Below the pieces are notes generated by a model. That model was given only the letters and a program-made list of their open reading frames with translations, was not told the origin of the DNA and searched no databases. Of a stretch of DNA of 64,000 nt, positions 1 through 64,000 are shown one piece after another (within the stretch, counting starts at the first letter, position 1; each line of letters begins with the position of its first letter). Position numbers and translations under genes: made by a program. Source of the DNA: Marsupella aquatica (Eukaryota; Plantae; Marchantiophyta); the NCBI GenBank assembly GCA_973895155.1, contig OZ316899.1, positions 5,397,241 through 5,461,240 on the forward strand, read 5' to 3'.

Positions 1-1120
1 AAAACTCCTCTAGACTCCATGCTCCTCAAAATTTCCACACCAGATCCAAGACCATTTGTACTCATTTTGAATACATGCGCTCGATCATTTATGTTTCCTT
101 GACCAGGAAACAGGTACCTTTGCACGAAAGGGAAATTATTACATGATTGCATTTCATGAAGTGAGTCAAGTTCTCCTTTTTGGGGATTATCCATCTTCAC
201 ACTGCGAAGAATAGCATGGAACTTTGGATCGGTCAAAACCACTCCAATGAAACTCCAAATTTCTTTATGTTCTTCTCTCGACAACTGAGCCGATGATTTT
301 GAATGCAATAGGGAGACTAGGTTCCCAATTGACTGGTTTCTCAGACGTGCGGGAGTTGAGACTGGATTCAACCTATGGACCCCTAAAACAACATCTTCCG
401 CTATTTTTCTTGGAGAACAAGATTTTCCCTTCCAAACGTGGTGGTCATGGAATCCCATATGCACAGCCAATCTAGACATATGCATTGAAATGTGACTCTC
501 CAAACCTGGCTTAGGGTATACATACAAGAGTTTTGCCGGGCAATCTCAAATATAGAAAGGCCTCTCTTCACAGAAGCCACAGATGAGTCCGCCCTCACTC
601 ACTTGCTCTCCAAGATGAAAGATGTCAGCCAGCAACCCTTTCCCTCTAAAAGCGCAGTCACTTTTCACTCCAGTATGTTTCAACTTCCGGCAACCCAAAT
701 TATGGCATTCAAGAATGCCAGCGCAACGGACTTTCGACATAGCACAATGAAACCTATGTCTTTGGAAGGCGTCCCAAGATCGATCATAGGAGTTTGATTA
801 CCAATAGCTAAATCCACCGGTTCTAGAATGACATCAAGAAAGTTGTCTTTACTGGACAGAACCTTGACATAAGATCCAACCTTTAGTGTCTAGACTTTGG
901 GGGAAGTACTATTGTCCTCTCTCAACTTGTGACTCTGTGTTCCATTTTGAGAATACAACTCAAACAACTTCGTGATGAGGTCATCTTTTGGGATTCCAAA
1001 ATGAGTTGCAAGGAATGACTCTGTCACCCTCACCTCCGACGAACCAGGGATACTTGGCAGTACAACCATGTCTCCCGTGATTCTATGCTCCAAAACCACC
1101 TTGGAATTCATCGATATCAT
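1..1120 (-). pseudogene. MULE-type transposase, 5' part, frameshifted
   Basis: Minus-strand translation of 1-200 (KGELDSLHEMQSCNNFPFVQRYLFPGQGNINDRAHVFKMSTNGLGSGVEILR) aligns with ORF 32558..33196 (RGELDFLVRYQKNINMPFLQRYILPGQGSQEDRPHIFKMTSKGHGSGVDILR). Confidence 0.8.
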
Positions 1121-1849
1121 CTCTTCTCAAGATACAAAAAATAAAACGACTATGTTTTGAATTGTCCATACAACTCTTATTTGGAGGACCAAAACTTTGT
1201 TCATCCCAATGGAAACAACACATCGACCAAATTGTCAGATAGTTCCCGTTGATTTGACTGTGATTGTCTTTTAATTTACTCAACGTATTGGGATGGTTCC
1301 CATGCTAGCAGTCTTGCTAGCTTGGGTATGCATGTTTTTGGACAAATGTCCCGTTGATTTTGACCTATTTTGAAGGAGATCTGTATCATGGCTTTTATGC
1401 CAGCGATATCGCTAGCCAAAAAGTAAATCCAATGTTTACAAATTTTACCGTTAGGATTCCGTTGGGAATAGTCAACGGGTACCATAATGTCAACGGTACA
1501 AATTATGGTTGACACCTGTACCATTTTGTATGGATAAGATTATCCCTATCGTGAAGGTTGTTCTTTGGGTTTTCCAAAAAGTACAACTAGTGGTCTCTAC
1601 CAGGAGATTTCTATTATTCCTTCCATCATACTATCGATCGGTGTCAGTATAGATTCACTATCATAACTGTGTAAGGCTTTGTCGGGAGTTCCTAACAGTT
1701 TGTACAGCTGTCCTATTTCTCCTAAAGGCGGTGCGATATGGACATTTTTCATGCGTGCAACTGCTGCAGTCTCCGGACACGACCACTCTTCTCCGAAGGG
1801 GTTTATTTCATGGAGTCATCGTTGTCTCCAGAGAGTATTTCTTTGAGAG

Positions 1850-4800
1850 GATGATTTCAATCGAGGGAGTCGACAAGGAGAGAAACCAGGTCAACAGCTA
1901 ACAAGAAGGCACTTGTAGTGGGCTTGAAGACTCCTAGGCGACACAAGATGGTGACGGCAGTAGATCTTGTGGCTCTTGTGTTTGATCCGAGCGCTTCGGA
2001 ACCTTACACGGTTGTCATAAACCGTCATCTTCACTTGTTCGGAGTTGCATTTCAAGGGTGAAAAAACTCTTTTGTTCATATCAAGTCGGCAATGCACGCA
2101 TTGAACAGGTGCAAGTTCTCAGGATAATATCTTTCTGAAATTCCTTTTTTACCATATCACTTTCAGCTAGTGATCTCACTAACATGAGAATGTTGTGGTA
2201 GGTTAACTCAATGTCATGTAGAGAACTCCTGGGTTTTGGAGGCTGAACGCGTCTAGAAGATTCTGAACAATGACTTGTTCGTTTACAAGGATATCATCGA
2301 CTCTGAGAATTACAAAGTTTTCTAGCAGAAGATGGCAACATGCAGAAGGCGGCCTGGTATTCAAAGAACATGACGCTGGATGCCTGCACTTATATTCTAT
2401 CTGCTGCTAACATTGCATCACAGACTGAGGACCTGAAGAAGAAATTTGCTCTTAAGGAAGCTCAAGGCGAGCCCCTCTCTAAGGCCTCATAGGACTTAGC
2501 AATGCGTGAGATGATGAAAGAACAACTTGTTGATTGGAATGTGAAAGTTCCAAAGACCGGTCCATTACTAAATCTAGAGTTTGGAGGCTTTTTCAAGAAA
2601 TGTATCGAAATGCATAACTACTGCGAGAATGAGAGAAAGGAGGCCTAGAGAACAGATGACAAAGGAAGGGGAAATGTTTCTTGTGGTCTTGATTGAGCTT
2701 GATTGTTCACTGGTGTGACCTCCTTATCCCCAGAGCTCCAATGTACACTCCTAGAGGCACAGTGTCGTCCTGAGCTTTGGAAGAAATTCTTTCATCCAGG
2801 TCAATTCTCAGATAGTGAGACTAAGCTTTGGCTTCATCGTTGGGAAGTGTGGGAGCAAGTCGAGTCAATTGCGTCTTCCCTCATGTCCAAAATTGTTGCT
2901 GAGGTTATGCCTACTGTCCCTAAGTCAAGGATCCTTACCTCTTCAAAGAAGACGAAAGCTTCGCTAATCCTTGACATTGAGGAGGATTTTGAGGATTTTC
3001 AAACTTGTGTGAAGACTCGTTTCATCAAGCAGATTTGGCCCCCCAAGACAGGAGAGAAGATCGAGATTGCATTGTTTTGGAGGAGAGCGAAGAGATACAC
3101 ATATTGATTTTTTGTAGACAGAGAAGTAGCAGACAAATTCTATTGGTGGTCCTACCCAACTTGCTTGTCCCCATGGATAGCAGGAGTTAAAGAGGACCCT
3201 ACAGGTGATAAGTTTGGGGAATATTGTATGTTTCCTTGCAAGGGAAGTGAAGCTATGAGGAGATTGAGCGAGTGGGAGGTTCTTCACTATCCATGGTATT
3301 TGGACTCAGACAAATGGTCTGTGACCTTTGAAACTGCAAAGAAAGCAGCTCTTCACATGATCAATTGGGGATTCCTTCTGGAATCTTACATCTTGAAGTC
3401 CAAATTGGCACCCACTGACGCTGAACTTGGTGGTTGCGAGGCGATGGAAAAGGCTTGTCTTGGTGTAGCTGCCATAGTGGATAGGAGTCAAGCTTGAAAG
3501 CCAAGAAAAGGAGCATTGAAGGACACATCCAAAGATGGGTCCCAGTTATCGGGAAAGCCAAGTAAGTCTGTCAATTTTTTGTTACTTTTTATTTTCAAGT
3601 CTGTATGTGTGTCGAATATACAAACACTAGTGGCTTTTGTTTCACAAAGAGGAGGAAGGGTGCGACTTCTGAGAGTTTGAAGAGTGGAGCCGATGATGGT
3701 GAGGAACCTCAATCCCCGGATGTCAAAGTTACAACAAAGAGCGCAGTGGATTTAGGAAGTATAGAGTGTTTGAAACAGAAGCAGAATATCCAGATTCTTT
3801 CAGATTTGGACGATGAAGAAGTTTTAGTTGCTTAAGGTGTTGCTCGGATGTGTGGTTTGAAGATGGATGGGCAAAGACATTTCCTTGCTTGCAGCAATTT
3901 GACCGACACTGCAAACTCAATCAGCGTAAATAAAGTGAGGCAATCTTGGATGGGAGATGGAGATCGATGGATTACTGGGATGTTGAAGAGCGTGGAGTGC
4001 CTGAACCCTATCATAATTAATGGAAAGCCTTATGTTGGGATTGGAGCACATTTGGTATTCATTTCTCTTCCAACTAGGCATAGAACACGTGTTACAGACA
4101 AAGAGGTCCCGTCTTGGAATGTTTGGAGCAAGAAACTGCCGTATTATTTTTTTTGGAGTGATGAGACCAATGCTTTCAGACAATAGATATGTTGTTGTGC
4201 TGCACAACTCGGATTTCAATCACATGAGGCAAATATTTACGGCAGTCGAGCAAAAAAACAAATTCAAACATGTTCAACAATATACCGTTTTGTTGTCTAC
4301 CCCTTTATGGAGAGCAGATATGGATATCGAGGTAATTATCCCTTCAACTTTTGGAGATGTTTTATACTAGCGATGTTGCTAACAAAATGTTAATTTTCCA
4401 CTCCTCAACATGATCGGTTTACTTATTATTTTTCCTTTTTTTGACTTAGTTAATGCTAGCAAGCTCGCTAACAAAGTTTTCAATATTTCTAAAGGATTGT
4501 GGTTCTTTGTTCAGGTGTGCACTCTCATACTGGACGTTTTCTGTTGTGTGGAATTTAATGCTAAGATTCCTAAAGACCCAGCGTATGTTCCTTTGACGTC
4601 TTCAGAAGAAGCAAGACATAAGTCAATGTTGAGTGTTTGTTACCCTAAGACTGACCCATGTCCAGCAGCGGCTGTTGCTGGATCAAAAAGGCTTTCAGTT
4701 GGGTTCATGCAAGCCGTGATGGAATTCCTCACAAAGCCCAAAGACATAGTCCTTGATTGGACTGTGTGTGATGGGAGCTCATTTTCTGCCGGAGAATTAA

Positions 4801-6128
4801 TACTCCGGGAGGTTTGTTGTCGGTGTTGAGGATAGGGACATTCTCCATTCCTGTGCTCAAAAAGGTTTAAACAGTGTTCTTGAGAGGCACTCGAGCAAGG
4901 CAAAGATGATTAAGGATCAGGTAGCCAAGGGTAATCAAGATGTTGGGTCGGATGATGAGTGCAGGATTGCAGGAAATGAACAGGCTGGGCCTTCAAGCAA
5001 GAAAGATGAATTTGACCTGGAGTAAAGTACTTGGCCTCTTGTGATGTCGGACTCCCTATTTGGTTTCTGTTGTTTTCTTCATTTTGTTGCTCTTTGTCAA
5101 CTGATGTCGGTGGTTGCGTCAGTGATAGGAGGGTGGATTGGTTTTCTGAGGAGAGATTTTGTCTTCGGAAGGAAGTCCATTGTGGTTACTCTTGAGAAGC
5201 CTTTTACTCTTCCATGCTATGCTGAGACATCGGCAAAGCAGGTTGATGAAGCTCCTGTGGTCTTGACTTGGGAGGCGAAAGGGCTTCGATCAATGAGAGG
5301 TGCTCGAAGATATGTGGATTATCCCATTTCTTAACAAGTACCTTGATTTTTTGAGAAGGAGTTGCACTGATGAGACATCTATTGCATATAAGGAAATATT
5401 TCCTCTTATGAAATATTGGGAGAGAATTATGGAGTTGTTGACAAATGGGCTTGCACTAGAAGGGGAGGGAAGTAATCAATTTCCCTTGAAAAACGGATTT
5501 TGGCCAAAAACTAACCACGGCACTAGTTACAAGGTCAACCAACCAGAACAAAGTGGTCCTCCAATTGAAGATAAGGAGAATGCAAAGATGACGGCTCTTC
5601 AAAATGAGGTCTTGGAAGAGATGGAAGATCAAGCAGCACCATTTGTTGGATCTCGAGCTAAGAGAGAACAAAGACGGTGGATTGCCCTAGATAGGAAATT
5701 TGTGAAGGAAACTTTGTATTTCTTCAACCCGAGGATGACGGGAGAATAAAAATGGTGGAGGTCATTTCTAGTTGGTGAGAGCTTTGGGTTTGGTGGACCC
5801 TAAGCATGAAGTCCCAACTACATCTTCAACAAACCCTCCTCTACCTCAACAATATGCTCCAATGTTCTCAGTCGAATGGTGGTGGCCTAAACTCTCTAAA
5901 CTTGATGTGACTGAGAGTGCGCGGTATCTAAATTGTTTGATGTCCACTAAGACATGGGAACGAGATCTAGGGTTTGGTGAGAATGCTCAACATTGGCAGT
6001 ATGCAAATTCTGCAATGTATGGTTTTAAATTTGGAATGAAAGAAGAAAACATGGTGGGCAGAGGTTTGAAGATCCCTCAAAATGCTCTACAAATTGTCCA
6101 AAGTTATCTCCAAAGGATGGACAAGTAG
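1850..6128 (+). pseudogene. ParB-like/methyltransferase-like cargo gene of MULE copy 1, multi-exon, degenerate, ParB part largely lost
   Basis: Collinear with the minus gene at 26673-30526: RLSEWEVLHYPWYLDSDKW vs KLSEWERIHCPWYLDTDRW; VGFMQAVMEFLTKPKDIVLD vs VGFMQSVIELFTLPRDIVL; EKPFTLPCYAE vs EKPFVLPSYAE. Start position is approximate. Confidence 0.7.
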
Positions 6129-6399
6129 ACTTAGTTGTTACTAGTGAAGGTATAATTAGATAGTTACTAGTTTTTATGTAAGATAGTCACTGACTCATTC
6201 AAACATAGTAAGTTACATCCTAGTTACTTACTATTCTAATAGTTATAATGTGTGACCATGCCATTGAATGTTAGTCATACTATCTCCTCATTTTCTAAAC
6301 TTTTGATCATTATGAATTTGAATGTTTTTTTTTTGCATAATTAAAATTAATTTTCTATTCATTTCTTTATTTTAAATAATTATAATAAGAGTTTCTAGG

Positions 6400-6680
6400 A
6401 AAATGTACATTTTGTTGCACTTAAAAATACACTTTCTAGACCAAATGCACTTAAATGTACACTTAAATGTATGCATTGTTCACTCAAATGTACACTTTCT
6501 AGGCCAAATGTACTCAAATGTACCTATTTTGATGCGTGAATATACACTTTTCATTGCCCAAATGTACACTCTTTAGGCCAATTGTATACTTTTCTATCCC
6601 CAAATGCACACTTTTCATTGGCCAAATGTACACTTTTCCAAGCTCAAAAGTACATTTTTCATTGCCCAAATGTACAAAAA
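6400..6680. repeat. Subterminal array of AAATGTACACTTT-like units (TGTACA core)
   Basis: About a dozen degenerate copies, many at ~20-22 bp spacing. Confidence 0.85.
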
Positions 6681-6721
6681 TAAAATAATAATACAATTTT
6701 AATGAATAGGTTGATCTTCTC

Positions 6722-7948
6722 ATGTGATGCATGGGAGGTGGAATGTTAACAACACCCTGCGATGCTTCAAGGGCCTTCAATCTTGGCCTAACCAAGACTA
6801 CGTTGTAGTTACGGTGCAGTGCGGTCGCATGGGTATCCTGTGTATTCAGGATCTATGGGACATGAAGTTGAATGAATGGCGCATTCTGGATGGAGTGTTG
6901 GAGCATATCAGAGGCTTCACATTGAGAGAGGACTGTTGCAGAGATTTTTTGGGGAAGGTAAGGATGACTGTGGGCTGCAGCATGTACCACGAGTCGGGAC
7001 CAAGCAACTGGTGCTGGGCTGATCGACCGACAACACGAAAGGTTTTAGGATTAACAACTAGAGGGCCTATATTCTCATTCGCCCCGCTATAGATGACTAT
7101 GCCACTCTGAACTGGACTTGGGATTGCACCAAACTGGAAGTGGAATGGAACACGAGCCGGACAGGTTTGTGGGGCTCATACTTGTCTTCTAGGGCCAAGA
7201 CTTTCATATGGAGGATTCTGGCCTCCGGGGTTGTTCACTGGTGGGTAGCCGCCCACATTGGCAAGGGAGATGGCCACTGTAAATTGTGTATTGGGGTCGT
7301 TGAAACTATTCCCCACCTTTTTACCGAGTGTATGCATGCATGCTAGAAAAATGTTGGGCTTTGGGAGCTGGCTGTTTCCAAGGCCTTTATGGATTACTCA
7401 GATCACGTGTTGTTGATGGATGATTTGACAGTACAAAAAGATCATTGAAGGGTGGCTAAACTATTAGTGTTTTACCAGATCCTCTGGTCTCTTTGACTAG
7501 GGCAAACCACAGATGTTCCAGGCCACCGGCTGCAGGAAATTTGATCTTAGATTCATTTTATTAGAAGCTGCTGATCATGTGACTGTTGTTGGTCTGTGCT
7601 TGTCCTCGAGAAGGCAGCACACTATATTGCTAAGAGTGAAAGAGCTCCTTAATCAGGAAAGAATAGCTTGGTTGCATAGACATGATGTGTGGATATCCTC
7701 CGAGTGAGGCCCTATCTTGTCCAGCTGGCCCTTTATAGAGGGTTTGACTGGGCTGCAATGCCCCTGCATTTTGGATACTCCTTGTGGGACTCATGGGGGC
7801 TTGGCGTTGCATTGGCTGCAATGCTGATTTGTTGTCTGTGCTGCCCACCCTCCCAGGGGCCATGTTGTTTCGCTGGCTTTTTGATGGCCTGGTTGTTTCC
7901 CCTCTACCACAGGGTTTTCATGGCTTTAACTTAAAAAGGAAAAAACAA
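6722..7948 (+). mobile_element. L1-like LINE ORF2 3' fragment (zf-RVT region) with A-rich tail
   Basis: LWGSYLSSRAKTFIWRIL...CKLCIGVVETIPHLFTEC matches the plant LINE zinc-binding motif. Ends in TTAAAAAGGAAAAAACAA. Confidence 0.8.
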
Positions 7949-9074
7949 TTTCAAGGAATACCACAGCCTTAAGAATGGTCTGATACAAGCCACTTTGCTC
8001 ACATTTTCCATTAATTGTATAACATATCACAAACCAGTCTGATATATAGCTTATCTGACCACGTTGATATCTACTATAACAAATCCAATGTCTTGCAATG
8101 TCCAATGTTAGCCGGGATCTCAACTGCAACAGACCTGTTTCCAATATTTGCGATATTCTAAGTTTTGGACAATGTCCAGATGCGGTCATATAGGACAATG
8201 CTTGCAGAATGCATGATATCACCCTGGGCCCTCAGCTTACAAAATAACAAAACATACATGCAAACGTCCAATGGGTATTAAATATTAATTTTGCAAATAA
8301 TATTATAACACAATTCTAACCAACAAGGTCCTTATATACCTCCAATGTTGATTAGAATAAATGAAGTCTCTTTTTAATGTGTCCAAAAGTTGTTCAATTG
8401 AAGGGCCATGGATATACCCAATGACACGCGTCACCCGTTGATTTGACCACGTGTCAACGTACCAATGGATTGAGGTGTACGGGATTTGGGGGGAAGAGTA
8501 CCCAAAGAGTGTTGTGTTCCCCCTTGCCCCTCCTACTTTGTAAGAGCCGTCCGATGTATGATGCCCTAGATTGGACGGCCAGGATTATCAGTGGGTCCAA
8601 GGGGCTAGCGAGACCGGGAGCGAGATAGTGCAGGAGGAGGGGACTCAATGAGGCAGGACAGGAGGGGTCTCCCGAGAGGCCCCAACTAGGGCCCCACTTT
8701 CTCACTTTCTTTCAGGCTTTCTTTGCGGGTTCTTCATTGTCTACAGAGCTTGCGTGATCTTGGGCCAGGGTTTGGGTGAAAGTGTTTGACCCAATGTTTG
8801 ACATTGGGCGGACTGCAAGCTGGGCGGGGAGAAGGGATTTTAAATTCCAAAAAATATCTAATTATAATAACATAGGTAGGTTTTATATAGGACTGAAAAT
8901 TCTTTTTGGAACGAACAAGGTAAATTTTAATGTTCCTCCAAAATATAACAAGGGGTACCTAGGGGGCCTTCGGTCACAGGTATATTTCATTAAATTTCCC
9001 TTAGTGAGGGCCCAGGGAGATTATCAACTCATTCAATTCCCGCTACTTCTCTTTAAACAAAGTGTACAACCAAC

Positions 9075-9772
9075 CTGGGAATTTGTTGCAGACTACGAAC
9101 ACCCCAACCGCGATCTGCTGTTTTAAAGAGCTCAAGTGAAACCTGTAAGCCATTCTGGAGCTCCTGATTTTTGCAGTTTACTCCGCACTTGCACCTACTG
9201 TTGCACTCCACGATATCTTTTGAATCAGCTCCAATCTGGAAGAATACAGTTTGCACATATGGTTTAAACTTTGAGAACTTCATGCAGGAGTATACAAGCT
9301 TGAGAAACAAAACACATACAATTTAAACCCCACTGCCATAAAATATGCACCATTCATATTTATCAAGGATCCAATGTTTGCCATGAGAGTCCACTATATC
9401 AGGGCTCAGAAAACAATTAAATTAACAGATACAAAGTAAAAATGCAGGTGGGTCAAACCTTCCACAATGTGTCTGAACCTGGCATTGACAAGTAATTACC
9501 TGAAGAAGACCATATGCATTGTAAGGCAAGCGGCCATGCATGTACTCTGATTGCCAGTCATGACGCTCATCATTCTCACGACTACCATCTGTCCCCAAAA
9601 TGTGAACCGACATGGCACTTTCCCACACATCAAAATTAGGTCCACCACACCCATCACAACTTTTGGCAAGCTCTGTATCAAAGGGATGCAGATTATCCAC
9701 AGGTAACCCCTTGCACCTGCAAATCATTGTTGTGTGTAAGGAAGTGGGGGCATGAAACAAAATGCAGGTCAT
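9075..9772 (-). pseudogene. Pre-SET/SET histone lysine methyltransferase (SUV39/SUVH/SUVR-like) exons, apparently fragmentary
   Basis: IVECNSRCKCGVNCKNQELQNGLQVSLELFKTADRGWGVRSLQQIP is a typical pre-SET to SET junction. GT-AG boundaries define exon 9075-9235 and a donor at 9499. No C-terminal SET motif (NHSC) was recognised. Confidence 0.75.
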
Positions 9773-12624
9773 TGACTTCAGGGTACTTCAACTGTGATCT
9801 TGTTCTCTAATTTTTCCTCTCAACCTACATACTTGGCTGACTAACCACTTCTTCCATCCTCACTCCCACTATATAGGGCATGTATCACAACACGGTAAAA
9901 ATTATCATGTTGTTACATCAACAGCATTGAGCATATAAAAATGAAGTTAGATAACTTTTTAAGGGATGTGAGGATACATGCACATCTGGGAACCTTGTGT
10001 TTTAAAAATTTCACAACCTATCAAAGATCTCCCTCAAACATTGAAACTAGGGGCCAAAAGGTACAATAGCTCTTGCTCGATTTTAGTACTTGCTCAGAAG
10101 CTAAGGCACTTTTTTCACAAAACTTTTTAGATTAAATATTTTTTATACGTGAATCCACGGATGAGGGATTACTAGCAGGACAAAAGCTAGAAACAGCACC
10201 CAGGGCTAGGGAACCCCACAATAACCCCAATAATAAGAAACTGGCACAACAAAAACAAAGATGACAATCCCAGAAGGTCACTCAAGAGCAACGGCCTCAA
10301 AACCTATGTCACCCCATGTTGCATAAGGTGCAACCCTTTTTAAGTGTTTTTCCCTAAGTGTTTTTCCCTTTGTTAAGTTGCTTTGTTACGTGTGACCTGT
10401 TGTAGCAGGTCACATGGTAGGGGTGGCCCCCTATTTTTTCTGCAATCCTGGGTGACAGAGCATAATTAGTCATTGACAAGTGCTGATTCCAGACTCAAAA
10501 GCACTTAGTACAGGCATCAGGAAACCCCTTAACAGAATGTATGTCTCAGAGAGTGTGTTAAGCTTCATGAGATACAGGACAGAAAGGAGGCGAAGGGAAT
10601 CAACAGTGACAGGATTGTACCTGATGCATCATTCTAGGTGGTGGTATAGTGTATCATACCATCTAGGTTTTACAAGTAAATCTGTTTACTCAATCATACT
10701 AGTTTATGTTCTCTTGTATGAGTTTTTGTTTCTTCTACTACTGTAACCAAACAGAAAAATGCTTCATGAAACAAGTATATTATTATTCAGTTTTGGGCAA
10801 CAAGAGTTTAACCCACCAGTATATCATAATGTAACATTTTTTGGCGATTTCACACAAGCTGCCAATTTATTTCAACACATTTTGAGGGCCACACATGCTA
10901 CATCTGTACTAGCGCCCAACGCTAGCATAGGACACTAAAAAATACCAATTATAGAAAAGTCTAGTACTTCTTCCCATTACAAAAGACAACCACCCTTTAG
11001 AGTTGTTGAATGATCATGGAATGGTCTAAATATCCATTTGCAATTGCCTATCAAGTAACGGACTTCTCTCACCGTGAGAACCAGCTGACTTGATAATGTT
11101 GACTCATGCAAATCCAACTTGAACACCCAATAAACATGTTTGCAAGGCATATCTAGGGTTATGCCGACGGTAAAATTCCTCACATGAGCAACACAGGAAA
11201 CAACATAACTGAACCCGGTAAGAGGCTATTGATCTCTCATGTTCATGTGTCCAAATACAATATTGTTTTCCCCATGCATTTCCGCTTGTGATCTCTCTCT
11301 CGACTATGATGCTCATTACTTCTTTTTTTAATGCTTCAATTTTCTTGAAATGTGTTGGAGTTAGATGCACTTCCTCCCATCCCTTGAAGGGCATTGTAAA
11401 GTTGGGTCAGTTGGATAGATCAATCCGCTCTTGGAAAAGATTGACATCAATCCATAACTCAGATGGCAAATGGTTTTCCCCCACTTCCTCCACTCCCTCC
11501 TGTGAGTATCAGTCCTTGTTCTTTCAGAATTGAATCTCAACCTCAAAAATATTGGCCCCTTTGGCACTTGGGAGATGGGATGGAACATTGGGAATCTTCC
11601 AAACTCCTCTCCTTGTTTTGATTTTGTGACATTTGTTGTTTGGGGAAAACAATATCTGACCTGGATAGGGTTCTCCTTTGAACAATGTGCATCCTCTCAC
11701 AAAATTGCACCAACTCCATCTAAACTTGGAAACCCAATCTCCTTTACTTGATTTTGACATTCATCTTGACTCCCTCCCCGTCCAAGGGTTTCATTACAAA
11801 CCATCCCCGCACCATGTTTTTCCGTTGTAGATGCCAGGCAATTGGAGGTATATCACTTTCCATTGGGGAATCGAATGACAATAAAAAGACTTGCCCATAG
11901 TTCCAGGGGTAATTGGAGGGAAAGAGGATCTTGTTGTTTGATACGAGGGTATCTCCAAGACTACAACATCTTCAGAATGATCACGTACTCTCTAACAAAT
12001 TAACAACACCACTTCCCTCGACTGAAGGCGTGGAATCCATCTTCTCAAAGTTAGTGGAATGCAGGTTTCTCCTCTTTAAACCTCTTGTATTTGGTGAAGT
12101 AACAAGGATTGTATCATACATGTGAAAGTCTTGTGCCTAGACATTCCCAGTGGCATGTCCTTTTGGTCTCACCAATCAAGTTCTCACATCTCAATGAAAT
12201 GGTCCTTTCCAAATCAAACTCAATAGTGTTGGAAAGAAGTAGATTGGTGGCTTCTTAAACAAACATGGTGACCCTACCAGGTCTGTGGATCTGACACTAG
12301 TACATATTAAGCTCATTTCCGATGCTCAATTTTTGCGAACAATTGGCATCTGATTCTTTTAGCATCGGAAATTTTGATTATCACAAAATGGCAATATGCC
12401 ATACTCTCGGCTTCGGATATCTTCATTTCCGATATAATTGACAACAGAACATTTCCGATGCGTTAAAAAATGGATCATATCCGTTAGAAAACACATCGGA
12501 TCCCTCAACAAAAACTTTGATTGATATGTCCGATGTTTTTTGTAACAAAAATGATGTGCGTTACAATATTGATCGGAAATTTCCGTAGTTAATAAGAACG
12601 GATATTATATCCAATTGTGCTAAC

Positions 12625-12805
12625 ATGGCAAAGTCCGATGTTGGGAGAATGGGAAAGTCCGATGCTGGGAGTATGGGAAAGTCCAATGCTGGGAGAAAGG
12701 GAAAGTTCAATGCTGGGAGTATGGGAAAGTCCAATGCTAGAAGAATGGGAAAGTCCAATGCTAGGAGAATGGGAAAGTCTGATGCTGGGAGTATGGGAAA
12801 GTCTG
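12625..12805 (+). repeat. 24-bp tandem array (ATGGGAAAGTCCGATGCTGGGAGA-like), ~7 copies
   Basis: Seen directly. It is the inverted counterpart of 13654-13926. Confidence 0.9.
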
Positions 12806-13653
12806 GTTGTGGCAAAAAGACAAATTTTGATTGTGTTAGAATGAAAAGTTTTGATGTGTTAGATGGGGTATGTGGTTGCACCGACATACTCTTCCCAAAA
12901 GATGCAATCATTCTTGTATGCATGAATAACTTCATACTTGAGGCAAATGGACTTGAGTGTTGTTTTTGCCTCCTTCCAAGACCCAACATATTGTTCCCTT
13001 ACGGAAATATGTGCTCAACATGCCAAGTCCAAAATACATCATCTAGAAGGAGAATGCTTGTCCCATGTAGTCTTTGTTGCAAGTCCAACAACAACATAGT
13101 TGATAAAAGATGAGACAATCAGGAGCCATTGACGCTGAGGCTTTGGAAGGACCAAAATATCATCCATAACTAATAAGCCATAATTATCCCATATCAAATC
13201 TAATGAAGGAAGGCTTTACTATCAACGAATGACCCCTGCCAAATTTCTATTGGTTTCTCCTAGGGGAATGTAACAGGGTAACTAGAATAGGTCACTTGAT
13301 GCAAAGATCTAATCTCATGATAGAGAAAAATGGATCAAGAATGGGTCCAAATTATGGGTCTTAGTAAATTCACAAGTGTATAAAATCCCCAAACACTCTA
13401 AGTCAAACAACAAAAGTGCTAAGCTTGCATGTACAATGTAAGGAATAAGAACCACAAAGTTAAGCTCATGTTGGAGGAATAACAATTGGGATGGGTGACC
13501 AATTAGTTGAGAAAATTTGAAGAGTTCACATGTCAAGGGAGATGGGCACCTAGCTCATAGTTCCAAATGAAAGTAGAAACCCAATTAAAGGAAGAGATGG
13601 GTGACCTGAGCATGTCGCGTCCGCTGAAATGCATATCCCATTTTAATTGCTTT

Positions 13654-13926
13654 GGACTTTCCCATTCTCCTAGCATCGGACTTTCCCATTCTCTCACCAT
13701 CGGACTTTCCCATTCTCCTAGCATCGGACTTCCCATTCTCCCACCATCGGACTTTCCCATTCTCCTAGCATTTGACTTTCCCATTCTCTCACCATCGGAC
13801 TTTCCCATTCTCCTACCATCAGACTTTCCCATTCTCCTAGCATTTGACTTTCCCATTCTCTCACCATCGGACTTTCCCATTCTCCTAGCATTGGACTTTC
13901 CCATTCTCCCACCATCGGACTTTCCA
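13654..13926 (-). repeat. 24-bp tandem array, ~11 copies, inverted relative to 12625-12805
   Basis: GGACTTTCCCATTCTCCTAGCATC units. Confidence 0.9.
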
Positions 13927-15034
13927 ATAGAAGTCCGATTGTCGATATTCGATACTATTAAAATGGCATGTTGCGATGCTAGTAGTATCGGATATATGGT
14001 TTTTCAAATTTTATTTTACAAAGGCGTCCGATGTGGAGAGTATCGGAAAAAGGAGGTAAAATGTACTAGTGTGAAGGCAAGCTCAAAAATACTAGGTCCA
14101 GTTCCTCTGTTCAATCCCCTTTTGTATGTTGTGTAAGCTGCAATTTGACAGATGGCCCTATTTTGGTTGTTTTGCATCCCTTGCAGAGTCCAGCCCTCTT
14201 ATTCATTTGCCATGCTTTCATCCCAACATGCATTGACTCTTAACCTGTGCAATTTGGAATCATTGATTTCCAGCTTCTTTGCACTGCTCTGGAACATTTC
14301 ATGCAAACCAGTGTTATGTGTAATGGATAGTCCAAGGAAGTGGCAATAAAGCAATATCTGTTGTAACCTAAACTAAACCTTACCTTAAAACTGAGTTACA
14401 CTTGAGTACATTAACTCCAGGTTTGGGTTGATACCCAATGTTCCTACCCTACATCTATATAAAGAACCTACCAGAACAAGAAGCCCTAAATGATGAGTAA
14501 CAAGCCCATACTTTAGGAACTCTAGCCAAAAAATCAGAAAAACAACGAAAAAGTAAAAAAAAGTGCAAAAATTAGCACCTATTTTAGAACAAAAATATGG
14601 AGCGAACAAAATAAGACATAAACTAGCTATGTTTTGACGCCTAAAAATGACCAAATTCATCTGAAGTTACATCCCACCAATAAATGATCTCAAATACAAC
14701 ACTATTATCTACAATGGTCTCACAATTACACGAGCTGTCTCTTGAAACAACAACTAAATCACCTCCAAAAGCCATTGTCATTTAAAAACCAGAAAATAAA
14801 TTACTACAACTTAACCTGATACACATTATTGTGAAAAGAAGACAAGGAGAATAGAAATGACACCATCTAATTGAATTGAAACACAACCCACTAAGAAAAT
14901 ATTAAACTACAAATTTCTCAAGAAACTTTAACCATGAATTCATGAATAAGTGGTAAAGGCATTTTGAAAAATTGAAAATTTTCAAGTTATCTATGTTTTT
15001 CAATGGTAATGTCATAAACAATAACTACTTTTCA

Positions 15035-18000
15035 TTACTCAGATCCAGAAGTCCTCAATTCTTGAAACGAAATATCCCTAGATTTATCTCCTAGCGGGGT
15101 TCTAGCTGATCTATTCTCTTGTTCTTGCTCTTTCTCTTCTGCCAAAAATTCAGTCAATCGGATTTTGATTCGATCTACTGTCTTTTTGTATAATGTATCA
15201 GATTTTGTCAACATGAAGTTAAAAACAGTCGTGGAAGATAAATCAAGCTCTTGGTGAAACCATATTGGTTTCAAAGTTCCTTTCCCACGACCACTTTTCT
15301 TCTTTTCGTAGTTTAAGACTTCTGGTAAGTACTTGGATTTCCAAGGATCTGACCCGGTTTTTGCAGCATGCCATAAAACTTAAATCATTTTTGGAATGTT
15401 GAACTCGTCGCGCTGGTCAATTCTTTCCACCTTGGCCACCCAAAATGTTTCCGATTCTTCTCCAGCAACAGAAATATAAGTGTTGACTTCAAGATCCGAA
15501 AAGTCTCCTTCCATATTCTCCTTCTCTGCATCTATCTTTCCTTGATTCTGATAAGGACCCACGTATATATCTCTGGTAGGTCCATATACTCTCTCTTCAA
15601 TTTCCTCTTCATTGACAAGGACTCTGGGAACTTCAGCAGCAACAACAATCTCCCCTTTGGAGCGTGGCCATTGAAAAGGGAAAGTCAATGGTCTTTGATC
15701 AAGGAGCAAAGATTTATTCAATTCCCGTTGCTCTTCAAAAAACATTCTCCACCAGTTCACTTCCTCTTCTGAGAATAAAGTTTCAACTGCAAGTATTCCC
15801 TTTTGAATCTCATTTAACGAATCATCCATCTCCTTCAAAGTCATTCTTGAAGAACTAGACATATTTGGTTGAGTCCTTGTAACGTTCTTATCCCCCTTTT
15901 TGAAAAGGGGTAATCCGGGAGCACAACCCATCACCTTTTCTAGCTCCTCTTCCCTCAAAAATTTCACGCCTCCGTCAGGTTTCCAAGTTGAGTCCATGGA
16001 AAACTTCTTCCCCCATTGGGTTGGAACTTGATCTTCCAACTTGTCAAATGCAAATTTGTACTGGTGGTGGAAGGTAACATTTCGAATCCTTTCAATGACT
16101 AAAGGTGGATCTGAGAAGGCATATTGATGGAAATCATATGTTTCCTTTAAAAGAGTGATATTTGGTTGGGGTTGATATGATTCACAAATAATATCACATA
16201 GGCTTTCGTATGTGAATGCCTTAAACCTTGCTAGTCGTTTAGAAAATCGACTGAACATTTGATCTATTTGGTCGTGTGTGTGTCCAACCAACAAGAATCC
16301 TAGTTTGATTTTCCGAAAAACCTTTCTTCGAATCAACATATGAAGATAGGCAAAGAGTAAATTATTTTTATTTTCTCTACTGGTATTATCAAGTTGAAGA
16401 TAGGCAAAGAGTAAATTATTTTTATTTTCTCTACTGGTATTATCAAGTTGAAGATAGAGAACAGGCGGCAAGCCACCAGGCTTTTCTTCCCATTCGTGAA
16501 ACACCCTTTGCAGGATTGTGACTGTCAAGTTTCCATCATTATGTAATACAGGATAATTAAGAAACACTCTTGAAAATAGTGCACCATTGAAAACCAGGCA
16601 TCCGACAACGTGCATTTGGATCAAACATGTTTCGTCCACCGATTTTGGGGGCCGCGGCCAATGAGGCAACCTTGTCTTCTTCTGATCCATCCCATCAATG
16701 ACAACTCCCAAATATTTATCAGGATTTGAAAAAACATTTCTTACGATGCTTCGCGAGTTTCTCACGTTCTTTGGTTTGTTGGTCTCTATGTTTTTGTAAC
16801 ATAATTTCCCCTCGCCCTGGAAAAACAACTTGTTAGTTTCTTAAAAAAAATAGAAATTATGTGCTAAGCCATATCCTTGAAACAAAAACTTGTCAAACTT
16901 GTAAGTAACTTACTCTTTTCGGTCTCCGAGACAGCTTTGTCCTGAATTGATTTGAACTCCTCGCAATCCGCGCAAGCACTGAATCGATTGACTGGAGGAA
17001 TCTTCACATGACCAAATTCTTGATAGGATATTTTTGATGATTCATCAATCTTGGCATAGTTGGAGTCGTAGATCTTCCATACCTCCAGCTTTGAATAATT
17101 ATCCGGTAAATGTGAAACTTCTTTATTTGGCAATGTTTCAACGCGTGTCTCAAAAAATGACCTGAGCCAACTGACCAAGACTAATCTTTTAACAGATGGA
17201 GGGCGTCCAACTGGTTTAGAATATCCTAAGTCTTGGTTGTCTAATTTCAAAATTCTATTTAATCTATGATTGCCAACGCAAAATATAAGCTTGAAAGCTT
17301 TCCGACAAATACTCTTTTGACCAAACGTGTAAGATATAGTCTGCCTCCCTCCTTCATTTCCGTCTCGCTTTATAAGCCACTGCAAAGATAAAGACCGATC
17401 CTGAGATTTCTGCCTCAAAAATTTAGAACGCGCCTCACGAATTTCTTTTGGAGATAGACTTAGGAGACAATGACTCTGACAATAGTACGTACTATTTGTT
17501 TTCTTGATATCCTCCTCTTTCAACTTTGTTTCACACAAAGTGGCGTTGCTCGTACGTTTGTAACGACTAGATGCCACCGGAACATCATCATCCTCCCCAC
17601 TCTCCGAAGACTCGCTTTCATTCGATGATGAAATGGTCACCAACATTTGCTTCTGAACATGCCGAGATTCCAGACCTGCAGCCTTTGGAGATGGAGGCTC
17701 TTCCTTCACTCTATGCAACCTTGGAATACCTGGGCGTATTTCAGAAATCCCTCCATTACCGTGTAGGGACCCATTCAATATTTTCCTAGGGTCCCTCTCC
17801 ACCAGGTTGGTTACCCTGTTTGAGTTTCCGTGACTTGATCCGCTCGCTGCCCCAACACCATGACTCCTAGGTAAAACTGAGGAACGCACATTAGAATTCC
17901 TTTCTGGAATACTTTTCAATAACACTGGTCGTCTAGTTCTTCCCTCATCCCCCTATGAAATGTTTCTGACGTTGGCTTACCAAAGGTTTTACTTTTTGAC

Positions 18001-18454
18001 ATTTGCTTCAGCCGCTGAACACTTTGGAGACTGCAAAAATCTCTGTCATTTTCCCCACTTAGTGCCTTCTTCGTCTTTCCAAATCCAGTCTTCATGAATT
18101 CATGAGACCATTTCCCAAACATCCAAATAGGCATTGAACCTTCCAGATTACTCCCCAATTTTTCCTTTGTTGTTGACAAAGGAGATACAACTTGACGTCC
18201 AGGGGGACCAATACTCTCCAAGGAGTCAGAGGAGCTCCCTACCTCTCCTTACCACCGACCAATGATTTCTTCCCACTAATTGCAAGTCGTAAAGGACTAC
18301 GTTTTAACTTGCTCATAGGGGTGGGGGGTGGCATATCTAAAATAGTAGTTATTCCAGGGATATCTGGGCCAACCACTGTGCAGGGGCCATCCGACAATGA
18401 AACATCATCAGAAACTCCAACTGAATACTCATCTGATTCGTAACATGCCGCCAT
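15035..18454 (-). pseudogene. DDD-type transposase (Sola1/DUF7869-like), with intron, stop and frameshifts
   Basis: Motifs IDGMDQ, LYLQLDNTSRENKN, FLLVGHTHDQIDQMFS; upstream Cys motifs (CQSHC, ICRKAF, FSACADCEE). Spread over ORFs 18239-18454, 17916-18221, 16864-17925, 15380-16828 and 15035-15274. Confidence 0.85.
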
Positions 18455-19234
18455 TGGAAAAACTAGTGCAAATTGACAAGAAACTCAGAAAATCAGTAAA
18501 ATCTAACAAATCTTCTCAAAATAATGACCAAGAGTCATGAATAAACGAGCCTATTTATAGTTTTTCACAGATTGTTAGGACTTTTTAACTTCAAAAATAT
18601 CAAATATTCATTAAATTTACAAGCTTTTTCTCGTTAATACCCCGAAATATTCATGAATAATTGGCCCGAAAACATTGATTTATCATGATTTGGGGTAAAT
18701 TTTACTAAGTCGCGCCTGATCCGTGATTAGTATGTATAACCAAGGAACACGGGGCAGCCCATTCATTTTCACTCGATGTCATTTGGATTTCCTTTGTAAA
18801 AGAGTGAAAAACAATCTCGCTGTCCAATTTTGTGCCATTTTCAGCACTCATCGGCGACGTGTCGCGAGTTGTTGTGGTCGCGCTTCATTCCGACCCTACT
18901 TTAGGTAGTAATTTAGGCCCTGGGTGATTTCTTCACGTCACCCTCCCTCCGAACCCCATTTTGAATACCCTTCTGCATCACCGAGGTGTACAAGCAAAGA
19001 GAGAGGAGACTCCCTTCATGAATTCATGAAGGTCGGTGCGAGAGGGAGACTCCCTTCATGATTTCATGATAGGAGTCCTGGGGTGGCCGAGAGCGTTGTT
19101 AGATCCGTAAGGACACAGCTTTAGTAGCCATTTGTTGGCACATTCTTTGGTTCTGTGACACTTTGTCTTGCAGGTTGGGGTTCAAGTGGACTGATTTTGT
19201 GGTATGTTCTCAGGTTTGAAGATCAGGCAAAAAC

Positions 19235-22200
19235 ATGACAATGTCGCAGGAAGAGCTGGTGGATGACATCTTTTCGCGCCATCCTTTGACGGACTTCCAC
19301 AACTCATCCTTGACGATTTCCTTAGGGACGGAAACATGGAAGAAACCCTTCCTAATGCTGTGTGTATTTGAGGGGCTTCCATCGGGGGCATTAGGGTGGG
19401 TAAATTACGGCCGCATCGATGTATTTTGACGGGGCGACGAAGTTGTAAACATGTTGATCACAACGAAGGAAACGTCAACTTTGATTGTCGTGGATGTGGA
19501 GAGGTTTTCCAGAACGGCTGCCACCTGCTATCTCGATGAGGACATCGATAGCATCATTGAGACTATCAAGTCTCTTTCGAGTGAGGAACGTTACCACGAC
19601 TTCGCGGGAAAGATTTCCGGTTTTGTGTTCAAATTTCACGCTAGCACTTTAAAGAGTGCAATCCGAAAATCAAGAGAGATTCTCCGGAAAAGGTTGGCAG
19701 AGAAGGGGGTAAGTCGTCCACCCAAATTTGGGGCTTCCGGTGTTCCTTCTGGATCCAGGCCTAGCATTTTACCCGATGATATTTTGACCGTGGTAGCGCC
19801 TACAACCTCTCGGGAAGTAGCAGCATCTGGAGGGGGATCTCAAGTTGGCAGATCATCCCAGGGAACGGCTTTGACTGGTGGGTCGGCACAAGGTACGACT
19901 GGAACTCACACTTCTTCAAAGAAGCGACCTGCTATGACTCCTGAGCCTACCGAGCCTAGTGCTCCAAAGTCAAAAAAGAAGACTTTGGAGAAAATTCCAA
20001 CGCATTTGGAGCAAAAGGCTCAATCAATGTTAATGGATGCACGGGTATTGTACCAGGAGGAGATTCTGGGAAGATGTGGTGTTCAAGAGGAGACCGTGAT
20101 CGTTGACATTGGTCAACTTTACCCTCCAGTGAGAGAGAAGGCTGTGGGCTTTCCCATTTACCAGGTCCGACACATCCAACCATATTTCTTGACCCAATTG
20201 ACCTTGCGGATGAAGACTATAGGTGCCAGTCCACTTGCAGCTCTGTTTGTCCTCTTGGTGGATCCGAAGGAGTGTGCTACTAGGCAAGACTTTGATTTTT
20301 CAAGGAAAGCTGATTACCATTATTATGTGATTGGGGGCAACCATTCAGCCTGTGCCAAAGCAGACCTTGCTCTTCAGTTCCCTAACACCAAGGCATTTCA
20401 AAGAGTGCAATCTTGGATATTTGCTGGATTGAGTGTGCAAGAGGCAAGAAACCTGGCGTGGAGTCACAATATTGATTCTGAATTTCGACAACAGATGACG
20501 ACAATCCAGAGAGTAAATTATATTCACATGAGATTTGTGGAGAATGGATTGTCGTCCAACCAGGATTTCAAGAAAGAGTGTGCTACTGAAATCAATCTCA
20601 AGGATTGGGGTGTACGAAAGGATGCTGAGGTTCTTAATGCCAATGATAACTTATTTCAGTTGGCATTCCGACAAGATCCTGTGTGGTCATTTGTGAGGCA
20701 GATTTGTGACAAGTGGGAGATGTGTGAGATCAAAGGTCAAAAAGGAGACAAGGGCAAGAAGAAAGTCTCTAAGTCTGGAGATGCCAAATTGCCTTATGAG
20801 GACATGAAATTAACAGAGTGGAGACACATGCAGGCCTTGAAAGATCCTGATATGATTTGCCCAGTGTTATAGAGTTCTTACTAAAGAACTCTCTTTACAG
20901 GAAATGGGTCACGAATTTACTCGACACAAATTTCAGATGCAGGTGCAGAAGGCCTTCCTCACGTGTCTACACGAGGAGAGTTGGTTAGGTTGTAAAACCA
21001 AGTACCCTGAGCATTGCACAGACAATGTGCTTAAGAATTTTGTACCTGTTTTCCAGACATGGGTAAGATTCTGTCACCTTTCTTCGAGTGATTGTTTGAA
21101 TTCATTTAATATTTGGAATCCTTGTTTCTAATTGTACGGTTCCTTTTTGTAGAAAGATACCACCTCCCGGAAAAAGAAGGGAGATGAGGAAGGCAAAGAT
21201 CTCAAGTCATTCCCGGACAAATTCAATGCGCATATTGTGCAAGCGCAAAATTGGCTATCCATGAAGACTTCTAGTCGGCAAACCCAAGAGGGGGAACTTC
21301 ATCCAAATTCGTTTGAGCATCCAGAGTTTGGTGATGTGCACTATGATATTTTTACTCATGATGCTCAGCGATTACACGAGGTGGTTCCAGGTCGGGCTTA
21401 CACATTAGGTTTAGTGGATATTCCCTACGGGTTTGCATTGCCTGGATGTCTTCATGAGGACACTATTGGATGGGGAACTGAGGAGATCACAAAAATGGTC
21501 CAATCGTTCAAGGTGGCTACTACTGCAAAGTTGTGGCGTTTATCATTCACCACAGCCTTGACCAATATGAGGCCATCAAGACCGTTTTGAAAGCGGAGTG
21601 TAATGGAGGGTTCCAGAATTGTGTGTGGTAAGAAATATTTGTTTTTGAAAACAACTATTAGTTATTCATGATTTCATGAACCATGTTTCTAAGTTTAAAT
21701 GACTCCTTGACTTTTTGTGACTTTTCAGGGTTAAGGATAATGTGAAGAATGTTGGTGGGCCAAGATTGAACAGCAACTTTGAGTGCTTTACAATTGGCTT
21801 TCACAGCCAGGATGGTAAACGGTCATTGGAGCACTTCAATTTTGACACAAATGAATCAAGGAACAATGTGGTTGTATGCGCAGCTGTGACTAAGAAGCTG
21901 AAACACAACGGGGATAACAAGGCAGTGAATGTCTATCAGAAACCACGTGCATTGTTAGATTGGGAAGTGAGTCATTTTAGTAAGGTTGGAGACTGGGTTT
22001 TGGATATTTGTTCAGGATCAGGGACTGGGACAACCTCCTCCTTGGCCATGGGGAGACATTGCGTTGCCATTGAGATTGACGAGTGACAGAGCAGTGTGTT
22101 GAAAGGGAGGATTCTTAACCTTGCAGATAACATTGAAGAGGAAGACGGACAGGGGGAGACGGATGAGGAGAGTGAGGAAGACATTCCTCAGGCCGGAGAG

Positions 22201-22290
22201 GATAGCGTGGTTGACGATGCCACAATTGTTCCAGAATTGACGGTAGGGACTTCCGGGACCGAGGAAGGGGAAGTGGTCCCTTTGGATTAG
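19235..22290 (+). pseudogene. ParB/Srx-like domain fused to a beta-class N6-adenine/N4-cytosine DNA methyltransferase
   Basis: ParB-like YQVR...YYVIGGNHS...AWSHN. MTase motifs in beta order: LGLVDIPYG (IV), CVWVKDN across a splice junction, QKPRALL..FSKVGDWVLDICSGSGT..MGRHCVAIEIDE (X-I-II). Introns 21063-21152 and 21628-21728. In-frame TGA at 19427 and 22084, plus frameshifts. Confidence 0.85.
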
Positions 22291-23274
22291 ACTAGGTAAA
22301 TAGAGGGACTCGTAGCATTTGAAACCACTTGGGCTTAAGTTGGGTTATATTTTGTAAAACTTTGAGTTTGACTTAAACTCTGATCAATGAGTTTGATTTT
22401 GACTACTTTTATAAAGTGCATATTTCAAGGTTTATACAATTGTGAGAATATCATATAAGATATGCTTAGATTTTGGTGGTAAAATTCTCTTGAGTCTAGT
22501 TTGGAAAATACATACCATTTTTTTGTGGTTTTTTGGTACACATTTTTGAATATCATGAAGATTTTGAAAAGAGAAATAAGGCTTTGGACTCATCCCTTAA
22601 GGCTTCTTGTTCCAGGAGGAAATGGTAGTTATGCATATGTTGTATATGGAATCAAACACGTTATCAGCACAAGGCTCTTACATCAATTTTTTTTCAGATT
22701 CCATCAGTCATAGCATCCAAGGCTAGCAAGAATCCAATTGGTAGAAATCCCCTACATAGAATCCCTAATTGGATTATTTTTTTGCTTGAAACAAGAGATC
22801 AATCACTTCCAATCTTACCACTCTTAAACTTTTGAAGAGAAATTGAAGTTGTGGGGCTCAAATACAGCTTGTCAATTGAGGATTTGTTTTACTTTCTTTT
22901 CACAATTCCCTTATTGAGAAACTAGAAAGGGCAATTTAAGACACAAATCCATTGCACACCCAATCACGCAATTGTCACAACAAAACTTAGTCCAATCCCA
23001 TACAAATTACTTCAAATTATAGAACAATAAGAGGGAAACGGTTACCAGAGATGTTTGAGACACCACATTTCAAAGAAATTGATCACAACCAATCAAGGAG
23101 AATTTGATATATACAAAATTGATAATCAGAGAGAAGCAAGTGCAGAGATACTGCAACATTGAGCCCACTAGATAACTTCTAACTCTACACATTTACCTAA
23201 AACCTATCTCTCATTCATCCAGATTGAGGTTGCAATTTACATCAATTTAACATTAATCATGAAGCACATCCATA

Positions 23275-23550
23275 ATGACAACAAGCACTATAGAAAATCT
23301 CTTATTCCAAGCATTGAGCATTGATTGCTCAAACTATCTCTCGTGGTCCCTCGATGCAGAGGCACACCTCACCTCCAAGGATCTCCAGGACACTATACTA
23401 ATAGATAATGGCCCCACTCTGCAACAGAAGGCAAAGGCCTTAATACTAATCCGCCATCACCTAGCAGATTCACTCAAACGCCAATATATGAATGAATATA
23501 ACCCGCGTCGGCTATGGGACAAGCTCCACTCTAGATTCGATCACACCCGT
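23275..23550 (+). pseudogene. gag: Truncated Copia gag
   Basis: NYLSWSLDAEAHL..KAKALILIRHHL..LWDKLHSRFDH, very similar to the gag at 44827-45573. Confidence 0.85.
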
Positions 23551-25402
23551 ACCTCCCTTTGTACCAACCTCAAGTTTGGAAGTCGGGCCATATCTCTACA
23601 TCTACACCAGCAACAGCAGACAGCAAAATGGGCATGAAGGTTGTGACTTTGCACCACAGAAACGTACAAAGTCAAGACCAAGAAATGACAATTTTGTGCT
23701 ACGCACACACTTGGAAATCCCAAATTTCTGTCCCGCTACGAAGCTAAGAATCGAAGATGGAATGCAAAACAAAGAACCAAACGACCACAAACCTTGAAAA
23801 CCCACAAGGCATCAAACAGCAATGGAGCCTTCCTAACATGACACAAATATCTTTCTACTACAACATACATACACAAGAACAAAGACACACAAAGCAAAGC
23901 CGCTTCCACTCCCACGACTAAACATAGGACCAATTACAAAACACTTAGAAATTACAAACTTACATAAAGCTAATAGGAATGGTGACACTCTTTCCTCCTG
24001 AAGAAAGTAGGGAGGTTTTAATGAGGTTACATCCCTATATGCATAGATAATTACACAAAAACTGATAGACTAACAATCATAGGAACCATTCCAGGTTTAA
24101 TTTACTTAAGATGGATGCAACATTCACTTGCCATGTAACATCCAAGGGGGAGTGTTGTAACCTAAACTAAACCTTACCTTAAACCTGAGTTACACCTGAG
24201 TTACATTAACTCCAGGTTTGGGTTAATACCCCAAGTTCCTACCCTACATCTATATAAAGAACCTACTAGGAGGAAATGGTAGTTATGCATATGTTGTATA
24301 TGGAATCAAACAATATCAAAATATTGTCACTCTGTAAATTTGTATGTTGCATCTTATCACGAGTCCTTTTCCTAGACCACAACTGTAGAGTAGGGTTTAG
24401 GGAAAGATTAACTCTTTTCCTCTTAAACAACCAAAGTTCATTCCCATGAAGAGCTTGTGAGACCTAAAAGATTGTTCTAAAACACTTTGAGATAGTTAAG
24501 CTAACCTATCTCAGATTCTAAGCCTTTACCGACATGCTTAGGTCTGGTGAAAGGAATTTTTAATACATCCTTTGTCAGGTAGCGTGACATTTGTATCGTC
24601 TACAATGTAATAATTGTTCAACATCACAAATCATACCCCACACTTTACTCATCCAATACTTTATGTACATTGGGTTGTTGCTGAGGCGGTTGGTGGTATA
24701 ACCGCCTTATGTGTCCTAACCTTAGGTAGACTTATCCTAGGGGTTATAGCACTCCCCCTTGGATGCAGCTTTTATAGAGGTAAAGTTGCAGACATTTAAA
24801 GTCTACCTATGGAAAATTAAGTTATGTTCTCTCCTATTGTGTGGTAGGGTATCTTGTGTTAAAGGTGGGGTGTAACCTCATTAAAACCTCCTCTCCTTTC
24901 TTGTGGGAGGAAAGAGTATTACCACCCCTTCCTTTATTTTCCATAGAGAAATTTAAACTATGTAAGAGAATAATATGTTGTGAGTTGTTTTATGGTATTC
25001 TAAAGTATTTTGAAGTTGCTAACTCTAATTGTGTTATCTATAAAAGAACTGGACAGTTTGTGGTCGTTTGATAGATTAGAGTATTCAGTAGTGTGTGAAT
25101 ACGGTCTTGTGGAGATTAGGTTGCCACTTCCAGTCGCTCTGTGTTTGAGCTGTAAGCTTGGTAATGTTTGAGCGATCGGTATATGCGATTGTGGAGTGGG
25201 AAGATAGTGTCGGGGCGGTCGGGCGGTATGTGTGCGATGTCAATCGACTTTCGTTGCAGCATCGGGTGGAAGTCGTTCTGATGTCCGTCTGCCGATTGTG
25301 ATTCTATCTGCATTGAAGTCTTGCTCGATCGGTTTTGACTCGCTTCTGTTCATGGTCGCAGTGAAGTTCATGCTCCCCCTCAATCTGCTGGTTCTTTTGT
25401 TG

Positions 25403-25809
25403 TCAAATTTCCTGTGTCAGTTCAAGCAAACTACGCATCCCAATAGATTTAGTAAGCGCGGGATGTAGAACTGGGGGTAAGGATTTGGTGAATAGATCTG
25501 CGTTGTTTTCAGAGTTGGGGATCCATTGAACATTGATTGTATCTCCTTGTTGTTCATGTGCAAAGAAGAACTTGGGGGCAATATGCTTTGTCCTATCGCC
25601 TTTAATGAAGCTGAAATCTGTTCTATGCATGGTCGATTATCTTTGTAAATAACAGTGGGGGAACTTAGTTTAGGTATACCTGTGGTTTCTTGGATGTAAT
25701 TGATTATGTTACGTAGCCAGAGGCATTTGCGGCTTGCTTCATAGAGAGCTATAATCTCTGAGTGGTTTGAGGAGGTCGTAGTCAGGGTCTGTTTTGTGCT
25801 CCTCCACGA
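25403..25809 (-). pseudogene. pol: Copia RNase H
   Basis: SWRSTKQTLTTTSSNHSEIIALYEA...RTKHIAPKFFF...NNADLFTKSLP. Confidence 0.9.
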
Positions 25810-26672
25810 GAGGTGTTTACAAAAGGCAGCAAAATAGGAAACAAGAGTTCATAACAAAAACTGGTAACGGGGAAAAAGACTGGTAACAGGAAAATGGATG
25901 GCTCTTTCCTGCATGTTTTTCTGCAAAGTTTTCTTTTGGATTTTTTTTTTGGTAGCACCCGGCGCTGGTAAAACTAGAGCCGACAGTGAGGTGTTTAGGA
26001 AAGTTAATATAAGAAATTGGTAGCGGTAGGAATTCTCCAAGACTATTGCTAGTGTCGGGCACTGTGAAGAGTCTATAATATGTACCAATTGCACACTCGG
26101 AGGATATTTAATGAAGGGCGTTATGAAATAGTTGATCTTTGAACGCTATTTAACTTAGTAATAGTTAACCAAAACCTTTCAGTAGCGCCTGGCGCTACTA
26201 CTTTAATCCCACTAGGCAACCATCGTCTATTCCAGCCTCCTCACGATCAGTGTCTTGCCAGAAACCATCTAGTCGGAACTCCACATAAGTTTGCGATGGC
26301 TGTCGATGAATGGTCTCATCAAGAAATACCAAACTACCGCAAGACAAAGTCTAGAAATAAGAGGCAAAGACCCATGACCGTTCCTAGCAACTTCACCAAA
26401 TACGACAAAATAGGACGGAAACCAAAACATTTATGCAACCACAACCTAGAAAGAATCCACACCAAAGAACCCATAGAAAATTGGGAAGCGCCCAATGCTA
26501 GCAAATATTTAACCTGAGCATACGGCTTTACAAATCAACTTCAAGAATCGGAAATAAAAATATAAGAGTGATAGTATGTTTGAGGAGCGCCTGGCGCTAG
26601 TAAAACTTGAAAGGGCTTAAAATTACATATTGAAACATTAAATCACGTACTTGAAGAAAGCCCCATTGCTAC

Positions 26673-29600
26673 TTATAAATTATCAGATGTTTCTGATCCG
26701 GAGCTTTCAGATCTGTCTGTGGACTCGGCCTCGTCATCAATGTACTTGCTTTGAGAAACATCATCTATATAAGGGTTTCTCGTGAACTTCCTGTCTGCTC
26801 CCCTCTGAAGACAAAGACCTTTTGTTTCCCAACAAAGCGTTCTGATTTTGTCAACCCTCCTAGCAACATTTTCAGCGTATGAGGGCAAAACAAACGGCTT
26901 CTCAGGACTGACAATTAGATTCCTAGCTAGTCTCCTCCAGAGCTGGAAATGCTTCCTCAGATTCCATTCTGACCTGATCCAGTAAAACTTAAAAAAACAT
27001 AAGTATAGGGGAAGAGAGAGCAAGAACCCAGAATCGTCAACAACACTTGAAAGGATAAAGAAGCTTACTGGAAGAACATTACTCATCTGAGTCTTCGCTC
27101 TTCTCCAAAGAATCTTCCTCCCGGGGTTTCTGTGTGTCATCTCCAACGTCTCCAAAGGTATCTTCCTCTTCATCGGAATCAAAGTTGAGAACAGAGCAGA
27201 GCCTATCTTTCTTTTTGCGACCACTTATATTGGTCGCGGGAGGAGGCAATATCGGAACATGCTTGGGATCAAGAAGTTCTAAGAAAACCCTTGATGCAGT
27301 CTCAACAAACTCACGCCTATTTTCCAACCCAATCACAAAACGACAAGGACAATATCTCGAGGAAGAGTAAAAAGCTCTATCACCGACTGCATAAAACCAA
27401 CCAAAAGACAGGCGTTCCTAGCAAACTCCAATTTTGGGCAATGATCTATCTTCAAGGTTGGGAGCCCAATCAAGTTAGAGATCAAAGGATCTTCAGTTAT
27501 TGATAAAGGCTTAAACCTTTGGTCCTTTGGTACCTTACCCTTTGAAGAAATCCGGCAAAATATGTCGAGCCTGAGGGTAAATACCTGCACGCATCGCAAT
27601 CTAAATTCTAAAATTATCAATCGATGGGTAATGTCTAGAGAACTACAACAAAGACTAAATTAGTGCCGGACGCTAACAATAAACAAGGGATGCAATGATC
27701 TGTACTTGAATATCGGTCTTTGCTCTATACATCGGCATAGACATGACGACATTGTGAGAATTGACACAATGGAACTTTTTTGACAGCTGGCATGCTGCAA
27801 TGACCTGCGATACCTGGTCGTGGTCATCTGAATACAAGATCGCAAGCATGCCATCATCAGAAAGGAAAGGGTCAATCACTTTGAAGAAAGAACTGGGAAT
27901 TGTGTGGTCTGGTACATTCCACTTTGGAACCCGACGGTCCATGAGCGTAGGTTTAAGTCCACTAGGAAGATAAATGAATCCTGCATTGACTCCAAATGAT
28001 CTTTCTTTTCCTCCTCTGATGACTCCCTTTTCTCGGGAACCTGACTTGATTAAGTCCTTTCCCCATTTCTTTGCATCAGTCACCCCCTTTGGTTTCTCTT
28101 CTTTGTTGAAAGCTTCCACCATGCAATGCCTAGAAGATTTACTCTTGAAGTTTCCCACATCTCTCTGAGCATCAGTTCCAGTGGCATCATCTCGGGAAGA
28201 TTCTCTTGCTTGAATTGCCCTTTTCTTCTTCTTCTTTGTACTGGTTGCATCAAGAGGGACGATCTCTTTTGCTTTGTCAACGGGAGTTACTGGTCTGATT
28301 GGGCATTGGTATTGGCTTTGGAAGGCTCAGGAGTGGCATCGACTTTTGTTTTGTCTGTTGCAGCGTCAGACTTTCTCCCACCTAAAGGAAAAGAACAGAA
28401 TTTAATCAATGCTTAATAATAGCGTCAGGCACTGACCAAACCAATTAAAAGAAAAAAACAAACCAATAGACATAGACATATAGCAACGCCTGGCGCTAAC
28501 CAAAATGTGAAGCTACAAGCTCAATGGAAACTGACATTTTTTGGCGGACCGTGTTGAGGTACTTTGTGCCGCAGCTTTGGTTTTTGCTTTTGCTCTGGAT
28601 TTGCAACTTCAGTCAACATGAACAACCGTAGTTTTGCACACCGTTTGCAATTATGCCGTCGACTTGCTCACATCACCTTCGATTCCCTGCTTCATGTCGG
28701 ACACAAACTTTGGAGGGACCTAAAACTTAGAGAGCTTATGAAATGCAAATTTCTCAATGTCGCCGAATGGAGAGTCCCATCTATCGGTGTCCAAATACCA
28801 TGGACAATGAATTCTCTCCCATTCTGACAGTTTCCTTGGTGGAAGACACCCTTCAGCAGGATACATTGAATACACGTCGGCCAGAATGTATCCTTCGGGA
28901 ACAATGATCCAGTTTTGGAAAGCAGCTGGGTATGCCCAAAAGTAATTTGGCTTCACAATCTCCATATGCATGAAGAAATGGTCCAGATATTGTTTGGCCC
29001 TCTTCTGATTCTTCAGGGTGTAGTCAGCCTTGTCGGGATACTTGGAAGGTCACATTATATTAAAAAACTTGCCTTTCACGGCATCCCCAAATTTCTTGAA
29101 ATCATTTGAGACTATTTCAATAAGCGATTCAATCGACTCACACTCCCACTCCTGCAATCGATTGGTGGGGACTATATCACTGACCTGGCGTAGGGAGGTT
29201 TGCAGCAAACCAATAGCAATTCCCTCCACAGTGTTCCAAGTTTGCCAGGTATGGCACCATTGCTTCACTGGATTGTCATTAACGCTCTGTGGATGGAAGA
29301 ATTATTTCCTCAGCTCCGGTGTACAATGGGCAACCAGAAGGGTACTCCTCAGCTTGGGTCAAGGGCAGAGACAGCGGTAAACAGTCTTGCTCGATCCATT
29401 GTACAGACAACTGCATCGGGTTTCTTCTCTTGCTTATGCTTCTCTGTCAAGGGGTACATCTCGGCGCAGGTCCGCATGAAATCCTCAAAGGCGAGGGCTT
29501 AACAGAGGAGTGATTTTTGACACCTTTATCGCCCAATCCTTTGTTGCCTCCTTCATCATCATTGCATGTCTTTTTGAAATCTCTCCAGGAGACCAAGGTG

Positions 29601-30526
29601 TACCCTGAGCGGCAACAATTTATAGATCCATCTTAAACTGTCGAGAATAAGACTTGATCTTATTCTGACACAAGATGTACAAAAGCGCTTCTTGAGGCAT
29701 TTTTTTGGTATACCACAATCCCTTTGTGTTTTTTGCATGATCTGTCCAAACTTCTTCAAATTTTCACCGTCAATGATTGACTTGTAGTAATCTAGATCAT
29801 TCGACATAATTTGGTTGATACGGTCTGCGTCAAGTATCCAAGAGGGTTTGACCACTCCCTTCCCAAGCCTGAAAATGAGTGAGGGGGTCAATAGCGCCCG
29901 ACGCTAGTGAAACACTGTGATCATAGATTGGAATAGACATATGTTGGAAGAGACACTTACTGGTTAACAGTGTGCATTGTCGCCTCAATCTCGATCAAGG
30001 ACCCCTTTTCTCCCTTGAATATTGTGCACTGGACGCGAGGATGATATTTCACATCATCCAGATTCTCCTTCGTTATGATGGACCATGCGTATAGTGGATG
30101 GTTACCATCAAATACTGAAAACATCTTATTCTACAGGACGGAGAAGTCAGGGTCGGTAGCACTTTCCGCCTCAAACTTTTCATTCTCTGCGACCCAAATT
30201 GGATCCTAGGAAGCACGAATCTCTAGTGTGCAGATTTGGACTTCTCCATTAGAATCTGTTGGTTGAAAGTAAAACAACATGCCAATCTTAGAATTGTATC
30301 CTGTGCTCTGAAAGGAGTCTTTCAGCTTCTCTATCAAAGGACTTCCCTTTTGTAATGTCCGCACTACTTCCATATGAAGTAGTCGGCACATTGGAATACT
30401 TGGCGGATCCTTATCATGTCCTCAGAAATCTTTTCCAAATGACATAATGTGTTTGGAGATCACATCGTAAACGGTAAGCGACGTCTCTCCAAAGTCCTCC
30501 ACATCAAACAAATTAGAATCATCCAT
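26673..30526 (-). pseudogene. ParB/Srx-like plus methyltransferase-like cargo gene, multi-exon, disrupted
   Basis: PMCRLLHMEVVR..KLKDSFQSTGY..FYF..KMFSVFDGNHPLYAW (ParB DGxHR-type box). C-terminal GFIYLPSG, FLSDDGMLAILY and FMQSVIELFTLPRDIVL..IGLENR follow MTase spacing. Introns at ~29869-29959 and ~28382-28536. Confidence 0.72.
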
Positions 30527-33500
30527 CTTCCCTCTCCTGCTCTTCGGGAATGATACAACGGGTTGTGTTTCAGGAGCTCGCAAAGCAGTGGATCTAATCA
30601 CTCGATGACTATACATAGATCCTAAAAATGAACACTCAGATGTTTGCGAAGGAACGACCTCTCTCTGTCCGTTTCCACTAAAGCATTGAGAGGAGGAGAA
30701 GGCAAGGTCCATTGCTCGCACAGGGGCGGAAAAAGTGTGACGACCACCGCGCTCTTTCTGTACCGCGAACAACAATAATCCATCACACAGCTGCGATCAT
30801 ACCGTACTTCACATGGGAAATAAAAAGAATCCAAAGCACAGAGCATGAGATATACGCCAACAAAACTGAACTCCTTGCCTGGATATATGACATCTGTCGT
30901 TACTTTATTCGATAAGACCAAAGAGGATCAATGTATTGAGGAACACGCAACCTGTAGTTACTGTTGAATATGACCGTTGGAAGGAAAACTTGAGAATATA
31001 TCGAAAGTATTTTTACTCACCAAATAGTAGCGCCGGGCGCTAGTAATTCCCTATGCCCAAAATCTTCAATTTTTACATCAGTTGAGGATTCAATATATAG
31101 CCATAAGAGGCGGTAATACGACATTATTTTCCCCAAAACCCATTTTTCGCATATTTCTGATACAAAAGAAAACTAGCGTCGGGCGCTAGTTTTAAACAAA
31201 GCTATTTAAACCTTTTGTAGGCTCCTAATTTGTAGTTTACCTTTGTAGACATTCATAATATGAATTAAATCAATATTAGCGCCCGACGCTAAACATCAAG
31301 TGTCTCGTTTTGGAATTAGTTTTTTGTCATTAGTTTTTGTTAGCACCAGGCGTTAGACATAAATTGACTTCAGATGGACCTCTACTTTTGGATTGTTTTT
31401 TATAGCGCCTGGCGCTATTGAACATATGACATTTCGAGAACAAAAAGGTTCTTCCTAAATGACGTTGATCGTAAATGATGTTGATCGTAAATGATGTTGA
31501 TATAACGACAAAATACATTTATGGTGTAAGAGGATTGTCTTATTATAACGGCTTTTGGGAACTGTTAGCCAAGGTCAATAACAGTCCTCGCCCGCAGAAT
31601 TTTGATTCATAATTTTCCTGTGCTCATTTGTTTCCAAGGCTTCTGTGATGTCTCAGTCAATCGTAGTTACCCGTATGTCCACCGGTGACATTGTTTCCAT
31701 TCCAATGTCTGTGGCCAAAAGGTAGAGGCAAGTAAGTGAGGTTTATGTTTGTGGAAGGTTTGATTTGTGCATGAATGACATAGAGGCAATCGTTTAGGAG
31801 GGAACGGAAGCCAATGACTTCAAATCTGTTGCACTTTTGATGTCAATGATTGGGTGAGATTCTGGCACCTTAATACTGGGTTGTGCTACTCCATTGTCGT
31901 TTAGGAACCAAATCAAGGAGATCACCAATCCCCACAGAGGGATCCGGTGGATGTAGTTACTCTTTCCGATAGTGATGATAAGGAGCCACCAAGGATCCCC
32001 CTTGTGGAGCCTTTGGTGCCTGACGTGGTCTTGGTCAAAGAGGAGATGACATCGTTGCAATCCCACATTGTATATCGGAGAAGTGCAATGGACGCGCTGC
32101 TCAAGTCAACTGGGTCCATCAAACTTTTGAGGTTCATTGCGGCTGGAAACTTTTGGCATGAACAAGTACCTTGTTTGCCTCCGAAGTACAATGGTAACAT
32201 AGTGTTTGAATTGCCTCCATCATCAGGAATTCTTTCAAAAGGATCCCGTCTACGGGACATGGACCGAACCAAGGATTGCTACATCTGGACAAGAATATTT
32301 CCTACCACTGCAAACGTGCAGCCCAAGAAATATTGGGAATTTGGTAAAATTACTTGTACTGGATTTATTGAGTGCAGGAATAAAACTTGTGACTACTTCC
32401 GTCAAAAGAAGAGGAGGAATGCCAAGCCTGGGCTGGTACCCCGAAACTTGGAGGCTCTCACCGTGTTGGATCATTCATTGAGCAGGGTGGAGTTGTTTGT
32501 CATTATTGCCAACAGATCCCTTTTTGTGTAGAGGCATGCTCTGCAAGACTATTTTATATGTATCCTCAAGTTCTGCTTGACTCAGATACCTGTAGTCACA
32601 TGTCTTGCCTTGCAATTCATATGGGTACCCACAACCATCCTTGTCGCAAGATATTTTCTCAGAGTGCGGAAAAGGTAGTTGAAGATGTCATAAAAAAGAA
32701 ATTGGAAGGTAATCCAACTTGGACGCATGCGGGGATTAAAAATGTAGCGACAGGATCTTTTGTACAGTCTTTGTGTGAGAGCCTGGGTGAGATTGAAGAT
32801 ATTGAAGAAACAGAAAATTTTCAGTCTCTAATGGTAGTTTCTACTCCACAGAAGTTTGCATCTCTTTTCAAGAGTGTTAGGCAGGACCAGAAAGGCCGTG
32901 GAGAGTTGGATTTTCTTGTTCGATATCAAAAGAATATCAACATGCCTTTTCTACAGAGGTACATCCTTCCAGGTCAAGGATCTCAAGAAGACAGACCTCA
33001 CATATTTAAGATGACTTCAAAAGGCCATGGGTCTGGGGTGGATATTTTGCGGCAAATGCAACCTGGAGGGAGTCTTGAAGGTGCCTGGGTAAGCTTCGAT
33101 GTCATGAAACAAATGACCCAGGATTGGGTGACTTTCAGCGCACACATTTACGATCACAATTACCGCGCATTTGTACAATATTTACTTGCAAGCTAAAAGT
33201 TGAAGACACAGCGTCCTTCAAGAAGGCTTGGAGATTAATGATTGCGGTTTCCAAAGAGAATGGGTTAGATAATCCAACGATTCATGGCTTTATGGTAGAC
33301 AATGCCCAAGCCGGATGGTTAGCAGTCCAAAATGTTTTTTTAGGGCACCCAAACCCTGAACGGGAGAGGACTGACGCTTTTCATTTTTACCAAGCTTTTC
33401 ATCGCCATTCTGTTGAAGGAGTGTTGGAAGAGAAGCAGGCGGAACATCGAATGCTATGGGATAAATTACAGAACGCACCGACATTTGTGGAGGCTTACCG

Positions 33501-33828
33501 ACTTTCAAGAGAGATTGACCTATGGTGGCAGTTGGGTAACTGCTTCCCTGGAAAGCTCCGAATGCTTCAGAGTTGGATATCGTGGTTGGAGAGAGTGGGG
33601 AAATTTTATTTGCTTGGTGAGTATTAGCACCTGGCGCTAGTAATATGCAAGTCAGTTTCCTTTGTAGAAGTACAATTTTCAGATGACATTCCTCAACATT
33701 CCATCCAAAGAATCCAAATAATGTAATTGATTCTCAAATATTGACCTGTTTATTTTGATAAACATGTGATTACACAATAATATTAATGGTTTTGTTGAAA
33801 TTTTCTGCTTAGTGCCTGACGCTAGTAT

Positions 33829-36800
33829 TGTAGTATCACACCAGGGACATAAATTAACATTTAAGATCCAAAACTCGGTATTCCTTCCCATGGAAGAACA
33901 TGTAAGGAATGATTTTCTATGATTTAGCACTTATGAATGAGTAAGGTAACAAAACACAAAGGTGAGCCTTTTACTATGGTTGCTCAGCAAGGCATGGTTT
34001 TAAATATTTGCTTAACATTGAAAATAAAATTAACAAATGGAATCAATTAACAAAACATAATGAAAATCTTGAGGTATGGTGAGAGAGTCTGGAAAATACC
34101 AAGGTAACTTCTCAATATCACTTAATTTTAGATGATTTAAGGTGAGGAATCCACAAGGACATTTATGGACTGGAATGCTTTACTAGGATGGTTTATTAAA
34201 GTGCCGTCAACACATCTCAACCTTTCCTTCCAAGGTACTAAGTTAGGATTAACAACCAATCATTTCACCATCCAATCGATACTTTGAGTCACGAATATCA
34301 AGCACCATCATCAACAACTTAAAGTCACAGGTAATTGGGTGATAACGTTCTTTGCACCTCGTGCACAAGCATGTTATGTCAAAAACATATGCATCAAGAA
34401 CTCAAGAATGTATAGCCTTCACCAATTAAGGAATCTATCTCCACACATTTAAAAGATTCATCAATCACAAAGTTTTACTTCTCTGGTCTGAAATCTCAAC
34501 ATTCAAACACAAGGAAGGGGAAGAAATCCTCTGTATTAAGTACTCGTCAACAACATAGAGTGCTTGCTACAAATGGAGGTAACAGAGTTGCAAACCTGCA
34601 ACTGAGCGCTCATGAAATTTCTTCACACTAAAAGTGACAGAAGTTCAACTACATATAGGGTAGCAGGAACTAAAGGGAAATAAGATAATGAAAGGACATG
34701 CCCTTTTGTATGTTAAGGGTCATGGGCAAAAGTAAAGTAACAAAATTATACTACAGGAGTACCTAAGGTTCAGTGGAATGCTCCTGGAATGAAAAACTAA
34801 TCAAAAATGATTCCTAGTGTAAACTGGAGTAAAAGTGTCATTGGACTTTTGTGATAAAACTAACAAATAGAAACTTTTTCTGAATTTTAATTTCTAACAT
34901 AAAGGTCAGAATGAGGTGAAACGTTTTTAGGTGGAAGAATTACATATATGCTTCATGCTGGCAAAATTTCAGATTTTTTTGAGGTTTAATAAAATCGGTG
35001 AAAAGTGCTTTTGGATATAAAAAACCCTAAAGTGTCGGAAGCACCGTTGCGCCTTTGCGCTTTGGAATAGTAGCACCGTTGCGCCTTTGCGCACTCACGC
35101 TACTGCAAAACTAAAAATTCTATAACTTCTAAACTAAATGTCGGTTTTGGCTGATACTTTCAGGGGAGGGTCTGCTACATAAGAGCTACCTTCTGAAAGA
35201 GTATGAGACTTTTCTAAATACTTTAAATATTTAACTAAAATTATAGAGATTAGTTGATCTTGACTCGAAGGATGGAGTAGGTCAATCTTCTTGAAGCAGT
35301 GATGTCTGGTCCGGTGGTTGGAAATTTCTGAATGTCTCGGTTCGAATCACCTCTCGATGGAAATCCATAACCTGCGTATCATGTCGAGCAAATGGAAGAG
35401 ATTTGATTTATCGTTCATCATCTAGAATGGGAAGTAGTCTCCTGTGAAACATAGTGTTCACCTTGCTAGCTTGCATATAGATGCCGACCAGATCATAACT
35501 ACAACAAGTGGTATGATAGTTGCATGGAAACTTGTTGATGAAGGTGTCAGAGTCTTGGGCAAGTGACAGAAGTGGAGTGACACTAGGTAATAGTTCCCGC
35601 CACTTCAGGGTGTAATCAGCCAACCGCTGGGAAGTAATGTTGTTCCAGATTCTTTGACTCTCAGCAGCTGGTGTGATAAATTGTTGAACAACAAAAGGTT
35701 CCTCTGGTAGGACACCATGGTCGACCTGATATCGTTTGTTGGTTTGTCTCAAAAAGTTGATGATGAATTCCAAGACATAGGCAGGTAAGTTCCCAAAATA
35801 TGCCAAAGTCAGATCTCCATTCTCCAGTACAATGTGTCCACCAGGATCATGACAGCAAGAATAGGGCAAAAATATTTAGCCTCTGTCCAGATCTCATCCA
35901 TCTCTGCTATCTCTAGGCGGGTGACATTCTTCAGATCAAGCTTCAGGATATAGAGACATTCAACTCTCTTCTTATGATAGTACTACCAAAACTCTAAAAT
36001 GGGAGGAGTTCTAAGGTCTGAAACTCTGACAAACTCAGCAAATTGTGTAATATTCTCCTGAGGGGTTTTAGGGTCAATATGGAGTGTAGGAATGAAATTG
36101 ACCTGGCAGGATTTATCTTGACCTGGGGAAGGGTGTCAGGATAAGAAATGGCAAGATGTTCACCTGTAGGGGTGATCTCAGGTTCTGGAGAACTAGGATA
36201 GAGCTGGTCTGGTTGATTTGAAGGACTGTAAGGAGAGGTGGGTGAATGACTAGAAGGAGGGGAAGAATAGTAAATGGGAGAGCCAGATGCTGAGGTATGA
36301 TAGCGGACGGCATAATAGACTTGCTTGGTGTTGCATCCAAAACTTTGTGTAAGCCTTGGACTAAATCCTCACAATATTCTCAATGATGATCTCGGGTAAG
36401 TAAAGCTGATGTCTTATGCAGAAGATCATCTAAGACATCAATTAAGTGTCTCTCATCACACTCCAGCATGTAAGTCATTTTATTGACAAAAGTAGGATAG
36501 TGTTCAGCAGAGTGACCTGGGGAAGCAGATAGTGTCTGTTGAAGCTCTAACCTTTGTGATGTATCATTCTCCTCCATCGGTTCAGCTTCAGTAATATTTG
36601 TAACCCTAATATTGGAGGTGGGTCGAAATAGCTCCATCACCTCGGGATAGAACTGAGTAGGACCTTGGGTTGGAGAGTATGGAGAGTCAGGACTACTAGG
36701 TTCAAGCAGAGTTACAGAGGCTGCTCTTAACCTCTCAACAGGGTCAACTATCTCCTCAGGTTCACAGATCAATAAGTTGCTTAGCTTATCAATAATTTGC

Positions 36801-38320
36801 TGTTAGATTCTACTCTCAGTTCATCAGCCGTTGGTTTGCTAAACATGAAGGGTCTCTTACGTGATCTCATAGAAGGGGTCAAGCTATCTACAAATAAATT
36901 CTGAGTTAGGACTGTAGGTGATCAAAGAGTAATAGGGACAGATATGTCAACTGCAGGTACAGGAGGTGGGGGAACCTCTGGTTTGGATGTATACTCATCG
37001 AGATTGGAATTGAGGGGGGTGTAAAGTCTTCTATCCTGATTGAGATCTTCAAAAGGGGATAGAGGGTTATCAGGAATTGGTGAAGAGGTACTTCTGGGTT
37101 CCACGAGTGGTTCTCTATGGGTAAGAGGGGTAACCTCTGAACAAATAGGTGGGGGAACCTCTAGTTGAACTTCATCAGCATCTTCTCCTTCAGTATCCTC
37201 GTTTCCTGATTCACTAAGATCAAATTCATCAAGTAGTCTAATCCGCTCCTCTTGTTCACCTGGAAGTAAGCAATTCCCATGAAAATACAACTGGCAAAGA
37301 TAAGCAGGGAGAGTAGTGAACTCATCCATTTTCACCTTCTTTACTTGAGATAAAATAACATGTCTTAGCAACAAGGCCCAATTTATCTCAGCAACTCCCT
37401 TCCAACTTGCCACAATAGTATTGGCAAGTGACACAGGTATCATATGTGGTTGAATGGGATGGAGAATTGGAATCAAAAACTCTAAAATGATTTTAAGAGT
37501 ATAATTGGTGCACTGGTCCATTTTCCATCCATGGCGAGCGTTTTGAGTTCCAGAAAAATAAGGTCTCACAATCTCTCCTTGTCGTGAGTGTAAGCTGTTG
37601 CCTTCGGTGGGACAGTCAAAAGCATCAGCAACAAATTGCAGAGTCCAGAATTCGGGATTTGCCCGAGCAGTTCCCACCATACCAACTTCGATTTGTGCCC
37701 CATCACTGAAATCCTTCAAAAAACTCAATGAAGTTACGGACCAAGGCAGAGTGAGCAATTTACTCAGGTGCATGACCGCCAGTGCTTCCTTCAAAATGTG
37801 CAAGATTCTTTTCATCGTAGGGTATGCGCGGGGACGGCCTTAGGTAAAGGAACTCCTCTCACAGTCATCTCTCCCCCTTTGTCGACCATAGTAATAAGAG
37901 ACAAGGTGTTATCGCCAACTATCGATCCGAAGAGATCTATGCCAAATGATCCGCCGTTGCGCTTTTGCTCTGTTGCGCCCTTACGCCTTTGCTCCAAAAT
38001 GTTGTTGCACGATTGCGCTATTGCGCTTTTCCCCCAAAACGCCGTTGCGCTTTTATGCCAAAACGCTCTTTGTAGCGCACGGTCAAACTTGGCAGCACCA
38101 ATCTTCCTTTCGTGCTTCGAGGACATCGATAGTAGTTTCTTCTGGCTTGTCTCACCCCTACCTAATTACTCAGGGTATTATCCATTAATCTACCTAACTT
38201 AAGTCTTAACCTTACTTATATCTAAAAGTAGATTAATTGGCTACGTTTAATCTATTTCTAACAACAAAAATTTTAAAATTTTTCATTATTTCTAAGTTTC
38301 TAATTTAGACAGCTATTACA
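33829..38320 (-). mobile_element. 4492-bp solo LTR (copy A) containing a long ORF
   Basis: Ends TGTAGTA...TATTACA, 5-bp TSD AGTAT (33824-28 and 38321-25), no gag/pol and no terminal direct repeats. Homologous along its length to 48472-63195. Confidence 0.88.
35250..37889 (-). pseudogene. LTR-encoded protein, frameshifted
   Basis: ORFs 36922-37815, 36380-36772 and 35408-35869 are collinear with 48666-49250, 60238-61707 and 61811-62470. Confidence 0.8.
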
Positions 38321-40196
38321 AGTATCTTTTGCGGATGCTTACTAGTGTTTATACTTTGTCGTTCCAGGACAAAAGTGCTAAAGAAGGCGCTAGGATTCCT
38401 AACTATATAGGATCAGAGTCAGTTCACGCAGGAATGAAAGCATGGGTAATGAAAAAAAAGTTGGGCTCTTTGAGGCATGTGAAATGGATCAGAATCGAGC
38501 TATATCTCAGGTTGCAGCATATACCGCATATCGGAAAGGATTGAGTAGAGGAAGAGGTCCAACAATATGGGAACTGGCTTTCCGTTCAGCTGATCAGGCA
38601 GGTTCCCCAAAGCTGTTCGAGGATGCGATGAACATGCTCCTCTCCAATGCTGTTGAGTTTGACTTGGAGAGAAGCATTCCTCTCAACAGAGATGTTCTAA
38701 CAAAGTCTGTCAAGAGGAAAGGACCTGCAACTAGGATTATCTCGCCACAAGACTCCCACCGGCATGATAAAGTCCTTATCACATTGCCGAATACCAGATC
38801 ACTCAAGCAAAAAATCTGCACCACACAATGTTTTCTTCCGTGTTGGAAGAAAAACCTGATGACATTTCCATTGTCAATCTGTCAGGAAGTGATGATTCGA
38901 GGGATGCAGAATGTGATGATTTCAGGACACCGCAGGGACAACATCAATCACGTTCAACACAATACCCACAAAGCGCTCCCACTGTACTTCAGTAGACATT
39001 GCTCGAATCTCCAGTTCTTGAAACAGAGGTCATGCAGGGTGCATGGCATCTGTGTCGGACATCAAAATTTGGGGCGGGTCCACAGTGCAACACATCATTT
39101 GGTGGTAGTTCCGAGAGAGATGAGTGTCGAAATAGAGTGAAGAAAGTTGGGTTCCCCTCATCAAACGGTGTGATCGACATTGTTGTCAAAGGACAATGCA
39201 TGTTCAGGGGGGAATCCATAGCCGAAATGATATGGTTCTGCCCAAACAACACATGTTATCGAAGCCATCCCCGCCGTGGTGTAGTGTACTTGCCCTCCTT
39301 TCCTGATGTTCTTCCTGTTATAAAAGGAACAAATGTTTTGGAAGCTGAGATGAAGTATCTTGTTGACCAGGGAGTACCTATAGCCCGAGGAAGAGACGGT
39401 CCTCTACCTCCACCATCACTTTTTGAGCTTCAATCAACGTCAACTTATTTCCAGAGAGAGTCAATCTTCTAGAACTTACTGTTCGTCTCCAGAGTTGGAA
39501 TGGAAAGAACACGGTTCCTTGATCAACCTTGACCCATGGTCACATGAAGAGGATTGAATCTACACAAAAAGAGACCATGTCTGTCCAGGATAGTGGGATG
39601 TTTCTATTGGGAACTCATGGGGGAAGCAATTCAAAGTACAAACACATGAGAATCTAAGGACGCCGAATAGTTACTTTGTGCAGATTTGTATTTTCCCGAC
39701 TTGTTCGTGTGAGGATTTCTATCGTCGACATTCTTGTAGACAGCCATATATGCCTTGCAAACATTTGTACTGGGTTTTCCAGACCGTTTCAAACTAGACA
39801 TTGAGGAATCTACTTTGACCAGCCAACCAATTCTCACAGTTGGAGAAGTCCAACTGATCTTGGAGAGGGAAAATGCTCATGGTTTATAGAGAAGGATGTA
39901 GTTGTCCTATACTCAAAACGGTTATATTGGTTTTTGTCTTATTACAACAGTATAGTTTTATGTTAGCGCCTGGCGCTGGGATGGAGTCTTCCTTATTATC
40001 ATTTACTTCATTGTAATCTTATCAATGGAAATGATATTTTAAGTTTTTTTTCCCACATTGTGCATTCATTCAATGTCATTTTTTAAATGTGTTGCTTGTT
40101 TCCATTTTAGCTAGCGCCAGGCACTAGCCCATCGTTTGTGGTCTTTCAAATTGTCCAAAGTTTTCATTCGTGGTTTTCTGCCTTATTGTCTGCCTA

Positions 40197-41454
40197 TCAA
40201 GAACTATAATACATAGTTGCGCCACTTTTTAGAGTGGTCGTCATTCAAATTTGCAGGGCACAAAAATTAAAAAATCTGGTCAAAGGTAAGCAATAAAGCC
40301 AAAATGTGAATTGAGTTTAGTGTGAGTCAAAAAAAGTTGCACCAGTGCCCAAGACAAGCAAGAATAATCACACGAGGCACACAAAAAAAGAAGTGAAAAA
40401 CTTTAACACAATGCACAAGGATCAATGCACAAGGATCAAGGAGTACACATCCATGCAAGTAAATATTGTACATATTCACATGCAAATTTGTATTGTACAT
40501 ATTCATTGTACATATTTCAATATTGTGTGCATCATAATTTTGTATAATATTGGTAAGATTCCATAAAAGTAATTTAATTGCTAATAACATTTTAGTCACT
40601 AGATCAATAAAAAAATTATTCTCCCAATATTTGTGGTGATTTTTATAGTCATTTGCAGTGTCATTTTCAATGCCAGAAAAACAAAAGTAATAAGGCCCAA
40701 AGACATAGTGAAAGGCATGGCATGGGTGTTGATGGCAAGGTCTTAGGCGAGGGGCACACTCGCAATGTAGGGTAGCCCCTCGATCTCACATGGGTGGGGA
40801 AGGGGGCCGGTGAACGAGTGGAGTGATGGTGAATGTGAAAAAGAGAAGACAAAAATAGGAAAAGGGGAAAAGGGCAAGGTTAAGGTTTGAAAGGAACAAT
40901 CTTTTTTCTTAACACATCTTTTGTGCAACGCACGGGTATTTTCCTGAACGATGTCTTGGCCGACACAACATCTTTTTTCTCAACAACATCTTGGGCGACA
41001 TGACAATTGTTTTTTAACTACATCTTGGCCAACACGACATCTTTTTTCTCAATGACTTCTTGGCCAAGACGACAACTTTTTCACAACAACCTCTTGGCTG
41101 ACACGATATCTTTCTTTCTCAACGATTTCTTTTCTCTCAATGAATGAGACCTTTAGGGCGACTCGACATAATTTCTCTCCACGACCTCTTGGCCGACATA
41201 TCTTTTTTTCTCAATGACATCTTGGCCAACATGACTTCTTTCTCTCAACAACCTCTTGGGCGACACGACATCTTTTCTCTCAACGACCTCTTGGGCGACA
41301 ACATTTTTTCTCTCCAAGACCTCTTGGCCAACACATCTTTTCTCTCCACGACCTCTTGGCTGACATGACATCATTTTTTGTCAACGACATCTTGGCCGAC
41401 ACGACATCTTGGCCGACACGACTTCTTTTGTGCAACGCACAGGTATTGAGCTAG
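40197..41454 (+). mobile_element. Probable non-autonomous Helitron
   Basis: 3' GTGCAACGCAC hairpin followed by CTAG|T at 41451-55. The 5' A|TC start at 40197 is a guess. Confidence 0.55.
40945..41425. repeat. ~33-bp tandem array (CTTGGCCGACACGACATCTTTTTTCTCAACGAC-like)
   Basis: Roughly 14 degenerate units. Confidence 0.85.
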
Positions 41455-41815
41455 TAAAATTATATTACTTATGGTGGGACCTACCATGTCAATGTTTTTT
41501 CCTATGGCATTCACTGGTAAATGTTTGTGTGTGTGATTTTGGGGACACTATTTTCCAGAAGTATGTTGGTGATTCCGGACTCACTTATCATTAGACAACA
41601 ATTGTTGCCATGTTAGTTGGTTCTAAGCTCTAGAATATAAATGAAGCGCAATGAATATTGCTTATTTTCAGATGTATCTGGTTTGAAGTAATGAAGTATT
41701 ATCCTGTTCCAATGACTTACTTTTCTTGGTAACAGCAACATATTCCTCATAACAACAACATTTTTTCTGTTACCAGAATTCTTGTTTTCCTGTTTCCTGT
41801 CTTGGTGGCTATACC

Positions 41816-44700
41816 CCTCCACGATATTGCTGTAGGTCCTATCATAAAGACGTATCTTGTTTGTGACTTTGCATCGGTTGGGTCAGATAAGTATCTTGCA
41901 TCCGCGTATCCGGATAGTGTGAAGTCCGTCTTGTTAGGAAAAATAAGTCTACGGTCCATGGTGCCGTTCAGATAGCGCATGATTTGCTTGATCCCGTTCC
42001 AATGTCTGATGGTGGGCAATGAGCTATGGCGGGCTAATAGGTTAACTGCAAAAGCAATGTTCGGGCGGGTTTGAGATGCCAGGAAGAGCAGTGCGCCTAT
42101 TGCCGACAAGTAGAGCTTTTTGGAGCCAAGTAGTGGCTCCCCCTTTGTTCTTTTGCAAAATATATCTTTGTCTTTGTCCAGTGACCGAAGGTCCATGGGA
42201 GATCTGACTGGTTTTGCCGTGTGCATCTTAAATTGCTTCAGCATTCGGCGGGTGTATGTCGATTGGTGGAGGAGTATTCCTTGGGGGATATATTCAAACT
42301 GTAGGCCGAGGCAGAAAGCAGTTCTACCTAGATCCCTGGTCTCGAATACTCTATTCAGTTTTCTTATTGTGTCCTACAGGATCTTTGTTGTGCCGAATAA
42401 GTTGAGATCGTCCACGTAGATGGCCACAATTATGATCTCATTTCCTTTGTGTTTAATGAATAGGCAGGGGGTAAGATCAGAGGTCTTAAATCCCATTGCC
42501 AGCATCTCATTTTTGAAGTGCCTATACCAGGTATGTCCGCTTTGTTTCAAGCCATACATAGATCTCAGGACTTGGACAGCAAATTGAGTTCTTGCAATAA
42601 GTGCTTTCTGGTCTGATGCTTTCCATCCAATCGCTTTGGCGGTAGTAAGTAGTACTGCCTTGTTTGTATGGCCAAAGGGCCTCCATTGTTGGTTGTATTC
42701 TCTTGTTGTTTCTGCTCCCCCTGAAGATGGCAGGCCACTTGAGTTAGTAATTCAGGGGGGGCTCCATGTATATAATGTTGTCCAGGTCGCCATATAAGTA
42801 AGCAGTGACAATGTCCAATTGGTGCATCATTAAGTTGTAATGAATAGCGAATGCAATCAAGTATCTATATGTAATGACATCCATGACGGGAGAATAAGTT
42901 AGATCGTAGTCTCTGCCTGGGATCTGGGTAAATCCCTTGGCTACTAGGCGGGCTTTGTATCTCACGATCTCTCCTTGAGCATTTTTCTTCTTAATGAATG
43001 TCCATTTGTAGCCGGTCAGGTGCGTATCAGGTTGTGCTCCAAGTGGACGTCCCCTTTTCTTCCTTGGTTTGATTGTTGCTGCTGGTTGAGTGTCTATATC
43101 TATCCTAGAGGGGGCGTTCATTGTTGGAACGTGGGACCGGGTCACCTTTGCCACATCCGCAAATGCGTCGGGTAGCTCTTCAATTACTCTGGTAAGGTGT
43201 AGTATCCGTTGGACCTCCGTGTCAGTTTAGGGCTGTCCTCGGGTCGTTCCAAAACTGTGAGCTAATTTGCCATGCAAGCTCCTTGTTTATGGTTTCTGGT
43301 ACTTAGTTTTGGGAATATTTCCTCATAGAAGTGGCAGTCGGCAAATCTTGCCTTGTATACATCAGCAGTGGTGGGTTCAAAATATCTTATGATTGATGTA
43401 GAATCAAATTCGATATAGATACCCTTTTGCCTTTGGGGTCCAAGTTTAGTTCTCTTGGGTCCCATGATGGGTACCAGGACTTGGCAGCCAAATGTGCGGA
43501 GGTGTGCCAAGTTGGGTGATACTCCAAATGCCAGGTGATGAGGTGAGCTAGCATTGAAAGTGGGTGGTCGATATCTTAATAGGGCCACAACATGTAGAAT
43601 GGCGTGGCCCTAGGCTGATGGTGGTAAACTAGTTTGCATTAGTGGTCTTGCTATGGTTTGGAGCCGTTTAATCAGGGATTCGGCTATCCCATTTTGGAAA
43701 TGAACATAAGCTATAGGGTATTCGACTTCTATCCCGGTTGCTATGCAGAAGTTGTCAAATGTCTGGGATGTAAATTCCCCAGCATTATCAACTCTTAATG
43801 TCTTGATGGGGTGGTTGGGAAACTGTGCTTTTAATCGCAGGATGTGAGCTAACAGTCGGGAGAAAACTAAGTTGCGTGTGGAGAGGAGGGATACTTGAGA
43901 CCACTTGGGGAGGCATCGATGGTATCCAGGAAGAATTGGAAAGGGCCACTGGGGGGATCAACAGGGCCACAGACATCTGCGTGGATTCGCTCTAGGAAAC
44001 GTGGGATGTGCTTGTCTGTGGTGGATGGAGATGGCCTCATTGTAAGTTTGCCTTGAGAGCAGGCTAGGCATTGGGCTTTCATCAAGGTTGGGTGTACAGT
44101 GGTTGGTATTCCTTTTGTGTCATTGATGATCTTGTGGAACATACGTGTGCCTAGGTGCCCCAAGCGGCGGTGCCATATCTCAGTATGGCTCAGTGCATGG
44201 GTATTTGCGTGGAAAGTCTATATCTTAATGGCATAAAAGCCCATTGGGAAAGCTATTAGAGTTTCCTTTATCTCTATGCCTTTGTGGGTCATAGCTACAA
44301 TGTGTAGTACCTCTCGGGAATTGTGGATACTAGTATGGATGTGCAGGCCATTTTCACAAATGTCTTTAGAGCTCAGTAAGTTACGTGTAGCCTTCGGGGC
44401 ATAGATGGCAGATTGGATGTGGATTACAGTGCCCTTAGGTAGTATTAGTTTTGCAGGGCCGTTTCCTTCTTCTAGCTGGTGGTGTCCCATTATTGTTGTG
44501 ACTCTCCTTTGGGATGGGGTAATATGTTTGAAGTAGGTTTTAGTTCTTAAAATCAAATGGGAAGTCCCGCTGTCTAGTATGCAACAGTTAGGATCTTCCA
44601 AGGCTTTAGACATCTCTAACTGAAGAACGGTGTGTATTTCGGGTAAAATTTCTGGAGTTTCTAGGAATGTTCCGTGGGTTTCGTATTCTTCAGCATTCAA
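41816..44700 (-). pseudogene. pol: Copia pol (protease, integrase, RT), disrupted
   Basis: CILDSGTSH; RIHADVCGP; RYKARLVAKGFTQ; MYGLKQSG; IYVDDL. Confidence 0.93.
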
Positions 44701-44826
44701 ATTCTTTTGGTATAGGGCTACAAGGTGGGCTGGAGCTCGGCATGTCTTCTTAATATGCCCTTTTGTCCCACATCTATGGCAAATAGGTGGGTTATCAAAC
44801 TTATCTGAATTGGTGGTGTTCCTTGT

Positions 44827-45573
44827 CTAGTTGTTGCGGAATCTGCCCGGATTTGGTTGGCCTCGGCCCCTATCTCCACGGAACAAACCTCTTCCGCCTC
44901 GTTGAAAAGAGTTACCACGGCCACGGAAGGTGTTCCTTCCTCTGCTGCTCCCTCTCCCCCTTGATGAGGTGCTCGATCCGCGTCTCCATGTGTTGAAATG
45001 AGTTTCAGGTTGGGTTTGAGGTGGTAGAGTGCCGGGAGGTCGCTGCTTGGTATTCTGCAACAATAGGATTTGGTATTTCTCTGCCAGCAACATGTGGACA
45101 ATTAGTTCCGAGTATGTGGTGAATCGCATGTTTTGATATTGAGTGGATAGTACCAGGTTTGTTGAGTGAAAGGTCGATAGGGTCTTCTCAATTTGTTCTT
45201 CTTCATTGATTGGGTGGCCACATATAGTCAATTGGGAGACGATTTGGAACAATTCGCTATTGTATTTGGCAATGGTCTTATGGTCCTGTACTCGGAGATT
45301 AATCCAGTCATGCCGAGCTGCTGGCAGAAATATTGTTCGAGTATGATCGAATCTGGCGTGCAGTTTGTCCCAAAGGACTCGAGGGTTGTATGCATTCATG
45401 TATTGGCGTTTCAAGGAGTCGGCAAGATGGTGCCGGATTAGGATCAATGCCTTGGCCTTCTCCTGGAGGGTGGGGCCATTATCAGTTAGGATTGTGTCCT
45501 CTAAATTCTTAGATGCTAGATGTGCCTTGATGTCTAGGGTCCAACATAAGAAATTGGCACCATTGATAGACAA
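44827..45573 (-). CDS. gag: Copia (Bianca-type) gag
   Basis: ARHDWINLRVQD..YNSELF..IEKTLSTFH, an RGG-rich tail, and a CCHC knuckle just downstream. Confidence 0.88.
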   Translation of the reverse strand: MSINGANFLCWTLDIKAHLASKNLEDTILTDNGPTLQEKAKALILIRHHLADSLKRQYMNAYNPRVLWDKLHARFDHTRTIFLPAARHDWINLRVQDHKTIAKYNSELFQIVSQLTICGHPINEEEQIEKTLSTFHSTNLVLSTQYQNMRFTTYSELIVHMLLAEKYQILLLQNTKQRPPGTLPPQTQPETHFNTWRRGSSTSSRGRGSSRGRNTFRGRGNSFQRGGRGLFRGDRGRGQPNPGRFRNN

Positions 45574-48500
45574 CGCTTGAAAAATATAATTTCTCGATTG
45601 TATTTGCAGTCATTGTGTCCCGTGGGTAAATTTGTCAATGGAGGATTATATATATCTGCACTCGGCGTGGTGTATTGTTGTTGAACGATGGGCAGAAATT
45701 GTGGAATGAAGTTGTTTTGATTTGTTGTGATCTTGATTGGTAAACTGGATTGGAGATTGATGATGTCGGCACTGTGGGTCCTGTTTGCATGGTAATTAGG
45801 CCGCTTCAATTCCCTATTCTTTCCCTGGTAATTTGATATTGAATGTCAATTAAAGATCGATTGCTCGGGGTAGATCTCCCTCCATCCATCAAACAAAATT
45901 CTCCACAGATCCCACAGTCCCGTAAGCCAAATTCTCCTTAGCAAGATGAAGCTCCATTCAAAAAAAATTTGGGTGAGTCAGCTCGTGCTGATAACATGTT
46001 CAACATCACAAATCATACCCCACACTTTACTCATCCAATACTTTATGTATATTGGGTTGTTGTTGAGGCGGTTGGTGGTATAACCGCCTTATGTGTCCTA
46101 ACCTTAGGTAGACCTATCCTAGGGGTTATAACAATAATCAACTTTTAAAACATAACAAAACAACCAAAAGCCTATGGCATAAAGATAGTATTAGGCGAGT
46201 CTTAACTGTCTCTTCTCCTCTTGCCACTTAGCAATCTAGGACTAAGTTTGGCATTATTAAGAGTCCAGAGAGAATTTGACTAAGTTAGGCTAATGCCTAA
46301 AGCTAATCTTCAAAACCAACCATCTAAGAATTTGTAAAAGATATATGAAAGTAACCTAGTATTAACTTTATGACCATGTGATAACATCTGAACAGACTTC
46401 CTCTTTTAATCAACTCTCTAGATTTCTCTTTTGGATCTATGGAAATTGTGAGTTCTTGTCTGGCGCATCTTCCAAAAATACTCAATAGAACACAAATATT
46501 CCAAGCACACAAGTCAATTCAGATCTTTGCATGAACTCAAACATGCGTTTTCAGTCAATCTGAATATTGGCATGGCATTGCTGATCACATCAAACAAATT
46601 TCCAGCAAGTATGGTCACGCACTAAATTCCAAACACAAGTCATAGATTACCAAAGGTAATTATGGAATCTATTACTTCTCTTGAATTACTTCAAAGAAGT
46701 AGACTTTCAAAAGTGCAATGTAAATCTAAATGTCAAGGAAGAAACTCTCTCTTATATAGTAGAGAGATCCCCTTGAGAAAATGTATGAAAAGACATGTCT
46801 TTTCATGATGTCAAAACTGATAAGGTTTACTAGATAAAACTAATTACACTAGGTGAAAGGGGAGAGCATATTGCTTCCTTCCTTTTCCTACAAAAACATG
46901 GAAAATGGTCGAAACAAAGGCTAAAAACCTATTTCTAGTTCAACCTCCTTGGGACTATCAGAATCCGGTTCAACTGTCTTTGGGTTTAACTATGGCATCA
47001 AGGATCTATGATCCTCCAGGAATCTCTCGAGTGACAGTGGGGGTAGAAGCTTGACTCTTGGCTTTCTTAGCAGATTGGGGTTGCAGATTCTTCATGGCGG
47101 TTCTGCCGGATTTTTGCAAGCGATGGCCGGTTCATTTGTGTAGGTAAAATGTAGGAGTGAAATAGTAATCACAATGATGATTGAGTCTCTCCATCTTCCA
47201 TTGAATGGGTACATCTTTTCATAATATCCTTTCATACTTAGTCAACCGTTTTGATTGGTTAAGGTCCATTGCCATGGATCATACTTCCTATTGATCCGCC
47301 CTAAAGCTTGGCTCTTCCCATGATCCAAACATCTCCTAATGCTAGTTTGAGTCCTTAGTGTGCACCACTAGGTCAACGCATTGCCTTTGCTAGTGCAATG
47401 CCTCCTTGCCCACAAGTCTCCCCATACTTAGTTCCTACCGAATGGCCATCCCGGGGACTTGGACTATAGAGGAGATTGCATCAAAGTTAGCAATGCTAGA
47501 GCTAAGTGGTAGGGTAGTCAGTTCCTCAACTTCCTATCTATGTTATCCACTAATTCAAATGGGTGAGCAACACCTCATCCTCTAAACCTATTTGTTAGAG
47601 TGATTGCAAGTTGCAATACTCGTCAACCACTTTTCTATTTCCTGGCAGGAGATAACTCCTACCACCCGTTTCCCCAACATTTGTGGCATTCTTGCCACCG
47701 AGACTAATAGCATGCACTTGGTGCTTTCATTTTCATGTTGATGATATAATTTCTCCAGCAATAATTGAATGCAATCTTGTCTCTTCACCTTCTCCGCTCA
47801 AGTCACAATCATCAACGACCAGATTATTTGTATGGGTCTGATTGCCAATATTGGGCCTAATGGTATCAGGACATCTTTGATGTATTTAATTCTCAATAGC
47901 AATTGCATTCCCAATACTGGTACCTTGGGGGTTTCCTTATACGGAGGCTCCCCATCACCTGCAACAATTTTAGGCATTGGACCCCTAAAATCTAAGAAAT
48001 GTTTTTTTCAACCCATTTAAAAGTTGGAATATTCCAAAATTTTGGTTAATATGACCCTTGTGTTCTTGTTAATCTCAAAATTGGATTTAAATACCCTATT
48101 GTTCTTCTAAGATCATTCTTAAGTTTTCTTTTTGCACCAATAAAATGACTTTATCTTTTGTCGCATGTGATGTGCCATTTTTGTGAAAGTGAAACCCCCA
48201 AGATTGGTACTAACTACTGCAGGTCCTTTGGCTCTGACCAGGCCCCCTCCCTTCCTAGCCTTGGATTTGTTTGCTCCTACTGGCTCTTCTAGACTTCTTT
48301 CCCTTTGCTTGTCTCTCGCTCAAAGATGAAGTTGGGGACCTTGCCGCGGGGTGGTGATGGTGGTGGAGGCAATGTTGCCTTACCCTTGTCAGCAGCTCTA
48401 GCCTCTTCTACATCCTTTGCAAGCTCAAAAATGGTTTAAGCTTGATTTTTTAGCTGCTCTTGCATATGATTTGTAGTAGTTGTCTAAATTAGAAAATTAG

Positions 48501-50307
48501 AAATAATGGAAAAATTTTAAAAATTTCGTAGTTAGAAATAGATTAAACATAGTCAATTAATCTACTTTTAGATATAAGTAAGGTTAAGACTTAAGATAGG
48601 CGGATTAATGGACAATACCCTGAGTAATTAGGTAGAGGTGAGACAAGCCAGAGAGACTACTATCTATGTTCTTGAATCGCGAAAGGAAGATGTGTGCTGC
48701 AAAGTTTGACCGTGGGTTACAAAAAAGTGTTTTAGCGCAAAAGCGCAACGGCGTTTTGGGGGACAACACTCCGGAGCAAAGGCGGAAGGGCGCAACAGAG
48801 CAAAAGCGCAACAATGGATCAACTGGCTCAGATCTCTTTGGATCAATAGTTTGCAACGACGCCCCATCTCTTACTACTATGGCATTGATAGACGAAGGGG
48901 AAGAGATGACTGTGAAAGGAGTTCCTTTACCTAAGGCCGTTCCTGTGACATATCCTATGATGAAAAGAAGCTTGCACATCCTAAAGGAATCACTGGCAGT
49001 CATGCACCTGAGTAAATTACTCACTCTACCCTGGTCCGTAACTTCATTAAGTTTTCTGAGGGATTTCAGTGATGGATCGCGGATTGAAGTTGGTATGGTG
49101 GGAACTGCTCGAGCAAATCCAGAATTCTGGACTCTGCAATTTGTTGTTGATGCTTTTGACTGTCCCGCTGAAGGCGACAGCTTACACTCACGACAAGGAG
49201 AGATTGTCAGACCTTATTTTTCTAGAACTCAAAATGTTTGCCATGGATGAAAAATGGACCAGTGCATACTCTTAAAATCATTTTAGAGTTTTGATTCCAA
49301 TTCTCCATCCCATCCGATTGTGTGGAAAGCCTTTTCTGAGGAAGTGTTCTAAAGGAGTATTCAATCTACATTTTTCAAACCTTTTGAAACCTTTTAAGCG
49401 ACAAATGAAGTTATTTATAGAAGACAAAGGAGTTAAAGCTCTAAAACTGCTTTCACATTGAAGGATCCTTTTTAATCGACAATTGCTTTTACATCGGAAG
49501 AATCGTTCAGGCGTTTTTAGTTGGATTTTGATTCAACTTCTCTTAAACCGTTTTCCCTCTCCCTTTTTCTACCCGAGCTCATTAGATAGAACTTAGTTTA
49601 GCCAAAACTACTTTAGTTATCATTAGGCGATTTAATTTAGGAAAGTAGTTCAAACCACTTACCTCTTCAGATCTTCCATCAGTAGTTAGTTTTTAGGTAG
49701 TTAGGAAACCTTTCAGATCTCTTTGATCTGTGAGGGAGTATTACAATTGAACTCCCAGGCAAATTTGCCTTGTCATTTTTCTTTGGAAACGGTTTGTGAC
49801 CAAGTATGGGTCTTTTCCTCGTGCCAAATTGGGCGTAGGAGGGAGAATCGTTGAATAAGAAAATGCACCATTAAAATTTCACTATTGTTCATGAATTCCT
49901 CATTACTTTCTTGTAAACTTTGGAATGGGTGAACATCTTTTAAGAAAATGTTTCTTGAGTTTTGCATGGAAAATATGAGTAAATTCTGAAATCTAGAGTT
50001 TAGAGAATTGTAATGACACTCCTAATGTAAAACCGATCTCTATGGAGTATATGGAATTTAGGAGTGAAATGAAAATCAAACTTCTATGGAGAAAGAACGA
50101 TAATCAGAGAGATTCCATACCAAAACAATTAAACAGAAATATGTTATATGTCTTTTAGCAAGTATGATAAAATAGAGATCCTTTAAGATCTCAAAAACAG
50201 TAATACCATCATAAATCGATTTCCTTTATTCCTTACGGGAACGAATTCGAGTTTCTAAGATACATTTTATACAAGTTTCATCTAAAACACTTACCACATA
50301 TTCTTTT

Positions 50308-50325
50308 TGGCGCCGCTGCCGGGGA
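50308..50325 (+). promoter_or_regulatory. Primer-binding site, tRNA-Asp type
   Basis: TGGCGCCGCTGCCGGGGA, one mismatch from the Athila-type PBS. Confidence 0.85.
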
Positions 50326-50959
50326 ATAAATCAAGAAATCGAGTTATGAAGACAGCGGACTGAAGTTTCGCCAAGAGATTGGAAATTGAGAACAAATTGA
50401 ATCCTGAAGGTTGCGCCAAAGCTTAACAAATTGTTCGTGATGGAGGATGATTTGTGGATACCGCCCTTGGTGTTTAAGTTTGATGTACAACCATTCACCA
50501 TCAAGAATGCACCCAAAATGTATGTCAAAAGGATGACCAAGGTACTCCATCAAATCCTCAAAGAGGAAACGAATAACAGGGTGCAAGAAACCGAACCGTC
50601 AACCCTTGACGCCAAGAAGGAATCGTCTTGACGAAATGAATTGATAGACATATCAATTCATTGGTAATTAAGATTGACGAGTATCATAGGTTGCAAATGT
50701 TCCTGATCTAAGATAGTATTTAAGGATTTGATGTTGTGCGGTAGCAGGAATCGAATTCCGACAGCTTCAATTTAAATTGCTGAATGAGCAACGCGAATAA
50801 AAACGGTTACAAAATTTGGGGATTTTCAATTGCGCCAATGTGGTTTGGAATTCAGAATATATGGAGGAAGTCTGATACATAAATTTTTTATTTTTATTTT
50901 TTCTCATGGAGTACGTTCCTGAATGAATAATTAGAATTATGAAGTAAGGATGGATCTCT

Positions 50960-53900
50960 ATGAGTACAGACGGTACTAACCCCAGAGAGAGAGAGATACG
51001 CTATCGAAATAGAGAAGAGAAGGAACGCCTTCAAGCCCAAGCACAAATTGCAGAGCAAAGGTCAACATCGGCCTCTATAGATCGAGGAAAGGCCCCTATC
51101 AATAGAGATAGTCCAGTTCCTTATGTTGATCTTACAAGATATGTACTAGGTGGTTCCATTGCTGAAAAGGAAAGAACGAAGGATGATTTCAATCGCCAAG
51201 GAATAACTGACTCAGAGATTCAGCCCGAATTTTTGACTGTAGCAGAAAAGGTGAGAAATTTAGAAGAATCCGTTACTCTTGATACAGATGTCCTCGATAG
51301 TAGTCCTAGAGTAGTAATTAGTTCTGCAATTAGAAATAATTCGTTGCCCCCGATTCCATTACGAATAGTCAATAGTCAAGTTCAGCAGCCTACTGTTAGA
51401 TTACTTAGTACTTCGGCATTTGCCATCATGACGACTTCTACTAGATTGAGATATACAGCTTTTAAAGGCAGAGGCCAGGACCCAGACGATTGGCTGGGTG
51501 AATTCTTGTCGACGGCCAAAACTAATAAGGAGAACACAGAGCCCGATCTCCTCCGAATTTTTGAAGGTCTGATGAAGAAAGAGGCCCATAAATTGTACAC
51601 CTTATCCCTCACTCCCACCATTCAGGGAAGTTGGTCGGACTTGCAAATCGCTTTTCAGAAAGAATTTCGAGAAGCAGGAGCGACTTCGAGGGTACTTGCT
51701 CGATTAAGGAGAATTCGCATGCGAAAGAAAGATACCTTAAGGACTTATTCTCAGGAGGTACGGAAATTGATTTTGAAATTAAGACCTTTACCCAGTGATG
51801 ACATGCAAACCGAATATTTTGTAGGAGGACTACCACATGAAATGAATCGGTATGTCAGACGAGCACACCCTGCCAACTTAGCAGCAACGATTGAGGCTGC
51901 ACACGAATTTGAGGATACTGAGATGTCCCAGCGTAAAGAGCTCAAGAAAGAGGAAAAACAAGAAAAGGAACGGGAAAAGAGGAAGCGAAAGAAGAAAAGA
52001 TCCGGTTTTAAAAAGAAGGACCTTACTTCTTCGTCCTCCTCATCCTCTTCCTCCTCAAGTTCTAGTTCAAGTTCCTCATCGCCTTCAACCTCTTCATCTT
52101 CAGATGATGACTCTAGTAGTAATAGGAAAAATCGGAAGAAAATATATCGTCCTAATAATGCATTGAAATCGCTTACAGGCGTGAAGAAAATGATTGATGA
52201 TCTTAGTGGCAAATTCAACAAGCTTTCGGTCAATTTGGCAGACAATCGTCCCAAATGAAGACCATTGCCCGTGCAAAGACCGAATGTTTGGTGTGCCCGT
52301 TGTGGAGAACGAGGCCACTACCCAGTGGAGTGTCCACATGTGGGGAGACAAGTGCATTACATGGCAGAAGAATGGGATGACCAAGGTTGCTATGATGTGG
52401 AACCTGAAGAGCTTGATTGGTACATGGTCAGTAGTCCTTCATTTCCAAGAAGACCCATGGCCCCATCAAGACAACCTATGGGTCGGGACATGGGGATGAA
52501 TACAATGGCCCGATCAATGACCATAAGACCACCAATCAAACCTCCCATGGATCCTCCTGGAGGATATCCTCCTTGCACACAGAGAATCCCAAGAACTTGC
52601 TATAATTGTGGGATCGCTGGCCATTATGCCCCTGATTGTCCATATCCAAAAGCTCCTTATCAATATACCCCTATCTGTGGAAACTGTGGGAGTGAGGGAC
52701 ATTTGCCCATTGAATGCCCAAAACCGGTTCAACCCAAACTAATGGTGAAATATGTTAAAGATCCAGAGAAGAAGGACGCTACGGAGGTACGGATGATTTT
52801 CCTCGAAGATACTCACCAGGTGATGGAGGAGGAGTTGAACGACGAGGAGGTTTCATCAGTCTATAGGGCTACTACTCGAAGTGCCAAGCGAAAAGCTGAG
52901 GAGACAAATCACCAAAGCGATAGTTTAACCTCAAAACTCGCTTCCGGTCATCAAGATACCTCAACCACTTCACGCAAGATCAAGGATAAGGCCAAGATCA
53001 ATGATTCACCGCTTGGGGGTAAGCAGGTAGAGGGCCTTCCCAAAGAGTTAGACCCTGCGTATGACAGGTACAACCCGAAGTATTTTATAAGAGATATATC
53101 ATCTGAAGCTAATGAATATATTAATCAAGAGATTAAAGCTAATGCACAAAATATTGCAGTGAAACCCAAGCATGTTTCCTTTGAGGATAAGCCAAATTTT
53201 CAGGGAGTTAGAGTAGATGAAAAATTAGGCTATGACATAGTTAAGGATGTGGCTAATGCTCAAGCAACAGTAACTTTTGGAGAATTGTTGAGAAATAATG
53301 CTTTGTATAGAAAACAGCTAAAACCGCTTCTTCGTTCTAGGCGTAGGAAATATAAAATGCCTCCGGTAGCCGTTAATTTTGCTGAAATAGAGGACTTTGG
53401 TGCCCCAAATGTTGAACTCCAAATCGACGGCTGTTTAGTTAGAAGTGTTCCTATTGATGGTGGTTCGGGAGTTAATATTATGATAGCACAAACTGCACGT
53501 TCGTTAGGATTTACTAAGTATGAATCAACACCTAGAGTCCTTAGGATGGCAGATCAATCTAGAGTTTTTCCATTAGGTAAATTAGGGAATATTGAAGTTT
53601 TAATTGGAGGCTTACCTTTTATTTTGAATTTTCTTGTTATTGATCCTCCCACTCAGTCAACTTTCCCTATTTTGTTAGGTCGCCCTTGGCTTTATAAAGC
53701 TAAGGTTAAAGTTAATTGGGCTAATAAAACATTTTCCTTTGGCTATCCTAAAGTCACGTTGTCCTGGGATAAGATCCAGCATTTGGGGGAAACTATGTCT
53801 TCAGACCCAGGTTATACGTCCGATAATAGTACCTCTACAGTTGATTCGCGGTGGGTGGATGCGATGATGAAGCTCAAGGAGGACGAATTCAGCTTTGAGG

Positions 53901-54094
53901 AGGACGTGCGCTACCTCGAAGTCTACACTTACGAAGATGCAGTACCAGCTGCGCATGTGAGGAAAGTAGACGAAGTTAGTACTTCCTCAAGGTCTGAACC
54001 ACTTGCCCCAAATCCTCAAGCGATGTTACCTCCTAAAGTAATTTTCAAACCAAAACCGATTGTCGAGATGCCAGAATCGGATTTGGATGAATAG
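50960..54094 (+). pseudogene. gag: Gypsy gag-protease with an in-frame stop at 52256-58
   Basis: Retrotrans-gag-like region, three CCHC knuckles, protease IDGGSGVN. ORFs 50960 and 52265 share a frame. Confidence 0.9.
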
Positions 54095-54166
54095 CAATCA
54101 CAGAAACCTAAGGAAGGGGAAGTAGCCTTAGGAAAAAGCTCTGCATATTTTCAAGAATCTGCTAGC

Positions 54167-56995
54167 ATGACTGAGGGTATGGTTAAAAAGAATCAATATG
54201 TTAAATTAGAATTAGAAAAGGATAAAACTTTTAACATAGGGAGAAATTTGGATGATGTTACCCAACAAGCATACAAGGATCTTTTATATGAATATAAAGA
54301 TATTTTTGCCTGGAGTCATCATGATTTAAAAGGAATTTCTTCTACTTTAGGTGAACACCATATAGATTTAGTAGAGGTGCTATACCCATTAGGCAGCGTC
54401 AGTATAGACTAAATCCCAAGTATTCCCTCATGGTTAAAATGGAATTAGATAAATTAAAAGAGGCTGGTTTTATTTACCCTGTCCTAAGTAGTGAATGGGT
54501 ATCGCCTATAGTTATAGTTCCAAAAAAAACCAGGGCCGGATGGGAAAGTAAAAATTAGAGTATGTCAGGATCATAGGAAATTAAACGCGGCCACTAAAAA
54601 GGATTTTCATCCCTTACCATTTACGGATACGATTCTAGATCAAGTGGCCGGTAAGGAATTGTATAGTTTTTTAGACGGGTTCTCAGGTTATAACCAGGTT
54701 TCTATTAGAAAATTGGATCAGTCTAAAACTACATTCACAACTGATTGGGGCACTTATGCATTTTCTCGCATGCCCTTTGGGTTGTGTAATGCCCCAACAA
54801 CTTTTCAAAGGCTAATGACTGTTATTTTTCAGGATTACCTGCGTGATTTCTTGGAGATTTTTATTGACGATTTTTGTGTTTTCAGCGGTGAAAAGGATCA
54901 TTTGGAGAAACTAAGGAAGACCTTTGCTAAGTGTCGTGAGGCTGGCTTGTGTTTGCACCCTGAAAAATGTTTCTTCGGGATGACAGAGGGTATTTTATTG
55001 GGTCATAAAATTTCTCAGAGAGGCATTGCTGTTGATCATGATAAAATTACAGTCATCCTTGCCTTAGAAGTGCCCACTAATTTGCGTGAGTTAAGGGGGT
55101 TTTTGGGGTATGTTGGGTATTATAGACGATTTATTGAGGGTTATTCTGTTCTCTCCACACCTCTTAATCAGCTTCTTAAAAAGGATGTGCCTTATGAGTG
55201 GAATGACGCACGAGACAATGCCTTCCTCACCCTCAAACATACGCTGACTGTAGCTCCAGTTCTTCTTCCTCCTAACTGGTCAAAAGAGTTTCATGTTTTC
55301 GTGGATACTTCTAAGTTTTGCATAGGGATTGAGTTGAGTCAGAAAGATGAGCGTGAAAAGCACCACCCTATTTACTTTGCCAGTCGTCAACTCAATAGTG
55401 CCGAGCGAAATTATTCCACCACTGAACGTGAAGCTCTGGGCATTGTTTTTTCTTGTAAAAAGTTACGTCACTACCTCCTTGGTTATGACACTATTTTTCA
55501 TACTGATCATAACTCTCTTAAGTATCTTTTTAATAAGGCAGATTTGTCAGGCCGAATTGCACGCTGGATTCTACTTCTTCAAGAATTCCGGTTTAAAGTG
55601 GAGGTGCGCCCTGGAAAAAGCCACGTCAATGCTGATTACTTATCTCGGTTGGAAGGAGAAGGTGATACCGAGGCAATTCCCGATGTGTTTCCTGATGAGG
55701 AGTTATTTCACATGGAGGGTGAACAATCGCTCTATGCTGAGATTGTTTCTTTTCTCATTACTGGTCGACCTCCTCAACACATGAATGCGGAGCAGCAGGC
55801 AGTTTTTGTACATAAGGCGGGACCTTACACCCTTATTAGAGGTGTGCTCCATAAAACCATGCCCGACCTTAAACTTAAGCGATGTTTGGAGACGCATGAG
55901 GTGTCCAGAGTGATTATTAGTGCATTGCATGAAGGGGATTCGGGTGGACATTTTGCTGTGGACACTACGGTGGCCAAAGTTTGTGATGCGGGATACTGGT
56001 GGCCCTCAATGCATAAGGACGTATTTGATTTCATTAAAGGGTGTGACCCTTGCCAACGCATGGGAAAACCTTTACTCAGTGGAAGATGGCCCTTAGTCCC
56101 CATAATGCCCTTAGCTCCCTTTGAAAAATGGGGCATTGATTTTGTGGGCCCCATACAACCAGTTACTCAACGAAGGAGGAATCGCTACATCATAGTGGCA
56201 ACCGATTATGCCACCAAGTGGGTGGAAGCCCAAGCAGTACGGAAGGATGATGCAACTGTTACAACACTTTTTCTTTTTGATAATATTATCACTCGCTATG
56301 GGTGTCCCTTAGAGTTGGTTAGTGATAGAGGCACTCACTTCCTAAATAGCACTATAGAACTGCTCACCACCACTTATCTGATCAAACACCGCAAAACTAC
56401 TCCCTATAACCCTAAGGCAAACGGTTTGACGGAGAGGGCTAATGGCATCATTTGTAAAATCCTCACAAAATTTGTTTCTGCACATAAGAGTGATTGGGAC
56501 ATGAAGTTAGCATCTGCACTATGGGCGTATAGAACTGCACAAAAGATCACCACAAAAAGAACTCCTTTTTATATGGTTTATGGGATGGACTCTATTGTTC
56601 CTATAGAGTTCAGTTTGCCCACTGCACGAATTTTGGAAGATAGACGTTTACCCCCTGAAGAAAGTCAATTAATTAGACCAGCTGAATTAGAACACTTGGA
56701 GGAAAATCGTCTTTATGCACTCACACACACTCATGTTCAGCAAGCACGTAGGAAGATGAATTATGATAAGAAGTTGAAGCCAACAACCATTAAGGCAGGA
56801 GATTTAGTTTTATTATATGACAATCGTTATTTGAAGTTTCCAGGGAAACTCCACACTAGGTGGGGGGGTCCCTATGTAGTTAAGAATGTTTGGCCTAATG
56901 GTAGTTTACAACTTACCACTACTGATGGAGAAGAGTTAATTACTAGAGTCAATGGCCATAGAGTAAAAAAATACATGGCTCAGCCATTGGAGTAG
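54167..56995 (+). pseudogene. pol: Gypsy pol RT-RNase H-integrase, 5' frameshifts
   Basis: FLDGFSGYNQ, FIDDF, VFVDTS, H..GGH..CDPC, WGIDFVGP, SDRGTHF, GPY motif; no chromodomain. Confidence 0.95.
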
Positions 56996-57413
56996 GGTTG
57001 TGAGGTCACTCCCTTATTTAAGGAGGGGATGGCTGCGTAGAGATTAGTTGATGATATAAGTTAAGATAACCATTTTAGGTTAAATTTTTTATTTTTTGAG
57101 CTCTCTCAACCACATACCTAGGGAAAATGGGAAAATGATTAAGAGAAGGCTGAATTATTTTTCAACTTTGAAAACGGTTCGATTCGGCGGCAAAGAGGAC
57201 TACATGTACTGGAAGCGAGTACATGGAGGGCAAACGGATACTTCACACCGGCTATCAACGAATCGTTCTTGGAAGAAGATTGGCAAACGCAAGAAGCAGA
57301 GTGCGAAGAGCAATCGGGCCTGAACATTGAGTGCGCGAGACAGACGGAGGCCAGGAGCAAGGTGAGCTATTGGTATAGTTGAGGCGCCCATCGGAAGCGA
57401 AGTTCGAGCAGCA

Positions 57414-59156
57414 ATGGTGAAGGAGAAGACGATCGTGATGCCTCCTGAATCTGAGATGGCCAGCAACCGAGAGAATTACAAGAAGGTGGGCATCGATTCA
57501 TTGGCTGACTTCCTCTGGGTGATCAACAATGTGAAGATGGTGGACGAAATACGCCTGCGGAATAAACGTGGGAAGAACGTGACTGCCCGATCGGATTACA
57601 CGGCAATTATTGAGCAAACGATGGCGGATTGCTATGGCGTTTCTTCGGTTGGCCTGATTGCAGAAGATTTCACCTCCTCTCGATTGTTTCATGACATTTG
57701 CGAGGACCAATTCTCTGTTGAGTTTGCGAAGGAAGGTTATACACCGAACTCAGCAAAGGATCCAGCACTTCGAGCAATCCTTCGCTTCATTGTACCAATT
57801 TTGACACCCGATAAGCCCAGACGTATTGCAGGCAAGTTGGCTGCCATGATTGTCACCGCCTACGTTAAAGGTAAACCAATCAATTGGGCTTGCGTGCTCT
57901 TAGATTCGTTTCAGCTGAGATGCAAGAAAGTGAAGGATGGAATCGATTTGTTTGTGGCGCCCATGTTGTTTCATTTGTACAAGTTTGAGAAGAAGCTTTC
58001 GACAGTAGAGTTACAGTCCTATGAAGAAGCAGAAGCGAATAGAGCCCTTATTGAAGACCCATCCTCCAAAGATGAAGACAGTGAGACAGACGAGGACGAC
58101 GTTGTTGAGATGCCTGTCAAAATTGAGGTTCAGGCATCCCCGGTGCGAGTGTTGAGGGGTCGACCACGAGGTTCAACATCAATCAAGAAACCTCAAGAAA
58201 CCTATGTTATTCAGGTGGATTCGGATGATCCTTTGTGTCCCTTGGAAAAACGACTGCACACCACTATGGATGATTTTTGCAGAGCTAATTCTGTCAATGC
58301 TGGTTTGATTAATCAGCTACACGCTAAGTTTTCTTGTTCAGGAGATGCTTTATTTGCTAAGATCGAAGATTTACACTCCTCTTCTACACGAATCGATCAA
58401 GAAAGGAAACAGTGGAGATTGGAGAAACGTGAGCTTGAAAAACGATTGAAGGAGTTGCTCCATGGCTCAGTTTTACCAGCAATTCAGCAATCGGTTCAGA
58501 CACTCTCTTCTGCCGCAACTGGAATGGCTCTCTCTGTTACTGATACTCTTCAGCTTGCTGCATTGACGTCTGAAGGATGGAAAAACGACAGCAAAAATTT
58601 GGCAAAAATTGCTTTGGCAATTACCAACCAGAAGAATTTGTTGGACAGGAAGTATGAATCGATTCTGAAATTGATTGGAGATTTGCAAAAGTATACTGAA
58701 AATCATTTGGAATTCTGTTCAGGCTTTACACCTGACCAAGGAACTCCAACCGACCTACCACAAGGAGCACCTCATGGCTCGAAGGAGGACAAATCAACTG
58801 CCATTGCTCCCTGTGAGAAGGATGTTGATCGAAAATCGAGTGTGGGTCCAACCTTAATCACGACATCAGAGGATCTTGCTTCCCACACAGTTTCTACTGA
58901 TCAACGCCAGGCAATTTCTGTAATTGAGGCCGCTTGTCTTCTAGTTCCTACCCCTAAACAGCAGTCACCACTTTCTAATGTCTATGACGATTTTTCCAAC
59001 ACTGCCCTATTACGATCCATGACTACTCCCACCACAGATTTAATAGCACAGGCTAATTTACAGGTGGAAGTTGACGTAGTTGAATCAGACACTGAGTCTG
59101 AAGCAGTGACTCAGACCCGACTTCCAAAGAAGAAGAAACTGAAGCGCAAGCACTAG
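57414..59156 (+). CDS. Extra 3' ORF of the Gypsy (580 aa), probably nuclear and not an envelope protein
   Basis: Intact ORF between pol and the 3' LTR. AT-hook-like RGRPRG, coiled-coil segment, C-terminal basic PKKKKLKRKH; no obvious signal peptide or transmembrane helix. Confidence 0.85.
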   Translation: MVKEKTIVMPPESEMASNRENYKKVGIDSLADFLWVINNVKMVDEIRLRNKRGKNVTARSDYTAIIEQTMADCYGVSSVGLIAEDFTSSRLFHDICEDQFSVEFAKEGYTPNSAKDPALRAILRFIVPILTPDKPRRIAGKLAAMIVTAYVKGKPINWACVLLDSFQLRCKKVKDGIDLFVAPMLFHLYKFEKKLSTVELQSYEEAEANRALIEDPSSKDEDSETDEDDVVEMPVKIEVQASPVRVLRGRPRGSTSIKKPQETYVIQVDSDDPLCPLEKRLHTTMDDFCRANSVNAGLINQLHAKFSCSGDALFAKIEDLHSSSTRIDQERKQWRLEKRELEKRLKELLHGSVLPAIQQSVQTLSSAATGMALSVTDTLQLAALTSEGWKNDSKNLAKIALAITNQKNLLDRKYESILKLIGDLQKYTENHLEFCSGFTPDQGTPTDLPQGAPHGSKEDKSTAIAPCEKDVDRKSSVGPTLITTSEDLASHTVSTDQRQAISVIEAACLLVPTPKQQSPLSNVYDDFSNTALLRSMTTPTTDLIAQANLQVEVDVVESDTESEAVTQTRLPKKKKLKRKH

Positions 59157-59240
59157 GAGGCAGCTTTTGAGTTTCCAGCGCAGTTAGTGGAAGTATGAGC
59201 ATTTTCCTTGGATACTTCCTGTTCGCGAGGTCGCTTCACA

Positions 59241-59256
59241 TTTAAGGAGGGGATTA
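59241..59256 (+). promoter_or_regulatory. Polypurine tract, with a second copy near 57017
   Basis: TTTAAGGAGGGGAT abuts the 3' LTR and recurs just after the pol stop. Confidence 0.85.
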
Positions 59257-60240
59257 TGTGGAAAGCCTTTTCTGAGGAAGTGTTCTAAAGGAGTATTCAA
59301 TCTACATTTTTCAAACCTTTTGAAACCTTTTAAGCGACAAATGAAGTTATTTACAGAAGACGAAGGAGTTAAAGCTCTAAAACTGCTTTCACATTGAAGG
59401 ATCCTTTTTAATCGACAATTGCTTTTACATCGGAAGAATTGTTCAGGCGTTTTTAGTTGGATTTTGATTCAACTTCTCTTAAACCGTTTTCCCTCTCCCT
59501 TTTTCTACCCGAGCTCATTAGATAGAACTTAGTTTAGCCAAAACTACTTTAGTTATCATTAGGCGATTTAATTTAGGAAAGTAGTTCAAACCACTTACCT
59601 CTTCAGATCTTCCATCAGTAGTTAGTTTTTAGGTAGTTAGAAAACCTTTTCAGATCTCTTTGATCTGTGAGGGAGTATTACAATTGAACTCCCAGGCAAA
59701 TTTGCCTTGTCATTTTTCTTTGGAAACGGTTTGTGACCAAGTATGGGTCTTTTCCTCGTGCCAAATTGGGCGTAGGAGGGAGAATCGTTGAATAAGAAAA
59801 TGCACCATTAAAATTTCACTATTGTTCATGAATTCCTCATTACTTTCTCGTAAACTTTGGAATGGGTGAACATCTTTTAAGAAAACGTTTCTTGAGTTTT
59901 GCATGGAAAATATGAGTAAATTCTGAAATCTAGAGTTTAGAGAATTGTAATGACACTCCTAATGTAAAACCGATCTCTATGGAGTATATGGAATTTAGGA
60001 GTGAAATGAAAATCAAACTTCTATGGAGAAAGAACGATAATCAGAGAGATTCCATACCAAAACAATTAAACAGAAATATGTTATATGTCTTTTAGCAAGT
60101 ATGATAAAATAGAGATCCTTTAAGATCTCAAAAACAGTAATACCATCATAAATCGATTTCCTTTATTCCTTACGGGAACGAATTCGAGTTTCTAAGATAC
60201 ATTTTATACAAGTTTCATCTAAAACACTTACCACAGATTG

Positions 60241-62470
60241 CATATGATACCTGTGTCACTTGCCAATACTATTGTGGCAAGTTGGAAGGGAGTTGTTGAG
60301 ATAAGTTGGGCCTTGTTGCTAAGACGGGTTATTTTATCTCAAGTAAAGAAGGTGAAAATGGATGAGTTCACTACTCTCCCTGCTTATCTTTGCCAGTTGT
60401 ATTTTCATGGGAATTGCTTACTTCCAGGCGAACAAGAGGAGCGGATCAGACTGCTTGATGAATTTGATTTTAGTGAATCAAGAAACGAGGATACTGAAGG
60501 AGAAGATGCTGATGAAGCTCAACCAGAGATCACCCCACCTATTTTTTTAGAGGTTTCCCCTCTTGCCCATAGAGAACCACTTGTGGAACCCAGAAGTACC
60601 TCTTCACCAATTTCTGATAATCCTCTATCCCCTTTTGAAGATCTCAATCAGGATAGAAGACTTTACACCCCCCTCAACTCCAATATCAATGAGTATGCAT
60701 CTGAACCAGTGGGAATATCCCCACCTCCTGTACGTGTAGTTGACATATCTGTCCCTATTACTCTTCAATCACCTATAGTTCCAACTCAGAACATATCCGT
60801 AGACAGCTTGACCCCTTCTATGAGATCCCGTAAGAGACCCTTCATGTTCAGCAAACCAACGGTTGATGAACTGAGAGTAGAATTTAATCAGCAAATTGTT
60901 GATAAGTTAAGCAACTTATTGATCTGTGAACCTAAAGAGATAGTTGACTCTATTGAGAGGTTAAGAGCAGCCTCTGTAACTCTGCCTGAACCTAGTAGTC
61001 CCAACTCTCCATACTCTCCAACCCAAGGTCCTACTCAGTTCTATTCCGAGGTGATGGAGCTATTTCGACTCGCACCATCTACCTCCAATATTAAGGTTAC
61101 AAATATTACTGAGGCTGAATCGATGGAGGAGAATGATACATCACCCAGGTTAGAACTCCAACAGACACTATCTGCTTCTCTAGGTCATTCTACTGAACAC
61201 TATTTTGCTCTTGTCAATAAAATGACCGACATGCTTGAATGTGATGAGAGACACTTAATTGATATCTTAGATGATCTTATGCATAAGACATCAGCTCTAC
61301 TTACCCGAGATCATCATCAAGAATATTGTGAGGATTTAGTCCACAGACTTACACAGATCTTTGGATGCAACACCAAGCAAGTCTATAATGCAATTCGTTA
61401 TCATACCTCAGCATCTGGCTCTCCCATTTACTATTCTTCCCCTCCTTCTAGTCATTCACCTACTTTTCCTTACAGTCCTTCAAATCAACCAGACCGGCTC
61501 TATCCTAGTTTTCCAGAACCTAAGATCACCCTACAGGTGAACATCTTGCCATTTCTTATCCTGACACTCTTCCACCCAGTCAAGATAAGTCATGTCAAGT
61601 CAATTTTATTCCTACCCTACATATTTACCCTAAGACTCCTCAGGAGAGTATCAAACAGTTTGCTGAATTTGTCAGAGTTTCAGACCTTAGAACTTCTCTC
61701 ATCTTAGAGTTTTGGCAGTACTATCATAAGAAGAGAGTTGAATGTCTCTATATCCTGAAACTTCATTTAAAGGATGTCACCCGCTTAGAGATAGCAGAGA
61801 TGGATGAGATTTGGATAGAAGCTTAATATTTTTGCCCTATTCTTGCTGTCATGATCCTGGTTGGACATATTGTGCTAGAGAATGGAGATATGGCTTTGGC
61901 ATATTTTGGAAACTTACCTGCTTTTGTCTTGGAATTCATCATCAACTTTCTGAGGCAAACCAGCAAAAGATATCAAGTCAACCATGGTGCCCTTTGAAAG
62001 GAGCCTTTGTTGTTCAGCAGTTCATTACATCGGTTGTTGAGAGTCAGAGAATCTGGAACAACATTACTTCCCAACGGTTGGCTAATTACACCCTAAAGTG
62101 GCGGGAACTGTTACCTAGTGTTACTCCAGTTCTGTTGCTTGCCAAGGACTCCGACACCTTCATCAACAAGTTTCCACGTAACTATCATACCACTTGTTGT
62201 AGTTATGAACTGGTTGACATCTACATGCAAGCTAGTAAGGTGAACACTATGTTCCACATGAGACTACTTCCTGTTTTAAATGTTGAACGACAAATCAGGT
62301 CTCTTCCTTTTGCTCGACATGATACTCAAGTTATGGATTTCCTTCAAGAAGTGATTCGGACAGAGACATTCAAGAATTTTCACAACATTCAAGAATTTTC
62401 AACCACCGGACCAGACAGCACTGCTTCAAGAAGATTGACCTACTCCGTCTTTCAAATCAAGATCAGTTGA
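60241..62470 (+). pseudogene. Remainder of the LTR-encoded protein (N-terminus at ~48879-49320)
   Basis: HMIPVSLANTIVASWKG continues the ILHP.. sequence cut by the Gypsy insertion, as in copy A. Confidence 0.82.
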
Positions 62471-63195
62471 TCTCTGAAATAGTTAAAGTAGTTAGAAAAG
62501 TCTCATACTTTTCCAGGAGGTAGCCCTTACGTAGTAGAACCAACCCTGAAAGTATCGGCTTAAATCGACATGTAGTTTAGAAATTATTAACATTTAAGTT
62601 TTGTTGTAGCTTGAGTGCGCAAAGGCGCAACGACGCTACAATGCCAAAGCGCGAAGTCGCAACGCAGCTTCCGACACTTTGAAATTTTTTCGGAAAAATG
62701 TGTTTTATATTTAACAACAATTTTCATAGATTTTATTAAGGCACTTAGATACCTCATAAAAGTCTGAAATTTTGCAAGCATGTAGCATGTATGTAAATCT
62801 TCCACCTAGAAAAGTTTCACCCTATTCTGACTTTTATGTTAGAAATTAAAATTCAGACAAAGTTGCTATTTGTTAGTTTTATCTCAAAAGTGCAAAAACA
62901 CTTCATTCCAGATAACACTAAGGATCATTTTTGATTAGTTTTTGATTCCAGGAGCATTCTAGTGAACCTTGAGTACTCTTATAGCATATTTTCATACTTT
63001 TTACTTTAGTTTATGACCCTTAAGATATGAAAGGGCATGTCCTTTCATTATCTCTTTTTCATTTGGTTCCTGCTAGCCTATATGTAGTTGAATTTTTGTC
63101 ACTTTTAGTGTGAAGAAATTTCATGAGCGCTGAGTTGCAAGATTGCAACTATGTTACCTCCATCTTGTAAAGAGAACTCCATTGCATATGAGTAC

Positions 63196-64000
63196 TGTTG
63201 TAACCTGAGTTAACTAGACCATAGATAAGGTTAACTAGGATTACACCTACTCAGGTTAGGTCACACTAACTGCCTAACCACCAGGCTATTGGAAAACCTA
63301 TATGTAAGGATATGGAAGGGAATGGAAATACAGTTGTTCAATCTATCACAACACGTTATCAGCACGATGCTGATTTGAATCAATTTTTTTAAAAATCATC
63401 CCTCTTTCTTCTTTTGAGATAGACTGGCAACCTTTTAGGAAAGGATTTATGGCAGGCGAAGGTGCAACGGTGGTCAGATCAATCAAAGGGGATGGAAGGT
63501 TATAAATCAAAATTACACATGAAACAAATTGGACAATTGAGATAAGAAATTACAATTCACCAACTACAATTTTCAATTCCATTTCCTCTTTCTCAAATTT
63601 CAACAATTGAATGAAATTGAGATTGGACACCCAAATACAATTGCAACCTTGTGCTTACCAATAAGAAATTATACCACTAGAATCTAGCAATATGTCAAAG
63701 AATTCTATGGAGAAACTCTTATTTCAACCACTCAGCATCGATGGTGCCAACTATTTGTCTTGGACGCTCGATGCTGAAGCTCATCTAACTTCAAAGAATC
63801 TACAGGATACAGTAATAACTTACAATGGCCAAACACTTCAGCAAAAAGCGCAGGCATTGATACTAATTCAACACCATTTGAGTGACTCTATGAAGCGACA
63901 ATACATGAACGAATATAATCCGAGAGTCCTTTGGGACGCACTTCAATCACGCTTCGACCACACACGCACCATACACCTGCCTGCGGCCAGACACGATTGG
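63196..64000 (+). mobile_element. Third Bianca-type Copia, 5' end
   Basis: LTR 63196-63353, PBS CGTTATCAGCACGA, gag from ATG 63692 (NYLSWTLDAEAHL..LPAARHDW) running off the window. Confidence 0.9.

Follow-up and report, generated by a model that had tools for sequence, protein, structure and literature searches.

Accessory genes with ParB-like and methylase-related domains on two DNA-transposon lineages of a liverwort-like land plant

Within a 64,000-nucleotide stretch of Marsupella aquatica DNA (hereafter the window), two different DNA transposons each carry an accessory, or cargo, gene beside their transposase, which raises the question of whether the two genes encode the same kind of protein and what such a protein might do for the element that carries it. 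A preliminary description of the window had read both as a fusion of a ParB-like domain with an amino-methyltransferase, shared by a Sola-like element and a MULE family and directed at the element itself. We examined the parts of this proposal through structure prediction, profile comparison and alignment to related loci.

A decayed Sola-like DNA transposon of 8137 bp occupies positions 14475–22611. Its terminal inverted repeats (TIRs; 14475–14506 and 22580–22611) are perfect over 11 nt and 78% identical over 40 nt, a 4-bp target-site duplication (TSD), CCAG, flanks it at 14471–14474 and 22612–22615, and an uninterrupted paralogue of the empty site at 24153–24312 is 94–100% identical to 14359–14474 plus 22614–22658. 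The Sola superfamily is said, in the account of Bao, Jurka and Kapitonov from 2009, to combine a 4-bp TSD with short TIRs, and both are present here. The minus strand at 15125–18221 holds transposase remnants that match Pfam DUF7869 (PF25273; E = 8e-55) and are 58% identical to the transposase of the related locus L003, a comparison in which the N-terminal third was not recovered in the window. We regard this protein as a putative Sola DDE transposase and call the element Sola-like, the tie between the Pfam model and Sola being itself putative.

Divergent from this transposase, as previously described, a spliced gene runs on the plus strand from 19235 to 22290. Alignment to the intact L003 open reading frames (ORFs) gives exons at about 19235–19426, 19451–20869, 20871–21065, 21160–21628 and 21730–22290, with stops at 19427–19429 and 22087–22089 and frameshifts at 20870 and near 21530; this copy is a pseudogene for a ParB-like domain followed by a beta-class DNA methylase. 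The ParB-like core (20033–20869, plus strand) comprises an N domain and then a helical DNA-binding part, and was modelled with AF2 at a pLDDT of 77. In a Foldseek search with this model, the 12 best matches are without exception ParB, Noc or KorB proteins (218–245 aligned columns, E 1e-4 to 3e-3), led by 6sdk, 7ng0, 7ol9, 7bm8 and 7bnr (E 1e-4 to 8e-4) and with the KorB chains 8qa9 and 8qa8 among the matches; proteins of these three kinds extend to E 8e-3, and sulfiredoxin comes next. The ParB/Srx fold proposed earlier is thereby placed with ParB/Noc/KorB; in ParB proper, a helix-turn-helix domain comes after the alpha/beta N domain.

In ParB, the arginine-rich box II (GERRxR) is needed for CTP binding. 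The equivalent box of the Sola-type cargo, YYVIGGNHS, lies at 20321–20368; its G-G-N-H-S is invariant among members, and the GERRxR arginines are absent. CTP-clamp behaviour of the Sola-type protein is therefore doubtful, and the CTP-dependent sliding once envisaged for it finds no footing in a box that reads GGNHS.

The methylase part of the same gene carries motif IV, L-V-D-I-P-Y-G-F, at 21411–21434 and motif I, SGSGTG, at 21997–22029, the latter within a plus-strand exon (21742–22086) that matches PF01555 with E = 1.4e-8 and 35.4 bits against a gathering score of 26.7 bits. The Sola-type members in the window, L003, L004, L007 and L008 all exceed this threshold (35–43 bits), and D-(I/V)-P-Y is kept in the latter four. 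In all Sola-type members D-(I/V)-P-Y precedes (C/F)-S-G-S-G, that is, a catalytic motif IV of the (D/N/S)-P-P-(Y/F/W) type, its middle proline replaced, lies N-terminal to the F-x-G-x-G motif, and the best PDB matches of the domain are beta-class methylases. The predicted N6A/N4C methylase is thus recovered by family score and by both motifs. Together, the modelled fold and the family match support the reading of the Sola-type cargo as a true fusion of a ParB fold with a beta-class methylase.

The second element proved harder to classify. Its transposase (31947–33627, plus strand) is 42–50% identical to that of L001; its segment at 32073–33585 has a homologue in a minus-strand fragment at 1–740, cut by the window start, which belongs to a further copy, copy 1. 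Similarity to the DUF7869 transposase was not detected. MULE/Mutator elements are marked by long TIRs and an 8–11-bp TSD; TIRs were not found around the window copy or L001, where the copies are decayed, nor was a TSD found for the second element. Pfam models, MULE included, gave no match to the transposase (E up to 0.1 for the window pieces and up to 5 for the intact L001 ORFs), and the MULE label given to this element is therefore not established. Read by eye, the protein has a D...D...FH layout, its sole MULE resemblance.

Two pseudogenes of a second cargo type accompany these transposases. Copy 2 (26685–30463, minus strand), traced by tblastn with the intact L009 exons, comprises a GNH-box exon, a long middle exon, methylase-like exons and a conserved C-terminal exon; it has at least 10 in-frame stops and has lost the motif I segment. 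Copy 1 (2319–5310, plus strand) retains a motif I-like I-V-L-D-W-T-V-C-D-G-S-S at 4746–4781. The two copies are, as proposed, mutually homologous (35–46% amino-acid identity over many exons), each beside a homologous transposase, but the ParB-box exon expected in both was not detected in copy 1. All three cargo copies in the window contain in-frame stops and frameshifts, and therefore none of them acts now.

For this second type, the amino-methyltransferase assignment holds as a remnant of the fold and falters at catalysis. PF01555 matches four members, always at motif I (E 6e-5, 1.6e-3, 0.028 and 0.066); the motif I segment alone matches, and the best score, 23.5 bits, stays under the gathering score. 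The family profile finds the adenine methylases 5hfj/5hek in the PDB with E 0.004. The catalytic (D/N/S)PP(Y/F/W) motif was not found in the second cargo, where the sole candidate is x-L-P-(T/S/N)-G (family consensus F-I-x-L-P-T-G; G-F-I-Y-L-P-S-G-L in copy 2, 27955–27981, minus strand). This candidate, proposed as a degenerate counterpart of motif IV at a presumed equivalent position, shows no conservation of the acidic/polar first residue or of the aromatic one. At the N-terminal end, copy 2 has the box F-S-V-F-D-G-N-H (30089–30121, minus strand), in register with the Sola-type GGNHS; the family form, D-G-N-H-R, holds one arginine and does not match GERRxR. The AF2 model of the second type's N-terminal exon is poor (pLDDT 45), which makes a fold search on it meaningless.

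Whether the two cargo types are related at all must be judged from profiles, since BLAST and tblastx between them found no similarity. Two short islands align in the same order, the GNH box and methylase motif I. The former gives an hhalign E of 0.0016 over 53 columns (probability 16%) and, in HMM searches of about 785 sequences, reciprocal best hits with E values of 9.5e-4 and 7e-3; for the latter, hhalign of the second type against the methylase exon of the Sola type returns E 4e-4 (probability 35%). A first hhalign over the whole methylase domain was not significant, a profile built from the Sola-type exon that carries motif IV did not recover the second type, and relatedness of the middle ~400 residues was not detected. 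The shared domain order described earlier thus survives for the GNH box followed by motif I, and not for the "helical middle". The second type could instead be an unrelated protein with an independent methylase remnant and a chance GNH match, the two genes not being homologous as wholes; the missing BLAST similarity, the unrelated middle, the low hhalign probabilities and the poor second-type model all lean that way. We nevertheless consider this unlikely: two independent islands match in register and in the same order, the best HMM hits run in both directions, the two types agree in gene position and in their palindrome arrays (see below), and weak matches to DUF1015 (E 0.05–0.08), presumably a family of the ParB clan, fall over the DGNHR box in two second-type members.

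Calypogeia fissa and metagenome contigs contain intact relatives of these genes, with long intact ORFs in L001, L003, L008 and L009. In the window and in L001, L002, L003 and L007, the cargo gene and the transposase are divergently oriented and inverted-repeat arrays lie close by; the position of the gene relative to the transposase is therefore kept in other genomes, in line with the earlier view that these genes are transposon-borne. Among relatives, pS is saturated near 0.8 and pN is 0.16–0.5, a pattern that supports past purifying selection on the cargo genes. The abundant stops in all three window copies would also suit host-gene fragments captured in the manner of Pack-MULEs and drifting neutrally. 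That origin, which the preliminary description had named as a possible refutation, is already contradicted and extremely improbable, given the intact ORFs, the constant architecture across species, the constant transposase linkage and amino-acid differences far fewer than the saturated synonymous ones. As to source, the methylase domain finds its best non-eukaryotic matches in phage proteins (24–29% identity) that carry a ParB-like annotation and align to it through their C-terminal half, and tblastn with the ParB part found no match in phages. The nearest prokaryotic relatives thus include phage ParB–methylase fusions, as had been anticipated.

Every element carries 5–20 copies of its own family-specific palindrome of 14–26 bp. 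Five copies of TTCATGAATTCATGAA, against 0.08 expected, all lie within the Sola-like element (14931, 18091, 19015, 19055 and 21665; span 14931–21680), three of them between the divergent genes and one in the intron that separates the methylase exons, and the core recurs in L008, upstream of the cargo. For TAGCGNCNGNCGCTA the window holds 13 copies against 0.01 expected; ten span 26183–33824 (26183, 26585, 27661, 29892, 31028, 31174, 31277, 31403, 33625 and 33810), while the remaining three (10910, 39964 and 40112) lie outside the second element, beside another gene family. Where an intron separates the methylase exons, the palindrome within it keeps its position and differs in sequence (window 21665 and L003 7847; 27661 and 4368). 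The densest clusters sit between the divergently oriented genes, a short way upstream of where the cargo starts (window 18091–19070 and 31028–31417; L003 4863–5201; L004 677–1003), and others lie near element ends (14931; L001 2236–2429 and 12598–12691). These arrays lend correlative support to the suggestion that the cargo protein recognises its own element.

The explanation that we favour, with moderate confidence, is that these are accessory genes that came from prokaryotes or phages, each joining a ParB-type DNA-binding module to a beta-class amino-methylase module, which travel on at least two DNA-transposon lineages in liverwort-like genomes and target their own element through the palindromes. 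The ParB-like N domain and helix-turn-helix part would dimerise on the element-specific 14–26-bp sites, scattered over the divergent promoter region, introns and element ends, and would thereby bring the C-terminal domain onto the element's own DNA. The Sola-type domain, since it keeps D-(I/V)-P-Y and SGSG, probably deposits 6mA or 4mC there; the second type, in which the catalytic tetrad is apparently lost and the G-x-G loop remains, probably has a non-catalytic role as scaffold, SAM binder or DNA binder. Binding and methylation could result in self-marking, self-regulation or anti-silencing; the marking or shielding against 5mC put forward earlier is likewise conjectural.

The palindromes could, alternatively, serve the transposases as subterminal or internal binding repeats, or be small hairpin insertions, in either case unconnected with the cargo protein. 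Subterminal repeats are common in many DNA transposons, some of the copies do lie near element ends, and TAGCGNCNGNCGCTA also occurs beside a different gene family. We find this distinctly unlikely, because it needs two unrelated transposases with internal arrays placed alike in cargo introns, and the palindrome feature recurs in red algal elements whose accessory gene is ParB-like; what the two elements have in common is the ParB-like cargo. A KorB-like autoregulator is a somewhat unlikely alternative. Palindrome binding would then serve mainly to regulate the promoters of the divergent transposase and cargo genes, through repression or timing of expression, the methylase being secondary or a switch on the same sites. 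KorB chains among the fold matches and the dense clusters upstream of the cargo start fit such a role, yet many palindromes lie in introns or near element ends, far from promoters, and the conserved modifying domain is left unexplained. KorB of plasmid RK2 and chromosomal ParB/Noc share with the Sola-type protein the fold of the N domain and DNA-binding part, as well as numerous palindromic sites dispersed over the encoding replicon; the Sola-type protein differs in its GGNHS box, without phosphate-binding arginines, and in its fused methylase, and neither a ParA partner nor a C-terminal dimerisation domain was seen for it.

A more tentative extension of self-targeting, possible though doubtful, is that ParB-like proteins and element-wide palindromes form a co-evolving self-recognition system that moved between transposase lineages and entered land plants, the methylase of the second lineage being dead and its protein perhaps a non-enzymatic shield or anti-silencer. 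If true, such a shield coating its own element would amount to a ParB-based counterpart of VANC. VANC of Arabidopsis VANDAL transposons causes 5mC loss and is not a methylase. Like the cargo proteins here, it is encoded by a DNA transposon as an accessory protein and is proposed to act on its own element via short repeated motifs; the analogy is functional only, and no relation in sequence or fold is expected.

The module and the self-recognition hypothesis have already been published for Sola1 of Ectocarpus and for transposons of red and green algae; the present members come from a land-plant lineage and include a methylase variant that may be inactive. The features of the published algal class (location within a DNA transposon, orientation divergent from the transposase, inverted-repeat arrays nearby) are all found here. 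Ectocarpus Sola1, likened to our locus by its published description only, has its gene inside a Sola-type transposon, encoded on the other strand from the transposase, and a similar proposed self-binding, self-modifying role, but spans 21.5 kb against 8 kb in the present, liverwort-like land plant. In red algal Plavaka, PAG2 joins PF01555 to SET and PAG3 a ParB-like domain to a 2OG oxygenase; these accessory genes move between transposon superfamilies, with inverted-repeat arrays adjoining the gene (bioRxiv 10.1101/2025.02.11.637652). By description, the Plavaka set resembles the present cargo in that a ParB-like module is linked to a nucleic-acid-modifying enzyme. The methylase and the ParB-like domain sit there in separate proteins with other partners, whereas here they are fused, and the palindromes here, unlike those of Plavaka, also fill introns and ends. 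Phage and prophage fusions of a ParB-CTPase fold with PF01555 (PMC12704722, PMC4738411) have the same domain order as the transposon proteins; they are short (about 430 aa) and intron-less, whereas the transposon proteins contain long inserts together with a lysine-rich linker and an acidic tail.

The window is repeat-rich and eukaryotic, with a GC content of about 41%, and its transposon genes find their best protein matches in entries of the liverwort Calypogeia fissa annotated as "unnamed protein product" (47-62% identity), together with metagenome and Logan contigs. These matches point to a bryophyte, probably also a liverwort, as the source, and no part of the window resembles human sequence. 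Self-comparison and repeat finding place the exact limits of the Sola-like element, marked by terminal inverted repeats, at 14475-22611. It has CCAG on either side as a 4-bp target duplication, and an uninterrupted second copy of its flanks, continuous across the insertion point, is present at 24153-24312. We therefore find an element of 8137 bp with a 4-bp target duplication, which agrees with the description of Sola. The transposase remnants on its minus strand (15125-18221) give a strong Pfam match to DUF7869, although the equivalence of DUF7869 with Sola is putative. An exact 54-bp tandem duplication (16341-16448) lies within the transposase region, and a MITE-like unit of about 880 bp (24011-24891) with 25-nt terminal inverted repeats (96%) encloses the empty-site paralogue of the insertion site.

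Divergent from this transposase is the spliced Sola-type cargo gene (19235-22290, plus strand); spliced cargo genes were searched one exon at a time. Pfam returned no match for its large exon (19451-20869), and no ParB model matched any Sola-type exon at E values up to 10. Protein searches found clear relatives of the large exon, in which the segments around Y-Y-V-I-G-G-N-H-S and A-R-N-L-A-W-x-H-N-I-D-S-E-F-R form an invariant core. Every top structural match of the AlphaFold model of residues 195-473 (pLDDT 77) is a chain of ParB, Noc or KorB, at E 1.2e-4 to 8e-3 with 218-245 columns aligned, and sulfiredoxin comes next. A different orientation of the two sub-domains keeps the TM-scores low, at 0.3-0.46; despite this, the predicted ParB-type fold is a consistent assignment down the match list. 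The Sola-type box reads G-G-N-H-S where ParB has the CTP-binding arginines of GERRxR, and CTP-clamp behavior is therefore not assumed for this protein. A tblastn search of the ParB part against phages gave no match.

The 3' exons of the same gene encode L-V-D-I-P-Y-G-F (21411-21434) and V-L-D-I-C-S-G-S-G-T-G (21997-22029), so that motif IV precedes motif I, the order of the beta-class amino-methylases. PF01555 scores above threshold in the window copy as well as at four further loci, and the nearest solved structures are beta-class methylases. Sequence-profile searches of the PDB with three of the family alignments (A2, A4 and A5) gave no relevant match. Among the nearest phage matches are proteins annotated as ParB-like, the match being to their C-terminal half. 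The target may be adenine N6 or cytosine N4. Compared with the intact ORFs of a Sola-type relative (L003), the window copy carries an in-frame stop (19427-19429), frameshifts at 20870 and near 21530, and a further stop (22087-22089); it is a pseudogene.

A second type of cargo gene is represented by two window copies, at about 2319-5310 (plus strand) and 26685-30463 (minus strand), whose proteins are 35-46% identical to one another. Homologous transposases adjoin them, at 1-740 (minus strand) and 32073-33585 (plus strand), respectively. Both cargo copies are heavily broken: copy 2 contains at least 10 stops and copy 1 is without the first exon. The same cargo and transposase pair, again divergent and with long intact ORFs, occurs in a Calypogeia fissa locus (L001), and an ENA contig (L009) holds an intact cargo gene. 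A word-index search with the second-type gene model P0032 returned Calypogeia paralogues only. The preliminary description had called this element a MULE, a label taken from motif layout judged solely by eye. We do not retain it: the transposase matched no Pfam family, MULE models included, no terminal inverted repeats or target duplications were found in the window copy or in L001, and the transposase has no similarity to the DUF7869 transposase. Consequently, we treat it as unclassified and DDE-like. The ENA contig was also considered as evidence of a third, hAT-type partner and was rejected as such, its DUF659 ORF being truncated and lying past the last palindrome. These ORFs (L009 6035-6946, minus strand), carrying a domain of hAT-type transposases, lie just beyond the cargo-bearing element and are probably a neighboring fragment, since the room is too small for a full transposase.

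How the two cargo types relate is less direct. Compared by tblastx they show no similarity, and comparison of their profiles yields a limited match in two places, with the order conserved. The first is the N-terminal exon, where the second type has the motifs h-h-L-L-V-D-D, F-x-V-x-D-G-N-H-R and R-V-x-A-x-F. Compared by hhalign, this exon and the Sola-type core align in register; E was initially 0.011 and fell to 0.0016 once L009 was included. Similarly, when about 785 sequences were searched, the Sola-type HMM found the L009 N-terminal exon as its best foreign match (E 9.5e-4), and in the reverse direction the second-type N-terminal HMM scored best against Sola-type proteins (E 7e-3 and weaker), each match falling on the same box. 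Two second-type members have weak matches over the D-G-N-H-R box to DUF1015, presumably a member of the ParB clan; no ParB model matched any second-type exon in Pfam at E values up to 10. The AF2 model of the N-terminal exon is poor (pLDDT 45), and a Foldseek search with such a model was uninformative. A metagenome scan found no further relatives of this exon.

The second place is motif I of the methylase. The PF01555 matches of second-type models P0026, P0032 and P0039 and of the L009 gene stay below threshold (E 6e-5 to 0.066) and always fall on this motif; in the PDB, a small second-type family profile retrieves only adenine methylases (5hfj/5hek, E 0.004; CcrM, E 1.5). With the Sola-type methylase exon, hhalign finds an in-register alignment of 41 columns at E 4e-4; when the methylase alignments were compared in full (A4 against A6), E was 0.57. 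The middle 400 residues have nothing in common with the Sola-type profile (hhalign E 0.16, with the aligned columns outside the ParB core), and an HMM built from the Sola-type motif IV exon did not match the second type. The sole candidate for motif IV there, F-I-x-L-P-(T/S/N)-G, is without both key residues; the C-terminal domain, if it has a methylase fold, is very likely inactive. The earlier claim of a shared ParB-like and methylase cargo holds broadly for the Sola type, but these two profile islands support it only in part for the second. Both cargos probably share this two-domain ancestry.

Every element contains many copies of a short palindrome specific to its own family. The window Sola-like element has five copies of TTCATGAATTCATGAA, all within the element (0.08 expected), and the same core recurs upstream of the cargo in the related locus L008. 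Other Sola-type relatives carry TCAAGCCNGCTTGA (13 copies in L003, nine in L007) or CGATACNNNGTATCG (nine copies in L004, spaced 40 bp apart upstream of its cargo). In the window second element, TAGCGNCNGNCGCTA occurs 10 times, with 13 copies in the whole window (0.01 expected); the Calypogeia locus has 20 copies of a 22-26-bp palindrome and the ENA contig 20 of an 18-bp one. The sites are densest in the intergenic region between the divergent genes and also occur throughout introns and near the ends. In both the window Sola-type gene and L003 a site lies in the intron that separates the two methylase exons, although their palindromes differ, and likewise in the two window second-type copies. 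Since palindromes are common to two unrelated transposases and the ParB-like cargo is shared, we favor the cargo protein as the putative binder. The three TAGCGNCNGNCGCTA copies outside the second element (10910, 39964 and 40112) lie beside another gene family, at 11050-12255 (minus strand) and 38620-39760 (plus strand), with about 50% protein identity and no Pfam match; the first site adjoins the former member and the other two the latter. In the introns of L001 and L009 palindromes are so frequent that six-frame translation yields recurring peptides such as E-L-A-S-N-K and I-T-N-D-V-V-S-N, some of which gene callers took into ORFs.

Neutral drift of host-gene fragments can be ruled out as an explanation of these families, since pN between family members is far below saturated pS: 0.16-0.34 against 0.66-0.86 for Sola-type pairs, and 0.35-0.50 against 0.73-1.0 for second-type pairs. 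The cargo proteins were therefore kept by selection while the families diverged.

Systems of this kind have already been described in algae. In a 2025 study of Ectocarpus transposons, Sola1-1_Ec32 carries a gene encoded on the opposite strand from its transposase. A 2025 Bostrychia preprint (bioRxiv 10.1101/2025.02.11.637652) reports accessory genes combining ParB-like with 2OG-oxygenase domains and PF01555 with SET, notes arrays of inverted repeats next to the ParB-like gene, and finds that accessory genes have moved between Plavaka, Zisupton, Fanzor-encoding and Mutator elements. Iyer and colleagues described chlorophyte and chytrid proteins, of phage origin, in which ParB-HTH is joined to a Dam-like methylase (PMC4738411), and according to a 2025 survey the phage ParB fold is frequently fused to PF01555 (PMC12704722). 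A literature search for such genes in liverworts found nothing. What looks new is the land-plant lineage, the partner transposase, unclassified and of a different type, with a cargo that probably lost catalysis, and the family-specific palindromes with their intron positions kept. If the model of a self-marking module is true, eukaryotic transposons would carry their own sequence-specific epigenetic writer, derived from phage or plasmid ParB-methylase fusions. Our data carry the published algal cases into a bryophyte lineage and place the module next to two unrelated transposases within one genome. They also supply two testable details, namely a palindrome per family in the same introns of diverged copies and a lineage that seems to retain the methylase fold without the catalytic motif. 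Binding, methylation and nucleotide-binding assays could draw on the intact Calypogeia fissa copies.

The window contains further repeats. Two 24-nt tandem-repeat arrays (12625-12811 and 13636-13929), inverted to each other, lie about 1 kb apart, and a Copia-type gag fragment (23275-23637) matches Retrotran_gag_2 below threshold (E 8.6e-5). On the right side of the second transposase, inverted copies of other repeat families are nested, at 34555-37446 and 60241-63182 (87%) and at 37454-38321 and 48471-49313 (85%). A pair of 988-bp direct repeats (49316-50302 and 59252-60239), which share 99.1% identity at a distance of about 9.9 kb, probably represents the LTRs of a young retrotransposon.
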